From a virus (Duplodnaviria; Heunggongvirae; Uroviricota; Caudoviricetes): a DNA stretch of 44,740 nucleotides. The stretch is taken from positions 1 through 44,740 of IMG/VR virus record IMGVR_UViG_2617271072_000006; one strand, 5' to 3'. Position numbers and translations under genes: made by a program. The notes below the pieces were generated by a model. It worked only from the letters and a program-made list of their open reading frames with translations, had not been told where the DNA came from and did not search any database. How positions within the stretch are numbered: the first letter of the stretch is position 1; the number at the start of each line of letters is the position of its first letter. Below, one piece after another: positions 1 through 44,740 of the stretch.

Positions 1-1284
1 TTACTTCTTCGCCTCTGCAACCACTTTACTACCCACGCCGCGGTTATTGTATTCCCACATGCGGTTGTAGTTAGTGTCATTCAGATTGCGCTGTATTTCG
101 TCGTTATCATCTACGCTGCCGGTATTACCCGCAAACGGACGATTAGAGATCACCGCATCGGCCCACGGTTTAGCCGTGTTAAAACCTTCGTTGATGGCGC
201 TATCACGGATCACCACCTGACCGTTGGTATTGGCATCAACATCCAGCGAGCGGCCCAGTTGCGCCACACCATCACCGAAAGCATTGAAACGGCTGTTTAC
301 GGCGAGGAAACCGTAGTAAATGTTGGACAGCGTAGCCGGTGCAAACACATACGCTTCTTGCTGAGTACGTGAGTTCACCACGCGGAATTCGGTGTTATCG
401 AACACCACTGCGCCGCGACCAGAAACGATATCCACATCCCCTTCAATGTAGCTGTTGGTCACCAGCGTACGCGGCTGACGGTTGGTTTCCAGACGGTTCT
501 GCACACCGCTGTTGGTGACAAAGAAGGTGTTCTGACGACCGAGAATGTTAACGTTGTTAATCTGTACCTGGTCACCATCAGTACGCAGTGCCACCGCCGG
601 ATGGTTACCTGCATCTACGCTATCGCCCAGCGTGTTTTCGATGGTCAGATTTTGCAGTTGCAGGCCATTGTTTTGTGACCAGAAGACCGCAGAGCAGAGA
701 ACACCGATACTGTCGCTGCGTTTGCTCTGGCAGCTATCGTACATATACCACGCTGGTTTACCTGGCATATATTTGCCGCGCGGGTTGACGTCGTGACGCC
801 AGTCGGCAGGGCTCATGCCACCATCAAGGGAAAGCCCAATCTTCACATCAATCGGTTTTTCACCTGTACCGTACAGAGTAATTCCACCCGGAGCGGCAGG
901 GACATATACCGTTCCCTGATACTCACCAGGCATCACGGCAATATACTGGCGCTTGTTGGTACGCTTGATAATTGCCGCATCTACCGCCGCCTGAATCGTG
1001 GTATGCGTTACACCTTGAGTGCCCGCCGGGCCGACAACAAAGTCAGGTTGCGCAGGCAGGGTAATCGGGGAAGGATTCCACGCTGCAGCACCTGGTGTCA
1101 GGGATGCAAAATAGTGTTGAGCATCGAAATTCTGCGCTTCTTTTGCCGACAGAATCGGGCGAGAAGAGGTACCAGGCGCGGTTTGATCAGAAGGACGTTG
1201 ATCGGGCGGGGTTGAGCTACAGGCGGTCAGCGTCACGCCAAAAGCCAATGCCAGCGCCAGACGGGAAACTGAAAATGTGTTCAC
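1..1284 (-). CDS. ybhC: YbhC-like pectinesterase-family outer-membrane lipoprotein (host gene flanking lambda attB)
   Basis: Complete 427-aa ORF (stop at window pos 1-3); N-terminal lipoprotein signal with LTAC lipobox; recognised as the E. coli gene immediately left of the lambda attachment site. Confidence 0.85.
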   Translation of the reverse strand: MNTFSVSRLALALAFGVTLTACSSTPPDQRPSDQTAPGTSSRPILSAKEAQNFDAQHYFASLTPGAAAWNPSPITLPAQPDFVVGPAGTQGVTHTTIQAAVDAAIIKRTNKRQYIAVMPGEYQGTVYVPAAPGGITLYGTGEKPIDVKIGLSLDGGMSPADWRHDVNPRGKYMPGKPAWYMYDSCQSKRSDSIGVLCSAVFWSQNNGLQLQNLTIENTLGDSVDAGNHPAVALRTDGDQVQINNVNILGRQNTFFVTNSGVQNRLETNRQPRTLVTNSYIEGDVDIVSGRGAVVFDNTEFRVVNSRTQQEAYVFAPATLSNIYYGFLAVNSRFNAFGDGVAQLGRSLDVDANTNGQVVIRDSAINEGFNTAKPWADAVISNRPFAGNTGSVDDNDEIQRNLNDTNYNRMWEYNNRGVGSKVVAEAKK

Positions 1285-1330
1285 AGGTTGCTCCGGGCTA
1301 TGAAATAGAAAAATGAATCCGTTGAAGCCT

Positions 1331-1345
1331 GCTTTTTTATACTAA
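1331..1345 (+). other. lambda-type attL: 15-bp common core GCTTTTTTATACTAA joining host arm to phage P' arm
   Basis: Exact core sequence; right flank (to ~1420) matches the lambda P' arm as recalled and runs straight into int. Confidence 0.9.
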
Positions 1346-1418
1346 GTTGGCATTATAAAAAAGCATTGCTTATCAATTTGTTGCAACGAACAGGTCACTA
1401 TCAGTCAAAATAAAATCA

Positions 1419-2489
1419 TTATTTGATTTCAATTTTGTCCCACTCCCTGCCTCTGTCATCACGATACTGTGATGCCATGGTGTCCGACTTATGCCCGAGA
1501 AGATGTTGAGCAAACTTATCGCTTATCTGCTTCTCATAGAGTCTTGCAGACAAACTGCGCAACTCGTGAAAGGTAGGCGGATCCCCTTCGAAGGAAAGAC
1601 CTGATGCTTTTCGTGCGCGCATAAAATACCTTGATACTGTGCCGGATGAAAGCGGTTCGCGACGAGTAGATGCAATTATGGTTTCTCCGCCAAGAATCTC
1701 TTTGCATTTATCAAGTGTTTCCTTCATTGATATTCCGAGAGCATCAACATGCAATACTGTTGGGATGGCAATTTTTACGCCTGTTTTGCTTTGCTCGACA
1801 TAAAGATATCCATCTACGATATCAGACCACTTCATTTCGCATAAATCACCAACTCGTTGCCCGGTAACAACAGCCAGTTCCATTGCAAGTCTGAGCCAAC
1901 ATGGTGATGATTCTGCTGCTTGATAAATTTTCAGGTATTCGTCAGCCGTAAGTCTTGATCTCCTTACCTCTGATTTTGCTGCGCGAGTGGCAGCGACAGG
2001 GTTTGTTGTTATATGGCCTTCAGCTATTGCCTCTCGGAATGCATCGCTCAGTGTTGATCTGATTAACTTGGCTGACGCCGCCTTGCCCTCGTCTATGTAT
2101 CCATTGAGCATTGCCGCAATTTCTTTTGTGGTGATGTCTTCAAGTGGAGCATCAGGCAGACCCCTCCTTATTGCTTTAATTTTGCTCATGTAATTTATGA
2201 GTGTCTTCTGCTTGATTCCTCTGCTGGCCAGGATTTTTTCGTAGCGATCAAGCCATGAATGTAACGTAACGGAATTATCACTGTTGATTCTCGCTGTCAG
2301 AGGCTTGTGTTTGTGTCCTGAAAATAACTCAATGTTGGCCTGTATAGCTTCAGTGATTGCGATTCGCCTGTCTCTGCCTAATCCAAACTCTTTACCCGTC
2401 CTTGGGTCCCTGTAGCAGTAATATCCATTGTTTCTTATATAAAGGTTAGGGGGTAAATCCCGGCGCTCATGACTTCGCCTTCTTCCCAT
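1419..2489 (-). CDS. int: Integrase, tyrosine recombinase (lambda Int)
   Basis: 356-aa ORF whose translation matches lambda Int as recalled (MGRRRSHERRDLPPNLYIRNNGYY...); adjacent to attL. Confidence 0.97.
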   Translation of the reverse strand: MGRRRSHERRDLPPNLYIRNNGYYCYRDPRTGKEFGLGRDRRIAITEAIQANIELFSGHKHKPLTARINSDNSVTLHSWLDRYEKILASRGIKQKTLINYMSKIKAIRRGLPDAPLEDITTKEIAAMLNGYIDEGKAASAKLIRSTLSDAFREAIAEGHITTNPVAATRAAKSEVRRSRLTADEYLKIYQAAESSPCWLRLAMELAVVTGQRVGDLCEMKWSDIVDGYLYVEQSKTGVKIAIPTVLHVDALGISMKETLDKCKEILGGETIIASTRREPLSSGTVSRYFMRARKASGLSFEGDPPTFHELRSLSARLYEKQISDKFAQHLLGHKSDTMASQYRDDRGREWDKIEIK

Positions 2490-2685
2490 TTCTGATCCTC
2501 TTCAAAAGGCTACCTGTTACTGGTCGATTTAAGTCAACCTTTACCGCTGATTCGTGGAACAGATACTCTCTTCCATCCTTAACCGGAGGAGGGAATATCC
2601 TGCACTCGCGTACCCATCGACGAACTGTTTCAAGGCTTCTTGGGCGTCGCTGGCGTGCGTTCCACTCCTGAAGTGTCAAGTACAT
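2467..2685 (-). CDS. xis: Excisionase (lambda Xis)
   Basis: 72-aa ORF MYLTLQEWNARQRRPRSLETVRRWVRE..., overlapping int start as in lambda. Confidence 0.95.
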   Translation of the reverse strand: MYLTLQEWNARQRRPRSLETVRRWVRECRIFPPPVKDGREYLFHESAVKVDLNRPVTGSLLKRIRNGKKAKS

Positions 2686-2712
2686 CGCAAAGTCTCCGCA
2701 ATTACACGCAAG

Positions 2713-2732
2713 AAAAAACCGCCATCAGGCGG
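2713..2732 (-). terminator. Rho-independent terminator candidate at 3' end of the small ORF
   Basis: Minus strand reads GCCGCC-TGAT-GGCGG followed by TTTTTT; hairpin overlaps the stop codon. Confidence 0.45.
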
Positions 2733-2892
2733 CTTGGTGTTCTTTCAGTTCTTCAATTCGAATATTGGTTACGTCTGCATGTGCTATCTGCGCCCATATC
2801 ATCCAGTGGTTATAACAGTCGTTGATGTTCTCTGCTTCGATAACCCTGTTGAATGGCTCTCCATTCCATTCACCTGTGACTCGGAAGTGCAT
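2725..2892 (-). CDS. Small hypothetical protein (55 aa) downstream of xis, lambda orf55-like
   Basis: ATG at 2892, TGA at 2725-2727; translation MHFRVTGEWNGEPFNRVIEAENINDCYNHWMIWAQIAHADVTNIRIEELKEHQAA; below the 60-aa cutoff of the ORF track. Confidence 0.55.
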   Translation of the reverse strand: MHFRVTGEWNGEPFNRVIEAENINDCYNHWMIWAQIAHADVTNIRIEELKEHQAA

Positions 2893-2975
2893 TTATCATC
2901 TCCATAAAACAAAACTCGCCGTAGCGAGTTCAGATATAATTTCCACCAAAGGCAGTAGTTGCTTGATGCTAAGAA

Positions 2976-3404
2976 TTATTCAATATCTATTCCTGTAATA
3001 TCTTTTATCTTTTTCCTTGCAAAGCCTTTTGCTAGTGATTTTGAAACACTCATAAGTGTACTAATTCCCTCATCCTTAAAGTTTGTTTTTATAGCTTGCC
3101 AGACATCCTTTTGACGTAAGTCAGCAATAAAATCATGCCCTCTTGCTGTCAACCTCAGTGGTACTTCGATCCAACTATATCCAACACCTTCCCCTAACGC
3201 TTTGGACAATATATGACCGAACCCAGGTTTTCCATCAACCCTGACTATTAATTCGTAGTCACATAATAATCGCATATGGAAAATAAAATCTTGGTCATAT
3301 CTATTAAAGCCATTATCCTCTAGTTCACTAAGCATCGTGTCAGGGCCACGAGTTTTTTCGAATGCGATAAGTAGATCTTTTAGATATTGCTGGTCTAATT
3401 TCAT
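2976..3404 (-). CDS. Hypothetical protein, possibly DUF2513-like winged-helix protein
   Basis: 142-aa ORF with GGAGG Shine-Dalgarno 5 nt upstream of ATG 3404; family assignment is a weak recollection only. Confidence 0.5.
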   Translation of the reverse strand: MKLDQQYLKDLLIAFEKTRGPDTMLSELEDNGFNRYDQDFIFHMRLLCDYELIVRVDGKPGFGHILSKALGEGVGYSWIEVPLRLTARGHDFIADLRQKDVWQAIKTNFKDEGISTLMSVSKSLAKGFARKKIKDITGIDIE

Positions 3405-3432
3405 TGCCGCCTCCGTGACATGTCACAGAGAT

Positions 3433-3771
3433 TTATATCATTAATTTTGTTTCGTGCCAGCCTTTGGTCACCCAGCATTGTGAGTCACCATTACACGGGC
3501 ATGAATTAACAGGAACTCTCTCGCCGCACTTACCGCACCGTTTTCTGCTGATCGATTTTATACGCCAGCGCACACGTGCATCATCCTGGCGGCTCAGTAA
3601 CGCGATGTACTCACCAAACTCGCAAGGCGCACGCCTGAAGCGACGCGTGGCACAGTTACGCTCCAGCATTTCAATTTCCTGAGCATCAAGTACAAGCTCC
3701 AGCTTACGCATACCGGATGATGCTTGCTTGGCTCTCTGATCGGCTTTGTGCTCTGTTGCTGATTTAGCCAT
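3433..3771 (-). CDS. Hypothetical protein with C-terminal Cys-rich zinc-finger-like motif
   Basis: 112-aa ORF; CGKCGERVPVNSCPCNGDSQC cluster; AGGAAAAG upstream of ATG 3771; occupies the lambda ea8.5 position. Confidence 0.5.
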   Translation of the reverse strand: MAKSATEHKADQRAKQASSGMRKLELVLDAQEIEMLERNCATRRFRRAPCEFGEYIALLSRQDDARVRWRIKSISRKRCGKCGERVPVNSCPCNGDSQCWVTKGWHETKLMI

Positions 3772-3964
3772 TCTGCTTTTCCTGCATCAGGAGAAAGACA
3801 ATCATGGCGGCGCGGATACTTCCGGTATCTTTTTACGCGATATTCCCCTTCAATGGCACATACAAGAAGAGAGCCATCAACAGGAGTGATTGAGGAATCG
3901 ACAACCAGCAACGCTTAATTATCTATAGTGTCGTATTTGCTTCATAAAATATGGCGAATAACAC

Positions 3965-3996
3965 AAAGCCCGCAGCAGCTCATTGTGCGGGCTTTT
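3965..3996 (+). terminator. Stem-loop with T-rich tail (terminator candidate) in intergenic region
   Basis: AGCCCGCA ... TGCGGGCT stem, 11-nt loop, followed by TTTTCTTAT on the plus strand. Confidence 0.35.
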
Positions 3997-4064
3997 CTTA
4001 TACCTACTTCCTAGAGATAATTCTATGGAGGCATTAAATCAATACTGTCATTGGTAATATCATA

Positions 4065-4678
4065 TTATCTAAAAGTCTTTCCACTTTTAACATCTAGGTA
4101 TATTCTGTTCGACAACGTCATTCCTCCGCAATATGTGAAATAGATGTTTTCACCCTTATTGCTTGATGCCATCCACCCTCCGATTTCCTTAAAATCGCTT
4201 TCCGTGCAGACCCCTTCATTTATTAACTTCCTAGCTGCCGAAGAAAACTCTTTTTTGTATATACGGTAGTCATCAGATCCTTTGATTAAAGTATCATCTC
4301 CGCTCGCATTTTCAGCAGGATCTGATGGCCTTTCACTGCTAAGATCACTAAGTTTAACCCATTCTGAAAACTTGCCATTAACGATTCCATTTTTTCTTGT
4401 GCAGGATTTATTACCTTCTTTAATATATTCGCTTTCCCCTCCAACACATGAGGCTGAATATGGCTCAGTTATACGAACCCATTCACCTTTTTTTCTAGAA
4501 AATCTACGCCTTCCCTGAAAAATAGTTTCCCAGCCACTCCACATTTACTTGAAGGGCAGGTATGTCTTTCCGTTCGATCAACAACAACCCATAGTTTTGA
4601 TTCATTTTTTGCCATTGCCGATGGTATTTGAGATGAGACAATTAACGTAAGCCCTAAAATTAGTATTGATTTTTTCAT
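4065..4678 (-). CDS. Secreted protein with Sec signal peptide and possible SH3b-like region; frameshifted as assembled
   Basis: ORFs 4469-4678 (signal peptide MKKSILILGLTLIVSSQIPSAMA) and 4065-4544 join into one ~205-aa protein if the T7 run at 4488-4494 were T8. Confidence 0.5.
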
Positions 4679-4976
4679 TGTAATTTCCTTTTACTTTTTA
4701 CAAAGCGTTTAATCATGGCTGATTATCTCTAAGTGTAGTAACAGCCTTGTGCGAAACATGTTACCAAATCGCCATTTCAGTGTATCCGCAGTTAGGCTGC
4801 CACTTCAAGGATTCCTAATTACATGGTACGTAAGCGTAAAATCCCGTTGGTTGGCGGGTAATAACTCTGATCAAATCTCCCTTGTCTTTTGCTCTTACGT
4901 ATGCAGCTCTTGTGTATTCAACCCAGGCCTCCAGTTCAGCAATACGCTTACTTCCATCCGAGATAACACCTTCTAC

Positions 4977-5201
4977 TCACGCTGCTCGTTGAGTTTTGAT
5001 TTTTGCTGTCTCCAGCTCAACACGCAGTTTCCCCACCGTTAGCGCAATATCCTCGTTCTCCTGGTCGCGGCGTTTGATGTATTGCTGGTTTCTTTCCCGT
5101 TCATCCAGCAGTGTCAGCACAATCGATGGTGTTACCAGCTCATGGAAAAAGGTCCGCGTCAAATCCCCAGTTGTCAGGCATTGCCTGCTCTGCCGCTTCA
5201 C
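4977..5201 (-). CDS. Hypothetical coiled-coil-like ORF; doubtful as a stand-alone gene
   Basis: 74-aa ORF with GTG start and no clear RBS; same frame continues with protein-like sequence for 53 codons after an in-frame TGA at 4977-4979. Confidence 0.3.
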   Translation of the reverse strand: MKRQSRQCLTTGDLTRTFFHELVTPSIVLTLLDERERNQQYIKRRDQENEDIALTVGKLRVELETAKIKTQRAA

Positions 5202-5225
5202 GCAGTGCCTGAGAGTGAATTACGC

Positions 5226-5447
5226 TCACTTCGAACCTCTCTGTTTACTGATAAGCTCCAGATCTTCCTGGCAACTTGCACAAGTCCGACAACCCTGAAC
5301 GGCCAGGCGTCTTAGCTCATCTATGGGATCGCCACACTCACAACAATGAGTGGCAGATACAGCCTGGTGGTTCAGGCGGCGCATTTTTATTGCTGTGTTG
5401 CGCTGTAATTCTTCAATTTCTGATGCTGAATCAATGATGTCTGCCAT
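5226..5447 (-). CDS. TraR/DksA-family C4 zinc-finger protein (lambda orf73-like)
   Basis: 73-aa ORF with CCECGDPI...CRTCASCQ four-Cys motif typical of TraR/DksA C-terminal zinc fingers. Confidence 0.7.
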   Translation of the reverse strand: MADIIDSASEIEELQRNTAIKMRRLNHQAVSATHCCECGDPIDELRRLAVQGCRTCASCQEDLELISKQRGSK

Positions 5448-5838
5448 CTTCCATTAATCCCTGAATTGTTGGTTAATACGCTTGGGGGTAAATGCGAGCA
5501 ATAAAAAAGGAGCCTGTAGCTCCCTGATAATTTTGCTTTTCATGTTCATCGTTCCTTAAAGACGCCGTTTAACATGCCGATTGCCAGGCTTAAATGAGTC
5601 GGTGTGAATCCCATCAGCGTTACCGTTTCGCGGTGCTTCTTCAGTACGCTACGGCAAATGTCATCGACGTTTTTATCCGGAAACTGCTGTCTGGCTTTTT
5701 TGATTTCAGAATTAGCCTGACGGGCAATGCTGCGAAGGGCGTTTTTCTTGCTGAGGTGTCATTGAACAAGCCCCATGTCGGCAAGCATAAGCACACAGAA
5801 TATGAAGCCCGCTGCCAGAAAAATGCATTCAGTGGTTG

Positions 5839-6030
5839 TCATACCTGGTCTCTCTCATCTGCTTCTGCTTTCGCCACCATCATTTCCAGCTTTTGTGAAA
5901 GGGATGCGGCTAACGTATGAAATTCTTCGTCTGTTTCTACTGGTATTGGCACAAACCTGACTCCAATTTGAGCGAGGCTATGTGCCATCTCGATACACGT
6001 TCTTAACTCAACAGGAGATGCTTTGTGCAT
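5839..6030 (-). CDS. Hypothetical protein, lambda orf63-like
   Basis: 63-aa [26 protein letters not shown]... in the position and overlap pattern of lambda orf63 upstream of exo. Confidence 0.75.
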   Translation of the reverse strand: MHKASPVELRTCIEMAHSLAQIGVRFVPIPVETDEEFHTLAASLSQKLEMMVAKAEADERDQV

Positions 6031-6191
6031 ACAGCCCCCCGTTTATTATTTATCTCCTCAGCCAGCCGCTGTGCTTTCAGGGGATTTCTGATAACAGAAA
6101 GGCCGGGAAATACCCAGCCTCGCTTTGTAACGGAGTAGACGAAAGTGATCGCACCTACCCGGATATTATCGTGAGGATGCTTCATCGCCAT
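6003..6191 (-). CDS. Hypothetical protein, lambda orf60a-like
   Basis: 62-aa [29 protein letters not shown]..., overlapping exo start as in lambda. Confidence 0.75.
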
Positions 6192-6862
6192 TGCTCCCCA
6201 AATACAAAACCAATTTCAGCCAGTGCCTCGTCCATTTTTTCGATGAACTCCGGCACCATCTCGTCAAAACTCGCCATGTACTTTTCATCCCGCTCAACCA
6301 CGACATAATGCAGGCCTTCACGCTTCATACGCGGGTCATAGTTGGCAAAGTACCAGGCATCTTTTCGCGTCACCCACATGCTGTACTGCACCTGGGCCAT
6401 GTAAGCCGACTTTATGGCCTCGAAACCACCGAGCCGGAACTTCATGAAATCCCGGGAGGTAAACGGGCATTTCAGCTCAAGGCCATTGCCGTCACTGCAT
6501 AAACCATCGGGAGAGCAGGCGGTGCGCATACTTTCGTCGCGATAGATGATCGGGGATTCAGTAACATTCACGCCGGAAGTGAATTCAAACAGAGTTCTGG
6601 CGTCGTTCTCGTACTGTTTTCCCCATGCCAGCGCCTTAGCATTAACTTCCGGAGCCACACCGGTGCAAACCTCAGCCAGCAGGGTGTGGAAGTAGGACAT
6701 TTTCATGTCAGGCCACTTTTTTCCGGAGCGGGGTTTTGCTATCACATTGTGAACTTCTGAAGCGGTGATGACGCCGAGCCGTAATTTGTGCCACGCATCA
6801 TCCCCCTGTTCGACAGCTCTCACGTCGATTCCGGTACGCTGCAGGATAATGTCCGGTGTCAT
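6182..6862 (-). CDS. exo: Exonuclease (Red alpha)
   Basis: 226-aa ORF matching lambda Exo as recalled ([37 protein letters not shown]...). Confidence 0.97.
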
Positions 6863-7644
6863 GCAGCCACCTTCTGCTCAGTGGCTTTCTGTTTCAGGAA
6901 TCCAAGAGCTTTCACTGCTTCGGCCTGTGTCAGTTCTGACGATGCGCGAATGTCGCGGCGAAATATCTGGGAACAGAGCGGCAATAAGTCGTCATCCCAT
7001 GTTTTATCCAGGGCAATCAGCAGAGTGTTAATCTCCTGCATGGTTTCATCGTTAACCGGAGTGATGTCGCGTTCCGGCTGACGTTCTGCAGTGTATGCGG
7101 TATTTTCGACAATGCGCTCGGCTTCATCCTTGTCATAGATACCAGCAAATCCGAAGGCGAGACGGGCACACTGAATCATGGCTTTATGCCGTAACATCCG
7201 TTTGGGATGCGACTGCCACGGCCCCGTGATTTCTCTGCCTTCGCGGGTTTTGAATGGTTCGCGTCGGCATTCATCCATCCACTCGGTAACGCAGATCGGA
7301 TGATTACGGTCCTTGCGGTAAATCCGGCATGTACAGGATTCATTGTCCTGCTCAAAGTCCATGCCATCAAACTGCTGGTTTTCATTGATGATGCGGGACC
7401 AGCCATCAACGCCCACCACCGGAACGATGCCGTTCTGCTTATCAGGGAAGGCGTAAATTTCTTTCGTCCACGGATTAAGGCCGTATTGGTTGGCGACGAT
7501 CAGCAATGCGATGAACTGCGCATCGCTGGCATCGCCTTTAAATGCTGTCTGGCGAAGAGTGGTGATCAGTTCCTGTGGGTCGACAGAATCCATGCCGACA
7601 CGTTCAGCCAGCTTCCCAGCCAGCGTTGCGAGTGCTGTACTCAT
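6859..7644 (-). CDS. bet: Single-strand annealing protein Bet (Red beta)
   Basis: 261-aa ORF matching lambda Bet as recalled ([37 protein letters not shown]...). Confidence 0.97.
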
Positions 7645-7649
7645 CCGTT

Positions 7650-7946
7650 TTATACCTCTGAATCAATATCAACCTGGTGGTGAGCAATGGTTTCAACCAT
7701 GTACCGGATGTGTTCTGCCATGCGCTCCTGAAACTCAACATCGTCATCAAACGCACGGGTAATGGCTTTTTTGCTGGCCCCGTGACGTTGCAAATGATCG
7801 ATGCAGAGTGATTCAAACAGGTGCTGGGGCAGACCTTTTTCCATGTCGTCTGCCAGTTCTGCCTCTTTCTCTTCACGGGCGATCTGCTGGTAGTGACGCG
7901 CCCAGCTCTGAGCCTCAAGACGATCCTGAATGTAATAAGCGTTCAT
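7650..7946 (-). CDS. gam: Gam, RecBCD inhibitor (98-aa GamS form)
   Basis: 98-aa [63 protein letters not shown]... Confidence 0.95.
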
Positions 7947-8021
7947 GGCTGAACTCCTGAAAATGGCTGTGAAAATATCGCCCGCGAAATGCCAGGCTGA
8001 TTAGGAAAACAGGAAAGGGGA

Positions 8022-8432
8022 TTAGTGATTCAGGCCGTTACCGCGTCCGTCGAGAAAAACTTCCACGAGCAAATCACGGGTATAAGTGCGCTCGATGCCG
8101 CGATGCAGATATAGCCGTCCGCGTAAATTAGCTGATGCAGTCCAGGTACCATCTTTGTGTTTGACCAGCATTCCTGGCATGACCGCACCTCGATTAACGG
8201 TCTGCGTTCCGTAATGTTGATGAACCATAAAAACTCCTGCCCGTAAGCTGGGCTGCTGAACATATAGAGACTTCTGCGCGTATTCAGGCGGTGGATGGCC
8301 GCCGGTTGTCATAACTAAGTCGCCTCGTTGAAGCGACTGAGGTATGAAGTGTTGAGTTGATTTCAGCTGGTCACACCGACGTTCACGCGTCCGCTTCACC
8401 CCTCGCACTCCCCGGAGCCTGCTGAAATTCAA
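8022..8432 (-). CDS. Hypothetical early-left protein in the kil/cIII position
   Basis: 136-aa ORF (possible internal start giving ~96 aa); no motif recognised; lambda-like sequence resumes at its 3' end. Confidence 0.4.
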
Positions 8433-8496
8433 GCTGCGGATCTAAGCGGTCATCGCAACGGTGAAGTTATAAATTTTTGTGATACCAACATCGATG

Positions 8497-8545
8497 CAAT
8501 AGCATGACAATAGCAATAGCTATTGGTGTAGTCAATAGCAATTAG
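8497..8545. promoter_or_regulatory. Cluster of CAATAGC / GCTATTG repeats including 12-bp palindrome CAATAGCTATTG: candidate left operator (OL) and pL region
   Basis: At least four copies of CAATAGC within 50 bp upstream of the early-left operon; the same TGCTATTG motif recurs between the repressor and cro-like genes. Confidence 0.4.
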
Positions 8546-8785
8546 TATTGATAATGTTTGATATACTTGTTCTGATTGATAATTAAATGAATTTTTATAA
8601 AAAAGAGTATGAAGACTTATTGGTGTGGCTGAAATTTGTACAGCTTTAATGTGCCTCGTGACAGAGGGGCATCGGGTTGTGGTGAGCTCGGTAGGTTGGC
8701 AGCAAATTTAATCGAATATTGGTAGTCTGAGTTCTTATGTGTATTTTTTTAGTCAGTTGCTAAATGATACATAAATGACTTATTA

Positions 8786-8810
8786 GCCCCGCCATCGCTT
8801 TGTACGGGGC
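8786..8810. terminator. Stem-loop immediately downstream of the SIR2-like gene stop
   Basis: GCCCCGCC ... ACGGGGC hairpin; T-rich tail only on the plus strand, so strand of action is uncertain. Confidence 0.35.
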
Positions 8811-8816
8811 GTTTAT

Positions 8817-10419
8817 TTAATTTATCTTTTCAACATTTCCATGAATCAACAAGTCGTAGGCAAGAAATAGTTTCCTATACTGGGTTTTTAAATTGTCAAC
8901 GTCGCATGCCTTGAATTGAACAAACGCTTCTTTTTTAACATAATCTTCAATCTCCTCTTTGGGGATATTTTTTATGTTCTTAATGACTATAGACAATTCT
9001 TTGTACTTTTTGAACTTTGCATCCTTTATATCTTTGATGTTGGTGTAAATTTTATTTGCATTGATTTTATCTAAGGTGATTTTATTGAGCAAGTCGTCTA
9101 GTTTTCCGTGGCGTTCAATGCGTTGATTTAGTTTTAACACATATTTAGCTGGCAAACTTAACTCTTTCAAATTACATGAGGTTATAGTTTTTGAAAATGG
9201 AAGTTGTAATGAGTTTACTGAACCTAATATGAAATCTATGGCTAATTTATTAGATATTTCATTTTTATTAAATAAGTAGTCTTCAAGATAATTTATTTCT
9301 TTAACTTGTGTGAATACATACTTTTTATCGCCTAGAGCAACAACTAAATTTTTTCCTTGTTTAACACTTTCTTCAAGTCTGTCTAAGTCAGAAGGTGAAA
9401 CCAATAGAGTATCTAAGTGCCCTTTTTCACCCTCATTAATGATAAGTGTTTTAATGGCTCTTTGATACCTTAAAACATCATAAGGTGAGAGCCCTTCATC
9501 AACAGCACTGATCTCATCATAGATCTGTTTATAGTTATCTGTTTTAACAGATGTATATGTAATTTGTAGCTGTTGATCGGTAATCTGTTTTGGTACTACT
9601 TCCTGTTCATTCTCTTTATATTCAATCAAAATTATTCTTTCAGCTGATTTTCGACCATCTTCTCTAGGTAGTTGTGAGGAAAAATCAGAAAGAAGTTTCT
9701 TTACATTCCTGTCAGTTAAAGAATATCCAAGAAAAACTATTGGATTTTTAATCATGTTAGATAGTATCTTGGCACTAATGAGTATAGATTTGTTGTCATA
9801 TTTTTCGTAATCATCTTTATTTATGATTATTGAGTGTGGATCCTTTATATCACCATGTATTTTGTATAACTCACTCCAGCCAATAGTATCTTCGAAAAAA
9901 CCATTATTTCCAATATAGAGTTTTGGAGTTATATTTTGCTCTTGAAGTAAATTTTCTATGAAAGCATCATAATTTGTAGTGATGATTATCTTGGCCTTTT
10001 TTATTAATGTTTTAAATGATGCTAATTCATCAAGATTTACATCCTTTCTGATTGTGTTATTAGAAAATCTTTGGCATATGGCGTATTTAAATGGTGAAAT
10101 ATCTTCACTAAAAACCCTCTTGGCATCTAGTCCATTTAATTTTAATTTGCCAGTCCTAAACAATAGATTGTAATCATTTTCAATTTTACTTGCTGCCTCT
10201 GTATAAATCTTATGATCGATATCATTATCACTGTTATTTTTATGTGATTCTTTTATTGTTAAAAGATAACTATAGAAATCATTTGTGGGATTTGTTATTT
10301 TCCAATACTCGTTTAATAGCTCTTCCCACGTTGGGTAGTTCTCTAAATATATTTTTGAAATGCCTGAGCCAATAAAGACTATTGGGTAATTTTTGAATTC
10401 AAAATTTTTTTTTTGACAT
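8817..10419 (-). CDS. SIR2-like (SIR2_2/ThsA-type NADase domain) protein with uncharacterised C-terminal region; N-terminus frameshifted as assembled
   Basis: ORF 8817-10163 carries IIITTNYD, YKIHG and VFLGYSLTD motifs; the same frame upstream encodes the FIGSGIS glycine loop but has no start codon; ATG at 10419 with RBS is out of frame by one base across a T10 run (10405-10414). Confidence 0.7.
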
Positions 10420-10531
10420 ATCCATATACCTTAAGCTCTGCTTGAAACATCCATTCTATAAATTATGAGGATGTCAGCATGTCTCACCAAAACATCATCT
10501 GGTTATCTTGATGAAATCTGTCATTAATAAT

Positions 10532-11223
10532 CTACCCATGTTTTCTATATGTCTGTGGCATGCTCCCAATAACTTTCCCAAATATAAATACCCGATTCAT
10601 TTCGTCTTTTTCGATCGGGTCCCACGGTGAGTAGCTCTTGTTATCAGAGATAACCAGCAGCTTATCCTTCATCATTTGCAGGCGCTTTACATGGGCTGTG
10701 TCGTCGTACAGAAACGCATAGATACCATCACCGTCGAAAGATTTAACAGTGATATCAACGAACAGAAGATCACCTGGTTCGATCGTTCCTGACATGCTGT
10801 CACCGCGTACGTTAATGATGCGGATATTTTCTGCCTTCCTGCCATCGAACATGTGACGAGCATCGTCAAACGAGTACTCAACCGAGCGTAGGACTTCTAC
10901 AAACTCACGGTTGATGACACCCGGCCCAGCACTGACTTCTATATCAAGAACGTCAATTTTGAAGTATTTGGAATGGTTGACAGCAGGCTTCCCTGATTGT
11001 TGACCGTCATTTCTCATCGGGCCTATGCCTGATGAGAGCCACTCTGTTCGAACACCCAATGCATTAGCTATTTCAACAATTTTGTTGAGCCGCGTGCGTT
11101 GCCGCTTGTCAGTCTCCAGATTGTGGGTTGAGCTACGCCAGACGCCTTTGCAAGAGCGCCTTGAGACATTCCAGATTGTTCCATCGCTAGGTTTAAGCGA
11201 TCAGCAAGAGTTTCTTTTTTCAT
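10532..11223 (-). CDS. cI-like prophage repressor (N-terminal HTH + C-terminal S24 LexA-type peptidase domain); frameshifted as assembled
   Basis: HTH ORF 11068-11259 (QGALAKASGVAQPTIWRL) and peptidase ORF 10532-11059 (GDSMSGTIEPGDLLFVD...VKRL...K) join if the T4 run at 11080-11083 were T5; likely ATG at 11223. Confidence 0.8.
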
Positions 11224-11235
11224 AAGTTTTAATTT

Positions 11236-11300
11236 ATACGCTTGCGTATTGATGGTCAAAACACGTTTTGCTATTGATTGGATTAATACGCATTGCTATT
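11236..11300. promoter_or_regulatory. Right operator/promoter region between repressor and cro-like gene
   Basis: Perfect palindrome ATACGCTTGCGTAT (11236-11249), imperfect copy (11285-11300) and TGCTATTG motifs; TATAAA -10-like element 8 nt upstream of the repressor ATG, consistent with a leaderless pRM-like transcript. Confidence 0.5.
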
Positions 11301-11333
11301 ATCCATTCATTGTAATACCAATAGGAATTGATA

Positions 11334-11561
11334 ATGACAAATCAAACCATTCAACTCGCAATCAGTATTACAGGTAGTCAAAAACGACTGGCAGATCTAT
11401 GCGGTGTAGCCCAGCCCACTGTTTGGCGTTGGCTACACGGTGGCGGAATTGATGCCCGCTATGTAATGAAAATTGTCTCAGCCACTGGTGGAAAGATTAA
11501 ACCAGCAGATATTCGTCCCGACCTTGCACCATTGTTTAACGCGAGTAATTCTGCCGCCTAA
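11334..11561 (+). CDS. Cro-like / YdaS-like HTH regulator
   Basis: 75-aa product from ATG 11334 (AGGA 7 nt upstream) with HTH LADLCGVAQPTVWRW; divergent from the repressor. Confidence 0.75.
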   Translation: MTNQTIQLAISITGSQKRLADLCGVAQPTVWRWLHGGGIDARYVMKIVSATGGKIKPADIRPDLAPLFNASNSAA

Positions 11562-11585
11562 ACTGCGGCGTTAACTGATAAGGCA

Positions 11586-12131
11586 ATGACTATGCAACCA
11601 CTTACATACCAACAGACTAGCGGATTTAGCCCGACTGCGGTGATAAATCGTTCTCAAATAAAACAGGTGCCAGGCCACGAAAAAATCCGTGATGCCGTTC
11701 GCGCGTGGTCGGCTGCAGATAATCAGGATGTTGTTGCCGCACTCATTGTGAATGAGTATCGGGAGCAGGGCGGCGGCACCATCGATTTCCCTGATGATGT
11801 CAGCCGTGCACGCCAGAAGCTGTTCCGCTTCCTCGATAACAAATTCGATTCTGAAAAATACCGAAATAACGTGCGTGAACTGACCCCGGCAATTCTGGCG
11901 GTACTACCGCTGGAATATCGCGGCCACCTGGTTGAGCAGGATAGCTTCATGGCTCGGCTGGCTGAAATGGAAAAGGAACTCTGTGAGGCAAAGCAGGCGG
12001 TCATTCTCAACGCACCACGCCACCAGAAACTGAAGGAAATGAGTGAAGGTATTGTGTCGATGTTTCGTGTGGACCCGGATCTGGCTGGTCCATTAATGGC
12101 GATGGTTACCACCATGCTGGGGGCAATATGA
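11586..12131 (+). CDS. YdaT-like regulatory protein (CII-position)
   Basis: 181-aa ORF; NEYREQGGG...LTPAILAVLPLEYRGHL resembles Rac YdaT as recalled; follows the cro-like gene as in Rac ydaS-ydaT. Confidence 0.6.
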   Translation: MTMQPLTYQQTSGFSPTAVINRSQIKQVPGHEKIRDAVRAWSAADNQDVVAALIVNEYREQGGGTIDFPDDVSRARQKLFRFLDNKFDSEKYRNNVRELTPAILAVLPLEYRGHLVEQDSFMARLAEMEKELCEAKQAVILNAPRHQKLKEMSEGIVSMFRVDPDLAGPLMAMVTTMLGAI

Positions 12132-12217
12132 CAGGTTCAGAAATGGCGAAAGCCGGTCTGCGGGAACAGAGCCGACTTTCAGGTGCAAATCGTAACGCAC
12201 TCATTGCGGAAGGAATT

Positions 12218-13147
12218 ATGGCAAACACTGCTGAGATATTCAATTTTCCAGTGCCGGATGAGGCACAAAAGGAGCCGCGCGTGGCAGATCTCGATGATGG
12301 TTATACGCGCATTGCAAATGAGTTGCTGGAAGCTGTGATGCTGGCCGGATTAACACAGCACCAGCTTCTGGTCTTCCTGGCTGTCATGCGCAAAACATAT
12401 GGCTTTAATAAAAAACTGGATTGGGTGAGCAACGAGCAACTGTCCGAATTGACCGGGATATTGCCGCACAAGTGTTCTGCTGCAAAAAGTGTTCTGGTAA
12501 AGCGTGGGATTTTGATTCAGAGCGGGCGGAATATCGGTATTAATAATGTGGTCAGTGAATGGGCAACATTACCCGAATCAGGTAAGAAAAATAAAGTTTA
12601 CCTGAAAGAGGTAAATTTACCTGAATCAGGTAAGAAAAGTTTACCCAAATCAGGTAAAGGCGTTTACCCGAATCAGGTAAACACAAAAGACAAACTAACA
12701 AAAGACAATATAAAACCTTTTTCGTCCGAGAATTCTGGCGAATCCTCTGACCAACCAGAAAACGATCTTCCTGTGGTGAAACCAGATGCTGCAATTCAGA
12801 GCGGCAGCAAATGGGGGACAGCAGAAGACCTGACCGCCGCAGAGTGGATGTTTGACATGGTGAAGACCATCGCGCCCTCAGCCAGAAAACCGAATTTTGC
12901 AGGGTGGGCTAACGATATCCGCCTGATGCGTGAACGTGATGGACGTAACCACCGCGACATGTGCGTGCTGTTCCGCTGGGCATGCCAGGACAACTTCTGG
13001 TCCGGTAACGTGCTGAGTCCGGCCAAACTCCGCGACAAGTGGACCCAGCTCGAAATCAACCGAAACAAGCAACAGGCTGGCGTGACAGCCGGCAAACCAA
13101 AACTCGACCTGACGAACACTGACTGGATTTACGGGGTGGATTTATGA
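12218..13147 (+). CDS. O: Replication initiator O-like protein (lambda-type C-terminus, divergent N-terminal iteron-binding domain)
   Basis: Start ATG 12218 preceded by AGGAA; N-terminus parallels lambda O (VADLDDGY...LRKTYG), ori iterons embedded in the coding sequence, stop overlaps the P start. Confidence 0.85.
   Translation: MANTAEIFNFPVPDEAQKEPRVADLDDGYTRIANELLEAVMLAGLTQHQLLVFLAVMRKTYGFNKKLDWVSNEQLSELTGILPHKCSAAKSVLVKRGILIQSGRNIGINNVVSEWATLPESGKKNKVYLKEVNLPESGKKSLPKSGKGVYPNQVNTKDKLTKDNIKPFSSENSGESSDQPENDLPVVKPDAAIQSGSKWGTAEDLTAAEWMFDMVKTIAPSARKPNFAGWANDIRLMRERDGRNHRDMCVLFRWACQDNFWSGNVLSPAKLRDKWTQLEINRNKQQAGVTAGKPKLDLTNTDWIYGVDL
12569..12680 (+). repeat. ori iterons: five 17-bp direct repeats TTACCYRAATCAGGTAA (one degenerate) followed by an A-rich tract, inside the O gene
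   Basis: Repeats at 12569, 12598 (variant), 12617, 12641, 12664, then A-rich 12681-12720; same architecture as ori-lambda. Confidence 0.8.
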
Positions 13148-13845
13148 AAAACATCGCCGCACAGATGGTTAACTTTGACCGTGAGCAGATGCGCCGGATC
13201 GCCAACAATATGCCGGAACAGTACGACGAAAAGCCGCAGGTACAGCAGGTAGCGCAGATCATCAATGGTGTGTTCAGCCAGTTACTGGCAACTTTCCCTG
13301 CGAGCCTGGCTAACCGGGATCAGAACGAACTGAACGAAATCCGCCGCCAGTGGGTTCTGGCTTTCCGGGAAAACGGGATCACCACAATGGAACAGGTTAA
13401 CGCAGGAATGCGCGTAGCCCGTCGGCAGAATCGACCATTCCTGCCATCACCCGGGCAGTTTGTTGCCTGGTGCCGGGAAGAAACATCCGTTACCGCTGGG
13501 CTGCCAAACGCCAGCGAGCTGGTTGATATGGTTTACGAGTATTGCCGGAAGCGTGGCCTGTATCCGGACGCAGAGTCTTATCCATGGAAATCAAACGCGC
13601 ACTACTGGTTGGTTACCAACCTGTACCAGAACATGCGGGCCAATGCGCTGACTGACGCGGAATTACGGCGTAAAGCTGCCGATGAGCTGACCTGTATGAC
13701 CGCGCGAATTAACCGTGGTGAGGCGATACCTGAACCAGTAAAACAACTTCCTGTCATGGGCGGTAGACCTCTAAATCGTGCACAGGCTCTGGCGAAGATC
13801 GCAGAAATCAAAGCTAAGTTCGGACTGAAAGGAGCAAGTGTATAA
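13144..13845 (+). CDS. P: Replication protein P (DnaB helicase loader)
   Basis: 233-aa ORF matching lambda P over its length as recalled (MKNIAAQMVNFDREQMRRIANNMPEQYDEKPQVQQVAQIINGVF...). Confidence 0.95.
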   Translation: MKNIAAQMVNFDREQMRRIANNMPEQYDEKPQVQQVAQIINGVFSQLLATFPASLANRDQNELNEIRRQWVLAFRENGITTMEQVNAGMRVARRQNRPFLPSPGQFVAWCREETSVTAGLPNASELVDMVYEYCRKRGLYPDAESYPWKSNAHYWLVTNLYQNMRANALTDAELRRKAADELTCMTARINRGEAIPEPVKQLPVMGGRPLNRAQALAKIAEIKAKFGLKGASV

Positions 13846-13944
13846 CGGGCAAAGAGGCAATTATTCATTATGAGTAACTTTCTAAATTTTTTTGAGCCAG
13901 ATTAGTGGTCTTGGATTCAGTTTACGTCTCAGATACTGAGAAGA

Positions 13945-13959
13945 ATCACAATTTGTGAT
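13945..13959. promoter_or_regulatory. 15-bp perfect palindrome ATCACAATTTGTGAT upstream of the PRTase-like/NADAR operon
   Basis: Dyad symmetry ATCACAA-T-TTGTGAT about 90 bp upstream of ATG 14050, in the AT-rich leader of the cargo island. Confidence 0.35.
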
Positions 13960-14049
13960 ACATGTTAACATTATGACTTTTAAGGCTTTAACTGAATTAT
14001 TTTAAGAGTATTCTGACCCTTTCGTATCAATGCATGAACAGGAATCCAC

Positions 14050-15069
14050 ATGTGTTACAGTAATGTTACAGATCGTGATCTTATGGGGCAAATTGCTACT
14101 AAACTAAATGACTATCGAAACCCTCCTCAAGGTGGCATGAGCATTGATCATGTTAATCGATGGATTAATCAATTTGAGTTAACTGATAGGCGATTTGTCT
14201 TAGAGGAAACGGACCGATTAATGGGGATTGGATACTTTTCTGAGAACGACTATCGCAGGGTTATTAGTAGTATCGCCACTGATGAGCAAAATGAAAGTTT
14301 CTTTCAAACTGCAGCGTTTCTCGATATTCAGAACCAAGGTACCAGTCAATCTGAGTTTTTGGATTTACTTCGAGAAGATTGTGTAGAAGAATTCAACGTT
14401 GTGACCAGACTTTCACAACGTCAAAGAGTTAGTTCATTCCGTGAATTTATTTACGTTGACGATGTTTTATTCTCCGGAGCTAAGGCAATCAATGATTTAA
14501 TTTGGTTTATTGAGCACTTTAAACTCCAAAATATTACAATATTGGTGTACTTTTTAGGTGGGCACACATATTCAACATGGAAGATAAAAGACCAACTTGA
14601 ACGAAGATTTGCGGGCAGAAATATTTCAGTTGGCGTTGGTGGAGGTGAGTTTGTATTTGTTGAAAATAAACTCCGAAATAGTTCGAATTCGGAGGTTTTA
14701 TGGCCAAAAGCGCAAAGTGTATCAATACCTGAATGGGCTGACGGTCAAATACATTATTTAGGAACATATCGAAACGGTTACGTCGCGAATAAAATTTTTC
14801 CTGATGAGCAGAGACGTGATCGTTTTGAAACTATTCTGACAAAAGTTGGGTTTGATATCCTTGGTCATAGTCAAAATCCCTCTGCTGTCATAAAGCCCTT
14901 AGGCTTTTCAACTTTCAATGGTGTTGGGTTTGGCGGAACTATCTTTACTTTCAGAAACTGCCCAAATAATACCCCTCTCGCGTACTGGTGGGGAACTTAT
15001 CTTCGAACAGGAAATAGAGCTCTGGATTGCTGGTATCCACTTATGAAGCGTAATGTGTATAATCGGTGA
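14050..15069 (+). CDS. Phosphoribosyltransferase-fold (type I PRTase-like) protein, function unknown
   Basis: 339-aa ORF in an AT-rich island; residues 133-147 FIYVDDVLFSGAKAI fit the PRPP-binding signature of type I PRTases; AGGA RBS; stop lies 3 nt before the NADAR ATG. Confidence 0.5.
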   Translation: MCYSNVTDRDLMGQIATKLNDYRNPPQGGMSIDHVNRWINQFELTDRRFVLEETDRLMGIGYFSENDYRRVISSIATDEQNESFFQTAAFLDIQNQGTSQSEFLDLLREDCVEEFNVVTRLSQRQRVSSFREFIYVDDVLFSGAKAINDLIWFIEHFKLQNITILVYFLGGHTYSTWKIKDQLERRFAGRNISVGVGGGEFVFVENKLRNSSNSEVLWPKAQSVSIPEWADGQIHYLGTYRNGYVANKIFPDEQRRDRFETILTKVGFDILGHSQNPSAVIKPLGFSTFNGVGFGGTIFTFRNCPNNTPLAYWWGTYLRTGNRALDCWYPLMKRNVYNR

Positions 15070-15071
15070 TC

Positions 15072-15682
15072 ATGAGCTATAGACTATACCTGTTTCACAA
15101 CACAGTTTCTTTCAGGAAAACCACCGAGAAATGGGGTGGTCTTTCCAACATGGCCAAAGGATATCCGCTCTTCGTTAATGGTATACCCATTCAATCGAGT
15201 GAAATTCTTTACCAAGCATGCCGATATCCAGACTATCCAGATATCCAAAGGGTTATTATTACCCAAGCCAACCCTTACGAAGCTAAACAAACCGCCAGAA
15301 CCTTCGAGGCCAAAACCCGTACTGGTTGGGAAAAAATCGAGTTTCGGTAATGAAATGGTGTGTCTGCGTTAAGCTTTGCCAGAACTGGGAATCGTTCTTC
15401 GCGCTATTGGATAGCACAGGAGATCATGACATTGTTGAGCACTCAGAGAAGGACCAATTTTGGGGGGCTAGTAAGGACTCCGAAGGTAACTTTTATGGCA
15501 TGAACGTGTTAGGTCGTATCCTTATGGATGCGAGAGATATTGCAAGAAAGAAGGGGCCTGCAGGGTTTGCTACGATACCGCCGCTACCCTTGGATAGGTT
15601 TCTTCTGCTCGGGGAGCAAATACGTGATGTCACTTTCTCTCCACCACCGATGGATTCAGGGCAAAGCTTATCGCTTTTTTAA
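15072..15682 (+). CDS. NADAR (YbiA-like N-glycosidase) domain protein; frameshifted as assembled
   Basis: ORFs 15066-15350 and 15326-15682 together align to YbiA as recalled (LSNMAKGYP...SSEILYQACRY, then WEK..VMKW...IVEHSEKDQFWGA...GMNVLGRILMDAR); frames join if the A6 run at 15331-15336 were A7. Confidence 0.75.
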
Positions 15683-16153
15683 TGTGGCTGTTGTTCCTCT
15701 CTCGGTCGTGACAGTTCTGCAACCCCGCTTTGGCGGATTTTTTATAAATTATGCAACTTATTGACTTGATACCGATATTTCAGACTTTAACATAGCAGCC
15801 AAAATCTAGGACGAAGGCGACAAAGTAAACGTTGAATTGGCTGCCATCGGCGTAGCGTTCAAAGAGTGGATGAATATGTCGGTTATAGCGGAAGCGGTGA
15901 TGCGTGAGCAGACATCGCTCTGCCCAAGGCATCCGCCCCTCGACATCTTAAGCAGGAAGGTGAAAAATGATAAGTGCAGAAGGACTGCAGCGGTTACTTA
16001 ATTTATCGGAGCCTCCATCTGATGAACTGATTGATGTTTATCTTCAATTCAGCATGATTTTTCCTAGGGTCGAACAAAGTTTTTTTTGGTGGCTTTGCTA
16101 AGGGGGAAGACAGTTTAAATTATGCTCGAACGTTACTTGACGCCGGGATAAAG

Positions 16154-16450
16154 GTGCCCAACGAACTTTTTCACGATTTTAAGCAGAGATACATTTTGAA
16201 CGGGGATGCGCAGGAAAGACTTGACGCCCTCTGTTTCGGTCGAGAGAGAGATAAGCGGGGAATAGTTAATGGGCTTCAAAATGACGCAGCAACAGATCTA
16301 AACACCATGTCTACAGTATTAAAGATAGTTATAAGGATAAGAAATAACCTTTTCCACGGAAATAAAGACGCTTATCTTTTTGTTGATTCTCAAGAGCAAG
16401 CGCAACTATTGAGATGGTGCGTGAGATTTCTCCAAGGATTATTAAATTAA
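16154..16450 (+). CDS. Hypothetical protein (possible R-x4-H HEPN-like motif); may extend upstream to ~15966
   Basis: 98-aa GTG-start ORF; a 44-codon ATG ORF from ~15966 fuses in frame if the T8 run near 16076-16083 were T7, giving ~161 aa; contains RNNLFH. Confidence 0.35.
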   Translation: MPNELFHDFKQRYILNGDAQERLDALCFGRERDKRGIVNGLQNDAATDLNTMSTVLKIVIRIRNNLFHGNKDAYLFVDSQEQAQLLRWCVRFLQGLLN

Positions 16451-16639
16451 TCTGCCTTTGATTTTCACTAATCAACTCGCCATAATCATGTCATCGGAGC
16501 CTGAACAACTCCGGTGACTTCTGCGCTAAACGGGGACGTTTATGCGCACATACAATCCAAACTCTCTTCTCCCTTCACAGATGCAGAAATGCACCTGCGA
16601 TTTTTTGCATCCAGCGCCTGACCTCTGCGGAGGTGAAGC

Positions 16640-17095
16640 GTGAACCTACCACAAGATGGCATCAAACTGCATCGTGGTAACTTCACCGCTATCGGTCAGC
16701 AGATCCAGCCTTATCTGGAGGACGGCAAATGCTTTCGCATGGTGCTTAAACCGTGGCGCGAGAGACGCAGTCTTTCCCAGAATGCACTTAGCCACATGTG
16801 GTACAGCGAAATCAGTGAATACCTCATAAGCAGGGGGAAATCGTTCGCTACTGCAGCATGGGTAAAAGATGCTCTCAAACACACATACCTCGGTTATGAA
16901 ACCAAAGACCTGGTTGATGTCGTAACCGGTGAAATCACCACTATTCAGTCGTTACGTCATACCTCCAATCTTGATACCGGAGAGATGTATGTCTTCCTGT
17001 GTAAGGTTGAAGCCTGGGCGATGAATATTGGCTGCCACCTGACTATTCCGCAGAGCTGCGAGTTCCAGCTGCTGCGCGACAAGCAGGAGGCGTAA
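16640..17095 (+). CDS. ninB: NinB-family recombination protein
   Basis: 151-aa ORF with NinB-like motif ([20 protein letters not shown]); first gene of the nin block after the cargo island. Confidence 0.7.
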
Positions 17096-17265
17096 TGGCT
17101 ACACCGCTTATTCGTGTCATGAACGGACACATCTACAGAGTACCAAATCGTCGTAAGCGTAAGCCTGAGCTGAAACCATCCGAAATACCAACACTGCTCG
17201 GATATACCGCCAGCCTGGTTGATAAAAAATGGTTGCGACTGGCAGCAAGGAGGAATCATGGCTGA
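17095..17265 (+). CDS. ninE: NinE-like protein
   Basis: 56-aa [59 protein letters not shown], recognised as DLP12-type NinE; not in ORF track (<60 aa). Confidence 0.7.
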   Translation: MATPLIRVMNGHIYRVPNRRKRKPELKPSEIPTLLGYTASLVDKKWLRLAARRNHG

Positions 17266-17548
17266 TTTGAGAAAAGCAGCGCGTGGTCGGGAATGCCAGG
17301 TAAGAATCCCTGGCGTATGTAATGGCAACCCTGAAACGTCTGTACTGGCACATATCCGGCTGACTGGATTGTGCGGCACCGGTACGAAACCGCCAGACCT
17401 GATTGCAACCATTGCATGTTCTGCCTGCCACGACGAAATCGACCGCCGCACGCATTTTGTTGACGCTGGATATGCAAAAGAATGCGCGCTGGAAGGTATG
17501 GCGAGAACACAGGTTATCTGGCTGAAAGAGGGGGTTATTAAGGCGTGA
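17258..17548 (+). CDS. ybcO: YbcO-like DUF1364 protein (putative nuclease)
   Basis: Start ATG 17258 with AAGGAGG RBS; [34 protein letters not shown]...CSACHDEID Cys/His motif. Confidence 0.75.
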
Positions 17549-17907
17549 ATACCTACAGCATCACATTACCCTGGCCTCCGAGCAATAATCGCTATTACCG
17601 CCATAATCGCGGGCGCACGCACGTCAGCGCAGAGGGGCAGGCATACCGCGATAACGTCGCCCGAATCATTAAAAACGCAATGCTGGATATCGGCCTGGCT
17701 ATGCCTGTGAAAATCCGCATTGAGTGCCACATGCCGGATCGCCGTCGCCGTGACCTGGATAATCTGCAAAAAGCCGCTTTTGACGCACTCACTAAAGCAG
17801 GTTTCTGGCTGGATGATGCTCAGGTCGTTGATTACCGCGTTGTGAAGATGCCTGTTACCAAAGGTGGGAGGCTGGAGCTGACCATCACTGAACTGGGAGA
17901 TGAATGA
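17545..17907 (+). CDS. rusA: RusA Holliday-junction resolvase
   Basis: 120-aa [45 protein letters not shown]... matching E. coli RusA as recalled. Confidence 0.95.
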
Positions 17908-18044
17908 TGTTTGAGTCTTATATGGCAGAACGTCTTCGCCGCCGCTGGGTGCGCCTGCGCTTATATCGTTTTCCTGGTTCTGTTTTGACCGATTACCGGA
18001 TACTGAAGAATTACGCCAAAACACTGAAAGGAGCTGCCGCATGA
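17904..18044 (+). CDS. ylcG: YlcG-like small protein
   Basis: 46-aa [44 protein letters not shown]..., start overlaps rusA stop, stop overlaps the next ATG. Confidence 0.7.
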
Positions 18045-18730
18045 ATACCCAATATTTACAGTATGTCCGCGAGCAACTCATGGTGGCTACCGCTGATTTG
18101 TGCGGAGCAACGAAAGGCCAGCTTGAAGCCTGGCTGGAGCATGCACAATTTGATACTGGTACATACAAACGAAAGAAGCGACGCATTCTGGATGAGGTAA
18201 CTGGCAAGATTATTATGCTGGATAATCCGCCGATTTCCGGTAAGCAGTCGTACGCAAAAGGTTCATCTGTCGCCCTGATCAGTCCGGTCGAGTTTTCAAC
18301 CTCTTCATGGCGCCGCGCTGTTCTGTCTCTCGATGAGCATCAGAAAGCATGGTTGCTGTGGAGTTACAGTGAAAATATTCGCTGGGAGCATCAGGTTGCC
18401 ATAACGCAGTGGGCATGGAGCGAGTTTAAGACTCTGTTGGGTACCAGAAAAATTGCAGGTAAGACACTGGAACGCCTGAAGAAGTTGATCTGGCTGGCGG
18501 CACAGGATGTGAAGAGCGAACTGGCAGGGCGTGAGGCTTATGAATACCAGGAACTGGCGTCACTGGTGGGAGTGACATCAAAAAACTGGTCTGAGACATT
18601 CACTGAACGCTGGGTTGCAATGAAGCACATTTTTCTACAGCTTGATAGCGAAGCTTTATTGCTTCTAACGAGAACACGTTCAAAACAAAAGGCGACATTT
18701 TCACAGCAAAATATTGCAAAACTGGATTAA
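18041..18730 (+). CDS. Putative late antiterminator (Q-like), assigned by position
   Basis: 229-aa ORF directly after rusA-ylcG and before the late leader and lysis genes; not lambda Q by sequence. Confidence 0.5.
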   Translation: MNTQYLQYVREQLMVATADLCGATKGQLEAWLEHAQFDTGTYKRKKRRILDEVTGKIIMLDNPPISGKQSYAKGSSVALISPVEFSTSSWRRAVLSLDEHQKAWLLWSYSENIRWEHQVAITQWAWSEFKTLLGTRKIAGKTLERLKKLIWLAAQDVKSELAGREAYEYQELASLVGVTSKNWSETFTERWVAMKHIFLQLDSEALLLLTRTRSKQKATFSQQNIAKLD

Positions 18731-18911
18731 AAAGCATATATTTCATATAAATCTGATATTTTGCCAATGTTGTACGCACTGGCAGTAATCCAAATTCAAG
18801 CTCGAGGTTTAAAGCCTTGGGCTTTTCTGTTTCTGGGCGGTGAGTATCCTTCCAACCTACCCCAGCCAGGGTGTCTTCAGCTGTTGAGTTGATATTGCTT
18901 AACCCTCTGTT

Positions 18912-18936
18912 GCCAGCTACATGCTGGCTTTTTTAT
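18912..18936 (+). terminator. Rho-independent terminator (tR'-like) in the late leader
   Basis: GCCAGC-TACAT-GCTGGC hairpin followed by TTTTTTAT, between the Q-like gene and the holin. Confidence 0.6.
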
Positions 18937-19039
18937 TCCAGGCTTGCGGGGAGCATCAACTCCGTGCTTTGTCGTTAAATTACCCCGTGAGCCTGATTTC
19001 TGACATTTAACGTCCCGGCCTTTTGTCGGCGGCGAAACA

Positions 19040-19357
19040 TTGGCTATTCATATGCACGAAAAAGAGAGCCTTGCCGGAGCGTTCTGGCTCGTTTTGCTGA
19101 TCATCGCAGGTTGGGGCGGTCTGGTCCGCTACCTGATAGATGTGAAGCAGAGTAAAGCAACGTGGAGTTGGATAAATGCTCTGGCTCAGATAGTTGTATC
19201 AGGATTCACCGGTGTTATTGGTGGCCTGATCAGCATCGAAAGTGGATTCAGTATTTACATGATTCTCGCGACAGCGGGGATTAGTGGTGCGATGGGTTCG
19301 GTTGCACTGACGTACTTCTGGGAACGACTGACAGGGGTGAAAAATGCAAAATCTTAA
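19040..19357 (+). CDS. Putative holin
   Basis: 105-aa ORF with three predicted hydrophobic segments, MAIHM N-terminus and charged C-terminus, immediately upstream of the endolysin. Confidence 0.7.
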   Translation: MAIHMHEKESLAGAFWLVLLIIAGWGGLVRYLIDVKQSKATWSWINALAQIVVSGFTGVIGGLISIESGFSIYMILATAGISGAMGSVALTYFWERLTGVKNAKS

Positions 19358-19820
19358 TCCTCAGCGTAAAGCTTTCCTCGATATGCTGGCGTGGTCAGAG
19401 GGAACTGATAACGGACGTCAGAAAACCAGAAATCATGGTTATGACGTCATTGTAGGCGGAGAGCTATTTACTGATTACTCCGATCACCCTCGCAAACTTG
19501 TCACGCTAAACCCAAAACTCAAATCAACAGCAGCCGGGCGCTACCAGCTTCTTTCCCGTTGGTGGGATTCCTATCGTAAGCAGCTTGGCCTGAAAGACTT
19601 CTCTCCGAAAAGCCAAGACGCTGTGGCATTGCAGCAGATTAAAGAGCGTGGCGCTTTACCGATGATTGATCGCGGTGATATCCGTCAGGCTATCGATCGT
19701 TGCAGCAATATCTGGGCGTCGTTACCTGGTGCAGGTTACGGTCAGTATGAACATAAAATCAGTGACCTGATTTCCCGGTTTAAAGAGGCTGGTGGGGTGG
19801 TAAATGAAGTTGAGCTATAA
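19344..19820 (+). CDS. R: Endolysin, lambda R-type lytic transglycosylase
   Basis: 158-aa ORF near-identical to lambda R as recalled (NPQRKAFLDMLAWSEGTDNGRQKTRNHGYDVIVGGELFTDYSDHPRKL...). Confidence 0.95.
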   Translation: MQNLNPQRKAFLDMLAWSEGTDNGRQKTRNHGYDVIVGGELFTDYSDHPRKLVTLNPKLKSTAAGRYQLLSRWWDSYRKQLGLKDFSPKSQDAVALQQIKERGALPMIDRGDIRQAIDRCSNIWASLPGAGYGQYEHKISDLISRFKEAGGVVNEVEL

Positions 19821-20196
19821 GCTGGTTATCGCTGCATTCTTCTTTATTGTCATTGGTTCTTTCATCTGGTCTGCCAACCACTACTACAGCAAATATCAGC
19901 ACGAAAAGAAACGTGCTGATGAGGCTGTACAAAATGCCAAATCGGCAACTGCCATTACCAATAACGTCCTGCAATCACTGCAAATCGTCAATACAGTACT
20001 GGAGGCTAACCAGCATGCAAAACAGCAGATCGCACTGGGGTCACAGAGAACCCAGGAAGATATCAAAATGGCTGTTGCGGATGATGATTGTGCTTCACGT
20101 GCTGTGCCTGCTGCCGCTGCTGACCGGTTGCGGAAGTACGCGGACAGTTTACGTGAGCATTCCGGTGGCACCACTGCCACCCAGCCTGACTTCTGA
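19804..20196 (+). CDS. Rz: Rz-like i-spanin
   Basis: 130-aa ORF with N-terminal transmembrane segment and coiled-coil-like periplasmic region, overlapping R end. Confidence 0.7.
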   Translation: MKLSYKLVIAAFFFIVIGSFIWSANHYYSKYQHEKKRADEAVQNAKSATAITNNVLQSLQIVNTVLEANQHAKQQIALGSQRTQEDIKMAVADDDCASRAVPAAAADRLRKYADSLREHSGGTTATQPDF

Positions 20197-20338
20197 TACT
20201 CCTGTACCGTTTATACCTAATCCGCTGACGTATGGTGCCAGTCTGGAGCTGAATGTGAGTCTGATGGGGGCGCTGGGAATGTGTAACAGGGATAAAGAAG
20301 ATATTAGAACGATTGAGCAATCACGATCCTCGCAATAG
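20081..20338 (+). CDS. Rz1: Rz1-like o-spanin lipoprotein
   Basis: +1-frame ORF starting inside Rz: MMIVLHVLCLLPLLTGC lipobox, proline-rich mature region; extends past the Rz stop. Confidence 0.7.
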   Translation: MMIVLHVLCLLPLLTGCGSTRTVYVSIPVAPLPPSLTSDTPVPFIPNPLTYGASLELNVSLMGALGMCNRDKEDIRTIEQSRSSQ

Positions 20339-20361
20339 TGGGGTTTTTTAACAACTGAGGA

Positions 20362-20565
20362 ATGAGCATGACAGTAGTTCTTACAGCAAAACAGATTGAA
20401 GACCTGTCAGCCTTCGCAAAAGAAGATGGCCAGCCCAAGTACACCATCACCACCGGGACAATCCCGAAATTCGAAGCAGAAGATGGCGAGATTATCCCTG
20501 AATACACAGGACTGATCGCCTACTCAGAGTCACTTGAGCGCGGTGTGTTGCAACTCGACGACTAG
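20362..20565 (+). CDS. Hypothetical small protein downstream of lysis genes
   Basis: 67-aa ORF, no recognisable motif. Confidence 0.4.
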   Translation: MSMTVVLTAKQIEDLSAFAKEDGQPKYTITTGTIPKFEAEDGEIIPEYTGLIAYSESLERGVLQLDD

Positions 20566-20633
20566 CGGCATTACAGCAGTCATTCACTGAGTGTATGAGA
20601 TATAGCAAATTTGTATAGTATCGGAAGCGAGCA

Positions 20634-20669
20634 TTTGACATGGCTAACAATCTCAAAAGCCATGTCAAA
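20634..20669. terminator. Strong hairpin between convergent genes
   Basis: Perfect 11-bp stem TTGACATGGCT / AGCCATGTCAA with 12-nt loop between the + strand 67-aa ORF and the - strand moron. Confidence 0.5.
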
Positions 20670-20676
20670 GCTAATC

Positions 20677-21027
20677 TTATTTATTGAAGATCTGAAATAG
20701 AAGGCTACATATCGTAGCAATATTTGCCCCATAAGATAGGTATTTTGTAAACCCTATTCCATCAAATACAGTTAGCTGCTCTTGTTCAGTAGTAGCTTTG
20801 CTACTTACCAGCTCTTCATATGCCTGCTTTAGTTGTTCCAGAGGCGTTTCAGCTCTAATTCCTGCTGCATGAAGAGCCTGGATATTATCTTTATAGTTGA
20901 CTCCGTGTCCTTCATTTTCAGAGATATCAGTACCTATTATGACTAAATCTAAAGGATTACCGGCCTCGACTCTAATGCCATCACCGCCATTACCTTTAAT
21001 ACGGCCACCAATTAATGTTAATGTCAT
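20677..21027 (-). CDS. Hypothetical protein (AT-rich moron between lysis and packaging modules)
   Basis: 116-aa ORF with good RBS (AGGAAA, 8-nt spacer), own AT-rich upstream region, opposite strand to flanking late genes; possible beta-helix-like repeats (GGDGIRVEAG...IIGTDISENEG). Confidence 0.5.
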   Translation of the reverse strand: MTLTLIGGRIKGNGGDGIRVEAGNPLDLVIIGTDISENEGHGVNYKDNIQALHAAGIRAETPLEQLKQAYEELVSSKATTEQEQLTVFDGIGFTKYLSYGANIATICSLLFQIFNK

Positions 21028-21285
21028 TAATACTTTCCTTTATCAGATGAAAAATAAATTCTATTTTACATCACTAGCCACGTAAAAATATAAAGAATAT
21101 TTCCAGAATTGTTGTGGCTCACATTTTCTATAACTAAATACTATATCGCTGTCGTCTTTGAGTAAATGCTACTTAATCTGTCTACAAGCATTTTTATAGT
21201 CATCACAATGGGCGGATCCATCGTAATGGCTTAACATGAGCACTACTATGCTCCCTGCAAAAAACACATAACAGAAGGGCGGACA

Positions 21286-21636
21286 ATGCCACCACGCACA
21301 CCAAAGGCTTGCAGAGCAAGAGGCTGCCGCAACACGACAACCGATTCATCAGGCTACTGCGAGCTACACAAAAGCGAAGGCTGGAAGCAATACAAGCCAG
21401 GTCAGTCCCGTCATCAGCGCGGTTATGGTTCGAAGTGGGATGTTATCCGCGTGCGTGTGCTGAAGCGTGACAAAGGCCTGTGTCAGTTATGTCTGCGTGC
21501 TGGTGTGGTGCGTGAGGCGAAAACCGTTGACCACATCATCGCTAAAGCGCATGGCGGCACTGATGCCGACTGCAATCTGCAGAGTTTGTGCTGGCCGTGT
21601 CATAAGGCGAAGACGGCCCGTGAACGGCTGAAGTAA
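21286..21636 (+). CDS. HNH endonuclease (packaging-associated)
   Basis: 116-aa ORF with Cys/His-rich HNH motifs (CQLCLRAG...VDHIIAKAHGGTDADCNLQSLCWPCHKAK), directly upstream of the terminase genes. Confidence 0.85.
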   Translation: MPPRTPKACRARGCRNTTTDSSGYCELHKSEGWKQYKPGQSRHQRGYGSKWDVIRVRVLKRDKGLCQLCLRAGVVREAKTVDHIIAKAHGGTDADCNLQSLCWPCHKAKTARERLK

Positions 21637-21662
21637 GAACCAGTTCCCACTGCCAGAGGGGA

Positions 21663-21723
21663 GGGGCGGGTCAAATCCCTGTGACCTGACGTCTTCCGGA
21701 CTGCCCGCCCCATCCGTTTTTTT
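21663..21723 (+). terminator. Large GC-rich inverted repeat followed by T7 tract between HNH and terS (terminator or cos-proximal structure)
   Basis: GGGGCGGG (21663-21670) pairs with CCCGCCCC (21704-21711); TTTTTTT at 21717-21723. Confidence 0.4.
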
Positions 21724-21762
21724 ATACCCGCGAAAAATGAAATTTAACCAGGAGTGCCACAT

Positions 21763-22257
21763 ATGGCTGGAACGGCGGGGCGTTCCGGGCGTCGCCCCAA
21801 GCCAACGGCGCGCAAGGCGCTGGCCGGAAACCCCGGCAAGCGAGCCCTGAACAAAGATGAACCTGTTTTTACGCCCATCAAAGGTGTTGAGCCACCGGAG
21901 TGGTTCGCTGAAGAAGATCTCCCTCTCGCCACGATCATGTGGCAACTGACAACCAAAGAACTCTGCGGTCAGGGCCTGCTGTGCGTGACTGACTTGGCGG
22001 TACTTGAGCGGTGGTGCGTGGCCTACGAGTTCTGGCGACGTGCCGTGAAAAATATTGCCAGACAGGGCAACACCATCACCGGTGCAATGGGTGGCATGGT
22101 CAAAAATCCGGAGCTGACCGCCAAGAAAGAACAGGAGTCCGAGATGAGCAGCACGGGGGCAATGCTCGGACTCGACCCCAGCAGCCGCCAGCGTCTGATT
22201 GGCCTGGCGGGGCAGAAGAAAGCCACTAACCCGTTTCTGAAAATCATCGAATCATGA
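21763..22257 (+). CDS. Terminase small subunit
   Basis: ORF 21754-22257 (likely ATG 21763 after AGGAG), positioned between HNH and the large terminase subunit with ATGA overlap. Confidence 0.8.
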
Positions 22258-23986
22258 GCCGGAAATCTTACCCCAACGTAAATGCTGCCAATCAGTATGC
22301 CCGTGATGTCGTGCGCGGAAAGATTGTGGCCTGCCAGTTTGTGATTCAGGCCTGCCAGCGCCATCTTGATGACCTGATGGTGGAAAAAGTAAGTCGTTTC
22401 GTTACCGCTTCGACAAGGACCTGGCTGAACGGGCCGCGAAATTTATTCAGCTGTTGCCACACACCAAGGGGGAGTGGGCATTCAAGAGGATGCCCATCAC
22501 GCTGGAACCGTGGCAGCTCTTTGTGATCTGCTGTGCGTTTGGCTGGGTCAATAAAGGCTCCCGGCTGCGCCGCTTCAGGGAGGTGTATACCGAAATCCCC
22601 CGTAAGAACGGCAAATCGGCAATCTCTGCCGGTGTTGCCCTGTATTGTTTTGCCTGTGATAACGAGTTTGGCGCGGAAGTGTATTCCGGTGCCACGACAG
22701 AGAAACAGGCGTGGGAAGTCTTTCGCCCGGCGCGACTGATGTGTAAACGCACACCCATGCTGACGGAAGCGTTCGGGATTGAGGTTAACGCCTCAAACAT
22801 GAACCGTCCGGAGGATGGCGCGCGGTTTGAACCGCTGATCGGTAACCCCGGTGATGGTTCATCACCCCACTGTGCCGTGGTGGATGAATATCACGAGCAC
22901 GCCACCGATGCGCTTTATACCACGATGCTTACCGGGATGGGCGCGCGACGTCAGCCACTGATGTGGGCCATCACCACCGCCGGGTACAACATTGAGGGGC
23001 CGTGCTACGACAAGCGGCGGGAAGTTATCGAGATGCTCAACGGTTCGGTACCCAACGATGAACTGTTCGGGATCATCTATACCGTTGACGAAGGCGATGA
23101 CTGGACCGACCCGCAGGTGCTGGAAAAAGCTAACCCGAATATTGGCGTGTCGGTTTATCGCGAATTTTTGTTAAGTCAGCAGCAGCGTGCGAAAAATAAC
23201 GCCCGTCTGGCAAACGTCTTTAAAACAAAACACCTCAATATCTGGGTGTCGGCGCGTTCGGCGTATTTCAACCTGGTGAGCTGGCAGAGCTGCGAGGATA
23301 AATCACTGACCCTTGAGCAGTTCGAGGGGCAACCGTGCATTCTGGCCTTTGACCTGGCGCGTAAGCTGGATATGAACAGCATGGCGCGACTTTATACCCG
23401 CGAGATTGACGGTAAAACGCATTACTACAGTGTGGCTCCGCGCTTCTGGGTACCGTATGACACGGTGTACAGCGTCGAGAAAAATGAAGATCGCCGGACA
23501 GCCGAACGCTTTCAGAAATGGGTGGAAATGGGCGTTCTGACCGTTACCGATGGTGCGGAGGTGGATTATCGCTACATCCTCGAGGAGGCCAAAGCGGCGA
23601 ACAAAATCAGCCCGGTCAGTGAGTCACCCATCGACCCCTTCGGGGCGACCGGGTTGTCACATGACCTTGCTGATGAAGACCTGAATCCCGTCACTATCAT
23701 TCAGAACTACACCAACATGTCCGACCCGATGAAAGAGCTGGAAGCGGCAATTGAATCGGGGCGCTTTCATCATGATGGCAATCCCATCATGACCTGGTGT
23801 ATCGGCAATGTGGTCGGCAAAACCATTCCGGGTAACGATGATGTGGTGAAACCCGTCAAAGAGCAGGCGGAAAACAAAATTGACGGTGCAGTTGCGCTGA
23901 TTATGGCGGTTGGCAGAGCCATGCTGTATGAGAAAGAAGACACGCTGTCTGACCACATTGAGTCCTATGGGATCCGCTCGCTTTAA
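22254..23986 (+). CDS. Terminase large subunit; frameshifted as assembled
   Basis: N-terminal ORF 22254-22526 and main ORF 22454-23986 join in frame if one base is restored near 22397-22401; reading of the junction ([19 protein letters not shown]) is my reconstruction. Confidence 0.85.
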
Positions 23987-23997
23987 CTGAGGTAATT

Positions 23998-24180
23998 ATG
24001 ATCATGCTGATTCTCGCGCCTCTGGTGGGCGTGCTGGGGGCGCTTTTGCTGGCGTATGGTGCCTGGCTGATTTATCCCCCGGCGGGGTTTGTTGTTGCCG
24101 GGGCGTTGTGCCTGTTCTGGTCGTGGCTGGTGGCGCGATATCTCGACCGTACACAGTCGTCTGTCGGCGGAGGTAAATAG
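23998..24180 (+). CDS. Small hydrophobic membrane protein
   Basis: 60-aa ORF, two predicted transmembrane helices, between terminase and portal. Confidence 0.5.
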
Positions 24181-25421
24181 TGTTCTTTTCGGGATTATTT
24201 CAACGAAAAAGTGACGCACCGGTGACCACGCCAGCAGAGCTGGCGGATGCTATCGGGTTGTCCTACGACACCTATACCGGAAAGCAGATCAGCAGCCAGC
24301 GGGCCATGCGACTGACGGCGGTTTTTTCCTGCGTCAGGGTGCTGGCAGAGTCGGTCGGGATGTTGCCCTGCAATCTGTATCACCTGAACGGCAGCCTGAA
24401 ACAGAGAGCCACCGGCGAGCGTCTGCATAAGCTGATCTCCACGCATCCCAATGGCTATATGACGCCGCAGGAGTTCTGGGAGCTGGTGGTCACCTGTCTG
24501 TGCCTGCGGGGAAACTTTTACGCCTACAAAGTGAAAGCATTTGGCGAAGTGGCTGAACTGCTGCCCGTCGATCCCGGCTGTGTGGTACCGAAGCTTAACA
24601 GTAGCTGGGAGCCGGTCTATCAGGTCACATTCCCGGACGGCTCCACGGATGTACTGAGCCAGGAAGATATCTGGCATGTGCGCACGCTGACGCTGGACGG
24701 TCTGGTGGGGCTGAATCCCATCGCCTATGCCCGCGAGGCAATATCGCTGGCAGCTGCGACCGAAGAGCACGGGGCCAGACTGTTCAGCAATGGTGCGGTG
24801 ACGTCCGGTGTGTTGCGTACAGAGCAGACGCTGTCGGATCAGGCTTATGAGCGCCTGAAGAAAGATTTTGAGGAGCGTCACACCGGGCTTGGCAATGCTC
24901 ACCGCCCGATGATCCTTGAGATGGGGCTGGACTGGAAGTCGATGGCGCTGAACGCCGAGGACAGCCAGTTCCTGGAAACCCGCAAGTTTCAGCTTGAAGA
25001 AATCTGTCGTCTGTTCCGGGTGCCGTTGCACATGGTGCAGAACACCGATCGCGCCACCTTCAACAATATCGAAGAGCTGGGGCTGGGATTTATCAACTAT
25101 TCACTGGTGCCGTATCTGACCCGCATCGAACAGCGGATCAACACCGGACTGGTACGAAAAAGTAAGCAGGGCGTTTATTACGCCAAATTTAACGCCGGGG
25201 CGTTACTGCGCGGGGATATGAAGTCCCGTTTTGAAGCCTACGCCACCGGGATCAACTGGGGAATTTACTCTCCCAATGACTGCCGCGACCTGGAAGATAT
25301 GAATCCGCGTCCCGGTGGTGATGTCTATCTCACACCGATGAACATGACCACGAAACCCTCCGATGGCAGTAAAGCCGGTAAGCAGAAGGATAACGCCAAT
25401 GCAGACGAAACAACGTCTTGA
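24180..25421 (+). CDS. Portal protein (HK97 family)
   Basis: 413-aa ORF, GTG start with GGAGG RBS; size and position (after terminase, before prohead protease) typical of HK97-type portals. Confidence 0.8.
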   Translation: MFFSGLFQRKSDAPVTTPAELADAIGLSYDTYTGKQISSQRAMRLTAVFSCVRVLAESVGMLPCNLYHLNGSLKQRATGERLHKLISTHPNGYMTPQEFWELVVTCLCLRGNFYAYKVKAFGEVAELLPVDPGCVVPKLNSSWEPVYQVTFPDGSTDVLSQEDIWHVRTLTLDGLVGLNPIAYAREAISLAAATEEHGARLFSNGAVTSGVLRTEQTLSDQAYERLKKDFEERHTGLGNAHRPMILEMGLDWKSMALNAEDSQFLETRKFQLEEICRLFRVPLHMVQNTDRATFNNIEELGLGFINYSLVPYLTRIEQRINTGLVRKSKQGVYYAKFNAGALLRGDMKSRFEAYATGINWGIYSPNDCRDLEDMNPRPGGDVYLTPMNMTTKPSDGSKAGKQKDNANADETTS

Positions 25422-26050
25422 TGTACCGCTGAGTCTGAAATCTGTCAGTGACTCCGGTGAGTTTGAAGGGTATGGCTCCGTCTTTGGTGTAAAGGACAGC
25501 CACGATGATGTGGTGATGTCCGGGGCATTTGCTGCTTCCCTGCGGGCGTGGAGTGACAGAAAAGCGTTACCTGCGCTGCTCTGGCAGCACCGCATGGATG
25601 AACCCATCGGTGTTTACACCGAAATGAAGGAAGACGATGTCGGGCTTTACGTCAGGGGACGGTTGCTTATTGATGATGATCCCCTCGCAAAAACGCGCAC
25701 ATGCACACATGAAGGCCGGTTCGTTAACCGGCCTTTCTATTGGGTACGTCCTGAAAGACTGGGAATACGACCGGAGCAAAGAAGCCTTTCTGCTGAAAGA
25801 AATCGACCTCTGGGAAGTCAGCCTGGTGACGTTCCCGTCTAACGACGAGGCGCGGATCAGCGACGTCAAGAACGCACTGGCCCGCGGGGAAATCCCCGAA
25901 CAGAAAAAAATCGAAAGAGTCCTGCGTGATGTCGGACTCTCCCGTACCCAGGCCAAAGCATTCATGGCCGGGGGCTATGGCGCACTGTCCCTGCGCGACG
26001 CTGAGGATGTGGGCTCTGCACTGAATGCACTGAAAAATCTGAACTTCTAA
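25399..26050 (+). CDS. Prohead protease (HK97 family); frameshifted as assembled
   Basis: ORFs 25363-25842 and 25637-26050 are two frames of one protease; frames differ by one base around the C4/A5 runs at 25681-25693; start may be 25363 or ATG 25399. Confidence 0.75.
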
Positions 26051-26064
26051 TCAGGAGAAATACG

Positions 26065-27267
26065 ATGGCGGTTGATATTAAAGATGTCGAACAGGTCGCG
26101 CAGGAGCTGCAGCAGAAGTTTGACGACTTCAAAGCAAAGAACGACAAGCGCGTGGATGCGATTGAGCAGGAAAAAGGCAAGCTTGCCGGGCAGGTGGAAA
26201 CCCTGAACGGGAAACTCAGCGAGCTGGAAAATCTCAAAAGCGACCTTGAAAAAGAGCTGCTTGAGCTGAAACGTCCGGCAGGTGGAGCGCAAAATAAACT
26301 GGCCACCGAGCATAAAGAGGCGTTTGTGGGCTTCCTGCGTAAAGGCCGTGAAGACGGTCTGCGCGATCTGGAGCGTAAGGCATTGCAGGTGGGTACCGAT
26401 GAAGACGGTGCTACGCCGTGCCGGAAGAACTGGATCGCAACATTCTTAACCTGCTGAAAGATGAAGTGGTGATGCGTCAGGAACCACGGTGATCACCGTT
26501 GGCGGTTCCGACTACAAAAACTGGTGAATCTGGGCGGTACGGCTTCCGGATGGGTGGGGGAAACGGATACGCGATCCCAGACTGCCACCTCCAGACTGGA
26601 GCTGATTGAACCTCTCATGGGGGAAATCTACGGCAACCCGCAGGCTACCCAGAAAATGCTGGACGATGCCTTCTTCAACGTGGAGGCCTGGATCAACAGC
26701 GAGCTGGCAACCGAATTTGCCGAACAGGAAGAAATTGCCTTTACCTCAGGCAATGGCACCAAGAAGCCGAAAGGGTTCCTGGCGTATGAATCCACGGATG
26801 AAACCGACAAGGTCCGGGCGTTCGGCAAACTTCAGCATATTGTATCCGGCGAAGCGACCGCGGTGACCGCAGACGCCATTATCAAACTGATTTACACGCT
26901 GCGTAAGGCACACCGCACTGGCGCGAAGTTCATGATGAACAACAACAGCCTGTTTGCCATACGTCTGCTGAAAGACAGCGAGGGTAACTATCTGTGGCGT
27001 CCGGGGCTGGAGCTGGGGCAGCCGTCCTCTCTGGCGGGTTACGGTATCGCTGAAAACGAACAGATGCCGGATATCGCCGCTGATGCGAAAGCCATTGCAT
27101 TTGGTAACTTCAAACGGGGTTACACCATCGTTGACCGTATCGGCACCCGCATTCTGCGTGACCCGTACACCAATAAACCGTTTGTCGGTTTTTATACCAC
27201 CAAACGCACCGGCGGCATGCTGGTCGATTCGCAGGCCATCAAACTGCTGAAGATTGCAGTGGCGTAA
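26065..27267 (+). CDS. Major capsid protein (HK97 fold) with N-terminal coiled-coil delta domain; three frameshifts as assembled
   Basis: ORF 26065-26457 (coiled coil) and 26524-27267 (capsid body) are connected through three single-base deletions at ~26410, ~26482 and 26516-26520. Confidence 0.8.
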
Positions 27268-27315
27268 TCACTCAGGGGCGCGGAACCGCGCCCCTGTTCT
27301 GACGGGTGAAGAATC

Positions 27316-27516
27316 ATGATCCTGAAACAAGATCTGAAATGGTCACCGGACGGTATGCGTGTTGAGGTCATTCGGGCCGGTGAGTATGACGACGGGGCGC
27401 TTCCTGCCCGGGTGCAGGAGATTGCACTTCAGGCCGGGTTAGCAGAGCGCGGAACCAGTGCAAAAAGCAATAAAGCGACAAAAGAGAAAAAAGCCACGAC
27501 CAGTAAAGAGGGCTGA
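27316..27516 (+). CDS. Hypothetical head-module protein
   Basis: 66-aa ORF between capsid and connector genes. Confidence 0.4.
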   Translation: MILKQDLKWSPDGMRVEVIRAGEYDDGALPARVQEIALQAGLAERGTSAKSNKATKEKKATTSKEG

Positions 27517-27518
27517 GT

Positions 27519-27842
27519 ATGCTTCTGACAATGGAAGAGATTAAAGCCCAACTCCGGCTGGATGAGGATTTCGATGCTGATGACCGCCATCTGCAACTGC
27601 TGGCCTGTGCGGCACAAAAGCGGACAGAAACGTATCTGAACCGGAAGCTCTATGCACCGGATGAAACCATTCCGGACAGCGATCCGGACGGGCTGCACCT
27701 GCCGGATGATATTCGTCTGGGGATGCTGATGCTTATCAGCCATTTTTACGAAAACCGCTCGTCGGTTACGGAAGTGGAGAAACTCGACATGCCGCAGAGT
27801 TTTGGCTGGCTTGTCGGCCCGTACAGGTACTTTCCGCAATGA
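27519..27842 (+). CDS. Head-tail connector (gp6-like)
   Basis: 107-aa ORF in the conserved position after the capsid gene. Confidence 0.65.
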   Translation: MLLTMEEIKAQLRLDEDFDADDRHLQLLACAAQKRTETYLNRKLYAPDETIPDSDPDGLHLPDDIRLGMLMLISHFYENRSSVTEVEKLDMPQSFGWLVGPYRYFPQ

Positions 27843-28249
27843 AAATTCGTCAGGCGCAGACCAGCGCAACCTACATTCTGCCGGACCCCGGTGAACTGAA
27901 TAAACGCGTCCTGATCCGCCAGCGGGTGGATATGCCCGCGGATAACTTTGGCGTGGAGCCTCAATACCCGGTTACGTTCCGGACATGGGCGAAGGTTATC
28001 CAGACCAGTGCCACCACCTGGCAGGAAACCGCGCAGACCGGGGACGCCATCACCCATTACATCACCATTCGCTACCGCCGGGGGATCACTGCTGATTATG
28101 AGGTGGTCTGTGATGACCGTGTGTACCGGGTGAAACGTCAGCGTGATCTGAACGGGGCGCGGCGCTTTCTGCTGCTGGAGTGTACGGAACTGGGTGCCGA
28201 AGAACAAATGGGAGGACGCAGTGGATCAGACAGCATTTTTACACGTTGA
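27839..28249 (+). CDS. Head closure / head-tail adaptor protein
   Basis: 136-aa ORF, overlapping neighbours, conserved order in HK97-type head modules. Confidence 0.6.
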   Translation: MKIRQAQTSATYILPDPGELNKRVLIRQRVDMPADNFGVEPQYPVTFRTWAKVIQTSATTWQETAQTGDAITHYITIRYRRGITADYEVVCDDRVYRVKRQRDLNGARRFLLLECTELGAEEQMGGRSGSDSIFTR

Positions 28250-28745
28250 TTTCAAACAACCGGAGGAGATGGAGTTTAACCGTGCCAGGCTCCGAAGGGC
28301 ATTTGTTCAAATCGGGCGTGTCTATATGCGTGATGCCCGGCGGCTGGTGATGCGACGTGGTCGGTCTGCTCCAGGTGAAAACCCCGGCTATCAGACCGGA
28401 CGACTTGCGCGTTCTATAGGTTATTACGTCCCCCGTAAAAGCTCCCGTCGTTCTGGCCTGATGGTCAGGATTTCCCCTAACCAGAAAAACGGGCAGGGTA
28501 ACCGGCGTTTTCCTGAAGGTTCTGCGTATTATCCGGCGTTTCTGTATTACGGTGTGCGTCATGCCGCATACGGGATGAGCAAAAAGGATAAGCGCCAGAA
28601 AAAGCAGCATTCATCCCGCTGGCGGCTGGCACCACGTAATAACTTTATGGCTGATGTCATCGACCAGCGTCGTTACTGGACACAAAAGTTACTGTCCCGT
28701 GAGTTACAGCGGTCATTACGTCCTGTAAGAAGGAAAAAAACATGA
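28194..28745 (+). CDS. HK97 gp10-like neck protein
   Basis: 183-aa Arg-rich ORF following the head closure gene. Confidence 0.55.
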   Translation: MPKNKWEDAVDQTAFLHVDFKQPEEMEFNRARLRRAFVQIGRVYMRDARRLVMRRGRSAPGENPGYQTGRLARSIGYYVPRKSSRRSGLMVRISPNQKNGQGNRRFPEGSAYYPAFLYYGVRHAAYGMSKKDKRQKKQHSSRWRLAPRNNFMADVIDQRRYWTQKLLSRELQRSLRPVRRKKT

Positions 28746-29302
28746 AACTGACTCCTGTTATTGCTGCGCTGCGTGCCCGCTGTCTGTATTTTGAAAACCG
28801 GGTGGCAGGCGCGGCACAGTTCAAAAATCTGCCGGAGGTCGGAAAGCTGAGACTCCCGGCGGCATATGTTGTACCGGGTGATGATTCTCCGGGAGAAAAC
28901 AAAAGCCAGACCGACTACTGGCAGGAGCTGAAAGAGGGCTTCTCCGTGGTTGTCATACTGAGTAACGGGCGTGATGAGCGCGGTCAGTTTGCCTCGTATG
29001 ATGTGGTGGACGATGTCCGGCAAATGCTCTTTAAGGCCCTGCTGGGCTGGAACCTGGAAGCGTGCGGTAATCCGATTACCTATGACGGTGGCACGCTGCT
29101 GGATCTGAATCGTCATGAGCTGATTTATCAGTTCGATTTTTCGGTCATCAGCGAGCTGACCGAAGACGATACCCGCCAGCAGGATGATCTGAACAGTCTG
29201 GATGAACTGCGAACGCTGGCGATTGATGTTGATTATCTCGATCCCGGTAACGGGCCTGACGGCGATATCGAACATCACACCGAAATAACCCTTCCTTCCT
29301 GA
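28742..29302 (+). CDS. Tail completion / terminator-like protein
   Basis: 186-aa ORF between neck genes and tail sheath. Confidence 0.5.
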   Translation: MKLTPVIAALRARCLYFENRVAGAAQFKNLPEVGKLRLPAAYVVPGDDSPGENKSQTDYWQELKEGFSVVVILSNGRDERGQFASYDVVDDVRQMLFKALLGWNLEACGNPITYDGGTLLDLNRHELIYQFDFSVISELTEDDTRQQDDLNSLDELRTLAIDVDYLDPGNGPDGDIEHHTEITLPS

Positions 29303-29464
29303 GAATCTTCATGTTTGTGAAACCTGTTAAAGGGCGGTCAGTTCCTGACCCTGCCCGCGGCGACCTTTTGCCCGCCGAGGGGCGAAATGTTGATGAGAAC
29401 AACTACTGGCTGCGCCGTGAAGCAGCGGGTGATATCCGGCGCGTGAATGAAAAGGTGAATACCG

Positions 29465-30960
29465 ATGACGATAAGCTTTAACTCCATTCCGTCGAATACG
29501 CTGGTTCCGATTTTTATGCGGAAATGGATAACTCGGCGGCGAATACTGCACAGGACAGCGGAGCATCGCTGCTGATTGGTCATGCCAATAACGGTGCAGA
29601 GATTGTTGCCAACAGTCTGGTGCTGATGCCATCGGCAGACTATGCACGCCAGATTTGTGGTGCGGGAAGTCAGTTGTCGCGTATGGTCGAGGCTTATCGC
29701 CAGACCGACCCGTTTGGTGAACTGTATGTGATTGCCGTTCCTGAATCCACGGGCGCGGCGGCAACAGTTACGCTGACGGTGACCGGAGCGGCAACCGAAA
29801 CCGGCACGGTGAATGTTTATGTGGGACGTACCCGCGTGCAGGCACCGGTGACCAACGGCGATAACGTCGCGACGATTGCCAGCAGTATCAAAGATGCCAT
29901 CAATGCCGTTCCGACCCTGCCGTTTACTGCCTCATCTTCGGCAGGCGTGATCACACTGACCGCGCGTCATAAGGGGCTTTGCGGGAATGAAATTCCTGTC
30001 AGCCTCAATTACTACGGCTTTGGTGGGGGCGAAGTGCTGCCAGCGGGCGTACAGATTGCCGTGGCGACGGGTACCGCTGGAACGGGCGCTCCTGTTCTCA
30101 CCGGCGCGGTGGCTGCAATGGCGGATGAGCCGTTTGATTATATCGGCCTGCCGTTCAACGACACGGCCTCCGTTAACACGCTGGTGACCGAGATGAACGA
30201 TACCAGCGGTCGCTGGAGCTATGCGCGTCAGCTGTATGGTCATGTGTATACGGCAAAGATCGGCACGCTGTCAGAACTGGTGACCGCAGGTGACCAGTTT
30301 AACCAGCAGCACATTACCCTGGAGGGATACGAAAAAGAGACCCCGACGCCTGCCGACGAGCTGGCGGCAAGCCGTACCGCCCGCGCAGCAGTGTTTATTC
30401 GCAACGATCCGGCACGTCCCACGCAGACCGGTGAGCTGGTGGGTATGCTGCCTGCGCCGAAGGGGAAACGGTTCACGATGACCGAACAACAGACCCTGCT
30501 GTCGCATGGCGTGGCAACGGCGTATGTCGAAAGCGGGGTGCTGCGCATTCAGCGTGATGTCACCACGTACAGGAAAAATGCTTACGGTGTTGCGGATAAC
30601 AGCTACCTCGACAGCGAGACGCTGCATACCAGCGCGTATGTGCTGCGCAAACTGAAATCCGTCATTACCAGTAAGTACGGGCGTCACAAGCTTGCCAGCG
30701 ACGGTACCCGCTTTGGTCCCGGTCAGGCGATTGTCACACCGGCGGTGATCAAAGGGGAACTGCTGACAACCTACCGTCAGCTTGAGCGTGCGGGGATCGT
30801 GGAAAACTACGAACTGTTTAAGCAGTACCTGGTTGTGGAGCGTGATGCCAGCGATCCGAACCGCCTGAACACGCTGTTCCCGCCTGACTATGTTAACCAG
30901 TTGCGTGTCTTTGCCGTGGTTAACCAGTTCCGTCTTCAGTATTCAGAGGAGTCTGCATAA
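29465..30960 (+). CDS. Contractile tail sheath protein (Mu gpL-like); N-terminus frameshifted as assembled
   Basis: ORF 29524-30960 (478 aa) extends to ATG 29465 (MTISFNSIPSNTLVPIFYAE-MDNSAAN) if the T5 run at 29511-29515 were T6; followed by a tube gene. Confidence 0.8.
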
Positions 30961-31316
30961 TGGCCCGTATCGGGGGAACCTGTTATTTCAAAATTGACGG
31001 TCAACAGCTATCGCTGACCGGCGGCATTGAGGTGCCCATGAACAGGACGGTCAATGATGACATCATCGGCCTGGACGGTTCAGTGGACCGCAAGGAAACT
31101 CACCGTGCGCCTTATGTCAAAGGGACTTTCAAGGTACCGAAGAATTTTCCGGTGAGCAAAATCACCTCGTCTGATGAGATGACCATCACTGCCGAGCTGG
31201 CGAACGGTCAGGTCTATGTATTGTCGTCTGCCTGGCTGCACGGTGAAGCGAACCATAATGCCGAAGAAGGCACGGTCGATATTGAATTTCACGGTGAAGA
31301 AGGGGATTACCAGTGA
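30960..31316 (+). CDS. Tail tube protein
   Basis: 118-aa ORF immediately after the sheath gene with ATGA overlap. Confidence 0.75.
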   Translation: MARIGGTCYFKIDGQQLSLTGGIEVPMNRTVNDDIIGLDGSVDRKETHRAPYVKGTFKVPKNFPVSKITSSDEMTITAELANGQVYVLSSAWLHGEANHNAEEGTVDIEFHGEEGDYQ

Positions 31317-31636
31317 TTGAGCTTGTACTTAAAAAACCGATCATCGCCCACAAAGAAACACTGCATGTGTTGGAAATACGTGAGCCTACGTATGACGAGA
31401 TTGAGGCGCTGGGGTTCCCTTTCTCTGTTTCGCCTGATGGTGGTATGAAAATGGACAGTCAGGTGGCGCTGAAATATATCCCGCTTCTGGCCGGGATCCC
31501 GCGCTCGTCTGCAGCGCAGATGACGAAGCTGGATATTTTCAAGGCAGGCATGATTGTAATGCGTTTTTTTACCGGCTTGGAGACGGAAGAGACCTCCGGA
31601 AGCGATTCTACAATGTCGCGTGGTTCTGGAAATTAA
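31313..31636 (+). CDS. Tail assembly chaperone
   Basis: 107-aa ORF between tube and tape-measure genes. Confidence 0.55.
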   Translation: MIELVLKKPIIAHKETLHVLEIREPTYDEIEALGFPFSVSPDGGMKMDSQVALKYIPLLAGIPRSSAAQMTKLDIFKAGMIVMRFFTGLETEETSGSDSTMSRGSGN

Positions 31637-31720
31637 ACCCCCTTGAACTTCGCCGGACGGCTATTTCTCACTTTGCTGATCTGGAGGCAGAGGCCGTCCG
31701 TATAAATGAGGAGATGAAGC

Positions 31721-33628
31721 ATGGCTGATAATTTTCAGCTGAAAGCCATCATCACCGCCGTTGACAGGCTATCCGGCCCGCTTAAAGGTATGCAGCGTCA
31801 GCTTAAGGGATTTCAGAAAGAAGTCTCCAGCCTTGCTCTGGGCGCTGCCGGGGCTGGTACTGCAATAATGGGGGCACTGGCACTCCCTGTAAAATCAGCC
31901 ATCACCCTTGAATCGAAGATGGCTGATGTCCGCAAAGTGGTGGACGGTCTGGATACGCCGGATGCATTTAAGGCCATGACGGAGCAGGTACGCGCTTTGT
32001 CTACAGAGCTTCCCATGTCTGCAGACGGGATCGCGGAAATTGTGGCGGCTGGCGGTCAGGCCGGGATTGCACGTGATGAACTGATGCAGTTTGCCACTGA
32101 TGCGGTGAAGATGGGCGTGGCCTTTGATACAACGGCTGAAGAGTCCGGGCAGATGATGGCCCAGTGGCGTACTGCGTTTAATATGACACAGGATGAAGTG
32201 GCTGGGCTGGCTGACAAAATCAACTACCTTGGTAATACCGGCCCGGCGAATGCGAAGAAAATCTCCGATATTGTTACGCGTATTGGTCCTTTAGGTGGTG
32301 TTGCTGGTGTGGCTTCCGGCGAAATCGCGGCGATGGGGGCAACCATTGCCGGGATGGGCGTGGAGTCAGAAATTGCCGCCACAGGGATCAAGAACTTCAT
32401 GCTTTCCCTGACCGCGGGAAATTCCGCGACAAAATCGCAGAAACAGGCATTGCGTTTTCTGCGGATCAATCCGAAGAAATTAGCTACTGATATGCAGAAA
32501 GATGCCCGGGGCACCATGCTGTCTGTACTGGATGCGATGGCTAAAGTGCCTAAAGAAAAACAGGCAGCTGTGCTGAATGCCCTGTTCGGGAAAGAGTCTC
32601 TGGGCGCGATAGCACCTCTGCTGACTAACCTTGATTTGTTGCGTACCAACTTCAGGCGGGTTGCGGATTCCCAGCAATATGGCAGTTCGATGCAGAAGGA
32701 ATATGCTTCGAGGGCAGCGACGACGGAAAACCAGCTTTTACTTCTGCAAAATCAACTTGATGCCATTTCTTCCACGCTGGGGGAAACGTTTCTTCCTGAG
32801 GTTAATGATGGTCTTGAAGCGGTAAAACCGCTCCTTGAGGAAGTGAGAACGTTTTGTCCGTGAAAACCCGGAGCTCGTTAAGACCATTGCTAAAATCGGT
32901 CTGGCCTTACTGACGGTGGGAGCCGCTGCAGGCTCTTTGTCCAGAATTATGAAAGTTCTCGGCGGTGTGATGAATATGACGCCTGCTAAGGGGCTGATTG
33001 CTCTTCTGGTTGGTGGCGCTTACCTCATTATTGATAACTGGGAAACCGTAGGTCCTGTCATAAAAAGTCTGGCACGTGGTGGATGAAACGGCGCAGGCGA
33101 TGGGGGGGATGGGAAACTGTTCTGAAAGCGATTGCCCTGTTTATGGCAACCAAATGGGTTGCTGACGTTACCAAATCCATTACCGCAGTGACCAGAGAGA
33201 TGCGTACGCTGGGGAAGGTATCGGCAGAAACGGGATTGATGGGGAAAGGCCGCGGCTTTATCGGGAAGGCCGGGGTATATGGTTTTCTGGGAACCCTGAT
33301 ATATGAGCCGGTTAAAGATACTCTGGAAAGTGTTGTTCCTGAAGATACGGTTAACTGGCTGGATAATAAAGGGCTGTTTCTGGCTTCAGACTGGACGCCT
33401 TTTTTTGATCGTAAAGAGTACGAGCAGTATCAGGCCAGCCTGAGTCAGTACAAACCCAATGTTCCGCTGTTGAATCCATCTTCTTCCATGACACAGCACA
33501 GCGAGCTGAAAGTCACGTTCGAGAATGCTCCGCCAGGTATGAAGATAATTGATGTACCGGGAAAAGCCGATCCCCTGATGAAAATCACGCACGATGTGGG
33601 GTATTCCCCTTTTCGTTTTCCACGATAA
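31721..33628 (+). CDS. Tail tape measure protein; two frameshifts as assembled
   Basis: ORF 31721-32863 and 33083-33628 are linked by an open frame 32856-33086 (VRENPELVKTIAKIGLALLTVGAAAG...); frame changes at the T4 run 32852-32855 and near 33071-33083. Confidence 0.8.
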
Positions 33629-33652
33629 CGCAGTCCTTTTTGAGGTCAGTCT

Positions 33653-35029
33653 ATGGATTTATCCTCATTTCCCACCCGACCTTCATTACTTTCGTCGTCT
33701 TCAGGCTGGCGTGACAGGCTTCAGGACGCGTCATTTCGCGGCGTGCCGTTTAAGGTTGAAGAAGAAAGTGCGGGAACCGGTCGCCGTGTGGAAACACATG
33801 AATACCCGAACCGCGACAAGCCCTATACCGAAGATCTGGGAAAAGTCACTTTCCGCCCGTCCATCACAGCTTATGTGGTGGGAGATGACTGCTTTGACCA
33901 GCGCGATCGCCTGATTGAAGCGCTGAATAAACCCGGTCCCGGCACGCTTGTCCACCCGACATATGGTGAGCTGAAAGTCTGTGTTGACGGGGAAGTTCGG
34001 GTCAGCACATCGAAAAGTGAAGGGCGTATTGTCCGCTTTGACCTGAAGTTTGTCGAAGCAGGAGAACTCTCTTACCCCACATCAGGTGCGGCGACGGCGC
34101 AGACGCTGATGTCATCCTGTTCTGCACTGGATGACTGCATTAGTGACAGCTTCAGCGGTTTCAGTATCGATGGTGTGGCGGATTTCGTGCAGAACGACGT
34201 TATCGGTAATGCCAGCATAATGCTGGGGTATGTTTCTGATGCGATGAAAGTGGTGGATTCTGCCGTATCGGATGCCGCCAGGCTGTTGCAGGGGGATATC
34301 TCGGTACTTCTGCCGCCGCCATCGTCAGGCAAAAATTTCGTTGAGCAGGTGCAGAAAATGTGGCGTACCGGGAAACGCCTTTATGGTAACGCCAGCGACC
34401 TGGTTACCATGATCAAAACGCTTTCCGGTGTCAGCCTCGGCAGCGATCTGCAACCGCGCGGCGTCTGGAAAACGGACAGTAAAACCACCGCCACGGCGAC
34501 GCAGCAGCGTAACGTGGTTGCCAGCACCCTTCGTACGACCGCAATCAGCGAAGTGGCGTATGCCGTCACCCGATTGCCTGCGCCAACAACTTCCGCGGTG
34601 ATGCAGAATTCCGCAGTGGGGCAGGCAACAACACCCGCGCAGAGCACTGGCTGGCCTTCCGTCACGCATCCGGCACTGAACAATGCACCGGCGGTGAAAA
34701 ACACGGTTGACCTGCCGACGTGGGAAGAACTGACTGACATTCGCGACACACTGAATACGGCAATTGATAAGGAGTTGTCCCGTACAACCAGTGATGCGCT
34801 GTTTCTGGCGCTGCGCCGGGTGAAAGCAGATCTGAATGCGGATATCAACACGCGCCTTGAACAGTCTGCACGGATCATTCAGCGCACACCGGATGAGGTT
34901 TTACCCGCGCTGGTGCTGGCGGCGACCTGGTTTGATAACGCGGCGCGTGACGCGGACATTATCCGGCGTAATGCCATTACGCATCCCGGCTTTGTGCCGG
35001 TGATCCCTCTGAAGGTGCCAGTGCAATGA
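33653..35029 (+). CDS. Mu gpN-like DNA circularisation / tail protein
   Basis: 458-aa ORF with DRLQDASFRGVPFKVEEE N-terminal motif; position between tape measure and baseplate hub. Confidence 0.7.
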   Translation: MDLSSFPTRPSLLSSSSGWRDRLQDASFRGVPFKVEEESAGTGRRVETHEYPNRDKPYTEDLGKVTFRPSITAYVVGDDCFDQRDRLIEALNKPGPGTLVHPTYGELKVCVDGEVRVSTSKSEGRIVRFDLKFVEAGELSYPTSGAATAQTLMSSCSALDDCISDSFSGFSIDGVADFVQNDVIGNASIMLGYVSDAMKVVDSAVSDAARLLQGDISVLLPPPSSGKNFVEQVQKMWRTGKRLYGNASDLVTMIKTLSGVSLGSDLQPRGVWKTDSKTTATATQQRNVVASTLRTTAISEVAYAVTRLPAPTTSAVMQNSAVGQATTPAQSTGWPSVTHPALNNAPAVKNTVDLPTWEELTDIRDTLNTAIDKELSRTTSDALFLALRRVKADLNADINTRLEQSARIIQRTPDEVLPALVLAATWFDNAARDADIIRRNAITHPGFVPVIPLKVPVQ

Positions 35030-36105
35030 ACGACAATGTCACGCTACGGGTAAATGGCCGGGAGTGGAATGGCTGGACATCGGTGCGCATCGGTGCCGGT
35101 ATTGAACGGCTGGCGCGGGATTTCAGTGTGGAGATCACCCGCCAGTGGCCGGGAGATGAGGGTATCACCACGCTTCAGCCGCGCATTAAAAACGGTTCAA
35201 AAGTGGAAGTGCTGATTGGTGATGAGCTGGTGATCACCGGCTGGGTGGAGGCGACGCCCGTTCGTTACGATGCCCGTTCGGTCAGCACCGGTATTGCCGG
35301 ACGTAGTCTGACGGCTGACCTGATTGACTGTGCAGCCGAACCGACACAGTTTAACGGACGCTCGCTGGTGCAGATTGCGCAGGCGCTTGCTGCGCCTTTC
35401 GGCATTGAGGTGGTGAACAGCGGTGCGCCGTCGGGTGTTATTCCTGATGTTCAGCCTGATCACGGTGAAACGGTGATTGAGGTAATCAACAAAATACTCG
35501 GTCAGCAGCAGGCACTGGCTTACGACGACCCGCACGGCAGGCTGGTGATTGGCGGTATTGGCTCAACGCGGGCACATACTGCGCTGGTACTCGGGGAAAA
35601 CATCCTTTCCTGTGATACGGAGAAGAGTATCCGGGAGCGGTTTTCTGTTTACCAGGTGGCGGGGCAGCGTGCCGGAAACGACGATGATTTCGGTGAGGCC
35701 ACCACCACCGCGCTGCGGGCCCGCACAGAGGACGCATTTATTGCCCGTTACCGTCCGATGTATATCAGGCAGACAGGGCAGGCTACGGGGGCAGGCTGTA
35801 TTGCCCGTGCGGACTTTGAAGCCAGACAACGGGCGGCGCGGACGGATGAAACCACCTATGTGGTGCAGGGCTGGCGACAGGGTAACGGTACGCTGTGGCA
35901 GCCCAACCAGCGGGTGATTGTCTTTGATCCGGTCTGTGGTTTCGACAATACCGAACTGCTTGTTTCGGAAGTCACGTTTACTCAGGACCAGAACGGCACC
36001 CTGACGGAAATCCGTGTCGGCCCACCTGATGCTTATCTGCCTGAACCCGAAGCCCCCGGCGCGCGAAAAAAGAAAAAAGCCAGAGTACAGGAGGACCCGT
36101 TCTGA
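35026..36105 (+). CDS. Mu gpP-like baseplate hub protein
   Basis: 359-aa ORF; conserved order N-P-gp45-gp46-gp47-gp48 of Mu-type tails. Confidence 0.7.
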   Translation: MNDNVTLRVNGREWNGWTSVRIGAGIERLARDFSVEITRQWPGDEGITTLQPRIKNGSKVEVLIGDELVITGWVEATPVRYDARSVSTGIAGRSLTADLIDCAAEPTQFNGRSLVQIAQALAAPFGIEVVNSGAPSGVIPDVQPDHGETVIEVINKILGQQQALAYDDPHGRLVIGGIGSTRAHTALVLGENILSCDTEKSIRERFSVYQVAGQRAGNDDDFGEATTTALRARTEDAFIARYRPMYIRQTGQATGAGCIARADFEARQRAARTDETTYVVQGWRQGNGTLWQPNQRVIVFDPVCGFDNTELLVSEVTFTQDQNGTLTEIRVGPPDAYLPEPEAPGARKKKKARVQEDPF

Positions 36106-36653
36106 TGAGGACGATTGAAGCCATGCAGCGACAACTCCTCGGCCTGATTGGGCGGGCCGTGGTGAAAAGCATCAGTGCCGCCACGAAATGTCAGACCGTG
36201 GATGTGTCTCTGATTGCCGGTGAACCCAAAGCCGGGGTTGAACATCTTGAACCCTACGGTTTTACCGCAAGGGCAAACAGCGGTGCGGAAGCGGTGGTGT
36301 TGTTTCCGGATGGCGACCGTTCTCATGCGGTGGTTGTTACGGTGTCGGACCGGCGCTACCGCCTGAAAGGGCTGCAGACGGGTGAGGTGGCTGTCTATGA
36401 CGATCAGGGGCAGTCCGTGACGCTGACCCGGGAGGGGATCGTGGTGGACGGTGCAGGTAAAACGATCACGTTTCGCAATGCGCCTAAGGCTCGTTTTGAA
36501 ATGGACCTGGAAGTGACCGGACAGGTGAAAGACCTGTGCGACTCCAGCGGCACCACCATGTCAGCGATGCGGCTTGCCTATAACGGGCATCGTCACAGAG
36601 AGAACGGTCAGGGCAGTAACACCGACAAACCTGATAAAGCGATGGAGGCATGA
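36105..36653 (+). CDS. Baseplate assembly/spike protein (Mu gp45 / gpV-like)
   Basis: 182-aa ORF following the hub gene. Confidence 0.7.
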   Translation: MRTIEAMQRQLLGLIGRAVVKSISAATKCQTVDVSLIAGEPKAGVEHLEPYGFTARANSGAEAVVLFPDGDRSHAVVVTVSDRRYRLKGLQTGEVAVYDDQGQSVTLTREGIVVDGAGKTITFRNAPKARFEMDLEVTGQVKDLCDSSGTTMSAMRLAYNGHRHRENGQGSNTDKPDKAMEA

Positions 36654-37078
36654 TGGAACTGTGGCTGACGGTGAACGGTAAACGCACCTGCGCTAGCGCA
36701 CCGCTGGATCCGCTGACCCGTGCCGTGGTGATTTCCCTGTTCACCTGGCGGCGGGCTGAACCTGATGACAATGCCGACGTCCCGATGGGATGGTGGGGGG
36801 ATACCTGGCCTGCGGTACAGAATGACCGTTACGGCTCCCGACTGTGGCTGCTTCAGCGCAGCAAACTGACCAATCAGCTGGTGCAGACGGTAAGGGGGTA
36901 TATCCGCGAATGCCTGCAATGGATGATTGATGACGGCGTGGTGTCCCGTATTGATCTGGATATCCGCCGCACCGGGATTAATGAACTGGGTAACAGTATC
37001 ACTCTCTGGCGTCGTGACGGACCGGTAATGATTTCTTTTGATGATCTGTGGAGTGCGATAACGCATGGCGGACAGTGA
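36650..37078 (+). CDS. Mu gp46-like baseplate protein
   Basis: 142-aa ORF in conserved position. Confidence 0.7.
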   Translation: MMELWLTVNGKRTCASAPLDPLTRAVVISLFTWRRAEPDDNADVPMGWWGDTWPAVQNDRYGSRLWLLQRSKLTNQLVQTVRGYIRECLQWMIDDGVVSRIDLDIRRTGINELGNSITLWRRDGPVMISFDDLWSAITHGGQ

Positions 37079-38123
37079 ATTTCAGCGCCCGACGCTGGCA
37101 GAAAATATCAGTATGCTCCGTAACGATTTATTCGCCAGGCTGGACGTCAGCGACACGCTCCGGCGCATGGATGAAGACGTGCGGGCAAAGGTGTATGCGG
37201 CGGCGCTGCATACGGTTTACGGTTACATCGATTATCTGGCAATGAACATGCTGCCTGACCTGTGCGATGAGTCCTGGCTGGCGCGACATGCTGCGATGAA
37301 ACGGTGTCCGCGCAAGGGGGCCACGGCTGCCAGCGGGTATATGCGCTGGGAAGGTGTCAGCGATGGCCTGAAAGTGACCGCCGGGAGCGTGATTCAGCGC
37401 GATGACCTGGTTCAGTACACGGCAACTGCCGATGCAACCAGCTCCGGTGGTGTCCTGCGCGTGCCGATCGCCTGCTCAAGTGCAGGCGCGGTCGGTAACG
37501 CTGACGACGGTACGGCATTAATCCTGGTCACGCCGGTGAATGGTCTGCCGTCTTCCGGTGTGGCTGACACCCTGACAGGCGGATTTGATACTGAAGAGCT
37601 GGAAACGTGGCGCGCCCGCGTCATTGAGCGGTATTACTGGACGCCTCAGGGCGGGGCTGACGGGGACTATGTCGTCTGGGCTAAAGAAGTGCCCGGCATT
37701 ACCCGCGCATGGACATACCGACACTGGATGGGAACGGGGACTGTCGGTGTGATGATTGCCAGCAGTGACCTGATTAATCCCATTCCGGAAGAGTCAACGG
37801 AAACGGCGGCAAGACAACATATCGGGCCATTGGCCCCGGTGGCAGGCTCTGATTTGTATGTATTCAGGCCGGTGGCGCATAAAGTGGATTTTCATATCCG
37901 CGTGACGCCGGACACACCGGAAATACGGGCTGCCATCACCGCCGAGTTGCGTTCGTTCCTGCTGCGTGATGGTTATCCGCAGGGAGAACTGAAGGTGTCA
38001 CGTATCAGTGAAGCGATTTCCGGTGCGAACGGGGAATACAGCCATCAGTTGCTTGCACCGGCAGACAATATCTCCATTGCAAAAAATGAGCTGGCAGTTC
38101 TGGGGACGATTTCATGGACGTGA
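37065..38123 (+). CDS. Baseplate J-like protein (Mu gp47-like)
   Basis: 352-aa ORF in conserved position. Confidence 0.75.
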
Positions 38124-38698
38124 CAAACGATGATTATATCCGTCTGTTGTCGGCACTGTTGCCGCCCGGTCCGGCGTGGTCAGTCAGCGATCCGGCGATT
38201 GCCGGTGCGGCACCGTCATTAACCCGCGTTCATCAGCGTGCGGATGCCCTGATGCGGGAGCTGGATCCGCGCACCACCACTGAACTGATAAACCGCTGGG
38301 AGCGTCTGTGCGGTCTGCCGGATGAATGTATTCCCGCAGGGACACAGACCCTTCGCCAGCGTCAGCAACGGCTGGATGCGAAGGTTAATCTGGCGGGCGG
38401 CATCAATGAGGATTTTTACCTTGCACAGCTTGCTGCCCTGGGCAGACCAGACGCCACTATCACGCGATACGATAAAAGCACGTTCACCTGCTCATCGGCC
38501 TGTACTGACGCAGTGAATGCGCTGGAATGGCGGTATTACTGGCAGGTCAACATGCCAGCTGCCACCAACACCACCTGGATGACATGTGGCGATCCCTGTG
38601 ATTCCGCACTGCGTATCTGGGGCGACACCGTTGTCGAGTGTGTGCTTAACAAACTCTGCCCGTCGCATACCTACGTAATTTTTAAATATCCGGAGTAA
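38114..38698 (+). CDS. Mu gp48-like tail protein
   Basis: 194-aa ORF between baseplate J and tail fibre genes. Confidence 0.7.
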
Positions 38699-38701
38699 TC
38701 C

Positions 38702-39457
38702 ATGCATCGTATAGACACGAAAACCGCGCAGAAGGATAAGTTCGGCGCGGGTAAGAACGGTTTTACCCGTGGTAACCCCCAGACCGGCACACCTGCCACC
38801 GATCTGGATGATGACTACTTTGACATGTTGCAGGAGGAGCTTTGCGGCGTGGTGGAGGCATCCGGTGCCAGCCTGGAGAAGGGGCGGCACGACCAGCTGC
38901 TTACCGCGCTTAGTGCGCTACTGTTAAGCCGCAAAAATCCGTTTGGCGATATCAAATCGGACGGCACGGTGAAAACGGCTCTCGAAAACCTTGGTTTGGG
39001 AGAAGGCTCTGCATTACCTGTTGGTGTGCCTGTTCCGTGGCCCTCAGCCACTCCGCCAACAGGCTGGCTAAAATGCAACGGAGCAGCTTTTTCTGCTGAA
39101 GAATACCCGGAACTGGCAAAGGCTTACCCGACAAATAAATTGCCTGATTTACGCGGTGAATTTATTCGTGGCTGGGATGACGGACGTGGAGTGGATGCCG
39201 GGCGACAATTATTATCTTCACAGGGGGATGCAATAAGAAATATTGAGGGATTCGCAGATGGCGGGATCGGCATGTCTTTTGATGCAATCAGAGGGGCTTT
39301 TTACGATGCAGGAACACGATCAGCGAGAATGCCGAATAACACAACTGATATAGGCAAAACCGATGACCTTGGATTCGACGCCTCTCGTGTCGTGCCAACA
39401 GCTAATGAAAACCGTCCACGTAACATCGCCTTTAATTATATTGTGAGGGCTGCATAA
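38702..39457 (+). CDS. Tail fibre protein, constant N-terminal part plus variable C-terminal tip 1 (Mu S / P2 H-type)
   Basis: 251-aa ORF; first 102 aa identical to the inverted copy at 40452-41036; tip contains PWP...[23 protein letters not shown]...[17 protein letters not shown]. Confidence 0.85.
38981..39004 (+). other. Din-invertase-type crossover site (gix/hix/cix-like) at the constant/variable junction of tail fibre gene 1
   Basis: CTCGAAAACC-TT-GGTTTGGGAGAA: dyad AAAACC..GGTTT with TTCTC-type outer half-sites, resembling hix/gix consensus as recalled. Confidence 0.6.
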
Positions 39458-40050
39458 TGAAACCTGTTTTTGATGAAAATGGGCTGGCTACAGTGCCGGG
39501 TGATATGCGTTGTTATTATTATGATGCAGTAACGTCTGAATATACGGGCTGGTCTGATGAATATATTAATACTGGCGTAAGTATGCCCGCCTGTTCCACT
39601 GGTATTGACCCGGGCGAATACATTCCGGGGCAAGTGGCAGTATTCACGGGTAAGGGATGGAGCCATGAAGAAGACCATCGCAATGAGACTGTTTACTCAA
39701 CAGAAAATGGCGCAGCTGTTACAGTGGATTATATCGGTGCCATCAAAGACGGTTATGTCACGCTTTCACCGTTAACGCCATATGATAAATGGGATGGTGA
39801 GAAATGGGTGACAGATACTGAGGCACAACACGATGCCGCAGTAGAAGCGGCAGAAGCACAGCGCCAGTCACTGATTGATGCAGCAATGGCTTCCATTAGT
39901 CTGATTCAGCTGAAATTACAGGCCGGGCGGAAACTGACGCAGGCAGAAACAACCCGGCTTAACGCTGTGCTGGATTACATTGACGCGGTGACGGCAACAG
40001 ATACCAGCACCGCGCCGGATGTCATCTGGCCTGAACTGCCGGAGGCGTAG
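39457..40050 (+). CDS. Tail fibre assembly chaperone (Tfa) for tip 1
   Basis: 197-aa ORF directly after fibre tip 1; C-terminal [11 protein letters not shown] motif shared with the convergent tfa. Confidence 0.8.
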
Positions 40051-40450
40051 GCCATTCAATATCGGGTGCTGTTGAAGTATCAACACGCATCAGCAGCACA
40101 CGGTATTTCTTCCATTCGGTGAGAGTTGAAGTTTCTTCATCAGTTGCGATATCAGCATCAACAGCATCCTGACGCCAGGATATTTCACTGTCAGCTTTTT
40201 CCCGTAATTGGGATTTTTTAACTTCAGCAATAGCTATTAATTCCTTTTTGGTCGGCTGAGGAATATCTATCAGTGCTGGTTTTCCATTCAGTGTTCCAAT
40301 CTGTTTTCCTGGTGGAATATCCATAAATAACTTTTTATGTTCTTCCTCACTGACTATTACACCATCATCAGGCCACAGACCTGATGCCTCAAATTTTTCT
40401 TTCTCCGATATGGGGAAAAAGCCATTTGCTTTAGCGCTCCATACGTACAT
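40022..40450 (-). CDS. Tail fibre assembly chaperone (Tfa) for tip 2
   Basis: 142-aa ORF convergent with and overlapping the other tfa by 29 bp; C-terminal [11 protein letters not shown] motif. Confidence 0.8.
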
Positions 40451-40451
40451 A

Positions 40452-41036
40452 TCAATACCCCACCGCTATAATGTCCACATTAAATCCTCCGGGACCTGCC
40501 TGCCAGATGCTGGCCCCTGTTAATGATTTTGTTTGATGAACAACCGCCACATTTGCTGGCGATTGTGTTTCAGTTGTTACAGTACCGATATCATTCCAGT
40601 TAATTGAGATGGAATAGTTCGTTGTTGTAAACGACCGGGGGAAAGTTATGTGTCTTACATTGGTGCCAATAGGAAATCCAAGATAAACACGCTGAATTAT
40701 CATTCCTCCAGGTAACATAACCCAGTTAGCACCTTCTCCCAAACCAAGGTTTTCGAGAGCCGTTTTCACCGTGCCGTCCGATTTGATATCGCCAAACGGA
40801 TTTTTGCGGCTTAACAGTAGCGCACTAAGCGCGGTAAGCAGCTGGTCGTGCCGCCCCTTCTCCAGGCTGGCACCGGATGCCTCCACCACGCCACAAAGCT
40901 CTTCCTGCAACATGTCAAAGTAGTCATCATCCAGATCGGTGGCAGGTGTGCCGGTCTGGGGGTTACCACGGGTAAAACCGTTCTTACCCGCGCCGAACTT
41001 ATCCTTCTGCGCGGTTTTCGTGTCTATACGATGCAT
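40452..41036 (-). CDS. Tail fibre protein of the inverted module, same constant N-terminus with different C-terminal tip 2
   Basis: 194-aa ORF; residues 1-102 identical to fibre 1, then unrelated C-terminus. Confidence 0.85.
40734..40759 (-). other. Second Din-type crossover site, inverted relative to site 1
   Basis: TTCTCCCAAACC-AA-GGTTTTCGAGAG, exact reverse complement of the site at 38981-39004, at the constant/variable junction of fibre gene 2. Confidence 0.6.
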
Positions 41037-41039
41037 GGA

Positions 41040-41624
41040 TTACTCCGGATATTTAAAAATTACGTAGGTATGCGACGGGCAGAGTTTGTTAAGCACACAT
41101 TCGACAACGGTGTCGCCCCAGATACGCAGCGCGGAATCACAGGGATCGCCACATGTCATCCAGGTGGTGTTTGTGGCGGCTGGCATGTTGACCTGCCAGT
41201 AATACCGCCATTCCGGCGCATTCACCGCGTCAGTACAGACCGATGAGCAGGTGAACGTGCTTTTGTCGTATCGCGTGATGTTGGCATCTGGTCTGCCCAG
41301 GGCAGCAAGCTGTGCAAGATAAAAATTCTCGTTGATGCTGCCCGCCAGGTTAACCTTCGCATCCAGCCGTTGCTGACGCTGACGAAGGGTCTGTGTCCCT
41401 GCGGGAATACATTCATCCGGCAGACCGCACAGACGCTCCCAGCGGTTTATCAGTTCAGTGGTGGTGCGCGGATCCAGCTCCCGCATCAGGGCATCCGCAC
41501 GCTGATGAACACGGGTTAATGACGGTGCCGCACCGGCAATCGCCGGATCGCTGGCTGACCACGCCGGACCGGGCGGCAACAGTGCCGATAACAGGCGGAT
41601 GTAATCATCGTTTGTCACGTCCAT
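41040..41624 (-). CDS. Mu gp48-like tail protein, second (inverted) copy
   Basis: 194 aa, 6 substitutions relative to 38114-38698 (~97% identity). Confidence 0.7.
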
Positions 41625-42673
41625 GAAATCGTCCCCAGTACCGCCAGTTCGTTTTTCGCAATGGAGATATTGTCCACCGGTGCAAGCAACTGATGGCTGT
41701 ATTCCCCGTTCGCACCGGAAATCGCCTCACTGATACGCGATACCTTCAGTTCTCCCTGCGGATAACCATCACGCAGCAGGAACGAACGCAACTCCGCGGT
41801 AATGGCAGCCCGTATTTCTGGTGTGTCCGGCGTCACGCGGATATGAAAATCCACCGTATGTGCCACCGGCCTGAATACATACAAATCAGAGCCTGCCACC
41901 GGGGCCAGTGGCCCGATATGTTGTCTTGCTGCCGTTTCCGTTGATTCTTCCGGAATGGGGTTAATCAGGTCACTGCTGGCAATCATCACACCGACAGTCC
42001 CCGTTCCCATCCAGTGTCGGTATGTCCATGCGCGGGTAATGCCGGGCACTTCTTTAGCCCAGACGACATAGTCCCCGTCAGCCCCGCCCTGAGGCGTCCA
42101 GTAATACCGCTCAATGACGCGGGCGCGCCACGTTTCCAGCTCTTCAGTATCAAATCCGCCTGTAAGGGTGTCAGCCACACCGGAAGACGGCAGACCATTC
42201 ACCGGCGTGACCAGGATTAATGCCGTACCGTCGTCAGCGTTACCGACCGCGCCTGTAGTTGAGCAAGTGATCGGCACACGCAGGACACCACCGGAGCTGG
42301 TTGCATCGGCAGTTGCCGTGTACTGAACCAGGTCATCGCGCTGAATCACGCTCCCGGCAGTCACCTTCAGGCCATCGCTGACACCTTCCCAGCGCATATA
42401 CCCGCTGGCAGCCGTGGCCCCCTTGCGCGGACACCGTTTCATCGCAGCATGTCGCGCCAGCCAGGACTCATCGCACAGGTCAGGCAGCATGTTCATTGCC
42501 AGATAATCGATGTACCCGTAAACCGTATGCAGCGCCGCCGCATACACCTTTGCCCGCACGTCTTCATCCATGCGCCGGAGCGTGTCGCTGACGTCCAGCC
42601 TGGCGAATAAATCGTTACGGAGCATACTGATATTTTCTGCCAGCGTCGGGCGCTGAAATTCACTGTCCGCCAT
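41615..42673 (-). CDS. Baseplate J-like protein, second (inverted) copy
   Basis: 352 aa, a few substitutions relative to 37065-38123. Confidence 0.75.
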
Positions 42674-43087
42674 GCGTTATCGCACTCCACAGATCATCAA
42701 AAGAAATCATTACCGGTCCGTCACGACGCCAGAGAGTGATACTGTTACCCAGTTCATTAATCCCGGTGCGGCGAATATCCAGATCAATACGGGACACCAC
42801 GCCGTCATCAATCATCCATTGCAGGCATTCGCGGATATACCCCCTTACCGTCTGCACCAGCTGATTGGTCAGTTTGCTGCGCTGAAGCAGCCACAGTCGG
42901 GAGCCGTAACGGTCATTCTGTACCGCAGGCAGGTATCCCCCCACCATCCCATCGGGACGTCGGCGTTGTCATCAGGCTCCGCCCGCCGCCAGGTAAACAG
43001 GGAAATCACCACGGCGCGGGTCAGCGGATCCAGCGGTGCGCTGGCGCAGGTGCGTTTACCGTTCACCGTCAGCCACAGTTCCATCAT
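42660..43087 (-). CDS. Mu gp46-like protein, second copy; frameshifted as assembled
   Basis: ORFs 42869-43087 and 42660-42947 correspond to the two halves of gp46; one G missing relative to copy 1 near 42925-42935. Confidence 0.65.
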
Positions 43088-43722
43088 GCCTCCATCGCTT
43101 TATCAGGTTTGTCGGTGTTACTGCCCTGACCGTTCTCTCTGTGACGATGCCCGTTATAGGCAAGCCGCATCGCTGACATGGTGGTGCCGCCGGAGTCGCA
43201 CAGGTCTTTCACCTGTCCTGTCACTTCCAGGTCCATTTCAAAACGTGCCTTAGGCGCATTGCGAAACGTGATCGTTTTACCTGCACCGTCCACCACGATC
43301 CCCTCCCGGGTCAGCGTCACGGACTGCCCCTGATCGTCATAGACAGCCACCTCACCCGTCTGCAGCCCTTTCAGGCGGTAGCGCCGGTCCGACACCGTAA
43401 CAACCACCGCATGAGAACGGTCGCCATCCGGAAACAACACCACCGCTTCCGCACCGCTGTTTGCCCTTGAGGTAAAACCGTAGGGTTCAAGATGTTCAAC
43501 CCCTGCTTTGGGTTCACCGGCAATCAGGGACACATCCACGGTCTGACATTTCGTGGCGGCACTGATGCTTTTCACCACGGCCCGCCCAATCAGGCCGAGG
43601 AGTTGTCGCTGCATGGCTTCAATCGTCCTCATCAGAACGGGTCCTCCTGTACTCTGGCTTTTTTCTTTTTCCGCGCGCGGAGGCTTCGGGTTCAGGCAGA
43701 TAAGCATCAGGCGGACCGACAC
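43084..43722 (-). CDS. Baseplate gp45-like protein, second copy (apparent N-terminal extension)
   Basis: 212-aa ORF; last 182 aa match 36105-36653; extension arises from an indel difference in the gpP/gp45 junction. Confidence 0.65.
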   Translation of the reverse strand: MSVRLMLICLNPKPPRAEKEKSQSTGGPVLMRTIEAMQRQLLGLIGRAVVKSISAATKCQTVDVSLIAGEPKAGVEHLEPYGFTSRANSGAEAVVLFPDGDRSHAVVVTVSDRRYRLKGLQTGEVAVYDDQGQSVTLTREGIVVDGAGKTITFRNAPKARFEMDLEVTGQVKDLCDSGGTTMSAMRLAYNGHRHRENGQGSNTDKPDKAMEA

Positions 43723-44710
43723 GGATTTCCGTCAGGGTGCCGTTCTGGTCCTGAGTAAACGTGACTTCCGAAACAAGCAGTTCGGTATTGTCGAAACCAC
43801 AGACCGGATCGAAGACAATCACCCGCTGGTTGGGCTGCCACAGCGTACCGTTACCCTGTCGCCAGCCCTGCACCACATAGGTGGTTTCATCCGTCCGCGC
43901 CGCCCGTTGTCGGGCTTCAAAGTCAGCACGCGCAATACAGCCTGCCCCCGTGGCCTGCCCTGTCTGCCTGATATACATCGGACGGTAACGGGAAATAAAT
44001 GCGTCCTCTGTGCGGGCCCGCAGCGCGGTGGTGGTGGCCTCACCGAAATCATCGTCGTTTCCGGCACGCTGCCCCGCCACCTGGTAAACAGAAAACCGCT
44101 CCCGGATACTCTTCTCCGTATCACAGGAAAGGATGTTTTCCCCGAGTACAAGCGTGGTATGTGCCCGCGTTGAGCCAATACCGCCAATCACCAGCCTGCC
44201 GTGCGGGTCGTCGTAAGCCAGTGCCTGCTGCTGACCGAGTATTTTGTTGATCACCTCAATCACCGTTTCGCCGTGATCAGGCTGGACATCAGGAATAACG
44301 CCCGACGGCGCACCGTTGTTCACCACCTCAATGCCGAAAGGCGCAGCAAGCGCCTGCGCAATCTGTACCAGCGATCGTCCGTTAAACTGTGTCGGTTCGG
44401 CTGCACAGTCAATCAGGTCAGCGGTCAGACTACGTCCGGCAATACCGGTGCTGACCGAACGGGCATCGTAACGAACGGGAGTCGCCTCCACCCAGCCGGT
44501 GATCACCAGCTCATCACCAATCAGCACTTCCACTTTTGAACCGTTTTTAATGCGCGGCTGAAGCGTGGTGATACCCTCATCTCCCGGCCACTGGCGGGTG
44601 ATCTCCACACTGAAATCCCGCGCCAGCCGTTCAATACCGGCACCGATGCGCACCGATGTCCAGCCATTCCACTCCCGGCCATTTACCCGTAGCGTGACAT
44701 TGTCGTTCAT
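43619..44710 (-). CDS. Mu gpP-like baseplate hub, second copy
   Basis: 363-aa ORF near-identical to 35026-36105 except for a frame difference in the last ~20 codons. Confidence 0.7.
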   Translation of the reverse strand: MNDNVTLRVNGREWNGWTSVRIGAGIERLARDFSVEITRQWPGDEGITTLQPRIKNGSKVEVLIGDELVITGWVEATPVRYDARSVSTGIAGRSLTADLIDCAAEPTQFNGRSLVQIAQALAAPFGIEVVNNGAPSGVIPDVQPDHGETVIEVINKILGQQQALAYDDPHGRLVIGGIGSTRAHTTLVLGENILSCDTEKSIRERFSVYQVAGQRAGNDDDFGEATTTALRARTEDAFISRYRPMYIRQTGQATGAGCIARADFEARQRAARTDETTYVVQGWRQGNGTLWQPNQRVIVFDPVCGFDNTELLVSEVTFTQDQNGTLTEIRVGPPDAYLPEPEASARGKRKKPEYRRTRSDEDD

Positions 44711-44740
44711 TGCACTGGCACCTTCAGAGGGATCACCGGC
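44707..44740 (-). CDS. 3' end of gpN-like gene of the second module (partial, runs off window)
   Basis: Minus-strand sequence mirrors the gpN/gpP overlap of copy 1 (..VIPLKVPVQ stop overlapping ATG). Confidence 0.5.
   Translation of the reverse strand, partial: PVIPLKVPVQ

Follow-up and report, generated by a model that had tools for sequence, protein, structure and literature searches.

A mosaic block of accessory genes in the xis-exo arm of a lambdoid Escherichia coli prophage and its predicted exported SH3b protein

In this study, which was based on a viral DNA stretch of 44,740 nucleotides (IMG/VR record IMGVR_UViG_2617271072_000006, here called the window), three minus-strand genes at positions 2976-4678 were analysed. 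The interval, which lies in the xis-exo arm of a lambdoid prophage, is likely to be a patchwork that recombination assembled from unrelated accessory modules, in which a predicted exported envelope binder stands next to a fragment of an epsilon15-like early operon with a candidate operator, and in which the relics of two other genes would mark the recombination joints. The block is accessory cargo of an ordinary kind in a lambda-like prophage that is common in E. coli, and its small novelties are an unnamed C-terminal domain family in the exported protein and a conserved palindrome.

Prophage setting and composition of the block

The window opens with ybhC (1-1284), which is followed by a lambda-type integrase (1419-2489) and an excisionase (2467-2685). 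Between xis and the three-gene block lies a conserved 55-aa lambdoid ORF (2725-2892, minus strand; PHROG match to phrog_676) that is also found in lambda, and the DNA at this end matches lambda at 96.7%. The far side of the block carries an Ead/Ea22-like relic, a TraR/DksA gene, exo, bet and gam. With these genes, the window is recognised as a prophage of the lambdoid type that occupies the lambda attachment site, and the block lies in its non-essential xis-exo arm. The three ORFs sit on the minus strand where the original prediction had placed them and, as it stated, each has its own ribosome-binding site (the Shine-Dalgarno-like GGAGG, AGGA and AAGGA, 5-8 nt before each ATG). It had further proposed that these genes replace ea8.5 and ea22 of lambda; non-core cargo does occupy this arm, but ea22 was not lost in full, as its relic persists beside the block at 4977-5201 (minus strand; PF13935, E 4.4e-15; a RefSeq pseudogene).

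A second relic, which is humD/umuD'-like, lies within the block at 3804-3911 on the minus strand (NCBIfam HumD, E 2.4e-14; a UmuD-like phrog; a RefSeq partial pseudogene). Its first 23 residues are 87% identical to P1 HumD, a UmuD' homologue, but in contrast to P1 only an internal fragment survives here and not a gene. This relic and the palindrome at 3415-3426 that is described below had both been overlooked in the original prediction. The GC content changes in steps along the block, from 36% through 50% to 38%, compared with 50.5% for the window. The idea of three cargo genes stands in the sense that they are accessory and non-core, but not in the sense of a single cargo unit, because the block is a mosaic of three parts: the low-GC exported-protein gene, the humD and ea22 relics, and the pair of the 112-aa and DUF2513 genes, which recurs in epsilon15-like Cronobacter prophages. 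In such a mosaic, the capture of the early-operon fragment would have truncated a resident humD-like gene.

Several features of the block resemble those of morons, a concept reportedly introduced by Hendrix and colleagues. A terminator-like hairpin with a T tract was returned by a scan 3' of the DUF2513 gene (2912-2931, minus strand; 8-bp stem, tail TGTTTTATGG), and a G+C-rich hairpin, AGCCCGCA...TGCGGGCT, lies directly 3' of the exported-protein gene at 3967-3993, with T-rich tails on both strands; the latter was read by eye from the sequence, and its plus-strand version was also returned by the terminator scan. Moreover, the GC content of two of the genes is 36-38% against 50.5%, and the insertion is flanked by the lambda-like 55-aa ORF on one side and the Ea22 relic on the other. 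As in the morons of the lambdoid ea arm (the ea8.5/ea22 region of lambda), non-essential genes of deviant base composition are found between conserved early-left genes, with a terminator-like hairpin 3' of a gene and mosaic joints. Unlike them, the block has no detected promoter of its own, and part of it comes from the early operon of another phage and is thus not a moron of the classic kind. A crude scan of 2600-5500 found no sigma-70-like promoter on the coding (minus) strand, for which reason expression in the lysogen is not indicated, and promoter scans of the window together with the homologous Pseudomonas and Aeromonas loci were uninformative. Additionally, there was no LexA box (CTGT-N8-ACAG) in 2900-5000 and no Rfam RNA family in 2600-5400, and none of the three proteins matched the PADLOC defence HMMs at E <= 0.1, nor did two relic or flanking ORFs.

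The predicted exported SH3b protein

The gene at 4065-4678 (minus strand), when read in its intact form, encodes a protein of 204 aa with a predicted signal peptide, an SH3b domain, an unnamed C-terminal domain of about 85 aa and six conserved cysteines. As read from the sequence, its N-terminus, MKKSILILGLTLIVSSQIPSAMA/KN, resembles a Sec signal peptide in its n/h/c arrangement and AxA site, with the basic n-region MKK, the hydrophobic h-region SILILGLTLIVSS and the cleavage motif QIPSAMA/K. In an alignment of 45 homologues, signal peptides were found again, in some cases replaced by lipoboxes or by a zinc ribbon with a transmembrane anchor. Export, which had been predicted from the signal peptide of the window protein, is thus also predicted from features found across its homologues. 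Cysteines 41, 46, 78, 93, 158 and 184 are nearly invariant in the same alignment and, together with the export signals, fit an oxidised extracytoplasmic protein. A large protein collection held 83 clusters of homologues, most of them exactly 204 aa long and 45-69% identical, which came from E. coli, E. fergusonii, Pseudomonas, Aeromonas and metagenomes.

The SH3-like character proposed for this protein was confirmed from its structure model. The AlphaFold2 model had a pLDDT of 90.5 with a disordered leader; it contains the SH3b beta-barrel, and fold searches against the PDB and BFVD matched SH3b domains only (e.g., PDB 9ovi). The SH3_3 HMM (PF08239) scored 16.2 bits on the window protein, which is below its gathering score of 27, while several homologues do pass it in the precomputed Pfam assignments. 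Residues of about 118-204 form two helices and a three-stranded sheet with no structural match, and Pfam has no model for this part. A profile search with it retrieved 533 representative clusters, 402 of them at E <= 1e-10, in which the domain was C-terminal in every case; it was found alone behind a signal peptide (in proteins of about 100 aa), duplicated, or after SH3b, in the last case with or without N-terminal ankyrin repeats or a zinc-ribbon-transmembrane anchor. Residues of about 118-204 are an unnamed domain of a predicted extracytoplasmic type. Matches of the same profile to de novo TIM barrels were rejected as spurious sums over a repeated helix, and nothing real was returned when the PDB was searched by sequence with individual proteins and with profiles from each of the three families of the block.

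SH3b domains are familiar as cell-wall-binding modules of endolysins, lysostaphin and NlpC/P60 proteins. Here, however, the SH3b domain comes without a catalytic one and is paired with the unnamed C-terminal domain, the host is Gram-negative, the predicted location is the periplasm and the HMM score is below the threshold. The ligands of SH3b domains in the Gram-negative periplasm are not established. The gene product would be a Sec-exported and probably disulphide-bonded periplasmic protein, and our best guess is that it serves as a non-enzymatic binder of peptidoglycan or another periplasmic envelope ligand that is carried as cargo by many mobile elements.

The genomic contexts of the homologues are in line with the latter. 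The Pseudomonas copies lie directly 3' of a tyrosine integrase in small islands, whose neighbouring genes had no PHROG or PADLOC function save a weak regulator match, and the Aeromonas copy is cargo of a prophage late region. One metagenome contig has the homologue amid IS elements, two others have it between S24/UmuD-like and UmuC-like genes, and in two further genomes UmuC or S24 fragments lie just upstream. An ordinary chromosomal context, adjoining pheST, was seen in one case. Everywhere the GC content of the gene is lower than that of its surroundings (38% compared with 50.5% here; 48-50% compared with 54-59% in Pseudomonas). Because of the low GC content, the terminator-like hairpin after the gene and the homologues in unrelated mobile elements, a role as mobile cargo is supported by these sequence comparisons.

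The original prediction had suggested that a secreted prophage protein might be a lysogenic-conversion or envelope-modifying factor, which is a guess without support beyond export and cargo status. It is conceivable, though rather doubtful, that the lysogen produces the SH3b protein and that it works from the periplasm in lysogenic conversion or superinfection exclusion. Shielding of the peptidoglycan or a block of the tail lysozyme or DNA entry of incoming phages would be examples. The Sec signal with a cysteine pattern of the periplasmic type, a fold typical of cell-wall-binding modules, the cargo positions of the gene in several prophages and islands, and its moron-like low GC content and hairpin all agree with such a function. 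On the other hand, the gene had no detectable promoter and its product no PADLOC match, no paper mentioning the protein was found in the literature, some homologues occupy ordinary chromosomal settings such as the one beside pheST, and the fold searches matched no known exclusion protein. T4 Spackle and other periplasmic exclusion proteins are likewise small, phage-encoded and periplasmic with a signal peptide, but no search revealed any similarity of sequence or fold, so that the analogy is positional and conceptual only. If the envelope were indeed altered or phages excluded, a widespread E. coli prophage block would have a phenotype worth knowing.

The 112-aa protein, the palindrome and the DUF2513 gene

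The gene at 3433-3771 (minus strand) encodes a 112-aa protein with a ribbon-helix-helix (RHH)-like N-terminal half and a cysteine cluster, which belongs to the family of epsilon15 gp49 and phiV10 gp55. It matched phrog_536, annotated as a transcriptional regulator, at E 7e-48 and no Pfam family; its homologues form at least 394 clusters with the length fixed at 112 aa. The CxxC...CxC cluster noted in the original prediction was borne out by a 29-member alignment, in which C79, C82, C91, C93, C99 and H106 are invariant (C79-x2-C82...C91-x-C93...C99). This arrangement is that of a putative zinc ribbon or zinc finger, with four conserved Cys/His ligands in CxxC-type knuckles. The only NCBIfam match was a sub-threshold one to YbfE (NF008671; E 0.0068, 16.8 bits compared with a cut-off of 62). 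The AlphaFold2 model was poor (pLDDT 52.7) and gave, at this low confidence, a beta-alpha-alpha arrangement with a strand at 25-26 and helices at 30-42 and 52-62; the profile of the family had no match in the PDB. The weak N-terminal similarity and the predicted beta-alpha-alpha order would fit RHH proteins of the YbfE/CopG type, but the C-terminal cysteine cluster is absent from YbfE-type proteins, and the score is far under the cut-off. We found no characterised member of the epsilon15 gp49 family, and lxr of P1 was rejected as a relative, as it is a 190-aa protein adjoining humD and not of the 112-aa family.

The 112-aa gene shares about 90% DNA identity with its counterparts in epsilon15-like podophages, e.g., phiV10 gp55 and TL-2011b gp20, and the proteins epsilon15 gp49, phiV10 gp55 and TL-2011b gp20 are about 86-90% identical to that of the window, with the same palindrome at the gene end. 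In phages of the epsilon15 type the gene is the last early one before terS, whereas here it lies in a lambdoid ea arm and is followed by DUF2513. In TL-2011b terS follows it immediately, as it does in phiV10 once the two record ends are joined. Among 143 scorable IMG/VR loci, terS was the next gene in 92 and DUF2513 only in 21, all of this lambdoid lineage.

A perfect 12-bp palindrome, GTGACATGTCAC, occupies 3415-3426, between the stop codon of the 112-aa gene and the ribosome-binding site of the DUF2513 gene, and is a candidate operator. It occurs once in the window, where 0.07 copies would be expected by chance. In 69 of 72 and in 63 of 75 IMG/VR loci, two sets that partly overlap, the 112-aa gene has the palindrome at, over or after its stop codon, and past the palindrome the sequence diverges at once into more than ten contexts. 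It is also present in TL-2011b and in Cronobacter prophages. Two more perfect copies were found in phiV10, after terL and after the last structural gene, and one more in TL-2011b, after ant; all of these additional copies are intergenic and beside terminators, which gives two to three copies per epsilon15-like genome. We infer that the 112-aa protein may be a dimeric DNA-binding regulator, for which the palindrome would be the operator. A site for another protein, a terminator-associated element or a recombination element are alternative roles for such a palindrome. The literature search found no paper with the GTGACATGTCAC string. Should the 112-aa protein bind it, this would offer a first handle on the control of the junction between the early and packaging genes in epsilon15-like phages.

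The third gene (2976-3404, minus strand; 142 aa, 36% GC) encodes a probable winged-helix protein. Its assignment as DUF2513-like held, as residues 2-115 aligned with positions 1-100 of PF10711 at 42.5 bits, compared with a gathering score of 29.6 (E 8.6e-11), and the protein matched phrog_585 at E 2.3e-34. Homologues form 99 clusters across the Enterobacterales, 97 of which carry PF10711. No paper on DUF2513 or on the RefSeq accessions of the block was found in the literature; a paper on ZX5 was set aside, as its subject is the repressor, antirepressor and integrase and it does not cover the protein sought, as was one on svsR, which concerns another prophage locus.

The simplest reading of these comparisons is that a lambdoid block captured the end of an epsilon15-like early operon. 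The stretch 2976-3771 would then be an end fragment of the early operon of an epsilon15-like podophage, composed of a 112-aa protein of DNA-binding type, the palindrome and a DUF2513 protein of winged-helix type. In Cronobacter epsilon15-like prophages, a homologue of the 112-aa protein (62.5% identity) is followed by 27 nt with the same palindrome, a DUF2513 gene and then terS. The pair has regulator-like features and is not an obvious conversion factor. That the two genes keep a spacer of 27-28 nt with the palindrome in two distant phage lineages would also be expected if they formed one functional cassette with it, either an addiction or defence pair or a regulator and its effector. This is improbable, because in most cases the two genes are found apart: in 122 of the 143 loci, terS or another gene comes after the 112-aa gene, and the DUF2513 genes of Serratia and Citrobacter have other neighbours. 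Moreover, the GC content of the two genes is unequal (50% for the 112-aa gene and 36% for DUF2513), and there was no PADLOC match.

A broader reading joins the 112-aa protein and palindrome, as a regulator-operator unit, with the exported SH3b protein as a mobile periplasmic factor with a new domain family. The first would act at the ends of epsilon15-like operons, i.e., at the early-to-terminase junction, and would have been transplanted here before a DUF2513 gene. The second, which carries the domain family of 533 clusters without a Pfam model and itself recurs beside integrases and umuD/umuC-like genes, might guard the envelope against phage or bacteriocin attack. We consider it unlikely that this combination is correct as a whole.

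The T7 run and the copies of the block in other genomes

The original prediction had noted a frameshift of the exported-protein gene at a T7 run. Both the run (4488-4494; A7 on the coding strand) and the resulting split into ORFs of 69 aa (4469-4678, minus strand) and 159 aa (4065-4544, minus strand) are present in the window, but they are private to it and thus not a property of the gene. Nearly all other copies examined have T8, one base more. With one T inserted, an ORF of 204 codons is recovered that differs at no other base from the gene for WP_000748282.1; in a reference genome that is 100% identical over 2700-5000 save this site, the run is T8 and the 615-bp CDS for this protein is intact. 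When an 80-nt sequence spanning the run was used as a probe, it matched 131 complete E. coli genomes with no ungapped match, and all 60 matches listed span 81 nt, i.e., one base more than the probe. Among 25 loci the run length was eight in 23, nine in one and seven in the window alone, and T7 was absent from the 131 complete genomes, the phage Chlobot and 19 IMG/VR loci.

The window has at least 17 other indels of the homopolymer type, by which cI, the major capsid, the terminase and other genes are broken. Comparison of its first 14 kb with near-identical complete genomes revealed seven homopolymer indels of one base, by which a conserved 71-aa ORF and the 5' end of a SIR2 gene are broken and the cI-like repressor is cut into pieces of 63 and 175 aa. 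Over 21.4 kb at 99.9% identity, there were 10 gap openings compared with 10 substitutions, and the gaps hit terL, the prohead protease, the major capsid (three times), the tail sheath and the tape measure. Because the ratio of indels to substitutions is one, the indels are concentrated in runs and essential genes are hit, which is the signature of homopolymer-prone sequencing, the break at T7 is very likely to be an assembly or sequencing artefact and not biology of the gene. In a mutator strain that is deficient in mismatch repair, real homopolymer indels are conceivable in principle.

It is highly improbable that the A7 run is meaningful, as a slipped-strand on/off switch or as a site of -1 ribosomal frameshifting. 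The A7 allele does contain an in-frame X XXY YYZ heptamer of the dnaX type (frame 0, GA-A AAA AAG), from which a -1 slip would give exactly the full-length protein, run lengths of 7, 8 and 9 occur among the 25 loci, and a hairpin 3' of the run has a folding energy of -17.2 kcal/mol (z -2.9). However, the hairpin abuts the heptamer with zero spacer, the run of seven is missing from all 131 complete genomes, and similar indels occur throughout the window, including in essential genes. The need for a frameshift is also not conserved, as the other copies are in frame with A8 and the homologues are single ORFs of about 204 aa. As every other copy is in frame, the heptamer is a curiosity and not a mechanism. 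The practical value of these observations is mainly negative: the frameshift is not to be interpreted, and with homopolymer indels throughout the window every pseudogene call made from it is to be tempered.

The humD and ea22 relics at the block and the IS insertions in some genomes might suggest decaying junk with no current function, but this is scarcely credible given that about 130 genomes have all three ORFs in intact form and that each of the three families has kept invariant residues and a fixed length across genera. At least 130 complete E. coli genomes, including that of the laboratory strain ATCC 8739, carry an identical block with the intact 615-bp CDS; 130 of 5,426 corresponds to about 2.4%. 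The block is also carried by the isolated phage Chlobot, and its genes are annotated as hypothetical proteins in the roughly 130 complete genomes and in this one phage.

Genomic neighbourhoods of the exported SH3b gene

In two metagenome contigs, L189 (4019-6411) and L190 (4760-7152), a homologue of the 204-aa exported SH3b protein was found to be encoded between S24/UmuD-like and UmuC-like genes, with gaps of 44 nt and 9 nt around it. Fragments of UmuC or S24 also lie directly upstream of the homologue in two genomes (loci L232 and L254), and the window gene itself (4065-4678, minus strand) adjoins the humD relic (3804-3911, minus strand). It is possible that this family is recurrently associated with SOS mutagenesis operons. 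In the Pseudomonas loci (L006, L010-L012, L191, L193 and L194), a tyrosine integrase is immediately followed by the exported-protein gene in a small island of approximately 5 kb; the four to five other proteins of these islands had no match in Pfam, PHROG or PADLOC apart from a weak PHROG match to a regulator.

The SIR2-family gene of the immunity region

For a SIR2-family gene (8817-10163, minus strand, with its true start near 10418), the PADLOC search gave a match to PDC-S25, a candidate defence family (E 2e-194), and a weak one to ThsA. The gene, whose GC content is very low (27-34%), is flanked by the kil/gam side and by the cI-like repressor and occupies the place of the lambda immunity-region cargo.

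The palindrome in epsilon15-like genomes

The palindrome GTGACATGTCAC (window 3415-3426), of which no mention was found in the literature searched, is present in two to three copies per epsilon15-like genome; copies lie at 2262 and 19493 in phiV10, at 11500 and 32282 in TL-2011b and at 8252 in locus L018. All of these copies are intergenic, being located at operon ends and adjoining rho-independent terminators, and in phiV10 they flank the terS-terL pair.

Homopolymer indels and the inverted repeat

A comparison with 99.9%-identical complete genomes revealed at least 17 further homopolymer-type indels in the window, nearly all of +/-1, at 8474, 10405, 11080 and many sites across 21714-33102. 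They cut the cI-like repressor into 63 + 175 aa and split the SIR2 gene, terL and the prohead protease, major capsid (at three sites), tail sheath and tape measure genes. A conserved 71-aa lambdoid ORF (5546-5762, minus strand; WP_000188870.1 in relatives) is likewise disrupted by a T4-to-T5 change at 5742. This pattern is characteristic of sequencing errors in homopolymer runs, and pseudogene calls in the window are therefore unreliable. The window also contains a 4-kb inverted repeat (34996-39006 and 40732-44740; 97.8% identity), whose copies face each other across approximately 1.7 kb and carry baseplate/tail-fibre genes; these could be two tail-to-tail tail modules, an inversion region or a misassembly.

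Follow-up and report, generated by a model that had tools for sequence, protein, structure and literature searches.

We conclude that the frame breaks in this prophage are very probably homopolymer-length consensus errors in a low-accuracy draft genome and not signs of a decaying prophage. The DNA analysed here (the window) comprises the final 44,740 bp of contig CBWN010000010.1 from the Escherichia coli ISC7 draft (GCA_000529855.1), up to the contig end; the contig is 109 kb long and terminates within a 4-kb repeat. Exact matches of its gene products place the window on this contig, and the names of the matching proteins include 'Escherichia coli ISC7'. The broken genes appear, from sequence comparison, to be miscalls because the error rate is equal in the adjoining chromosome and because no base substitutions accompany the indels.

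Indels were called by aligning the window with intact references that are 99.7-100% identical to it: isolate 602 (L001), OkiPb01694 (L002), A3024 (L035), the B1S11 prophages (L004 and L005), HB-Coli0 (L032) and phage SfIV (L033), with 1 to 19 references per site. The window differs from these intact sequences by 21 changes in length, all of one base except for one of two bases; 18 are within 14 genes and 3 are intergenic (Table 1). The pervasive frame breaks reported in a preliminary description of this DNA are thus real differences from near-identical relatives. The pattern greatly exceeds what chance would produce. None of the reference copies has a frameshift in the genes that are broken in ISC7, and setting the 21 run lengths back to those of the references restores all of the full-length ORFs, among them those for TerL (577 aa), the major capsid protein (401 aa), the tail sheath (498 aa), the tape measure protein (635 aa), SIR2, NADAR and the repressor. 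A further apparent indel, in the gam-kil spacer, was not counted among the errors, being natural variation that other prophages share.

The preliminary description listed at least 14 breaks, a minimum that was borne out. Twelve of its positions are exact and two are off by about 15-30 bp: the TerL break, placed at ~22397-22401, is at 22384-22388, and the second tape measure break (~33071-33083) is actually two events, at 33062-33066 and 33102-33108. The break in what was called a cargo ORF (~16076-16083) was close to its actual position of 16080-16087. Seven more events had been overlooked (5146, 5742, 8474, 13887, 21714, 33102 and 43678).

Table 1. Features of the window, with each length difference given as the run in the window versus the run in the references
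Coordinates	Strand	Feature or run	Context
1-1284	-	ybhC, host gene, 427 aa, intact	window begins at ybhC stop codon; identical to B1S11
1419-2489	-	lambda-type integrase, 356 aa, intact	
4488-4494		T7 vs T8	early gene 4065-4678, minus strand, 204 aa intact; split into 69 aa + 159 aa
5146-5150		A5 vs A4	Ea22-like remnant; A4 in 15/15 references
5742-5746		T5 vs T4	codon 7 of 71-aa early gene; T4 in 19/19 references
7960-7963		A4 vs A3	gam-kil spacer; same variant in 7 other loci
8474-8478		T5 vs T4	intergenic
10405-10414		T10 vs T9	~codon 5 of SIR2-family gene 8817-10419, minus strand, 533 aa intact
11080-11083		T4 vs T5	CI-like XRE/S24 repressor 10532-11223, minus strand, 230 aa intact
13887-13893		T7 vs T6	intergenic, between P and PRTase-CE gene
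15331-15336		A6 vs A7	NADAR gene ~15072-15682, 203 aa intact
16080-16087		T8 vs T7	160-aa hypothetical gene
21714-21715		CC vs C	intergenic, between HNH gene and small terminase gene
22384-22388		A5 vs A6	large terminase (TerL) 22254-23986, 577 aa intact
25689-25693		A5 vs A4	HK97-type prohead protease, 216 aa intact
26410		G vs GG	major capsid gene 26065-27267, 401 aa intact
between 26483 and 26484		lone G lost, non-homopolymer	major capsid gene
26516-26520		A5 vs A6	major capsid gene
29511-29515		T5 vs T6	near start of tail sheath gene 29464-30960, 498 aa intact
32852-32855		T4 vs T3	tape measure gene 31721-33628, 635 aa intact
33062-33066		A5 vs A7, two-base loss	tape measure gene
33102-33108		G7 vs G6	tape measure gene
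40733-40758		TTCTCCCAAACCAAGGTTTTCGAGAG, putative DNA-invertase crossover site	first prophage's invertible tail-fibre segment meets inverted second tail module
40852-44740	-	second, inverted baseplate module	= B1S11 prophage at tRNA-Pro/yejM except two one-base deletions
42930		C vs CC	second gp46 copy
43678		C vs CC	second baseplate V copy

The frequency of events rises steeply with run length. Changes were found in 0.007% of runs of length 1, 0.04% of length 2, 0.06% of length 3, 1.0% of length 4, 0.6% of length 5, 12% of length 6 and 30% of length 7, and in the only run of 8 and the only run of 9 (1/1 each). The events had been described as confined to homopolymers. This is true of the 15 (of 21) that are in runs of at least 4, but not of the six that are in runs of 1-3. 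With three insertions in the host flank (below) included, the events comprise 13 insertions and 11 deletions, and in no case is the change in length a multiple of three. The events are also clustered, with three in a 107-bp stretch of the capsid gene and three in a 250-bp stretch of the tape measure gene (p ~0.004), which is consistent with local drops in read depth or quality. The extrapolated rate is ~2,350 indels per 5 Mb, and at such a rate too many essential genes would be broken for the cell to be viable.

The host chromosome next to the prophage is affected to the same extent. We compared the 6,255 bp (~6.3 kb) of chromosome upstream of the window on the same contig with 10 independent reference loci and found three homopolymer insertions (T4 to T5, A6 to A7 and A6 to A7) relative to 10/10 references. 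The density of indels is 0.48 per kb in the host flank (3 in 6,255 bp) and 0.47 per kb in the window (21 in 44,740 bp; binomial p = 1.0). One of the flank insertions splits the conserved host gene ybhI (477 aa), unbroken in each of the 10 reference loci, into pieces of 216 aa and 271 aa. ybhI is the only broken host gene in the 6.3-kb flank and is non-essential.

Substitutions are nearly absent from the same alignments. Relative to B1S11, there are three indels and no substitutions in the 6.3-kb host flank, three and none in window positions 1-6523, and two and none in 40852-44740; over all stretches matched to B1S11 (16.7 kb) there are eight indels and no substitutions. Similarly, window positions 22382-40747 differ from isolate 602 by nine indel events and two substitutions in 18.4 kb.

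Most of the broken alleles are private to ISC7. At 20 of the 21 sites, every reference compared differs from the window, the exception being T7 at 4488. When the exact products were looked up among ~15 billion proteins, seven fragments with lengths that only the breaks can produce were found on the ISC7 contig alone: the 130-aa and 216-aa pieces of the capsid, the 448-aa piece of SIR2, the 478-aa piece of the sheath, the 380-aa and 181-aa pieces of the tape measure protein and the 137-aa piece of the protease. The 498-aa TerL and 161-aa repressor fragments are uninformative because they are widely called in other assemblies. The 216-aa ybhI fragment is present on 11 contigs in total, indicating that this tract either attracts errors in several data sets or genuinely varies.

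Beneath the indels, the element at the ybhC site combines an early region of lambda type with head and tail genes like those of phage SfIV. ybhC marks a lambda-type attachment site. Over 12.3 kb, the late region (window 21.7-34 kb) shares 97.8% identity with SfIV, and the Pfam families of the called genes agree with an SfIV/ST64B-like HK97-type head and Mu-like contractile tail. As in SfIV, SfII, SfI and ST64B, the late genes are arranged in the order small and large terminase, portal, protease, capsid, sheath, tube, tape measure and baseplate. In contrast to the SfIV group, the element has an early region resembling that of lambda, including a lambda-type integrase at the ybhC site, and bears SIR2, PRTase-CE and NADAR as cargo. 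Window positions 1-6523 equal a B1S11 region apart from three indels. In B1S11 the annotated genes of this region are int, xis, DUF2513, hypothetical proteins and TraR; no serotype-converting O-antigen modification gene (glucosyltransferase or acetyltransferase) is listed beside the integrase. The late region matches intact prophages at 99.9-100% identity, every module is present and collinear, and comparison with intact prophages revealed no IS insertions, deletions or lost modules. We infer that ISC7 most likely carries an intact hybrid prophage in which lambda-type integration, recombination, immunity and replication functions at ybhC accompany an HK97-like head and Mu-like contractile tail of the SfIV/ST64B type.

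Two explanations would make the frameshifts real. Selection on the prophage could have relaxed after lysogeny, leaving a genuine cryptic element with frameshifts in its repressor, packaging, head and tail genes. Cryptic prophages are frequent in E. coli, and the 14 broken genes include all of the essential structural genes. The annotation does resemble those of the defective E. coli prophages e14, Rac, DLP12 and Qin, in which structural and regulatory genes are broken. However, true cryptic prophages have large deletions, IS insertions, lost modules and substitutions, whereas the ISC7 prophage, unlike those four, keeps all of its modules and its near-identity to intact relatives, and its apparent lesions extend into host DNA. 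The adjoining chromosome has the same kind of indel at the same density, and thus the lesions are not prophage-specific; nor is coding sequence specially hit, since three of the 21 events are intergenic. Against decay there are also the 17 indel events found alongside only two substitutions in 35 kb of matched sequence and the restoration of all ORFs by run-length correction alone. We therefore regard a cryptic prophage as very improbable. The preference in the preliminary description for homopolymer error in the assembly over long-term decay is upheld, with four independent lines of evidence (the host-flank density, the near absence of substitutions, the dependence on run length and the private fragments) all in agreement.

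Alternatively, ISC7 could be a mismatch-repair-deficient mutator, in which homopolymer slippage is real, occurs throughout the genome and is tolerated in dispensable genes. Slippage in a mutator also climbs with run length and would strike host and prophage DNA alike, and ybhI, the sole broken host gene seen, is dispensable. But in mutation-accumulation studies of E. coli, mismatch-repair-defective lines gain more transitions than indels, whereas ISC7 has eight indels and no substitutions relative to B1S11. Nor are sites such as those of the six events in runs of 1-3, one of which is the loss of a lone G, favoured by slippage. Moreover, the events are clustered locally, and essential genes could not be spared at the extrapolated genome-wide rate. 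We consider a mutator even more improbable than a cryptic prophage.

We suspect that the errors arose from the sequencing chemistry. Most likely, the reads behind the assembly came from a flow-based platform such as Ion Torrent or 454. In flow chemistries the signal from a run grows with its length while the precision of the call drops, and runs are therefore over-called or under-called by one base, with single bases occasionally dropped. The ISC7 data resemble such errors in several ways. The one-base over- and under-calls become more frequent with run length, the indels occur in coding, intergenic, prophage and host DNA without substitutions, and the deposited annotation has many split gene calls. 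No departures from the flow-based pattern were found in the ISC7 data. The preliminary description had suggested either long reads or pyrosequencing. A long-read origin is unlikely because the 109-kb contig ends in a 4-kb repeat and the accessions belong to an early series (GCA_000529855.1, and CDL24589.1 onward); a flow-based short-read platform fits better. ISC7 may have been part of a Danish urine study. According to a secondary source, the Ion Torrent PGM was used in that study (Hasman et al. 2014).

The tract at 4488 might be a special case. It is located ~61 codons into the 204-aa ORF, and the length of the run sets the frame. The 204-aa product, encoded by the T8 allele, is found on at least 1,000 contigs and has no match in Pfam or PADLOC. 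The 159-aa product, which only the T7 allele encodes, is found on 77 contigs and its 69-aa partner on 15, including many NCBI surveillance assemblies, and T7 is also present in loci L007-L010. The break is thus a genuine minority allele in other assemblies and may be real in ISC7. The T7/T8 tract resembles phase-variable contingency loci, in that the two lengths found in independent isolates switch the 204-aa ORF off and on, a likeness limited to one of the 21 sites. We give not quite an even chance to the view that, at this site only, the T7/T8 difference reflects true polymorphism, perhaps with slippage as the switch, and that ISC7 does have T7. The occurrence of both alleles in independent assemblies favours this, but B1S11, which is otherwise identical to ISC7 over 6.5 kb, has T8. 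An error at 4488 is equally likely because 30% of the 7-base runs in the ISC7 assembly are altered, as is the only other run of more than 7 bases, the T9 of the SIR2 gene.

Near the end of the window, the tail region of the prophage is joined to a second baseplate module, within which both the window and the contig terminate. The junction contains a putative invertase crossover site that we take to resemble hix and gix sites. It is conceivable that the 4488 tract is a slippage on/off switch of a widespread lambdoid early gene and also that the head-to-head join of the tail modules at 40733-40758 is a true inversion between two prophages in ISC7, mediated by a tail-fibre invertase, and not an assembler mis-join. 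We think it unlikely that this joint reading is correct.

The significance of these findings is mainly in quality control. Many truncated, artefactual proteins have entered the deposited annotation of ISC7 and, through it, UniRef; examples are the pieces of the capsid (130 aa and 216 aa), of the tape measure protein (380 aa and 181 aa) and of ybhI (216 aa and 271 aa). Scans that score pseudogenes, defective prophages or broken defence genes (for example, SIR2 and NADAR) would be misled by this assembly. Such assemblies could be flagged without reads by the combination of indels without substitutions relative to a close relative, equal densities in host and mobile DNA, and a steep dependence on run length.

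The frame breaks in this prophage are changes in run length. All differences between the window and its nearest intact references were listed, and every site was then checked across all reference loci. Twenty-one length differences remained, 20 of which were seen in no reference. Eighteen of these events affect 14 genes and the other three are intergenic, and all full-length ORFs were regained once the 21 run lengths were reverted. One candidate in the spacer between gam and kil (A3/A4) is not an assembly error but a natural variant common to seven other loci. The preliminary description had located 14 breaks. Twelve of these positions were exact, those in TerL and the second one in the tape measure gene were off, and seven events had been overlooked. 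The statement that the breaks are confined to homopolymers holds for the 15 events in runs of at least four bases and not for the six in runs of one to three, which include the loss of a lone G.

The ORF map of the window is that of a prophage in which many genes are split. The left part resembles lambda, with ybhC, a lambda-type integrase, exo/bet/gam, a SIR2-family gene, a CI-like repressor, YdaS/YdaT, O and P, a PRTase-CE and NADAR pair, and Q with lysis genes. The SIR2-family gene adjoins the repressor and is a full-length match (778 bits) to the PADLOC candidate PDC-S25, and the PRTase-CE and NADAR pair is downstream of replication gene P; both are likely defence cargo of the prophage. 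A 74-aa Ea22-like ORF has no record in the protein collection, and four further candidate ORFs near 5-6 kb are absent from it. The late region shares 97.8% identity with Shigella phage SfIV and belongs, by sequence and gene order, to the SfIV/ST64B group; in the comparison with this group, no serotype-conversion genes were annotated next to the integrase. E. coli isolate 602 has a prophage that shares 99.9% identity with much of the window, and in its annotation every gene is intact, including TerL (577 aa), portal, HK97-type protease, capsid, sheath, tape measure and baseplate. Of the 12 substitutions relative to isolate 602, seven fall inside 530 bp that take in the small terminase gene and the beginning of TerL, and this cluster has the look of a small patch of recombination, not of error.

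Positions of the features discussed (window coordinates unless stated otherwise)
Feature	Position	Strand	Remark
Host flank	upstream of window		6.3 kb; vs B1S11, 0 substitutions, 3 indel events
Left segment	1-6523		6.5 kb; vs B1S11, 0 substitutions, 3 indel events
Late segment	22382-40747		18.4 kb; vs isolate 602, 2 substitutions, 9 indel events
Right segment	40852-44740		3.9 kb; vs B1S11, 0 substitutions, 2 indel events
Substitution-free vs B1S11	contig 58160-70937 and window 40852-44740		16.7 kb, two prophage segments included
99.9% identical to isolate 602	17459-40747		
100% identical to isolate 602	38000-40747		
ybhI A7 tract	contig 60808-60814; 2649-2655 of locus L027		
Spurious gene call	3746-3889		47 aa
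Lambdoid early gene	4065-4678	minus	204 aa when intact (T8)
T7 run	4488-4494		
gam-kil spacer variant	7960-7963		
SIR2-family gene	8817-10419	minus	
PRTase-CE and NADAR pair	14050-15682	plus	
Substitution cluster	21852-22381		
TerL break	22384-22388		previously placed at ~22397
TerL from internal ATG	22490-23986		498 aa
Capsid cluster	26410-26520		three events in 107 bp
Capsid stop codon	26455-26457		
Lost lone G	26483/26484		
Tape-measure cluster	32852-33108		three events in 250 bp
Second tape-measure break	33062-33066 and 33102-33108		two events
Facing tail modules	38702-44740		
Switch point	40733-40758		26 bp

Look-ups among about 15 billion proteins found fragments of the capsid (130 and 216 aa), SIR2 (448 aa), sheath (478 aa), tape measure (380 and 181 aa) and protease (137 aa) proteins on the ISC7 contig only; the 130-aa capsid fragment, which is out of frame, is on exactly one contig, CBWN010000010.1. 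The shortened TerL (about 1,000 other contigs) and a 161-aa repressor product (704 contigs) were rejected as evidence of privacy, since start-codon choices or other causes make them uninformative. The TerL calls reflect an inconsistent choice of start site in annotation and have nothing to do with the TerL frameshift. The T7 run lies in a naturally polymorphic tract of a lambdoid early gene. Its 159-aa and 69-aa products are found on 77 and 15 contigs, respectively, from independent assemblies, and the intact product is found on at least 1,000 contigs. T7 may be a real minority allele, and the T7/T8 tract could represent slippage-driven on/off variation.

Similar lesions are present in the host chromosome. 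The window is the final 44,740 bp of CBWN010000010.1 (109,154 bp; GCA_000529855.1), and its right end is thus the end of the contig; the deposited protein names give the strain as Escherichia coli ISC7. A spurious gene call on this contig gave 6,255 bp of sequence preceding the window, from ybhD to ybhJ, and the host comparison covers this flank only. Relative to ten independent E. coli loci, which agree with one another at the sites in question, the flank has three single-base homopolymer insertions, one of which (A6 to A7) breaks ybhI, a conserved host gene, into pieces of 216 aa and 271 aa. The density of indels is 0.48 per kb in the flank and 0.47 per kb in the window, so the process is not confined to the prophage. 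The 271-aa ybhI fragment is on 46 contigs in total and the 216-aa fragment is on 11; the A6 tract is therefore either recurrently miscalled or truly variable. The product of ybhC is on record in 61,436 blocks.

The fraction of runs that changed was 0.007%, 0.04% and 0.06% for runs of one, two and three bases, 1.0% and 0.6% for runs of four and five, 12% for runs of six and 30% for runs of seven, and the sole runs of eight and nine bases were both changed. With the three host-flank insertions counted in, there were 13 insertions and 11 deletions, none of which was a multiple of three. Such behaviour is known from flow-based chemistries. The capsid and tape-measure events are clustered (p about 0.004 by simulation), probably because coverage or quality dipped locally. 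The net changes of the clusters, -3 in capsid and 0 in tape measure, raise the alternative of compensating frameshifts. We rejected this alternative, as the intervening sequence is otherwise the same as in the references. Moreover, a stop codon comes after the first capsid deletion, so the net changes fail to restore function, and that both are multiples of three seems to be coincidence.

Summed over 35 kb, there were 17 indel events and only two substitutions, a ratio that matches no biological mutation spectrum that we know of. In mutation-accumulation work, E. coli defective in mismatch repair gain more transitions than indels. Extrapolated to 5 Mb, the rate would give about 2,350 indels, most of them frameshifts, and this is not compatible with a living cell. 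Nor do the lesions resemble those of a decayed prophage: they are not prophage-specific, and all of the modules are kept. B1S11 (chromosome NZ_CP117717.1) is a duck isolate from China that appears to be very closely related to ISC7.

The right end of the window has a different kind of anomaly. What had been described as a second copy of gp46 is part of a second tail module in inverted orientation, and the two modules face one another with a single invertible tail-fibre segment between them. The match to the isolate 602 prophage continues through this segment up to a switch point that resembles a DNA-invertase crossover site. About 100 bp follow that belong, in reverse complement, to the constant tail-fibre part of the first prophage itself, and the remainder is the same as the B1S11 prophage at tRNA-Pro/yejM save two deletions. 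This head-to-head arrangement is absent from the complete E. coli genomes in the collection. A genuine inversion involving two prophages could account for it, but a mis-join is more likely. An assembler path fits better because the short self-reverse-complement is by the crossover site and the contig ends in a repeat; such a path would have crossed the invertible segment in its flipped state before entering the paralogous copy.

The preliminary description had attributed the breaks to long-read or pyrosequencing error. The contig of 109 kb stopping inside a 4-kb repeat and the early accession series point to short rather than long reads. A literature search by strain name (ISC7) and accessions (CBWN01, CBWN00, GCA_000529855) found no paper on the sequencing of this strain. 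The IS/ISC strain series is presumably that of the Danish urine study of Hasman et al. 2014. According to a review, the platform of that study was Ion Torrent PGM; ISC7 presumably belongs to it.

By every testable measure, the breaks behave as homopolymer consensus errors. The preliminary description was correct both in its observation and in reading it as artefact: the lesions are common to the host flank, come without substitutions and depend on run length. We conclude that assembly error is by far the best explanation of the frame breaks and very probably the true one, and that the finding is an artefact and not biology.

Follow-up and report, generated by a model that had tools for sequence, protein, structure and literature searches.

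The 44,740-nt stretch of viral DNA analysed here (hereafter “the window”) carries the gam gene of a lambdoid phage or prophage. We are highly confident that the DNA in front of this gene is the ordinary, commonest allele of a non-coding kil-gam leader, that the 98-residue Gam is the gene's sole product, and that the longer frame known as GamL is confined to lambda's close relatives. In lambda, the Gam dimer plugs the DNA-binding channel of RecBCD, and the protein is expressed from the leftward early (Red) operon. That the gam gene is short is itself already known: databases annotate a 98-aa product in thousands of E. coli prophages and Stx phages. Two Gam isoforms have been described in lambda (PMC5218532, PMC11610958).

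The gam gene and its leader

The window's Gam is complete by every comparison that we made. Its residues 1-98 match positions 1-98 of the 98-position Pfam Gam profile (PF06064) with an E-value of 3.4e-65 and a score of 216.8 bits, against a cut-off of 25 bits, and the solved chains of lambda Gam, PDB entries 5MBV (98 aa) and 2UUZ (99 aa), match it end to end (E ~2.5e-61). Only two substitutions, L22I and S61A, separate it from lambda GamS, which comprises residues 41-138 of GamL; 96 of the 98 amino acids and 291 of the 297 nucleotides are identical. At 98% identity to lambda GamS, the protein is predicted to inhibit RecBCD as well. It is also the commonest Gam variant, found unchanged in 42 of 109 loci among the IMG/VR matches listed. 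The gene is followed downstream by two open reading frames, one (6859..7644) for an annealase of the RecT family and the next (6182..6862) for a YqaJ-type exonuclease. The order is gam-bet-exo, and the three genes form the Red-type recombination module of a lambdoid E. coli phage or prophage of mosaic make-up. The features of the region are collected in Table 1.

Table 1. Features of the kil-gam region (coordinates in the window)
Feature	Position	Strand	Basis or remark
gam coding sequence, short form only (98 aa, GamS equivalent)	7650..7946	-	ORF list, ATG at 7946
Shine-Dalgarno AGGAG	7954..7958	-	7 nt before gam ATG, read directly
T4 run (the “extra T”; T3 in lambda)	7960..7963	-	alignment; 1 nt upstream of Shine-Dalgarno
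C (T in lambda), linked to T-run length	7965	-	alignment and haplotype census
75-nt leader, apparently non-coding, kil-type stop to gam ATG	7947..8021	-	remnant of lambda GamL codons 16-40
Weak hairpin GCCTG-GCATTTCG-CGGGC, then GATATTTT, terminator-like	7980..7997	-	terminator consensus scan
kil-type gene, 96 aa from ATG at 8312	8022..8312	-	phrog_294; not homologous to lambda kil
Mosaic junction, end of lambda/933W homology at ~8028	8028..8040	-	megablast, alignment, translation

We aligned positions 7930-8110 of the window (minus strand) with lambda (NC_001416, 32000-34000), with 933W and with PhiR30_1, the nearest full-length match. A first-pass annotation, made from the letters of the window, had held that the DNA upstream of the gam ATG matches the lambda GamL leader and that it carries one additional T in a run of that base. 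The alignment to lambda bears out both statements. Over the 82 nt from 7947 to 8028 the two sequences are ~95% identical, differing by substitutions at 7965, 7994 and 8021 and by one indel, and identity of this degree over such a length means that the homology is not due to chance. At the site itself the sequence is CACAGCCATTTTCAGGAG in the window and CACAGCTA-TTTCAGGAG in lambda. The window thus combines a run of four T with a C at the neighbouring linked position (C+T4), whereas lambda combines three T with a T (T+T3).

The Shine-Dalgarno motif lies within a 21-nt block, TTCAGGAGTTCAGCCATGAAC, that the alignment shows to be invariant in lambda, 933W, and the Citrobacter and Salmonella relatives. 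In the arrangement that we propose, the leftward early transcript would pass through the kil-type gene into the leader, whose role would be to bring ribosomes to the strong Shine-Dalgarno and the ATG at 7946. Ribosomes starting at this AGGAG-N7-ATG would make the 98-aa Gam as the only product.

We reject structure in the leader RNA as a supported element, and regard a terminator role for its hairpin as doubtful. The minimum free energy of the leader is no better than that of shuffled sequences (z -0.52), and its one small hairpin, a 5-bp stem with an 8-nt loop and a T-rich tail, is inconsistently kept: the stem is broken in several E. coli haplotypes, and in the Citrobacter relatives it is retained with different loops and without the T tract.

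The leader also contains a second homopolymer of variable length. The C run that follows the kil stop (8017..8021, minus strand) has four, five or six C in relatives, and the four-C variant breaks the long Gam frame in one T3 locus.

Reading frames upstream of gam

By three-frame translation, the frame that contains the gam ATG has a TAA (8001..8003) 19 codons before that start, and no ATG, GTG or TTG lies in this frame between the two. The frame equivalent to GamL is also closed. It resembles GamL residues 14-34, shifts past the extra T and ends at a TGA at 7915..7917; on its upstream side it is closed by a TAA at 8038..8040, so that the open stretch between this stop and the T run comes to only 26 codons. 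The same translation finds no ATG, GTG or TTG start in this frame. Because the homology to lambda ends at ~8028, the GamL ATG and the first ~14 codons are absent from the window. Lacking a start codon, frameshifted, and interrupted by in-frame stops, the long Gam therefore cannot be made.

The closed frames and the missing start codon uphold the earlier statement that the window encodes only the 98-aa GamS form. Its companion, that the extra T closes the long frame, needs amendment: the T does shift the frame, but it is not the sole block, as the long-form start codon has been lost through a module swap at ~8028. Programmed frameshifting or slippage at the T run was ruled out as a means of rescue, since the upstream frame has no start codon to join to gam.

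The kil-type gene and the mosaic junction

The end of the lambda homology marks a mosaic junction. Megablast matches to 933W-type phages begin at query position 473, which is window position 8028, and in the alignment the start of lambda's GamL, ATGGATATTAATACTGAA..., has no counterpart in the window, where the 3' end of the kil-type gene is found instead. This gene stops at the same TAA (8022..8024) as lambda kil. Residues 60-136 of the open reading frame at 8022..8432 match phrog_294, “Kil protein for bacterial septation inhibition”, with an E-value of 1.4e-38; the gene has no match in Pfam. Related phages annotate the window-type gene as Kil, at 291 nt in PhiR5_1.

Annotations of this gene vary from 68 to 96 aa. 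In its 5' part (8229..8233, minus strand) the window has a run of five T, and PhiR30_1, judged from translations, apparently has six; with this difference, another of the upstream ATG codons shares the reading frame of the phrog_294 Kil domain. On the lambda-type side, some proteins of 171-213 aa (P0002 and P0005-P0008), mostly from Logan assemblies, combine a Lambda_Kil domain with a Gam domain (both Pfam) and appear to be Kil-GamL fusions, of the kind expected from a 1-nt indel in the lambda-type kil/GamL overlap.

The nearest known relatives compare with the window as follows. The Escherichia phages PhiR30_1, PhiR47_2, 4A7 and Perceval are 98% identical to it over 866 nt spanning the kil-type gene, the leader and gam, with point differences only; their Gam is annotated at 98 aa, and PhiR30_1 carries the T4 allele as the window does. 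In 933W (AF125520) and other Stx-converting phages the C+T4 leader is identical to the window's and Gam is likewise annotated at 98 aa, but 933W keeps lambda-type kil DNA with the GamL ATGGATATTAAT, frameshifted by T4, and the window is without that DNA. Lambda itself (gam at NC_001416 32816..33232; GamL 138 aa) shares the Shine-Dalgarno and the gam-bet-exo order with the window. It has T3 and the linked T, and its 40-codon upstream frame is open from an ATG inside kil; the window, in contrast, combines T4 and C with another kil-type gene, lacks the long-form ATG, and has both relevant frames closed by stops.

Distribution of the two leader haplotypes

We searched 5426 complete E. coli genomes with allele-specific 42/43-mers, built in such a way that the site falls within each of their 28-nt seeds. 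The window's haplotype, C+T4, occurs at 2900 places in 2590 of these genomes, and lambda's, T+T3, at 972 places in 900. The mixed forms are nearly absent, T+T4 being present at two places in two genomes and C+T3 at none; that is, 2 and 0 among ~3870 E. coli loci, with the two main haplotypes standing at about 75:25. A pattern scan of IMG/VR that allowed either base at the linked site and a run of two to five T covered at least 120 loci. It returned C+T4 in 85 and T+T3 in 38, with no other haplotype, among the IMG/VR matches listed together with lambda, 933W and PhiR30_1. In a collection of phage records the two are equal at 90 each, the T3 set being rich in laboratory derivatives of lambda. 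Among the IMG/VR matches listed, the window's own leader haplotype outnumbers every other (20 of 113).

Lambda is therefore the minority form, and C+T4 is the most frequent natural state in E. coli prophages. The T of the window is “extra” only relative to the lambda reference. These counts also bear on the suspicion that the additional T is a homopolymer sequencing or assembly error and that the true sequence has the lambda frame. Homopolymer runs are error-prone, and the same window has A10 where most relatives have A9, a difference that breaks its SIR2-like gene; homopolymer errors may thus be present elsewhere in this assembly. However, an identical 43-mer, including the linked C, recurs at the 2900 places in the E. 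coli genomes and in the 90 phage records, and the window's leader is the haplotype most often met in IMG/VR. Because C+T4 is the majority natural state, a sequencing error is not credible as the source of the extra T. The population data by themselves already make an error at the T4 run very unlikely. Even a run of three T would give no long Gam in the window, where the ATG region is absent and the TAA at 8038..8040 closes the frame. With all of this considered, we can give this explanation hardly any credence.

The flanks of the two haplotypes were compared among the IMG/VR matches listed plus the reference phages. A long Gam frame is missing from all 84 T4 loci with enough flanking sequence; the lambda-type ATG DNA is kept in 34, as in 933W, and 50 have other upstream DNA, as does the window. 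Among the T3 loci, 34 of 37 have an intact 40-codon extension, although divergence among these loci is too low for that many open frames to show selection. Each kil type is found with each leader haplotype. In PhiR5_1, for example, the window-type kil is joined to T3, and the annotated Gam is nevertheless 98 aa long. The dimorphism at this site, with its two haplotypes, is stable, old and fixed, and has been moved between kil modules by recombination. The first-pass annotation had taken the extra T as a sign that homopolymer length varies outside coding constraint. This is right insofar as the leader behaves as non-coding DNA, but the T run does not vary freely: it exists in only two linked haplotypes, with the mixed forms as rare as given above.

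Another reading of the dimorphism is that T3 and T4 form a functional switch kept by balancing selection, through a role for GamL (for example, towards defences that sense Gam) or through tuning of Gam translation by the U run. Both haplotypes are indeed frequent and are shuffled among kil modules, and the T run lies 1 nt from the Shine-Dalgarno. In resistant strains of K. pneumoniae, GamL gives inhibition zones equal to or slightly larger than those of GamS, and in the wild type the GamS zones are larger (PMC5218532). Against a switch, recombination among prophages alone predicts frequent haplotypes, nothing points to constraint on the extension, and the long-form ATG is missing in the window and in those T4 loci with other upstream DNA. 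We consider a switch highly unlikely.

Coding status of the leader

When a collection of 5.8 billion proteins was searched with lambda GamL, every cluster that fully covered the N-terminal 40 residues had an identity to lambda of 96% or more. At 70-90% identity, the Gam homologues (from E. coli, E. albertii, Salmonella, Citrobacter and Raoultella) measure 97-100 aa. Because start codons are picked by gene callers, we inspected six divergent loci directly. All six have a stop in frame 3-31 codons before the annotated ATG, and no 40-codon extension is therefore possible. Four of the six have an in-frame ATG, GTG or TTG between the stop and the annotated start, within 14 codons: the extra starts are 13 and 14 codons upstream in two Salmonella loci, and a single one is immediately upstream in two E. 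coli loci that adjoin an exonuclease VIII gene. We take these extra starts as incidental.

Those two E. coli loci (L126 and L127) contain an unusual mix of recombination modules. Their Gam homologue, 81% identical to lambda's, lies directly downstream of, and overlaps, the exonuclease VIII (RecE-like) gene, which is at least 684 aa long and extends past the start of the locus; bet and exo homologues are also present.

The DNA of the leader points in the same direction as the proteins. Outside the TTCAGGAGTTCAGCCATGAAC block, the leaders of the relatives differ in length by amounts that are not multiples of three. Nucleotide diversity in the 32-nt part of the leader that could be scored without bias is 0.028, compared with 0.018, 0.014 and 0.040 at gam codon positions 1, 2 and 3, respectively; leader diversity is near-neutral. 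In the T3 loci, a hand reading of GamL codons 16-40 gave about six amino-acid-changing and three silent variants, numbers that are few and of low power but compatible with neutrality. In lambda, the start codon of GamL is located within kil, and the sequence before it, GCTTATAAAAA, has no Shine-Dalgarno-like motif. The comparison indicates that the leader is non-coding DNA. The claim that the short form is the functional product finds support in the majority allele, in the 97-100 aa homologues, in the 98-position Pfam model and in the structures of 98-99 aa.

One could nevertheless suppose that the leader is a decayed coding region, with the 138-aa Gam ancestral and the T4 frameshift having spread because the extension was dispensable. 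The GamL-equivalent frame of the window is still close to lambda GamL residues 14-34, and most T3 loci keep the frame open, which speaks for such decay. The outgroups speak otherwise. The Citrobacter and Salmonella leaders, which are partly homologous, have in-frame stops 11-31 codons upstream and lengths that are out of register, and they carry the window's C at the linked site (CCA). Further, the extension is absent from every homologue less than 96% identical to lambda in the protein search, the variants in the T3 loci fall as expected without constraint, and the GamL ATG, inside kil, has no Shine-Dalgarno. We regard decay as improbable, and retain the view that the leader is non-coding and that its C+T4 form is the ordinary one.

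Origin of the long frame in lambda

The same outgroups suggest a direction for the change. Lambda's T+T3 is probably the derived state and would have arisen from C+T4 by the loss of one nucleotide and an adjacent substitution. We place modest confidence in this polarity, which is drawn from two outgroup lineages and a short gapped alignment. Such a loss would put 25 leader codons, preceded by 15 that are overprinted on kil, in frame with the gam ATG. Lambda's 138-codon GamL frame needs two things together: an ATG, which comes from the lambda-type kil DNA, and the T+T3 leader. We consider it an evenly balanced proposition that lambda GamL is an N-terminal extension of recent origin, restricted to one lineage, to which a 1-nt loss and the adjacent substitution in a non-coding leader gave rise. 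For the window phage, we infer that GamL is dispensable rather than lost.

GamL and GamS are both active when expressed from plasmids (PMC5218532), and the GamL construct presumably keeps the internal GamS start. Given the activity of plasmid-expressed GamL, the long form may have a role in lambda itself.

Other features of the window

Two further features of the window are recorded here. The first is a candidate defence gene of the SIR2-like type (8817..10425, minus strand), which lies within an island of 29% GC that separates the kil-type gene from the S24 repressor. It matches Pfam SIR2_2, PADLOC PDC-S25 (E 2e-194) and phrog_2695. The gene is frameshifted 7 codons past its ATG, at the A10 tract (~10404..10413), and reads MDMSKKKF followed by a stop. 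Among its IMG/VR relatives, 12 of 14 carry A9 with the frame open (11 of them at 535 aa and L133 at 460 aa); in the other two, an A8 tract likewise breaks the gene. The frameshift in the window could be an error of sequencing or the mark of a pseudogene, or the tract could be phase-variable.

The second is an inverted duplication of ~4 kb, with arms at 34996..39006 and 40732..44740 that are 97-98% complementary and reach the end of the window. It doubles Mu-like baseplate genes (a GpP/gp44-like hub, Baseplate_J and Gp48), and its arms flank a 1.7-kb centre that holds a tail-fibre gene and two opposed tail-fibre-assembly genes. The arrangement could be two tail modules set tail to tail, or a fold-back artefact of assembly.

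Implications

For the window phage the biological import of these results is small, in that it has the standard short gam gene. The comparative data nonetheless argue clearly for the short form as the conserved RecBCD inhibitor and for a long frame found only in lambda's close relatives, and lambda's 138-aa gam is unsuitable as a reference length for annotators. If lambda GamL is indeed a young extension, it would be a small, datable case of the birth of coding sequence in the best-studied phage. In that event, the “full-length Gam” of many recombineering plasmids would bear a leader peptide that is neither native nor conserved.

Follow-up and report, generated by a model that had tools for sequence, protein, structure and literature searches.

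SIR2 domains serve as NADase effectors in several antiphage systems. In SIR2-HerA (Gao_Her/Nezha), SPARSA (SIR2-APAZ/pAgo), Kongming, through its KomC protein, and Avs5 (SIR2-STAND), this domain needs partner proteins or a fused NTPase, while in Thoeris the ThsA effector, which carries a C-terminal SLOG (or Macro) domain, depends on a nucleotide made by the TIR protein ThsB. DSR2 of Bacillus subtilis is a single polypeptide of ~1000 aa with an N-terminal SIR2 domain and a helical C-terminal region that senses a phage tail-tube protein. A second kind of precedent concerns gene position: rexAB and bstA are both linked to the prophage repressor, and in lambda rexAB lies between cI and oL/pL. RexAB is a two-protein membrane-depolarising system, whereas BstA of Salmonella phage BTP1 is a DNA-binding protein, and both are repressor-linked prophage cargo, which the lysogen presumably expresses as a barrier against other phages. 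The BstA report (PMC8585504) describes a prophage-encoded abortive-infection protein. Here we analysed a SIR2 gene lying next to a phage repressor in a 44,740-nt stretch of viral DNA from a lambda-like prophage (hereafter, the window). The explanation that we favour, and that we consider probable, is that the gene is prophage cargo encoding a single-polypeptide, DSR2-like SIR2 NADase of the PDC-S25 family that would act by abortive infection, and that the frameshift it carries in the window is most probably a sequencing error.

The gene occupies positions 8817 to 10419 of the minus strand. Its open frame runs from 10421 to the stop codon at 8817–8819 and contains FIGSGIS, IIITTNYD, YKIHG and VFLGYSLTD, the four motifs that the original prediction, made from the letters alone, had named when it placed the protein in the defence-associated SIR2 family. 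This placement was borne out by profile and structure comparisons, two of which, Pfam and PADLOC, the prediction had itself proposed as checks. Pfam SIR2_2 (PF13289) matched residues 144–283 (E = 7e-24; 84.9 bits, gathering threshold 24.5) and was the sole Pfam domain in the protein. The PADLOC model PDC-S25 (PDLC04967) matched with an E value of 3.6e-233 over residues 3–526 of 533 (model positions 5–526 of 528), and phrog_2695 with an E value of 4.6e-200. When the PDB was searched with a profile, DSR2, ThsA and KomC matched through their SIR2 domains at ~1e-13 and canonical sirtuins were absent among the matches; DSR2, ThsA and KomC were also the top matches in Foldseek. A search of NCBIfam gave no match. 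We conclude from these results that this is a real gene of the defence-type SIR2 family. The suggestion that the family was newly recognised did not hold, as it is already known as the PADLOC phage-defence candidate PDC-S25, as PHROG 2695 and, at NCBI, as ‘SIR2 family protein’ (WP_042105965.1, WP_000038831.1), the name given to the 1602-nt gene in three of the loci compared (L001, L011 and L022). Of the 5426 complete E. coli genomes, 166 (~3%) carry it, and many of these are O157:H7 or O55:H7 strains. Our literature searches brought up no experiment on PDC-S25 or its homologs: the name ‘PDC-S25’ appeared solely where PADLOC had assigned it in an O157:H7 strain, accession searches were empty, and the S. 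thermophilus and domain-centric defence screens did not include the family among those tested.

Alignment of 43 homologs (41–75% identity) showed that residues G17, G19, S21, T147, T148, N149, Y150, D151, H188 and G189 are invariant. Two of them are the predicted catalytic residues: Asn149 of the TTNYD motif (codon at 9972–9974, minus strand), which aligned to N133 of DSR2 and N112 of ThsA, and His188 of the KIHG motif (codon at 9855–9857, minus strand), which aligned to H171 of DSR2 and H152 of ThsA. A DSR2 H171A mutant is named in PDB titles. By analogy, the domain would hydrolyse NAD+. SIR2 folds also support deacylation and ADP-ribosylation, and one homolog (P0038) is named ‘NAD-dependent protein deacylase’ in one source, so that the domain might instead be a protein deacylase or an ADP-ribosyltransferase that modifies a factor of the host or the phage, tuning for instance lysogeny or host physiology (lysogenic conversion). 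However, it falls in the SIR2_2/ThsA/DSR2 clade, the solved members of which in our match list are defence proteins, and the other cargo that related prophages carry at this position gives only weak PADLOC matches; on balance, we regard a deacylase or transferase role as improbable and retain NAD+ hydrolysis as the predicted activity. The E. coli copies of the gene are at least 99% identical in DNA, and the window copy differs from the PDC-S25 family only by a frameshift in an A10 tract and by the substitutions R23I and V163I. The first of these is a natural variant in which codon 23 reads ATA (10350–10352, minus strand) at a position occupied by Arg in 43 of the 43 aligned homologs (GSGISKRY), and judging from this conservation it could lower the activity of the window allele.

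The intact 534-aa reading frame that had been predicted between 8817 and 10419 is absent from the window. At codons 2–5 the usual allele has nine adenines (A9); the window has ten (A10, 10405–10414, minus strand), a +1 frameshift that leaves the ATG at 10419 out of frame, whereas with A9 the same ATG joins the SIR2 frame and yields a protein of 533 aa. Translation from either of the two ATGs, 10425 or 10419, reads ATG(GAT ATG) TCA AAA AAA AAA TTT TGA and stops after six to eight codons. Since the first ATG, GTG or TTG of the SIR2 frame is the TTG at 10163, the mechanically called ORF is only 448 aa long and lacks the glycine loop; its product is identical to CDL24589.1 from the draft genome of E. 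coli ISC7. For A10 alleles, PGAP places the start at ATA 10421 (534 aa, WP_072612786.1), which we rejected as an annotation workaround that does not count as evidence of translation.

Comparison with other genomes bears on the origin of the extra base. The 81-mer that spans A10 in the window is found exactly in 3 of the 166 complete E. coli genomes that carry the SIR2 gene, and the other 163 differ from it at one or two positions, consistent with A9; A9 was read directly in one genome (L001), and L002 and L003 carry A10. Also, the window contains, within 13.5 kb, nine 1-nt homopolymer indels specific to it, which go in both directions, hit non-coding DNA as well and break the cI and NADAR genes, and the frame-corrected allele with R23I exists intact on three other contigs as WP_438422128.1. 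Because the homopolymer indels break cI and NADAR too, the same allele is intact elsewhere and ~163 of the 166 genomes have A9, we consider that the source assembly most probably contains a homopolymer sequencing error at A10; a real slip is less probable, although A10 also occurs in three complete genomes. If the slip were real, the gene might be a genuine pseudogene in a decaying prophage, inactivated by the frameshift together with R23I, with cI and NADAR truly broken. Such decay would agree with the three frameshifted genes, with a substitution at a column invariant in 43 homologs, with the A10 found in two of the complete genomes compared and with the visible degradation of related prophages, such as that of strain A35. 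Nevertheless, we judge it unlikely, because indels that are all homopolymeric, run in both directions and extend to non-coding DNA are the signature of sequencing error and not of selection-free decay, because a real break in cI would destabilise any lysogen whose prophage was not defective beforehand, and because the identical allele, R23I included, keeps an intact frame on the three other contigs. Least probable of all is that the poly-A tract acts as a slipped-strand ON/OFF switch, through which lysogens would hedge on a potentially toxic abortive-infection enzyme. An A9 tract at codons 2–5 would allow this, as a one-base change toggles the frame and both A9 and A10 are present among finished genomes, but mismatch-repair-proficient E. 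coli rarely uses homopolymer switches, the A10 81-mer is matched by so few genomes, many other homopolymer indels are present in the window, and the tract is not conserved in orthologs of other genera, the N-termini of which read MPNKIF, MQNKIF or MPEPIF. As the homopolymer indels break at least three genes, ORF-level claims drawn from the window need checking against related genomes.

Taking the A9 frame as the intact allele, the protein is organised in three parts. A SIR2 domain of the ThsA/DSR2 type spans residues 5–305 (9504–10406, minus strand), with a helical insertion at residues ~30–140 and the Pfam match at 9570–9989, and is predicted with a pLDDT of mostly 80–94 in the AF2 model. It is followed by a linker, residues 306–370 (EGLSPY...VVALGDK; 9309–9503, minus strand), that is well conserved, with G309, P312, L335, L339, V359, A361 and G363 invariant, and that is modelled with low confidence (pLDDT below 50 at residues 328–370). 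The remaining residues, 371–533 (8820–9308, minus strand), form a family-specific C-terminal domain with a predicted all-helical repeat (solenoid) fold. Of the three parts, this domain diverges most, with a mean pairwise identity of 34%, compared to 55% in the linker and 59% in the SIR2 core. The original prediction had described an uncharacterised, Lys/Leu-rich C-terminal region devoid of SLOG, TIR, macro or STAND domains and had asked for its structure to be predicted. Results agreed on each count: residues 306–533 contain 14% Lys and 13.6% Leu, Pfam gives SIR2_2 only, and the all-helical repeat domain has no recognisable relative by sequence or fold. In a profile search of 1.84 billion protein representatives, the C-terminal domain was confined to the SIR2 architecture. 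Shorter matches could have represented standalone copies or fusions to other effectors, and those that we checked (10 by Pfam and 2 by genomic context) turned out to be truncated SIR2 genes or contig-end ORFs. Its restriction to the family, its helical-repeat fold and its low identity relative to the core lead us to propose that the C-terminal domain is a sensor or regulatory domain. A single DegT-aminotransferase chimera (P0172) was also present among the C-terminal-domain matches.

Among the described SIR2 systems, DSR2 is similar in layout, as both proteins are single polypeptides with an N-terminal SIR2 domain, aligned catalytic Asn and His residues and a helical C-terminal region, and the best fold matches are to DSR2. 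However, at 533 aa the PDC-S25 protein is far from the ~1000 aa of DSR2 and lacks the homologous middle and C-terminal domains by which that system is defined. The SIR2 core of ThsA belongs to the same clade (PADLOC ThsA1, 4e-21; PDB ThsA, 4e-13), with the match restricted to the core, residues ~145–315 of our protein. Membership in Thoeris was discarded: the all-helical solenoid stands in place of the SLOG (or Macro) domain, and ThsB is absent, the neighbours of the gene being kil, oL/pL and cI, with no TIR gene in the homolog contexts. SIR2-HerA, SPARSA and Kongming were discarded as well, given that neither HerA nor pAgo nor KomA/KomB is encoded in the 2-kb cassette, its flanks or the sampled homolog contexts, and so was Avs5, as neither Pfam nor PADLOC detected a fused STAND NTPase domain. 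RexAB and BstA have no sequence or domain kinship to the SIR2 protein.

Homologs of ~530–545 aa are distributed from Enterobacterales to Streptococcus within prophage lysogeny modules, and in five independent lineages the SIR2 gene directly follows the repressor gene and shares its strand. In INPHARED, the DNA search gave no match and the protein-mode search retrieved distant Gram-positive phage homologs only. We sampled 12 homolog contexts outside the window (E. coli at three integration sites, Morganella, Leclercia, Atlantibacter, Enterococcus, Bacillus, Listeria, Streptococcus suis and phages Javan227 and SVep1) and found no conserved partner gene in them; neither was there a HerA, TIR or Argonaute gene near the SIR2 gene of the window, in line with what had been predicted for the locus. 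An unlinked signal or partner might nonetheless be required, in the way that ThsA requires the nucleotide made by ThsB and KomC requires KomA and KomB, in which case the protein would be an effector and not an autonomous sensor-effector. The nearest matches of the SIR2 core are ThsA, KomC and DSR2, two of which are signal- or partner-dependent, and the conserved, poorly modelled linker might bind a ligand or partner. Weighed against the lack of a SLOG or other known ligand-binding domain, the lack of a conserved neighbour in the 12 contexts across phyla and the fact that the 2-kb cassette carries this gene and no other, this dependence seems to us rather improbable.

In the single-polypeptide reading that we prefer, and by analogy with DSR2, the C-terminal domain would keep the SIR2 enzyme inactive until a protein of a superinfecting phage binds to it. 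Binding would release or assemble the enzyme, the SIR2 domain would then hydrolyse NAD+, and the infection would be aborted. A broader version of this reading, for which the chances appear evenly balanced, is that PDC-S25 constitutes an autonomous sensor-effector family, in which direct recognition of a phage protein by the unique helical-repeat domain sets free a ThsA/DSR2-type NADase, and which is carried as repressor-operon cargo to exclude competitors from Enterobacterales to Streptococcus. The protein might then be regarded, with about the same confidence, as something like a DSR2 of half the usual size whose sensor is unrelated. Adding to this version the A9 tract of E. coli as an ON/OFF switch would be more speculative. 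If validated, the family would provide an immune sensor that depletes NAD+, fits into one small protein (533 aa) and brings a new recognition domain, and its presence in ~3% of complete E. coli genomes, among them many O157:H7 and O55:H7 strains, could affect the outcomes of phage therapy and phage typing in these pathogens.

The position of the gene was also as predicted. A cI-like repressor (HTH and Peptidase_S24; 10532–11223, minus strand) lies directly upstream on the same strand; it is split in the window, where an A5 run (~11079) has lost one nucleotide, and intact copies of 693 nt are present in L001–L003, L011 and L022. The 112-nt region between cI and the SIR2 gene (10420–10531, minus strand) contained no promoter-like or terminator-like site in our scan. 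On the other side we found an oL/pL-like region (8497–8545, minus strand) in which CAATAGC/GCTATTG operator motifs are clustered and a sigma-70-like promoter (TTGACT-17-TATTGT, 8535–8507) points leftward to kil-gam-bet-exo. The same motif recurs at oR (11268–11276). The SIR2 gene is thus placed on the cI strand between the cI stop codon and oL/pL, the equivalent of the lambda rexAB slot, and from this location it is most likely co-transcribed with cI in the lysogen.

The slot coincides with a variable cargo segment (8466–10530) with a GC content of 0.28–0.39. Homology to prophages with a 96–97% identical cI/cro ends at 8465 and resumes at 10531, the cI stop codon. The ~2-kb AT-rich island that the original prediction had pointed out is evident across ~8800–10600, where GC is 0.28–0.32 compared to ~0.5 in the flanks. 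Between identical breakpoints, related prophages (L023 and L024) carry either DUF7946 or ImmA/IrrE plus DUF4411, with weak PADLOC matches (ImmA/IrrE to RmrA/CapP-like models, E = 1e-7 to 1e-14; DUF7946 to PDC-S42, 1.5e-4), and the same cI/cro immunity is found in 719 genomes, the SIR2 gene in just 166. These data indicate that the interval from cI to oL/pL is a swappable cargo position among prophages that share this immunity, and, as the immunity type is a common lambdoid one, more defence genes could conveniently be sought in this slot. Rfam gave nothing at gathering thresholds for the whole window, and a tRNA scan of it detected none. Directly after the stop codon of the SIR2 gene there is a GC-rich inverted repeat (8786–8811, minus strand) without a minus-strand T-run, which may be the end of the transcript.

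Profile searches placed the product of the minus-strand gene at 8817-10419 in the SIR2 family, as had been claimed in the original prediction. Pfam returned nothing besides SIR2_2 (E = 7e-24, residues 144-283), and PADLOC gave a full-length match to PDC-S25, one of its phage-defence candidate families (E = 3.6e-233); ThsA1 (4e-21) and the SIR2-Argonaute partners matched the core domain only. PHROGs assigned the protein to phrog_2695, of unknown function (4.6e-200), and NCBIfam gave no match. When a 43-sequence family profile was compared with the PDB, hits were confined to the DSR2, ThsA and KomC SIR2 domains (~1e-13), with N149 (the Asn of TTNYD) aligned to DSR2 N133 and ThsA N112, and H188 (the His of KIHG) to DSR2 H171 and ThsA H152. 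The deposited DSR2 and KomC structures name H171A and H146N, respectively, as inactivating mutants. N149, H188 and the glycine loop showed no variation across homologs of 41-75% identity. We regard the SIR2-family identity of the protein as virtually certain; computationally, it falls in the defence-type SIR2 clade and the catalytic residues are intact throughout the family. An activity that is neither NADase nor defensive appears improbable.

Translation of the minus strand located the predicted motifs FIGSGIS, IIITTNYD, YKIHG and VFLGYSLTD in a single open frame, which runs from 10421 and ends with a stop at 8817-8819. The 534-aa ORF that had been proposed to start at ATG 10419 is absent from the window sequence. 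Both ATG 10425 and ATG 10419 lead to immediate termination (ATG GAT ATG TCA AAA AAA AAA TTT TGA), and between the upstream TAA (10433-10431) and TTG 10163 the SIR2 frame contains no ATG, GTG or TTG, so that the mechanical ORF spans only 448 aa and the glycine loop is missing. In an exact-sequence look-up, this shorter product was identical to CDL24589.1 of the draft genome of E. coli ISC7, which is the probable source assembly of the window. The ATG-10419 frame is separated from the SIR2 frame by a run of ten A's (10405-10414); with nine, ATG 10419 enters the SIR2 frame and gives a protein of 533 aa beginning MSKKNFEFKNYPIVFIGSGIS.

The gene is carried by 166 of 5426 complete E. coli genomes, many of them O157:H7 or O55:H7, and all copies are chromosomal and at least 99% identical. 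An 81-nt query across the A-run matched exactly in only three carriers, while 163 showed one or two differences from this A10 query, in keeping with A9. Read directly, the run has nine A's in strain CT29 and ten in strains 155 and PG20180057; PGAP calls a 1602-nt CDS in A9 copies and a 1605-nt CDS starting at an ATA codon in A10 copies. Phase variation at this tract, which does occur in both lengths, seems very improbable. Comparison of the window with four related prophages, including the 98.6%-identical prophage of strain A35, revealed nine window-specific single-base indels (5742, 8474, 10405, 11079, 13887, 15330, 16080, 16101 and 16832), in both directions and all in A/T or G homopolymers, as is typical of sequencing errors in such runs. 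These indels split the SIR2 gene, cI (A5 to A4) and a NADAR gene (A6 at 15330 versus A7). The cI-like repressor (10532-11223) is divided into an HTH ORF (11068-11259) and an S24-peptidase ORF (10532-11059) because of the one-base deletion in the A5 run at ~11079, and is intact, at 693 nt, in five related prophages that carry the SIR2 gene (L001-L003, L011 and L022). By exact-sequence look-up, the frame-corrected window allele, with R23I and V163I, was found intact elsewhere as WP_438422128.1 on three other contigs. A real slip at the A-run in the source strain is possible; that the copy is a true pseudogene in that strain we consider unlikely, and the most economical reading of the frameshift is a homopolymer error in the source assembly. 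At position 23, within GSGISKRY, each of the 43 aligned homologs has Arg and the window allele has Ile (codon 10350-10352). Since the intact allele is present on the three other contigs, R23I is a real natural variant, and a possible hypomorph.

The prophage shows a lambdoid gene order (int, exo-bet-gam-kil, SIR2 gene, cI, cro-like gene, ydaT, O, P). The SIR2 gene follows cI on the same strand after 112 nt, and a scan of this gap found no promoter-like or terminator-like site. Past the end of the SIR2 gene, CAATAGC/GCTATTG motifs form a cluster, repeated at oR, alongside a promoter-like TTGACT-17-TATTGT directed toward kil. These operator-like motifs and the promoter-like site place the gene between cI and oL/pL, as rexAB in lambda, in agreement with the original prediction, and the AT-rich island that it described was also recovered (GC 0.28-0.32 across ~8800-10600 versus ~0.5 on both flanks). 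From kil to the pL-like promoter (8022-8466), an N-type antiterminator is annotated in no related record; this interval holds a 136-aa minus-strand ORF (8022-8432) with an arginine-rich start that overlaps kil in another frame. The ORF had no Pfam match, and Rfam detected no put-like RNA.

The cI/cro immunity region was present in 719 genomes and the SIR2 gene in 166. In two prophages with cI/cro and flanks 96-97% identical (L023 and L024), homology ends at window position 8465 and restarts at 10531, the cI stop, so that window 8466-10530 stands against L023 3323-4492 and L024 2472-4489. One of them carries a DUF7946 protein in the slot and the other an ImmA/IrrE protease, with weak RmrA/CapP-like PADLOC matches, plus a DUF4411 protein. 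The presence of different cargo between the same breakpoints indicates that the cI-oL/pL slot is a cargo-exchange site, or hotspot.

At least 1357 protein clusters matched the SIR2 protein at E < 1e-5, with full-length matches in Enterobacterales, Morganellaceae, Orbaceae, Enterococcus, Listeria, Bacillus, Carnobacterium and Streptococcus. In Morganella, Leclercia, Streptococcus suis and the inducible Streptococcus phage SVep1, the homolog directly follows the repressor. Phage Javan227 and a Listeria prophage carry it within the lysogeny module, close to the integrase, Bacillus and Atlantibacter at a prophage end, and Enterococcus in an island that also contains restriction and toxin-antitoxin genes. 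No neighbour gene was conserved across the sampled contexts, so that these showed no sign of the obligate adjacent partner that would have refuted the original prediction. We assign a low probability to dependence on an unlinked signal or partner.

The AlphaFold2 model (mean pLDDT 80) comprises the SIR2 domain (1-305), a linker (~306-370) modelled as disordered and with poor confidence yet well conserved, and a confidently modelled all-helical domain (371-533; pLDDT ~85-97 when modelled alone). Its best PDB matches by Foldseek were DSR2, ThsA and KomC. Seven linker residues (G309, P312, L335, L339, V359, A361 and G363) are invariant across the 43 aligned homologs, and in the E. coli protein the sequence of the conserved stretch is VVALGDK; the linker may become ordered only in an oligomer or in the activated state. 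The C-terminal region is Lys/Leu-rich as predicted (14% Lys and 13.6% Leu in the last 228 residues), and its domain model had no match at E <= 1e-3 in a viral structure library. A profile of residues 306-533 matched only 105 of 1.84 billion representative proteins. All full-length matches share the same ~520-547-aa architecture, matching at ~300-540, which confines the C-terminal domain to the PDC-S25-type family; those shorter matches that were checked proved to be SIR2 genes that are truncated, or ORFs cut by the end of a contig. In a single case, a 341-aa protein (P0172) joins a DegT/DnrJ aminotransferase N-terminus to the family C-terminal domain (E = 5e-25), and probably reflects a gene call that is chimeric or frameshifted. 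Mean pairwise identity is 34% in the C-terminal domain, the most divergent part, 55% in the linker and 59% in the SIR2 core, a pattern that would be expected of a recognition domain.

Computational analysis establishes a single-gene organisation, a location in the lysogeny module and a family-specific, variable helical domain. We propose that the lysogen would express the protein, probably by co-transcription with cI, that the C-terminal domain would hold the SIR2 domain in check until it recognises and binds some part of an infecting phage, and that the activated protein would then deplete NAD+ and abort infection, as in DSR2. By analogy, this full chain is moderately probable. On this reading, the carrying prophage would have to escape triggering its own SIR2 protein at induction. 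DSR2, in which one protein combines a SIR2 domain with a helical sensor, is the nearest system in predicted mode of working; the protein does not qualify as a DSR2 itself, differing in size and lacking homology outside the SIR2 domain. ThsA belongs to the same SIR2 clade, but the protein described here has neither a SLOG domain nor a ThsB partner, and HerA, pAgo, KomA/KomB and STAND partners are likewise absent. The protein is a member of PDC-S25, an already catalogued bioinformatic candidate, for which we found no functional test in the literature; the sole mention found was a PADLOC call in O157:H7 strain ECRC98 (bioRxiv 10.64898/2026.07.23.740414).

Downstream of the replication gene P, a further pair of AT-rich cargo genes (14050-15682) encodes a PRTase-CE protein (PF24390, 2e-39) and the NADAR protein, named by PGAP 'phosphoribosyltransferase-like anti-phage protein' and 'NADAR family anti-phage protein'. 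Together with the SIR2 cassette, this pair makes two NAD/ADP-ribose-related cargo loci in one prophage. Near the integrase end, a low-GC patch (0.37-0.40) at 4000-4800 contains a 159-aa minus-strand ORF (4065-4544) that had no match in Pfam or PADLOC. Finally, 35000-39006 and 40732-44736 form a ~4-kb inverted duplication, 97-98% complementary and with arms 1.7 kb apart, covering Mu-like baseplate and tail genes (gp44/P-like hub, Baseplate_J, gp48 and tail-collar fibre), which could represent two facing tail modules, a large region that inverts or has been duplicated, or an artefact of assembly.

Follow-up and report, generated by a model that had tools for sequence, protein, structure and literature searches.

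Simple-sequence contingency loci, in which a change in repeat length switches a gene on or off, are known from Haemophilus, Neisseria and Campylobacter, and the phase-variable genes include restriction-modification and other defence genes. Homopolymers are also places where sequencing itself goes wrong, and length miscalls are typical of flow-based and of long-read-only methods. Slippage on runs of nine A or T has been documented in bacteria, where it can bring a disrupted gene back into frame (PMC1088944). Sliding of ribosomes on poly-A has been described in one source (PMC4363877).

In the present work, we examine a run of ten adenines at the 5' end of a SIR2-domain gene in a stretch of 44,740 nucleotides, called the window below, which is a lambdoid prophage integrated beside ybhC. 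The run resembles the contingency loci in that it occupies the opening codons of a defence gene that may be costly, differs in length between strains, and shifts the frame with a single base. Unlike them, it is short (nine), consists of A/T rather than G/C, belongs to a mismatch-repair-proficient species, is unimodal at the ON length, is absent in homologues and lies within the expectation from composition. With the genes that carry nine A or nine T (Baranov et al. 2005, PMC1088944; Shigella mxiE; Thermus dnaX) it shares the property that slippage of RNA polymerase on a run of 9-10 A would put a fraction of the mRNAs back in frame. The out-of-frame arrangement is, however, conserved in mxiE and in the IS elements, whereas the SIR2 gene has its wild type at the in-frame length and is only rarely out of frame. 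The third comparison is with homopolymer miscalls, which the window matches in being rich in indels and poor in substitutions, in a rate that rises steeply with run length, and in the many conserved genes that look frameshifted; it departs from them in a few indels located at runs of only one or two bases.

We will argue that the tenth adenine is likely to be an artefact, in that the draft assembly from which the window comes would have miscounted the length of the homopolymer. The real tract is probably A9, which would encode an intact SIR2-domain protein of 533 residues.

Reading frames around the tract

Read on the minus strand, the region contains a Shine-Dalgarno-like AAGG (10432-10429), a spacer of 9 nt, an ATG (10419-10417), TCA, the A10 run (10414-10405, covering codons 2-5; T10 on the plus strand), TTT and TGA (10401-10399). 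As assembled, the frame of this ATG is ATG TCA AAA AAA AAA TTT TGA, that is, six sense codons, the last of which forms UUU_UGA together with the stop. The SIR2 frame is open from 10430, directly after a TAA at 10433-10431, through to its stop at 8817-8819. The first ATG, GTG or TTG in that frame is the TTG at 10163, which gives an ORF of 448 aa. The direct reading thus bears out what the earlier note had described, namely an ATG at 10419 preceded by a ribosome-binding site and followed after codon 2 by T10, an ATG frame ending after six codons, and a SIR2 frame open from 10430 that has none of the three start codons before 10163.

When the tract is cut to A9, the product begins with MSKKNFEFKNYPIVFIGSGIS, and this start, MSKKNFEF, agrees with all homologues. 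The ATG at 10417-10419, identified as the native one from the homologue N-termini and from the RefSeq CDS in an A9 genome, is in frame with the SIR2 gene only at A9 or A12. The proposal in the earlier note that a tract of 9 or 12 would give an intact protein stands for the A9 product, but the list was incomplete, because A8 joins an upstream ATG to the SIR2 frame. This ATG (10450-10448) comes into frame once the tract is A8, and likewise with A11; its product, MFQAELKVYGYVKKNFEF..., has 543 aa, and the same codon is the RefSeq CDS start in A8 genomes. A second ATG, in frame with the native start codon, is found two codons 5' of it (10425-10423).

Initiation at the TTG at 10163 was considered as a rescue of the A10 form, and it was rejected because the resulting 448-aa product is missing residues 1-85 and with them the invariant GSGxSKR loop. 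The invariant residues Y11-P12...G17-x-G19...R23 are in the missing part, and this product would be inactive.

A window-wide count gives A10 as the longest homopolymer, with a T8 next. The sense strand of the SIR2 gene is 42% A, and a first-order Markov estimate gives 0.52 expected runs of at least 9 and 0.22 of at least 10 within the gene. The length of the run is therefore within chance for a gene of this composition and is not statistically remarkable. For the first 30 nt the expectation of such a run is about 0.01, a value that refers to a criterion chosen post hoc.

Tract length in other genomes

The SIR2 gene is carried at an identity of at least 99% by 166 of 5,426 complete E. coli genomes, and every copy is chromosomal. 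The tract length is A9 in 160 of the 166, A8 in three and A10 in three, while A7, A11 and A12 occur in none of them. The lengths were read with short queries for A7, A8, A9, A10 and A11. The exact A9 query matched 156 genomes; four more missed it and matched no other length, and were therefore inferred to be A9 with a SNP in the flank.

The larger survey consisted of exact-sequence look-ups in a collection of 15 billion proteins, with results counted as contigs, which may include clonal lineages and repeat assemblies of one isolate. For the O157-type allele, the A9 product is found on at least 1000 contigs and the A8 product on 162; A10 appears as the 534-aa product on 57 contigs and as the 448-aa product on 36, and A11 and A12 are found on one contig each. 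The corresponding numbers for a second allele are 137 (A9), 11 (A8), 1 (A10, 534 aa), 13 (A10, 448 aa) and 0 for both A11 and A12. Products of A6 and A7 are on no contig in this collection for either allele. Length variants thus occur naturally and in both directions, and their distribution is unimodal and steep around A9.

The homologues begin at the same position as the A9 product, with N-termini of the form M-[S/P]-x-x-I-F-x-F-K-N-Y-P (for example MSEQIF, MPNKIF and MPEPIF), and the A9 N-terminus is collinear with all of the more than 100 homologues. The Lys-Lys pair that the run requires is present in no homologue from other genera, and the tract is absent outside the E. coli allele. From the shared start position and the missing Lys-Lys it follows that the A9 ATG is native and that only the E. 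coli allele has the run.

RefSeq handles the lengths in different ways. At A9 the equivalent of the ATG at 10419 is used (533 aa), and at A8 the equivalent of the upstream ATG at 10450, which adds an N-terminal extension of 10 residues (543 aa). In the A10 genomes of strains 155 and PG20180057, the start is a non-canonical ATA two bases upstream (10421-10419 in the window), yielding 534 aa that begin MCQKKNFEF..., whereas the A10 genome of DEC5E is annotated from the TTG with 448 aa. Identical A10 5' ends are accordingly annotated in two ways (loci L001 and L002 versus L007), and no variant is flagged as frameshifted.

Two further observations were made in these genomes. In strain 155, the gene next to the SIR2 gene, which is YdaS-like (L001, 2004-2226), has a deletion of 5 bp (TGGGC) and is flagged as frameshifted; this deletion is not in a homopolymer, and it is found in the same genome as an A10 tract. 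In strain PSJ-14 (NZ_AP027626.1), an IS1 insertion in the SIR2 gene leaves a 195-aa fragment (BEB26610.1), which is an independent natural inactivation.

These variants matter for annotation. Of the complete E. coli genomes, about 3% have this prophage-borne SIR2 defence candidate, many O157:H7 among them, and its run varies naturally by one base. RefSeq gives the variants inconsistently, starting some at an ATA and others at an upstream ATG, and truncating others to 448 aa without the NAD-binding loop. Predictions of defence repertoires would be affected if the tract variants alter expression.

Probable homopolymer errors in the source assembly

The window stems from assembly GCA_000529855.1, contig CBWN010000010.1, and we compared it with near-identical relatives. 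Over positions 1-6500, there are no substitutions relative to L013 and L014, and three homopolymers differ in length by one base (T8 to T7 at 4488-4494, A4 to A5 at 5150, T4 to T5 at 5746). Over positions 21000-40751 (19.75 kb), the comparison with the 99.9%-identical prophage L006 gives 10 SNPs and 11 indel events. The indel sites are at 21714, 22383, 25689, 26409, 26483, 26515, 29510, 32852, 33061 and 33102, each of one base and once of two. Most of these indels are in homopolymer runs of at least 3 bases, and a few single-base ones are at runs of one or two bases. The dependence on run length is steep, as 5 of 19 runs of at least 6 differ from L006 (26%), against 6 of 14,564 runs of 5 or less.

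The indels split the genes for the terminase large subunit, the prohead protease, the major capsid protein (three indels), the sheath and the tape measure, all of which are intact in L006. Around the SIR2 gene, a comparison of 7.9 kb with four relatives gives four indels specific to the window, and all four are in A runs (about 11084, 10414, 8478 and 5749, the last being the 5746 site seen from the other strand). The one near 11084 shortens A5 to A4 (11081-11084) in the gene for the cI-like XRE/S24 repressor (10532-11223, minus strand), so that the region 10532-11259 now holds ORFs of 63 and 175 aa. Every relative examined, including L003, has the identical intact repressor of 230 aa (WP_000712399.1).

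Overall, the assembly differs from its near-identical relatives by about 0.5 one-base homopolymer indels per kb. A miscall at the SIR2 tract would be one of a series: further one-base indels are found elsewhere in the window, the error rises with run length, and the breaks fall in genes that are intact in relatives.

The allele of the window points in the same direction. It has two private substitutions, R23I (codon 23, 10350-10352, minus strand; ATA for Ile in the window, AGA for Arg in all relatives) and the conservative V163I (codon 163, 9930-9932). Both appear to be real, because the same allele read with A9 is WP_438422128.1, which is found on three contigs. The A8 and A10 versions of this allele are absent from the protein collection, in which the 448-aa A10 product with the private V163I occurs only on the window's own contig, CBWN010000010.1. 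Arg23 is invariant in 61 diverse homologues and adjoins the GSGxS NAD loop, and R23I may weaken the enzyme.

Of the two explanations that the earlier note had offered for the tract, a sequencing error or a switch, it is thus the error that is strongly supported for the window, given the indel rate of the assembly and the occurrence of the window allele elsewhere with A9. Our grading of the artefact as likely is a rough weighing and our own estimate, in which the prior for a real A10 was assumed to be a few per cent and the chance of a miscall at a 9-mer at least a quarter.

Some observations go against the artefact. Tracts of A10 are present in other assemblies (three complete genomes and, in the protein collection, 57 contigs for the 534-aa form and 36 plus 13 for the 448-aa form), and a real A10 in the window is therefore possible a priori. 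Genuine slippage mutations likewise favour homopolymers, and R23I, at an invariant residue, would fit a gene that was already under relaxed selection.

With a miscall as the preferred explanation, the A10 frameshift and about seventeen others in the 44.7 kb are not to be taken as pseudogenes, phase variation or recoding. The same scepticism is due to every gene of the window that looks like a pseudogene, and to any other finding from the GCA_000529855.1 assembly that rests on a homopolymer.

Alternative explanations of the tenth adenine

We now turn to the alternative that survives best, which is that a hypermutable A9 tract has truly gained one base by slipped-strand mutation; this would leave the gene off or strongly down in the source strain, as one transient state of an on/altered/off polymorphism. 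In this scenario, A9 would use the native ATG, A8 the upstream ATG with the 10-residue extension, and A10 would have no canonical start. Some protein could nevertheless leak from A10 by three routes. RNA polymerase could slip on the run. The ribosome could shift by +1 at UUU_UGA, with tRNA-Phe re-pairing on UUU and translation continuing through GAA TTC AAA to give MSKKKFEFKNYP...; this product, MSKKKFEF..., would have the wild-type length and the substitution N5K. Finally, there could be weak initiation at the ATA. If A10 were real, it would probably act as a strongly hypomorphic allele and not as a state that was designed.

The recurrence of variants in different backgrounds, with A8 and A10 in 3/166 complete genomes each and lengths from A8 to A12 in the large collection, speaks for real slippage, as do the other natural inactivations, the IS1 insertion in PSJ-14 and R23I at an invariant residue. 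Many of the variant accessions belong to what we take to be short-read surveillance series of draft genomes. Against it stands the high prior of a miscall in this assembly, where 26% of the runs of at least 6 differ, and the finding that the window allele occurs elsewhere with A9 and nowhere else with A10. In addition, the lengths have a single peak at A9, which accounts for 96% of complete genomes, and lack the breadth seen in classic contingency loci, and the tract is absent in all homologues outside E. coli and is expected from composition. On balance we consider a real slippage mutation in the window unlikely.

A related but separate question is whether, in populations of E. coli, the A9 run acts as a mutational switch with three states, A9 being native, A8 extended and A10 off or leaky. 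The A8 product would then start at an upstream ATG that has no clear ribosome-binding site. If the switch were true, lysogens could drop or dampen a costly NAD-depleting defence and later regain it, and the switch would have left its trace in the A8 and A10 forms seen on hundreds of contigs. The run is indeed a 5' coding repeat that sets the frame (codons 2-5), and its length is polymorphic among strains. It is, however, neither longer than chance (0.52 runs expected) nor kept across homologues, none of which can encode it outside the E. coli allele. The switch suggested by the earlier note therefore keeps the variation in length among genomes on its side, and has against it the sharp A9 peak, the absence of the tract from non-E. 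coli homologues and a length within composition. We regard such a switch as doubtful and quite improbable, and the tract looks like an ordinary hypermutable run, without evidence of a selected switch.

The pattern of many indels and few substitutions could also come from a mismatch-repair-deficient lineage. This is less parsimonious than error in the assembly, considering that there are 0 substitutions against 3 indels in the first comparison above and that the repressor and six structural genes are broken.

The last possibility is that A10 is a designed recoding site, which would work by programmed slippage, by shifting the frame +1 or by starting at ATA, and would set a low level of a toxic NADase. 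In its favour, slippage becomes efficient at the length of this run (PMC1088944), UUU_UGA comes directly after the run so that a +1 shift would re-enter the SIR2 frame, and in strains 155 and PG20180057 RefSeq starts the 534-aa protein at ATA; but RefSeq is not consistent, as the A10 genome DEC5E is given from TTG as 448 aa, the sequence has no stimulatory Shine-Dalgarno-like element of the prfB type 5' of UUU_UGA, A10 is conserved in no lineage examined, so that the out-of-frame state is not a conserved arrangement, and the homologues are without any run. Because the in-frame A9 form is the norm (160/166 complete genomes; at least 1000 contigs), this is not a programmed recoding site, and we consider designed recoding extremely improbable.

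The SIR2 protein

Taking the tract as A9, as preferred above, the SIR2 (PDC-S25) reading frame (8817-10430, minus strand) encodes 533 aa after the loss of one A. Pfam SIR2_2 matches residues 144-283 (E 7e-24), and the PADLOC model PDC-S25, a candidate single-gene system (PDLC04967), matches residues 3-526 of 533 (E 3.6e-233). Among solved structures, the SIR2 domains of ThsA and KomC are the nearest in sequence. N149 and H188 align to N112 and H152 of ThsA, which we take to be its catalytic residues. In the homologue alignment, N149 is invariant and H188 nearly so, and G17 and G19 of the GSGxS motif are invariant as well.

An AlphaFold model built from 61 homologues has a mean pLDDT of 81, and over its N-terminal ~300 residues Foldseek gives a probability of 1.0 to ThsA, DSR2 and KomC. 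For the helical C-terminal domain (~370-533), the Foldseek and structure comparison gave no clear match. The N-terminal half of the protein is thus predicted to have the ThsA/DSR2 defence NADase fold with the catalytic Asn and His, and the C-terminal half to be helical.

On the basis of the sequence matches and the model, the protein is a member of the PDC-S25 family with a predicted defence SIR2 NADase fold, from which we infer an NADase activity and a defence function. It has in common with ThsA, DSR2 and KomC the SIR2_2 domain, the aligned catalytic Asn149/His188 and the N-terminal fold. Unlike ThsA of the Thoeris system, it has no SLOG domain, and the locus contains no gene for a ThsB partner; compared to DSR2, it is about half as long.

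The family is large, with 586 matches at E <= 1e-10, and its full-length members, from Enterobacterales and Firmicutes, are mostly 526-554 aa, with a few up to 578. A search of the phage collection with the SIR2 gene gave no match. The literature search found a single paper that mentions PDC-S25, as a PADLOC prediction for an O157:H7 strain and with no activity test reported.

Prophage setting

The SIR2 gene is located about 110 nt 3' of the cI-like XRE/S24 repressor gene, on the same strand, and is followed by kil-like, gam, bet and exo genes. The interval from the repressor stop (10532) to the SIR2 start has no promoter-like or terminator-like site. In the lysogen, the SIR2 gene therefore probably shares a transcript with the repressor, by analogy with rexAB in lambda. 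The likeness to rexAB lies in the position directly 3' of a cI-like repressor, on the same strand and with no terminator between. The differences are that the SIR2 protein has no sequence relation to RexA or RexB, and that its expression in the lysogen is predicted.

The region between the repressor and the kil-like gene (approximately 8433-10531) holds other cargo in prophages with the same integrase and flanks (L010, L012, L013 and L015). Its contents in related prophages are HipA_2 plus DUF3037, a KwaB-like protein, SieB (with N), or nothing. The slot at the rexAB position thus behaves as a variable cargo slot.

Finally, the distal part of the window contains a large inverted repeat (35000-39006 and 40732-44736), made up of three adjoining pairs of arms that are 97-98% complementary. 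It sets two modules of baseplate and tail-fibre genes tail to tail, and the window stops where the source contig of 109,154 bp stops. The repeat may stem from a second prophage related to the first, from an invertible tail-fibre region that became joined to a further copy, or from chimeric assembly.

Follow-up and report, generated by a model that had tools for sequence, protein, structure and literature searches.

The split immunity repressor gene of an Escherichia coli ISC7 prophage is very probably a homopolymer under-call

Is the immunity repressor gene of a prophage in Escherichia coli ISC7 truly broken, or does the deposited sequence misrepresent an intact gene? The question is posed by a stretch of 44,740 nucleotides (the window), which corresponds to positions 64415–109154, up to the contig end, of CBWN010000010.1 (109,154 bp) in the draft assembly GCA_000529855.1 of this strain; the overlap is 100% identical. 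The window begins at the end of ybhC and continues with an integrase gene, which indicates a prophage located on the chromosome at the side of the lambda attachment site. A sequence-only reading of this DNA had described a cI-like repressor in which a helix-turn-helix (HTH) ORF stops 8 bp before an S24 peptidase ORF resumes in another frame. That reading allowed for two outcomes: a real break, leaving the lysogen with a DNA-binding fragment, or an artefact, leaving the immunity region intact.

The sequence and the list of ORFs between 10300 and 11700 confirm this arrangement of stop, 8-bp spacing and change of frame. The repressor gene lies on the minus strand and starts at an ATG (11223–11221). 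Codons 1–48 end with ACA AAA and are followed by the out-of-frame codons TTG TTG AAA (L-L-K) and a TAG stop (11070–11068). The 5′ fragment that begins at ATG 11223 encodes MKKETLADRLNLAMEQSGMSQGALAKASGVAQPTIWRLTSGNARGSTK ahead of a tract of four adenines (A4). The S24 ORF is listed at 10532–11059 from its first TTG, and the gap of 8 nt separates the stop from that TTG. The split gene comprises:

11068..11223, minus strand: 5′ repressor fragment; codons 1–48 plus L-L-K and TAG, covering helices 1–3 of a 434-type HTH
11080..11083, minus strand: A4 homopolymer (T4 on the plus strand; contig positions 75,494–75,497), formed by the final base of the T47 codon together with codon K48; site of an apparent 1-nt deletion, with A5 in relatives
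10532..11079, minus strand: 3′ repressor part in the shifted frame; codons 49–230 plus stop, covering HTH helices 4–5, the linker, the candidate Ala99-Gly100 site and the S24 domain

Insertion of one A into the A4 tract produces a continuous protein of 230 amino acids that is 100% identical to WP_000712399.1. Because this single-base repair yields a known protein exactly, the two ORFs represent one gene and not a chance juxtaposition. The sequence-only reading had proposed the same repair, and its repaired protein sequence was correct. Two of its details require revision. The HTH start at 11259 is merely the first TTG of the ORF, and annotated relatives all start at ATG 11223. The break was placed between the two domains; it actually falls inside the HTH, after residue 48 of a domain that spans residues 13–63. 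A single frame that runs across both domains is absent from the deposited window and present in all of the approximately 840 relatives examined except one contig with six adenines.

WP_000712399.1 is annotated as an XRE family transcriptional regulator of 230 amino acids in E. coli GE3, in O157 strain 644-PT8 and in many other strains, and the exact sequence is found on more than 1000 contigs in the protein collection. Pfam assigns HTH_3 to residues 13–63 of the repaired protein (28.3 bits against a cut-off of 23) and Peptidase_S24 to residues 96–219 (67.2 bits, E=1.3e-18). The S24 active-site motifs contain Ser143 (GDSM) as the nucleophile and Lys180 (HVKRL) as the general base, and the linker holds a candidate cleavage site at Ala99-Gly100 (SAGPG). 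Residues 8–67 align with residues 4–63 of the DNA-binding domain of the 434 cI repressor (E about 1e-5), while the C-terminal domain aligns with UmuD/UmuD′ of the LexA/UmuD S24 family (E about 1e-4). The resemblance to the latter family extends to the candidate Ala-Gly site and to the Ser/Lys pair, which is separated by 37 residues. The protein differs from 434 repressor in its low sequence identity and in its predicted operators, which have the half-site ATACGC here. Both Pfam and the alignments thus bear out the earlier identification of a cI-like repressor with HTH and S24 peptidase domains.

Genes that encode WP_000712399.1 contain A5 at codons 47–48 in place of the A4 of the window, and for this reason the window reads as two ORFs. 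Their neighborhood matches that of the window: a divergent YdaS-type cro gene, a YdaT-like gene, O and P lie on one side, and variable cargo, kil, gam and bet on the other. Homologues that share 95–97% of their DNA sequence bear the annotation cI in the isolated temperate phages 4A7, D2, 1W, 3W, Perceval and PhiR30_1/PhiR68_2/PhiR70_1. Judged by its sequence, the repaired gene is a common, already annotated cI-type repressor of E. coli lambdoid prophages.

A shorter protein of 161 amino acids, which begins at the internal Met70, matches the C-terminal part encoded in the window exactly and is named S24 family peptidase or repressor CI, is recorded on approximately 700 contigs. We considered whether these S24-only records represent widespread split alleles and rejected the idea: all ten loci read (L005–L014) contain A5 and an intact frame of 230 amino acids. 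According to the ten loci inspected, the 161-residue records are start-codon miscalls that lack the HTH domain.

The DNA between the repressor gene and its divergent neighbor has the layout expected of a cI-type immunity region, namely a cro-like gene in the opposite orientation and repeated operator-like sites in between:

11232..11300: operator region between the repressor and cro-like genes; three related sites of ~17–19 nt, ~25 nt apart
11232–11250 (palindrome ATACGCTTGCGTAT), 11259–11275 and 11284–11300: operator-like sites; repeat families D1, D2 and I2
11259 to 11231, minus strand: PRM-like promoter site; consensus match that overlaps operator-like sites
11274 to 11302, plus strand: PR-like promoter site; consensus match that overlaps operator-like sites
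11334..11561, plus strand: cro-like gene, an intact ORF for a YdaS-family HTH protein of 75 amino acids; WP_000184665.1 in L001, PF15943 in relatives

The promoter consensus matches do not exceed the number expected in shuffled sequence, and their PRM-like and PR-like assignments follow from position. The cro-like gene is succeeded by a YdaT-like gene and then by O and P. A scan of the whole window against Rfam gave no match. In the complete O157 genome of 644-PT8 (NZ_CP015831.1), the YdaS-type cro gene beside an intact repressor has lost 5 nt (GGGCT) and bears a frameshift annotation.

In the favored explanation, the gene at 10532–11223 on the minus strand encodes the usual immunity repressor of such an element, a lambdoid prophage integrated beside ybhC, on the attB-lambda side, in E. 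coli ISC7. The product is a protein of 230 amino acids that combines a 434-type HTH with a LexA/UmuD-type S24 autopeptidase domain. From what is known of these families, it would bind the three operators between its own gene and the divergent cro-like gene, and it would be inactivated through RecA-stimulated self-cleavage at Ala99-Gly100 by Ser143 and Lys180.

The distribution of the A4 allele bears directly on whether the break exists in the living strain. The segment of 63 nt around the site is present in 708 complete E. coli genomes; 0 of them have the exact version of the window, and all matches listed span one extra base. We then read the length of the A run in 119 IMG/VR contigs located with a flanking pattern derived from the window: 118 contain A5, one contains A6, and none contains A4. 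The full gene is readable in 114 of these contigs and encodes 230 amino acids in every one. Ten other assemblies uniformly contain A5, and the tally for 135 other loci stands at 134 with A5, one with A6 and none with A4. No exact copy of a 33-mer specific for A4 was found in the collections of viral, species-representative genome and metagenome contigs. At the protein level, the truncated repressor products are absent from a collection of 15 billion proteins, and five candidate broken products of the window are not present as such in the protein collection. The A4 allele is private to this assembly, and many independent genomes agree on the other length.

The sole other run-length variant, A6, belongs to IMGVR_UViG_2917891409_000001, in which three homopolymer-type indels occur within 3.1 kb. 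This contig departs from the others at further places besides the A6 run: an A4 run shortly before the start codon has become A5, and GG in the O gene reads G. The contig probably comes from a further error-prone assembly.

Comparison of the window with three near-identical relatives revealed that the repressor site is one of many small length differences:

1–6296, compared with L139: 6 substitutions, 3 indel events
7498–13870, compared with L001: 7 substitutions, 3 indel events
21502–40747, compared with L003: 9 substitutions, 10 indel events

In total, 22 substitutions (15 of them transitions) and 16 indel events were counted over 31.9 kb at 99.8–99.9% identity. Thirteen of the 16 indels fall in runs of at least 3 nt, and their frequency climbs with run length: ~7 among ~45 runs of at least 6 nt, 5 among ~430 runs of 4–5 nt, and 4 among ~23,000 shorter runs. 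Most are changes of ±1 in homopolymers, and one is a −2 event. Three more indels (13887, 15331 and 16080) are found relative to a 98.6% identical relative. Beside the repressor site, the assembly contains ~17 further private indels; those outside the structural genes listed below are located at 5146, 5742, 8474, 10405, 13887, 15331, 16080 and 21714. Of 18 private indels, 15 affect coding sequence, with no depletion relative to coding density.

Private indels split five essential structural genes (window 22254–33628), although E. coli isolate 602 (NZ_OW968111.1) contains an intact prophage with 99.9% identical DNA:

22384: private indel that splits the terminase large subunit gene
25689: private indel that splits the prohead protease gene
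26410, 26484 and 26516: three private indels that split the major capsid protein gene
29511: private indel that splits the tail sheath gene
32852, 33062 and 33102: three private indels that split the tape measure gene

The changes at 26410 and 26484 are single-base deletions outside long runs. Indels also break a SIR2-family gene, a NADAR-family gene (A7-to-A6 at 15331) and small early genes, all of which are intact in relatives. A tape-measure fragment and a 47-amino-acid Ead fragment are each unique to the window. We examined the possibility that the clustered changes in the capsid gene (−1, −1, −1) and the tape measure gene (+1, −2, +1) compensate one another. This was rejected, since stops occur within the shifted segments and both genes remain split; moreover, the terminase, protease and sheath genes each contain an uncompensated shift.

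Host DNA of the same assembly is affected as well. In the 5.0 kb of chromosome just upstream of the window on the same contig, a private T6-to-T7 change splits ybhI into ORFs of 271 and 216 amino acids (position 18721 of L153, from CBWN010000010.1, ~3.6 kb upstream of the window start). The gene encodes 477 amino acids in eight of eight other genomes compared. This host-side sample is small: 6.3 kb of host sequence with one indel, in a non-essential gene.

High-throughput data are known to produce spurious length variation in single-nucleotide repeats (PMC4746626), and the assembly displays what such an artefact would leave behind. The repressor variant is private to one assembly. It is accompanied by many ±1 differences that rise with run length and are comparable in number to the substitutions, and the conserved chromosomal gene ybhI is also hit, within the limits of the small host sample. 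The pattern resembles homopolymer miscalls of the flow-based or long-read kind in being ±1, dependent on run length, private, shared by prophage and chromosome, and without coding depletion. On these sequence comparisons, the repressor break is very probably a homopolymer under-call in the sequencing or assembly of the draft genome, in which one A of A5 was lost, and not a biological event. The ~17 other private indels of the contig, mostly ±1 in homopolymer runs, would have arisen in the same way. The living strain would most probably have an intact repressor gene and a functional immunity region. A point against this interpretation is that approximately one indel every 2.2 kb is a lot of consensus error for an assembly that was deposited. 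Literature searches for the accession, assembly and strain name gave no account of the sequencing platform used for ISC7.

Not every length difference in the window can be attributed to error. At ~4487, the window has A7 and other sequences have A8, and the shorter run splits a hypothetical gene of 183 amino acids into two minus-strand ORFs of 69 (4469–4678) and 159 (4065–4544) amino acids. The split form recurs across numerous independent assemblies (129 and 30 index blocks), and the proteins encoded by ybhC, the 159-residue ORF and the 69-residue ORF are common to many assemblies. The A7/A8 difference is a real polymorphism and was not counted as an error. It departs from what pure homopolymer miscalling would produce, and because it is shared by many assemblies, the indels of the window call for caution site by site.

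The polymorphism at 4487 also lends some weight to a second explanation, in which A4 is a genuine mutation. The prophage would be decaying or defective, or its host would be a mismatch-repair mutator that accumulated many slipped-strand frameshifts, one of which inactivated the repressor. Homopolymer runs are indeed hotspots of real slippage as well as of miscalling, and the run-length difference at 4487 is a true polymorphism in many assemblies. The predominance of transitions among the substitutions would be expected of a mutator, although also of ordinary variation. In addition, if the late genes were truly broken, loss of repression would yield no phage.

Several observations argue against a genuine mutation. 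Even if all substitutions are charged to this lineage, the ratio of indels to substitutions is ~0.7, far above that of natural divergence; in mutation-accumulation lines deficient in mismatch repair, the ratio is lower than this value. Eighteen private frameshift-type changes stand against merely ~0.07% substitutions. The chromosomal gene ybhI is hit too, the deletions at 26410 and 26484 fall outside long runs, and no second genome contains the A4 allele. Physiology provides a further objection. With cro, O, P and kil intact, a null repressor should kill the host or leave the prophage unstable. We infer that a repressor truncated inside its HTH could not sustain stable lysogeny in this setting. 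The prophage was nevertheless integrated when it was sequenced, and this discrepancy favors the artefact. Taken together, we consider a genuine mutation improbable. The fuller scenario that it entails is quite improbable: a prophage at attB-lambda with its repressor cut within the HTH, with cro, O, P and kil intact, with lysogeny held by other means, and with the remaining frameshifts produced by a burst of slippage. If A4 were true, lysogeny would have to be maintained by other means, for example by a second homoimmune prophage, by low-level slippage or by added crippling mutations.

The sequence-only reading had gone further and suggested that a real break would leave the lysogen with a DNA-binding fragment devoid of the cleavage and dimerisation domain, a non-inducible and dominant-negative-like repressor. 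In this scenario, the fragment would be a stable HTH-only protein, by analogy with the N-terminal domain of lambda cI. When overproduced, the N-terminal domains of lambda and 434 repressors do bind operators on their own, and the 5′ ORF does retain helices 1–3, which include the helix-turn-helix proper. The proposal depends, however, on the A4 call being real, and the product would consist of 48 repressor residues followed by three foreign ones. HTH_3 scores 22.6 bits in the deposited 51-residue ORF, below the cut-off of 23, and only model positions 4–32 of 55 are covered. The alignment to residues 4–63 of 434 repressor implies that helices 4 and 5 of the five-helix domain are missing; the break after K48 falls at what we take to be the start of helix 4 in the 434 architecture. 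A folded 51-residue product that binds operators is unlikely with so incomplete a DNA-binding domain, and the break, if real, would most likely constitute a null allele and not a dominant-negative fragment. This branch of the earlier reading is not supported, given that A4 is found in no other sequence examined, that ~17 further private indels accompany it and that the HTH is incomplete; we regard a functional HTH-only repressor as highly improbable. The same reading's other branch, an artefact with an intact immunity region, is the one favored by the private A4 allele and the homopolymer indels across the assembly.

A last explanation for the split holds that the frameshift is programmed, with the ribosome or the RNA polymerase slipping on the A run, or phase-variable, with reversible switching of the run length, and that it sets the amount of full-length repressor. 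The position of the run would allow a tRNA-Lys in the P site to re-pair in the −1 frame, and a long tract of A8, A9 or A10 in the neighboring SIR2 gene varies among genomes. To our knowledge, however, efficient slippage or phase variation needs a longer run than A4 or A5. The site also lacks an X XXY YYZ heptamer, as the A-site codon is TTG. A contingency locus or a programmed frameshift would be expected to combine a long tract or a slippery motif with a shifted layout or variable length that relatives conserve; the run here measures 4–5 nt, A5 is present in 134 of 135 other loci, and the window version is shared by 0 of 708 complete genomes. The shifted layout is not conserved, in that the approximately 840 relatives are in frame with A5, and the lone other variant (A6) resides in error-prone sequence. 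Regulated frameshifting thus appears extremely improbable, and even when it is pooled with the HTH-only repressor, the two together remain very improbable.

With an under-call as the preferred interpretation, the split repressor most likely does not represent a new feature, and an ordinary immunity region is to be expected. Were the break real, it would be a null allele of a single strain and of modest interest. The broader implication concerns the draft assembly, which contains approximately one private indel per 2 kb, mostly homopolymer-length changes. Any split gene, pseudogene or frameshift in the window, including those in the SIR2 gene and the five structural genes, is best regarded as an artefact unless sequencing reads show otherwise.

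The SIR2 gene itself lies downstream of the repressor gene, in the place that rexAB occupies in lambda:

8817..10419, minus strand: SIR2-family gene of the PADLOC candidate defence family PDC-S25; frameshifted, with A10 at 10405–10414

Its intact form of 533 amino acids matches PDC-S25 with E=6e-235. The poly-A tract spans codons 2–5. Its length is A10 in the window, whereas 14 other loci, which include the closest relatives, have A9 and four have A8. A9 is in frame with the proximal ATG, which gives the 533-residue protein; with A8, the frame joins an ATG farther upstream (MFQAELKVYGYVKKNFEF..., a call of 543 amino acids in L012). A10 leaves the gene without a usable start, so that it would be off. 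The tract may be truly variable in length among strains; the A10 of the window is probably another miscall.

The slot between the repressor gene and kil, equivalent to ~8500–10500 of the window, is a site of variable cargo (L005–L014, L138, L144 and L145). Beside an identical repressor, it holds SIR2 (PDC-S25), HipA_2 with DUF3037, an MqsA-antitoxin-like gene with two unknown genes, or other unknown genes. Farther along the plus strand, at ~14050–15680 and after the replication gene P, the window contains a PRTase-CE-like phosphoribosyltransferase gene followed by the NADAR-family gene; in one relative, the PRTase-like gene bears the annotation of an anti-phage protein.

The last 4 kb of the window (40732–44740), which also form the contig end, are an inverted copy of the baseplate gene block at ~35000–39010, 2–6 kb farther upstream, and are 97.8% identical to it. 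The junction lies at a pin-type invertible tail-fibre segment. The inverted copy is consistent with a second related prophage, with recombination at invertase sites, or with an assembly mis-join or fold-back across the repeat.

What the first reader, a model, noticed from the sequence alone, without database searches (positions are those of the whole stretch)
14050..15682. Translationally coupled PRTase-fold + NADAR operon in the nin-region cargo island
A 339-aa protein with the type I phosphoribosyltransferase PRPP-binding signature (FIYVDDVLFSGAKAI, residues 133-147) ends 3 nt before the ATG of a NADAR/YbiA-family N-glycosidase gene. NADAR enzymes cleave ribosyl-N bonds, including ADP-ribosylated guanine made by DarT-type toxins; a PRTase-fold enzyme makes ribosyl-N bonds from PRPP. 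The pairing therefore suggests a writer/eraser module, either toxin/antitoxin-like or a phage counter-defence acting on NAD+/ADP-ribose chemistry. The island is AT-rich and replaces the lambda ren side of the nin region. The co-occurrence with a SIR2 NADase in the same prophage is notable. I do not recognise this as a named system.
Basis: partly seen in the sequence, partly recalled or inferred. Interest (0 to 1): 0.75.

Follow-up and report, generated by a model that had tools for sequence, protein, structure and literature searches.

The report
Known prophage defence pair DS-32
The two genes are a copy of DS-32, a prophage-carried anti-phage defence pair that was validated experimentally in 2025-26 but whose chemistry is still unknown, and the second gene is broken in this sequence by what is most likely a one-base sequencing error.

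Summary
The 339-aa PRTase-like ORF (14050-15069) is real and intact. The NADAR gene follows 2 nt after its stop codon, but in this window a 1-nt deletion in a poly-A run interrupts it (A6 at 15331-15336; A7 in every full-length relative checked). Five more homopolymer indels in the same near-identical stretch also split the cI repressor and SIR2, so an assembly error is the likeliest cause.

The pair is not unnamed. Both proteins pass NCBIfam's equivalog cut-offs for DS32_1 and DS32_2, and RefSeq already annotates the same proteins as anti-phage proteins. DS-32 was cloned and shown to protect E. coli (DefensePredictor, Science 2026). It is a defence system, not a counter-defence. It is absent from 50,697 phage genomes, and its co-occurrence with SIR2 is not conserved.

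The mechanism is unpublished. The PRTase belongs to the PRTase-CE family of retron type III-A effectors, which deplete PRPP. In all 84 related loci examined a NADAR gene lies directly downstream. In 38 of 80 species-level genomes that NADAR is fused to the HsdS subunit of a type I restriction-modification operon, a link I did not find described. I favour a toxin/antidote model: the PRTase makes a PRPP-derived N-ribosyl product and NADAR removes it.

The parts
13846..14049 (+). AT-rich leader between replication gene P and the PRTase gene, with an AGGA Shine-Dalgarno at 14040-14043. No consensus sigma-70 promoter was found by the simple scan.
   Evidence: GC profile
14050..15069 (+). DS-32A: PRTase-CE family phosphoribosyltransferase-like protein, 339 aa, intact. 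It equals WP_032217952.1 apart from E109D.
   Evidence: NF053875, 305 bits against a cut-off of 250; phrog_8525; PADLOC PRTase_III-A 1e-8
14446..14490 (+). Codons for residues 133-147, FIYVDDVLFSGAKAI, the PRPP-binding loop (acidic pair, three residues, then SG).
   Evidence: Y135, D138, F141 invariant; D137, G143 at least 90%
14953..14976 (+). Codons for residues 302-309, RNCPNNTP. R302, N303, C304, P305, N306, N307 and P309 are invariant; position 308 is variable. This is the 'PNNxP' motif described as typical of retron-associated PRTases.
   Evidence: motif described in PMC12746101
15067..15074 (+). Gene junction TGAtcATG: the PRTase stop codon, a 2-nt spacer and the NADAR start codon. An SD-like GGTGA overlaps the stop. 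Homologues have spacers of +1 or +2 nt, or overlaps of 1 to 11 nt.
15072..15682 (+). DS-32B: YbiA-subfamily NADAR gene, frameshifted in this window (frame A 15072-15350, frame B to 15682). The repaired 203-aa product equals WP_032217954.1.
   Evidence: (NF053876, 260 bits against a cut-off of 240)
15331..15336 (+). A6 homopolymer, the site of the 1-nt deletion (A7 in relatives).

Best explanation
This is an allele of DS-32, a two-gene anti-phage defence operon. Here it is cargo in the nin region of a lambdoid E. coli prophage.

Shown:
- Both proteins pass the curated DS-32 equivalog models.
- A related allele, cloned with its native promoter region, protects E. coli MG1655 from phages.
- The PRTase has a type I PRTase fold, a conserved PRPP loop, and the C-terminal PNNxP motif of retron type III-A effectors.
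- NADAR is an obligate genomic partner and keeps its catalytic residues.

Inferred mechanism (about 0.4 on its own):
- DS-32A is the effector. When unleashed by infection it consumes PRPP by transferring 5-phosphoribose to a nitrogen acceptor. The acceptor could be a nucleobase, free or in nucleic acid.
- This collapses nucleotide supply or damages nucleic acid and aborts the infection.
- DS-32B is the antidote. It hydrolyses that N-ribosidic bond and probably binds the PRTase, as NADAR does for DarT1 and YarT.
- Translational coupling keeps the two proteins in a fixed ratio.

The frameshift in NADAR in this window is most likely an assembly error. The identification as DS-32 stands at about 0.95.
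For: Identity:
- NF053875 scores 305 bits (cut-off 250) and NF053876 scores 260 bits (cut-off 240).
- RefSeq annotates the same proteins as 'anti-phage protein'.
- The window proteins are 51% (PRTase) and 82% (NADAR) identical to the validated WP_000097610.1 and WP_032260665.1.

Defence:
- The DS-32 clone gives -log EOP 3.7 on Bas26, 1.6 on RB69, and smaller plaques on T5, SECphi18 and Bas67 (methods).

Effector analogy:
- The PRTase hits Pfam PRTase-CE and PADLOC PRTase_III-A at 1e-8 over residues 34-334.
- In Retron-Eco11 the PRPP motif is essential for defence, and PRPP falls by about 50% on activation.
- ShosT is a PRTase toxin.

Partner:
- NADAR lies directly downstream, on the same strand, in 84 of 84 loci.
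- E44, K72, R83, W86, R90, E123 and W131 are at least 92% conserved.
- The best match among solved structures is YbiA, at 4e-12.
- NADARs act as antidotes to DarT1 and YarT by hydrolysing a base-ribose bond.
- YbiA-type enzymes are reported to cleave N-glycosidic bonds of riboflavin intermediates. That these are 5-phosphoribosylamino compounds is my own knowledge.

Protective role:
- NADAR is fused to the self-marking component of two unrelated restriction-modification-like systems: a full-length HsdS in 38 of 80 genomes, and the HmaB adenine methylase in 2 of 80.

Frameshift as error:
- Across window 8000-16500 there are 6 single-base homopolymer indels against about 6 substitutions relative to A3024 and A35.
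- Four of the indels break genes (SIR2, cI, NADAR, a 160-aa ORF), including the repressor needed for lysogeny.
Against: - No experiment has shown toxicity of DS-32A, its acceptor substrate, or any NADAR activity on its product.
- The Retron-Eco11 PRTase was not toxic when expressed alone.
- One natural single-chain PRTase-NADAR fusion (P0129) fits poorly with an antitoxin that must be lost or degraded. It fits better with two consecutive enzymatic steps.
- If the A6 frameshift is real, the host tolerates an intact PRTase without NADAR, which argues against a simple toxin/antidote pair.
- The validated allele differs by 49% in the PRTase, so the activity and phage range of this allele are untested.
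- No convincing promoter was found upstream by the consensus scan.
Confidence: 0.55

Rival explanations
1. Co-effector futile cycle. The PRTase and NADAR act one after the other, not against each other. The PRTase joins PRPP to a base, and NADAR hydrolyses the product back to base plus ribose-5-phosphate. Together they hydrolyse PRPP catalytically. Both enzymes would be needed for the abortive effect, and the pair would be controlled by something else.
For: - A single-chain PRTase-NADAR fusion exists.
- NADAR catalytic residues are nearly invariant, and NADAR is conserved more strongly than the PRTase: about 49% against about 30% identity in distant loci.
- PRPP falls when the homologous retron effector is activated.
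- ShosT couples PRTase activity with a second hydrolytic activity.
Against: - An unregulated cycle would drain PRPP in uninfected cells.
- No third regulatory gene is conserved next to the stand-alone pairs.
- Fusion of NADAR to the methylation or specificity module of R-M-like systems fits a protective role better than a killing one.
- The fusion protein is known from one 3-kb metagenome contig only.
Confidence: 0.2
2. Restriction-guard model. The PRTase is held silent by binding NADAR. In the ancestral form NADAR is part of the type I R-M complex through its fusion to HsdS. Phage anti-restriction proteins that disable the complex release the PRTase as a second line of defence. This would resemble PrrC held by EcoprrI (my own knowledge of that system). 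The prophage stand-alone pair would be a detached version with a different trigger.
For: - The operon order is hsdM-PRTase-NADAR::hsdS-hsdR in 38 of 80 genomes, and the fusion appears to be the only S subunit (no separate hsdS was found by phmmer).
- Some operons carry an extra GmrSD/HEC-05-like gene.
- The C-terminal tail of stand-alone DS-32B aligns with the linker that precedes HsdS in the fusions.
Against: - It does not explain why NADAR's catalytic residues are so strictly conserved.
- The E. coli version works in MG1655 without a fused HsdS.
- There is no interaction data.
Confidence: 0.15
3. The NADAR frameshift is real. In this strain the gene is a pseudogene, and the prophage carries an orphan PRTase.
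For: The sequence as given has A6. Natural inactivation of the other gene occurs: an IS5 element sits in the PRTase of strain ETEC1732, and strain OW968011 has a truncated PRTase.
Against: - None of the 26 uninterrupted full-length E. coli matches listed has the shorter length.
- The window carries five more homopolymer indels within 8.5 kb of otherwise near-identical sequence. They split the cI repressor and SIR2.
Confidence: 0.12
4. Phage counter-defence or metabolic cargo. In this reading NADAR removes host DarT-type ADP-ribosylation, or the pair rebuilds NAD+ or nucleotides for the phage. Alternatively it is ordinary salvage plus riboflavin damage control.
For: Phage gp30.3 NADARs neutralise DarT1. 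The model's fold matches salvage PRTases.
Against: - The cloned pair reduces phage plating.
- There is no DNA or protein match in 50,697 phage genomes.
- The NADAR has the YbiA-type Glu, not the phage His or the DarT1-linked Asp.
- No salvage PRTase Pfam or NCBIfam family is hit, and 200 extra residues flank the PRTase core.
- The pair recurs inside R-M operons.
Confidence: 0.03

Closest known systems
DS-32 (DefensePredictor; DeWeirdt, Mahoney & Laub, bioRxiv 2025 / Science 2026; NCBIfam NF053875 + NF053876)
   Same: The same two-gene architecture (PRTase-like gene, then NADAR). Both equivalog cut-offs are passed. The nin-region prophage location is the same in E. coli genomes that carry the validated-type allele (e.g. 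strain L73). The identical proteins are already annotated as anti-phage proteins in RefSeq.
   Different: This is a divergent allele. The PRTase is 51% identical to the validated one (36-45% over residues 1-250, 73% over 251-338) and the NADAR is 82% identical. This allele has not been tested. NADAR is frameshifted in the window.
Retron type III-A effectors (e.g. the Retron-Eco11 PRTase)
   Same: The same Pfam family (PRTase-CE), a match to the PADLOC PRTase_III-A model, a PRPP loop, and the C-terminal PNNxP motif. In the retron the effector lowers PRPP and causes abortive infection.
   Different: There is no reverse transcriptase and no Rfam-recognisable RNA here. The partner is a NADAR enzyme instead of RT-msDNA.
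DarTG1 (DarT1-NADAR) and YarT-YbiA toxin-antitoxin pairs
   Same: In those pairs a NADAR acts as antidote by hydrolysing a base-ribose bond made by the toxin, and in DarT1-NADAR the toxin gene comes first. A NADAR gene likewise follows the PRTase gene here.
   Different: The first gene here is a PRPP-type PRTase, not an NAD+-using ADP-ribosyltransferase. The published structural comparison found no similarity between DS-32A and DarT. The NADAR is of the YbiA/Glu subfamily, as in YarT-YbiA, not the BC4488/Asp subfamily of DarT1 partners.
ShosTA
   Same: A PRTase-domain toxin that disturbs purine metabolism, in a two-gene defence system.
   Different: The partner there is a DprA-like DNA-binding protein. 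DS-32A does not match ShosT models in PADLOC.
E. coli YbiA (PDB 2B3W), riboflavin-intermediate N-glycosidase
   Same: It is the best sequence match among solved structures (4e-12) and shares the VEH-Glu signature. TIGR02464 scores 69.7 bits, just under its cut-off of 73.7.
   Different: DS-32B has a roughly 45-residue C-terminal tail and a dedicated PRTase partner. It falls below the cut-off of the riboflavin-type family.

Membership tests
DS-32 | First protein matches NCBIfam NF053875 (DS32_1_antiphage, equivalog) above its cut-off | tested here: met
   305.4 bits against a cut-off of 250, over residues 12-334
DS-32 | Second protein matches NCBIfam NF053876 (DS32_2_antiphage, equivalog) above its cut-off | tested here: inconclusive
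   Met only after restoring one A: 260.1 bits against a cut-off of 240. As it stands in the window the gene is split, and the first fragment scores below Pfam's NADAR cut-off.
DS-32 | The two genes are adjacent, on the same strand, with PRTase first | tested here: met
   2-nt spacer; the same order in 84 of 84 related loci
DS-32 | Confers anti-phage protection | not testable with these tools
   Shown only for the allele WP_000097610.1 / WP_032260665.1
Retron type III-A | Reverse transcriptase and msr/msd ncRNA next to the PRTase effector | tested here: not met
   The neighbouring genes are P, NADAR, ninB and others. There is no RT ORF and no Rfam match in the window.
Retron type III-A | PRTase-like effector with a PRPP loop and the Gx14PNNxP motif | tested here: met
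   PADLOC PRTase_III-A at 1e-8; RNCPNNxP is invariant, although the spacing to the conserved Gly is 13 rather than 14
DarTG1 | DarT-type ADP-ribosyltransferase toxin | tested here: not met
   The first gene has a type I PRTase fold. The published comparison found no similarity to DarT.
DarTG1 | BC4488-subfamily NADAR (Asp in the last strand) | tested here: not met
   Glu (IVEHS, E123) aligns with YbiA's VEHT
ShosTA | DprA-like ShosA partner | tested here: not met
   The partner is a NADAR
Type I PRTase salvage enzymes (Hpt/Gpt/Upp/Apt/PyrE) | Core fold with a PRPP-binding loop | tested here: met
Type I PRTase salvage enzymes (Hpt/Gpt/Upp/Apt/PyrE) | Sequence membership in a salvage family | tested here: not met
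   Only PRTase-CE is hit in Pfam at E up to 1. There is no salvage NCBIfam hit and no PDB sequence match.

The most novel reading that the evidence does not exclude
DS-32A may attach 5-phosphoribose from PRPP to nucleobases in DNA or RNA. That nucleic-acid modification has not been described. The YbiA-type NADAR would erase it. The pair would then be a PRPP-based counterpart of DarT/DarG. In its widespread form it would be wired into restriction-modification complexes through NADAR::HsdS and NADAR::methylase fusions, placing the eraser on the machinery that marks self DNA.
Probability: 0.2. Interest if true: 0.85.

Novelty: already known. Interest (0 to 1): 0.3.

Why it matters
For this window the result is mainly corrective. 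The 'unnamed' module is DS-32, and the broken NADAR gene is probably an artefact. More broadly, DS-32 is a validated defence system with no known chemistry. It sits in a family of PRPP-using effectors (retron III-A, ShosT, Ophion OpnC) that target nucleotide supply. The comparative data collected here give concrete handles for working out how it acts. NADAR pairing is obligate. The PRTase evolves faster than NADAR. NADAR is repeatedly fused to HsdS or to an adenine methylase, and the PRTase to LRR, Sel1, FGE-sulfatase, HRDC or BRCT domains. These data also suggest a link between restriction-modification and an abortive-infection back-up.

Tried and rejected
1. Programmed -1 frameshifting at GGGAAAAAAT. 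Rejected because the aligned relatives have an in-frame A7 and all listed full-length matches are one base longer, so no shift is needed.
2. A retron. Rejected because there is no RT ORF and no Rfam match.
3. Counter-defence or a gene of lytic phages. Megablast and tblastn against 50,697 phage records found nothing.
4. Sequence search of the PDB with the PRTase found nothing meaningful. Fold searches were needed instead.
5. The promoter/terminator scan found no consensus promoter upstream and no clear terminator after NADAR. A 4-bp hairpin plus a T-run at about 15725-15745 is weak. The inverted-repeat scan was uninformative.
6. SIR2 linkage. Rejected as a conserved feature.
7. Literature searches for 'PRTase-CE', and for NADAR together with HsdS or restriction-modification, found no description of the fusion in the held library. 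Subscription papers such as de Souza & Aravind 2012 could not be checked.
8. PADLOC gives only a weak hit of NADAR to candidate PDC-M42C (4.5e-8). The PRTase does not hit that candidate system.
Full report
**What is in the sequence.** The window is a lambdoid prophage of E. coli. Its closest relatives lie next to icd in strains A3024, A35 and OkiPb01694. The replication genes O and P end at 13845. A 204-nt AT-rich spacer follows, and then an ORF at 14050-15069 encoding 339 aa. GC falls to 0.39-0.42 across 13.5-15.5 kb, against about 0.51 on both sides. The quoted motif FIYVDDVLFSGAKAI is at residues 133-147.

**The NADAR gene is broken in this window.** The PRTase stop codon (TGA, 15067-15069) is followed by 'tc' and an ATG at 15072. 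The spacer is thus 2 nt, not 3. From that ATG the reading frame closes at 15350 after 92 codons. The rest of the NADAR domain is in the -1 frame and runs to 15682. The two pieces match NADAR model positions 2-89 and 87-160. The break lies in a homopolymer: A6 at 15331-15336, where the aligned relatives A35, SCU-485 and A3024 have A7. Every uninterrupted full-length match listed in complete E. coli genomes spans 1634 nt against the window's 1633. Restoring one A gives a 203-aa protein identical to WP_032217954.1. The PRTase differs from WP_032217952.1 only by E109D.

**The frameshift is probably an artefact.** Between 8000 and 16500 the window differs from A3024 and A35 by about six substitutions. 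It also differs by six single-base homopolymer indels, at 8474, 10405, 11080, 13887, 15331 and 16080. Four of these break genes:
- the SIR2 gene, just after its start codon;
- the cI-type repressor, whose HTH and S24 peptidase halves become separate ORFs;
- NADAR;
- a 160-aa hypothetical gene.

A lysogen with a split repressor is hard to reconcile with a stable prophage. I put the chance that the NADAR lesion is real at about 0.12. A programmed frameshift is not needed, because relatives are in frame.

**What it is.** NCBIfam holds two equivalog models named for this pair. NF053875, 'phosphoribosyltransferase-like anti-phage protein', scores 305 bits against a cut-off of 250. NF053876, 'NADAR family anti-phage protein', scores 260 bits against a cut-off of 240 for the repaired protein. 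RefSeq annotates the identical proteins in this way. The name comes from DefensePredictor (bioRxiv 2025; Science 2026). DS-32 is one of the transcription units that were cloned with their native promoter region into MG1655 and that reduced plating or plaque size.

- The validated instance is NZ_QOXQ01000027.1 48629-50261, encoding WP_000097610.1 (343 aa) and WP_032260665.1 (203 aa).
- Its recorded effects are -log EOP 3.7 on Bas26, 1.6 on RB69, 0.9 on SECphi18, 0.6 on T5 and 0 on Bas67, all with smaller plaques.
- The authors state no mechanism. They note that DS-32B resembles the DarTG NADAR antitoxin while DS-32A is unrelated to DarT, and they suggest toxin-antitoxin partner swapping.

**How this allele relates to the tested one.** The NADARs are 82% identical. 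The PRTases are only 51% identical: 36-45% over residues 1-250 and 73% over residues 251-338. In 5426 complete E. coli genomes, 63 carry the pair. They fall into three sequence types: at least 99% identity (3 genomes), about 95% (41) and about 77% (19). In the four loci I inspected the pair always lies between P and ninB. One genome has an IS5 element in the PRTase gene, and one has only the first 458 nt of it. The neighbouring SIR2 is present only in the three near-identical prophages. In SCU-485 the slot holds HipA+DUF3037 and in L73 it holds BamE.

**The PRTase.**
- Pfam places it in PRTase-CE (PF24390, 2e-39, whole model). No salvage PRTase family is hit.
- PADLOC's best hit is the retron type III-A PRTase, at 1e-8 over residues 34-334.
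- An AF2 model built on 28 homologues is confident (pLDDT 89.4, pTM 0.87).
- Invariant residues include Q94, G97, S99, Q100, the PRPP loop (Y135, D138, F141, with D137 and G143 nearly invariant), and the block PLG...GFG...RNCPNNxPL..W.G...W.PL..R.
- The PNNxP motif is the one reported as characteristic of retron-associated PRTases. In Retron-Eco11, mutating the PRPP motif abolishes defence, and activation lowers PRPP by about 50% and leads to abortive infection. That effector was not toxic when expressed alone.

**The NADAR.** The repaired protein matches Pfam NADAR at 1.9e-23. Its best solved relative is E. coli YbiA (2B3W, 4e-12). It carries the YbiA-type Glu (IVEHS, E123) rather than the Asp of DarT1-linked NADARs or the His of phage gp30.3. 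YbiA-type enzymes are reported to cleave N-glycosidic bonds of riboflavin intermediates and to remove ADP-ribose from guanine in vitro. A YbiA-family member is the antidote of the ART toxin YarT.

**The pairing is obligate and much wider than E. coli.**
- Homologues at 31-47% identity in Klebsiella, in Serratia and in a metagenome all have NADAR immediately downstream.
- A scan of one genome per species returned 80 loci from Proteobacteria, Planctomycetota, Chloroflexi, Acidobacteria, Verrucomicrobia and others.
- An iterative HMM search found a NADAR ORF directly downstream, on the same strand, in all 84 loci examined.
- E44, K72, R83, W86, R90, E123 and W131 are at least 92% conserved among these partners.
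- NADAR is also the slower-evolving partner. Its median core identity to the window is 49%, against 25-34% for the PRTase in the same loci.
- The PRTase family comprises 1224 clusters at 50% identity with E up to 1e-3.

**An undescribed context.** In 38 of the 80 species-level loci the NADAR ORF is 700-930 aa long and is fused to a full-length type I specificity subunit. The fused part matches Pfam Methylase_S and PADLOC Specificity_I at 3e-92 over residues 266-679. The operon order is hsdM-PRTase-NADAR::hsdS-hsdR, sometimes with a GmrSD/HEC-05-like gene after hsdM. In two further loci NADAR is fused to a DUF1156/HmaB adenine methylase (PADLOC 2.7e-298). The remaining pairs stand alone, some next to an integrase, a prophage tape-measure gene or a Pox_D5 primase.

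PRTase-CE itself occurs fused to several other domains:
- NADAR, in a single chain (one 3-kb metagenome contig);
- HRDC;
- BRCT;
- LRR;
- Sel1 repeats;
- an FGE-sulfatase domain.

I found no description of the HsdS fusion in the searchable literature. Some relevant comparative-genomics papers are not in that library.

**Mechanism.**
- Shown: a defence phenotype for a related allele, an intact PRPP-binding PRTase fold, membership in the family of a PRPP-depleting retron effector, and an obligate NADAR partner that looks catalytically competent.
- Inferred: the PRTase is the effector and NADAR its antidote. The PRTase would transfer phosphoribose from PRPP to a nitrogen acceptor, and NADAR would hydrolyse exactly that kind of bond and probably also bind the PRTase.

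I prefer this reading for three reasons. NADAR plays this role for DarT1 and YarT. NADAR is repeatedly fused to the self-protecting (methylating or recognition) part of R-M-like systems. The fast-evolving, sensor-domain-decorated partner is the PRTase.

The main rival is a two-step futile cycle that hydrolyses PRPP catalytically. It is favoured by the single-chain fusion and by NADAR's strict catalytic conservation. A third idea is that the R-M complex guards the PRTase through the fused NADAR and releases it when phage anti-restriction proteins attack the complex, as with PrrC and EcoprrI (my own knowledge). Counter-defence and ordinary salvage readings are effectively excluded. The clone protects against phages, there is no homologue in 50,697 phage genomes, and no salvage family is hit.

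**Verdict.** Novelty is 'already known'. Interest is modest. It rests on the unsolved chemistry and on the R-M fusion context found outside the window.

Noticed in passing
window 8817-10418 (-): A SIR2-family gene lies in a 29-32% GC island beside the repressor. It is intact (533 aa) in A3024 and A35, but here it is frameshifted just after the start codon by T10 in place of T9 at 10405, leaving a 448-aa ORF.
   Followed up: partly
window 10532-11259 (-): The cI-type repressor (XRE HTH plus S24 peptidase, 230 aa in relatives) is split into 175-aa and 63-aa ORFs by a homopolymer indel at 11080. This is the strongest sign that the window's indels are assembly errors.
   Followed up: partly
window 15837-16450 (+): A small variable slot lies downstream of DS-32. 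It holds a DNA polymerase III theta (HolE)-like fragment (Pfam 1e-6, below cut-off; annotated as a pseudogene in A35). It also holds a 160-aa hypothetical gene (WP_000622059.1) that is split here by T8 in place of T7 at 16080. SCU-485 has different content in this slot.
   Followed up: partly
L031:1787-9018, L017:564-7901 and 36 other loci: Type I R-M operons have a PRTase-CE gene inserted between hsdM and an hsdS gene whose product carries an N-terminal NADAR domain. I did not find this described in the searchable literature.
   Followed up: yes
L081:58-8601, L016:63-9020: NADAR is fused to an HmaB/DUF1156 adenine methylase, again preceded by PRTase-CE. In L081 a TmtA-like 1272-aa gene lies upstream of PRTase-CE; L016 has a 1077-aa upstream ORF that did not match it.
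   Followed up: partly
L006:1943-6006: In a metagenome contig a PRTase-CE homologue carries an N-terminal BRCT domain. It follows a 406-aa NAD-dependent DNA-ligase N-terminal part and a 135-aa HhH ORF, as if ligA had been split and its BRCT captured. NADAR follows.
   Followed up: no
L089:1307-2929 (P0129): A single 540-aa ORF joins PRTase-CE directly to NADAR. It is known from one 3-kb metagenome contig, so a lost stop codon cannot be excluded.
   Followed up: partly
proteins P0185, P0089, P0161, P0080, P0121: PRTase-CE homologues carry N-terminal LRR, Sel1 or FGE-sulfatase domains or a DnaJ-like segment, or a C-terminal HRDC domain. These look like sensor or nucleic-acid-binding add-ons.
   Followed up: partly
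L002:601-2327 (SCU-485); L001:10907-11710; L007:2226-3404: Other prophage cargo was seen. HipA-family kinase plus DUF3037 sits in the SIR2 slot; both domains were newly validated in defence by the same DefensePredictor study. A DUF3800 gene lies near Q in the E. coli prophages and directly upstream of the pair in Serratia fonticola.
   Followed up: no
E. coli ETEC1732, NZ_CP122823.1 3850784-3853617: An IS5-family element (ISKpn26) interrupts the PRTase gene while NADAR stays intact. This is a natural knock-out of the presumed effector.
   Followed up: no
E. coli K-12 ybiA-ybiB (from PMC11125620): The chromosomal YbiA NADAR sits in a LexA-controlled operon together with YbiB, a DNA-binding TrpD2-type protein with predicted PRTase activity. 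This is a second, non-homologous NADAR-PRTase association.
   Followed up: no

Follow-up and report, generated by a model that had tools for sequence, protein, structure and literature searches.

A probable solo HEPN-type accessory gene of lambdoid prophages, apparently split by a homopolymer error

We analyzed two short ORFs in a 44,740-nt viral sequence (IMG/VR record IMGVR_UViG_2617271072_000006; hereafter "the window" for the whole stretch) and found that they are the two halves of one gene. Its 160-aa product has relatives throughout the Proteobacteria, carries an invariant R-x4-H motif, and is, as judged from its sequence, probably an undescribed instance of solo HEPN-type prophage accessory proteins. 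Our overall account is that the two ORFs are a single HEPN-like moron, that it is independent of the neighboring DS-32 defense system, that it appears split through an assembly error, and that its product would act as a latent RNase. We consider this account, taken as a whole, to be likely.

Results

Two reading frames form one 160-codon gene

In the window sequence, an ATG at 15967 opens a 44-codon ORF that ends with a stop at 16099-16101. From 16058, the +1 frame stays open up to a stop at 16448-16450, and the ORF listed in this frame starts at a GTG (16154-16450, 98 aa). A run of eight T residues (T8) is the sole long homopolymer within this interval, and the 160-aa gene is shifted into the +1 frame because of an extra T in this tract; with one T removed, the two frames join into a single 160-aa protein. 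The initial annotation had proposed such a fusion. The tract and the fusion are both real, but the tract lies 4 nt to the right of the position given there (16076-16083), and the product has 160 rather than ~161 residues. The peptide RIRNNLFHG, which had also been predicted for the fused product, is found at residues 123-131 (window positions 16334-16360). Features of the region are listed in Table 1.

Escherichia coli A3024 carries the gene as an intact 483-nt CDS, the product of which (WP_000622059.1) is annotated as a hypothetical protein. Both window halves are 100% identical to this protein by tblastn, covering residues 1-40 and 39-160. The fused protein also matches phrog_27260 over its full length (E=1.2e-91; residues 1-160 on profile positions 1-160 of 160), a family that carries no assigned function. 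The identity of both halves to one protein and the end-to-end profile match bear out the proposal that the two ORFs are one gene broken at the T run; the match is far beyond chance, and 15967-16450 is confirmed as a single gene.

The gene segment is present in 54 of 5,426 complete E. coli genomes (megablast). Homologues from Salmonella, Enterobacter, and Klebsiella are 75-81% identical to the query, every one of them is 160 aa long, and the junction FPRVEQ[SR]FFGGFA is kept in all three genera. The gene is under purifying selection, with a pairwise dN/dS of 0.13-0.16 across the fused frame.

Table 1. Features of the 160-aa gene and its surroundings, in window coordinates
Feature	Position	Strand	Basis
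DS-32A, PRTase-CE phosphoribosyltransferase-like anti-phage protein	14050..15069	+	NCBIfam NF053875 equivalog (DS32_1), 305 bits, cut-off 250; Pfam PF24390
DS-32B, NADAR-family anti-phage protein, split here	15072..15682	+	Both halves 100% identical to intact WP_032217954.1
Pseudogene, DNA polymerase III theta / phage P1 Hot-like protein (residues 1-45 and 66-82 left)	15777..15970	+	tblastn with intact Salmonella prophage theta; theta pseudogene annotated in relatives
HEPN-like gene, N-terminal part (codons 1-40)	15967..16086	+	tblastn with intact WP_000622059.1: residues 1-40, 100% identity
HEPN-like gene, C-terminal part (codons 39/41-160 and stop 16448-16450)	16082..16450	+ (+1 frame)	tblastn: residues 39-160, 100% identical at 16082-16447
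T8 homopolymer	16080..16087	+	T7 in all relatives examined
Family signature R123-I-R125-N-N-L-F-H130-G-N-K133, with HEPN-type R-x4-H (R125...H130) and polar N126 after R	16334..16366	+	Alignments and AF2
33-codon backbone ORF (WP_072114080.1), overlaps ninB/ybcN start (16640)	16542..16643	+	Annotations
Single-base indels versus near-identical E. coli prophages, mostly in homopolymers	22383, 25689, 26409-26515, 29510, 32852, 33061, 33102; also 5742, 8474, 10405, 11079, 13887		

The apparent split is probably an assembly error

The tract is T7 in all 16 relatives whose sequence was read. A 76-nt probe centered on the tract was identical to none of the 54 E. coli genomes, the best match being 98.7% with one gap, and the T8 version had no exact match among 2.9 million IMG/VR contigs. 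Comparable differences occur elsewhere in the window. Against isolate 602, which is 99.92% identical over 18.7 kb (22003-40747), we counted 10 single-base indels and 5 substitutions, and nearly all of these indels fall in runs of A, T, or G. The same type of difference is seen against A3024 at 13887, 15330, and 16080. Genes split by indels encode the large terminase subunit (terL), prohead protease, tail sheath, tape measure, cI-like repressor, NADAR protein, and the 160-aa protein, and the fragments of each are ~100% identical to an intact protein. With indels outnumbering substitutions 2:1 and lying almost exclusively in homopolymers, the differences therefore have the pattern of an unpolished long-read assembly, and not that of evolution. 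On these sequence comparisons, the apparent split is probably a homopolymer error of the assembly, in which T8 was read for T7.

The main competing explanation is that the frameshift is real: slippage would recently have added one T and inactivated the gene of this strain, and a similar slip would have struck the NADAR gene. Homopolymer slippage is a common route of gene inactivation, and other disruptions of the same region would fit such a history. An independent nonsense mutation, K45* (AAG to TAG, at locus position ~4133), inactivates the same gene in two IMG/VR prophages (UViG_2548876865_000007 and 2778261394_000010), where it gives the same picture of 44- and 98-aa ORFs without a frameshift; strain A35 has another indel (G6) in the 160-aa gene; and an IS element disrupts DS-32A in other strains (H37 and H38). 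A real frameshift could reflect selection against costly or toxic defense genes, or ordinary prophage decay. However, A35 itself carries many annotations marked "frameshifted", and T8 is found in this window alone when it is set against the 54 genomes and all IMG/VR contigs. The excess of indels over substitutions relative to so close a relative, and the hits to terminase, protease, sheath, and tape measure, likewise speak for uncorrected long reads rather than for targeted loss. We consider a real inactivation unlikely. The T run is a homopolymer within a coding sequence, and in principle it could turn the gene on and off through programmed frameshifting or phase variation. This is scarcely credible, since the relatives are all T7 and in frame, conserved residues (S/R-F-F-G-G) are encoded by the tract, no T6 or T8 variant occurs in the 54 genomes or in IMG/VR, and in the Salmonella and Enterobacter homologues the tract is conserved no further than its codons demand.

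The split of the 160-aa gene, as a probable assembly error, carries no biological weight, and the frameshifts of this window, including that in the NADAR gene of DS-32, are not to be taken as marks of pseudogenes.

The protein belongs to a widespread family of stand-alone proteins

An exhaustive profile search identified 170 representatives of the family (50% identity, E<1e-3), nearly all of them stand-alone proteins of 155-200 aa. A profile search of a larger database returned 623 clusters of proteins of ~165 aa, with sources that include Agrobacterium, Bradyrhizobium, Cupriavidus, Achromobacter, Alcaligenes, Rhodoferax, Desulfobulbus, and metagenomes. The named clusters are all "hypothetical", save one evident misannotation (acetylglutamate kinase), and Pfam domains are lacking throughout. 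Pfam, NCBIfam, and PADLOC scans placed the fused protein in no family, phrog_27260 being its sole significant match, and a Pfam scan of 140 members and three profile consensus sequences also found no family. A sequence search of the PDB with two family profiles (A1 and A2; E<=10) returned nothing beyond chance. By tblastn, there was no match in 50,697 phage records, and only four rhizobial conjugative plasmids matched among plasmids; a scan of genome contigs with the family pattern yielded one locus only. A literature search on the 160-aa family and on the combination of theta and HEPN found nothing, the supplements of the DefensePredictor and HEPN papers being outside its scope.

We compared conservation in three independent alignments (A2, A4, and A5, with 66, 74, and 122 sequences, respectively), the members of which are ~20-25% identical to the query. 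R123, R125, N127, H130, and K133 are invariant in all three; E36, R74, and G131 are invariant in at least two; and F28, Y75, N126, and L88 vary little or not at all. The signature of the family reads R-x-R-N-N-x-x-H-G-x-K.

Motif and predicted fold point to the HEPN superfamily

HEPN domains are recognized by an R-x4-6-H motif with a polar residue (N, D, or H) right after the R, and they often have a conserved acidic residue upstream, typically within E-x3-[KR] (Anantharaman et al. 2013, PMC3710099). The 160-aa family has this motif as R125-N126-N127-L-F-H130, in which R and H never vary across A2, A4, and A5 and N126 does so rarely, if ever. The invariant E36 is an upstream acidic residue, with no K or R at +4 in the query and an uncertain assignment to helix 1 or 2.

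An AF2 model built on the 122-sequence alignment reached a pLDDT of 88.3 and a pTM of 0.87 (pLDDT of 85.6-88.3 over five models). Predicted helices span residues 19-39, 46-58, an insert (65-77, 81-88, and 93-104), 110-129, and, after a low-pLDDT loop, 141-159. A model from a shallow alignment has the same topology, and in both models the motif closes helix 110-129/130. In the models, the motif sits where HEPN domains carry it, and the predicted fold agrees with that of HEPN domains in the order of its secondary-structure elements only.

Weak Pfam matches of family members are mostly to HEPN families: HEPN_RiboL-PSP (two, both sub-threshold at E=1e-4, among 140 members), DUF3644 (two members and one consensus), DUF4209, and SWT1. 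DUF3644 and DUF4209 are HEPN families (PMC3710099). Foldseek searches of the PDB and BFVD, run with a model other than the one from the deep alignment, returned nothing below E=0.2, and no significant HEPN profile or structure match was found by Pfam, NCBIfam, PADLOC, the PDB sequence search, or Foldseek. We judge it probable that the family belongs to the HEPN superfamily. The motif had previously been called HEPN-compatible; its invariance and its HEPN-like placement in a predicted helical fold strengthen that view, while the profile and structure searches lend it no significant HEPN match.

The family would share several features with the HEPN superfamily, including the RiboL-PSP-HEPN and AbiD/AbiF-like Abi proteins (PMC3710099): an all-alpha bundle in which an R-N-x-x-x-H motif ends the third core helix and an insert separates helices 2 and 3, and occurrence on mobile elements and in defense islands. 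E36 is a candidate for the conserved acidic residue upstream. It differs from the RiboL-PSP-HEPN and Abi families in having no fusion to, or operon with, L-PSP, ParB, MNT, or restriction-modification genes, and its extended signature and near-invariant R74-Y75 pair set it apart within the superfamily.

The protein may instead be a helical non-nuclease, for example a phage-beneficial early protein or an anti-defense factor, in which the conserved R and H bind rather than catalyze. HEPN-like folds without catalytic function exist (PMC3710099), the early-right (nin) region that holds the gene is transcribed in lytic growth, and the searches above gave no significant match to any HEPN profile or structure. 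We nonetheless hold a non-nuclease to be quite improbable and prefer to read the protein as a HEPN-type RNase.

A decaying theta gene marks a variable cargo slot

The 160-aa gene is preceded by a pseudogene related to DNA polymerase III theta and the phage P1 Hot protein (Table 1). The TGA stop of this pseudogene (15968-15970) overlaps the start codon of the 160-aa gene as ATGA, and in Salmonella prophages an intact, 82-aa theta has the same 4-nt overlap with the gene. In 27 of 57 family loci (56 from IMG/VR and one from an Enterobacter genome), the family member stands right next to a theta homologue. These loci include subfamilies only 24-41% identical to the query, and theta lies downstream in four. 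The two genes often overlap or abut (gaps of -14 to +15 nt). In ~23 of 31 such loci, theta is damaged or incomplete, and the HEPN-like gene is intact in all but two. Members of the family outside the enterobacteria have no theta and varied neighbors. Because theta is usually broken, and because the slot after its remnant can hold an unrelated gene (a 67-aa gene in strain CB6837), we take theta to be a backbone gene in decay whose remnant marks a slot for variable cargo.

Two separate variable slots lie between replication gene P (13144-13845) and ninB (16640). The first, between P and theta, is occupied by DS-32 in the window, and IAI1 and FDAARGOS_1251 have a DUF4145 (HEPN-family) protein there. 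The second, after theta, contains the 160-aa gene in the window and the 67-aa gene in CB6837; Enterobacter mori has a NACHT protein behind the 160-aa gene. The segment from the replication genes to ninB in these prophages can be described as two independent cargo slots. The 33-codon ORF downstream is present with or without the 160-aa gene and is therefore not its partner. Rfam and repeat scans of 15600-16750 found nothing, and a promoter and terminator scan found sites at no more than chance expectation.

We also weighed whether the theta/Hot-like and HEPN-like genes form a functional pair, either as a type II toxin-antitoxin (TA)-like module, with theta as antitoxin or regulator, or as a replication-linked sensor. 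Their adjacency extends to divergent subfamilies and is in some cases in reversed order, and a small upstream gene that overlaps a larger downstream one by ATGA is typical of TA pairs. In a type II TA pair, however, the antitoxin would be intact wherever the toxin is intact, whereas theta has mostly decayed beside an intact HEPN-like gene; on this ground, we rejected theta as an antitoxin for our main model. The unrelated gene after the theta remnant in CB6837 and the lack of theta beside non-enterobacterial members also argue against a pair, and shared position in the slot is the simpler account. We find a functional pair very unlikely. The same slim chance attaches to a solo HEPN RNase that watches over the theta-epsilon (Pol III proofreading) interface or is controlled by it, or that is neutralized by theta-like proteins, among them host HolE where the phage copy has decayed. 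If true, the theta link would couple perturbation of the replisome by an invader to RNA cleavage.

Two further features of the window lie outside this segment. A 533-aa SIR2-family protein is encoded at 8820-10412 on the minus strand, adjoining the cI-like repressor gene, with a T-run indel at 10405; it is likely another defense cargo of the prophage. An inverted repeat of 4,011 bp with 97.8% identity (34996-39006 and 40732-44740) covers baseplate and tail-fiber genes and flanks the region that holds the pinE invertase in relatives. It could be a second tail module, a neighboring prophage, or an assembly duplication.

The gene is independent of the neighboring DS-32 system

DS-32 is an experimentally validated two-gene system of a PRTase and a NADAR protein (DefensePredictor preprint, 10.1101/2025.01.08.631726). 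In the window, it is the direct upstream neighbor of the 160-aa gene and is likewise prophage cargo. Its NADAR gene, DS-32B, is broken at an A6 run (15331-15336) that is A7 in relatives with an intact gene, and the intact NADAR protein matches NCBIfam DS32_2 at 260 bits (cut-off 240). The split in DS-32B is probably the same sort of assembly error as that in the 160-aa gene. Given this likely error and the full identity of both halves to an intact protein, this window gives no ground for scoring DS-32 as a pseudogene.

The initial annotation placed the 160-aa gene in the NADAR locus as a third cargo ORF, which the wider comparison contradicts. DS-32 adjoins the 160-aa gene in only 3 of the 54 E. 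coli genomes that carry it, and at least 37 of the genomes listed have DS-32 followed by a different gene in the slot. CB6837 has DS-32 without the 160-aa gene, and in IAI1, NC101, and FDAARGOS_1251 the gene stands behind the DUF4145 protein instead of DS-32. Between the two units lie the theta pseudogene and a hairpin with a T run after it. Membership in DS-32 would entail steady co-occurrence with, or a need for, PRTase-CE and NADAR, and neither was found for the 160-aa gene. Hence, the gene is independent of DS-32, a distinct two-gene system of which it is not a part, and their co-occurrence is incidental. The two are adjacent on the same strand in the window and in three E. coli genomes, as would be expected if the 160-aa protein were a third component (effector) of the PRTase/NADAR locus, but against the validated two-gene composition, the occupancy of the slot, and the separation of the units, we regard this as highly improbable.

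Neighbors of the family and comparison with known systems

The immediate neighbors at 45 non-redundant viral loci include no conserved partner. Among them are DUF6441 (seven loci), theta (four), DUF6896 (three), NinB, Q, GmrSD_N, methylases, a ParE-like protein, and Hok. The 160-aa gene is a stand-alone gene in a prophage accessory region. HEPN-MNT pairs are defined by an adjacent nucleotidyltransferase, and no NTP_transf_2/MNT gene was found among the immediate neighbors at the 45 viral loci or in the enterobacterial prophages. The gene differs from HEPN-MNT (HepT/MntA) and RnlA-RnlB TA systems in having neither a nucleotidyltransferase nor an RnlB-like neighbor, and the theta-like gene upstream is usually a pseudogene.

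Chromosomal copies outside the enterobacteria adjoin genes of defense type: NERD-UvrD with a giant SACS/NOV_C protein; SMODS and SLATT on an integrative element; ApeA-HEPN, PLD, and NTase; E2/ThiF/JAB; and SLFN_AlbA_2 with MT-A70. In Agrobacterium (loci L006-L008), two conserved proteins of 531 and 514 aa (3380-4975 and 5734-7278), neither with a Pfam match, lie on either side of the family member, downstream of the NERD-UvrD helicase and the 1,610-aa SACS/NOV_C protein. The locus may be an uncharacterized multi-gene defense island.

The closest parallel among described systems is HepS (STM14_3211), the "HEPN Solo" abortive-infection protein of Salmonella prophage Gifsy-1 (Nature 2026, PMC13043305). 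HepS is constitutively made and tetrameric, and the tail-tip protein J of an infecting siphovirus activates it to cleave the tRNA anticodon loop (PMC13043305). By description, the 160-aa protein resembles HepS as a small stand-alone protein with a canonical R-x4-H motif, encoded without a conserved partner in the accessory region of a lambdoid prophage past the replication genes. The motif, however, is R100-H105 in HepS and R125-H130 of 160 aa here, and our family profiles match no chain (E<=10) in the PDB copy searched; HepS structures are deposited. The tetramer, the activation by J, and the anticodon nuclease are known of HepS and may extend to the 160-aa protein. The LT2 Gifsy-1 record does not encode HepS. 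Tha is a tail-activated HEPN system of Staphylococcus aureus prophages (PMC11087260) and shares with our proposal a HEPN RNase defense that is deployed from a prophage and must stay silent to its own phage. It has another host and another architecture, and we cite it as a mechanistic precedent only.

Discussion

We propose that the 160-aa, predicted all-alpha protein, from a widespread and unannotated family of stand-alone HEPN-like proteins, is the product of an accessory gene (moron) of lambdoid prophages. The gene sits past the replication genes, in the variable slot that a decaying theta/Hot-like gene and ninB enclose. As in other HEPN proteins with an intact motif, the protein would oligomerize, and two R-x4-H motifs would together make up a metal-independent RNase site. 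In the lysogen it would be silent, as is the case for HepS and Tha, until a component of an infecting phage triggers cleavage of RNA (tRNA or mRNA) and abortive infection. We infer the RNase activity, oligomerization, defense role, and trigger by analogy with these characterized HEPN proteins.

The family spans Proteobacteria and temperate phages, is absent from Pfam, NCBIfam, and PADLOC, and has so far been undescribed. After HepS and Tha, its member in this prophage is a plausible further single-protein HEPN abortive-infection element, and one that would be cheap to test.
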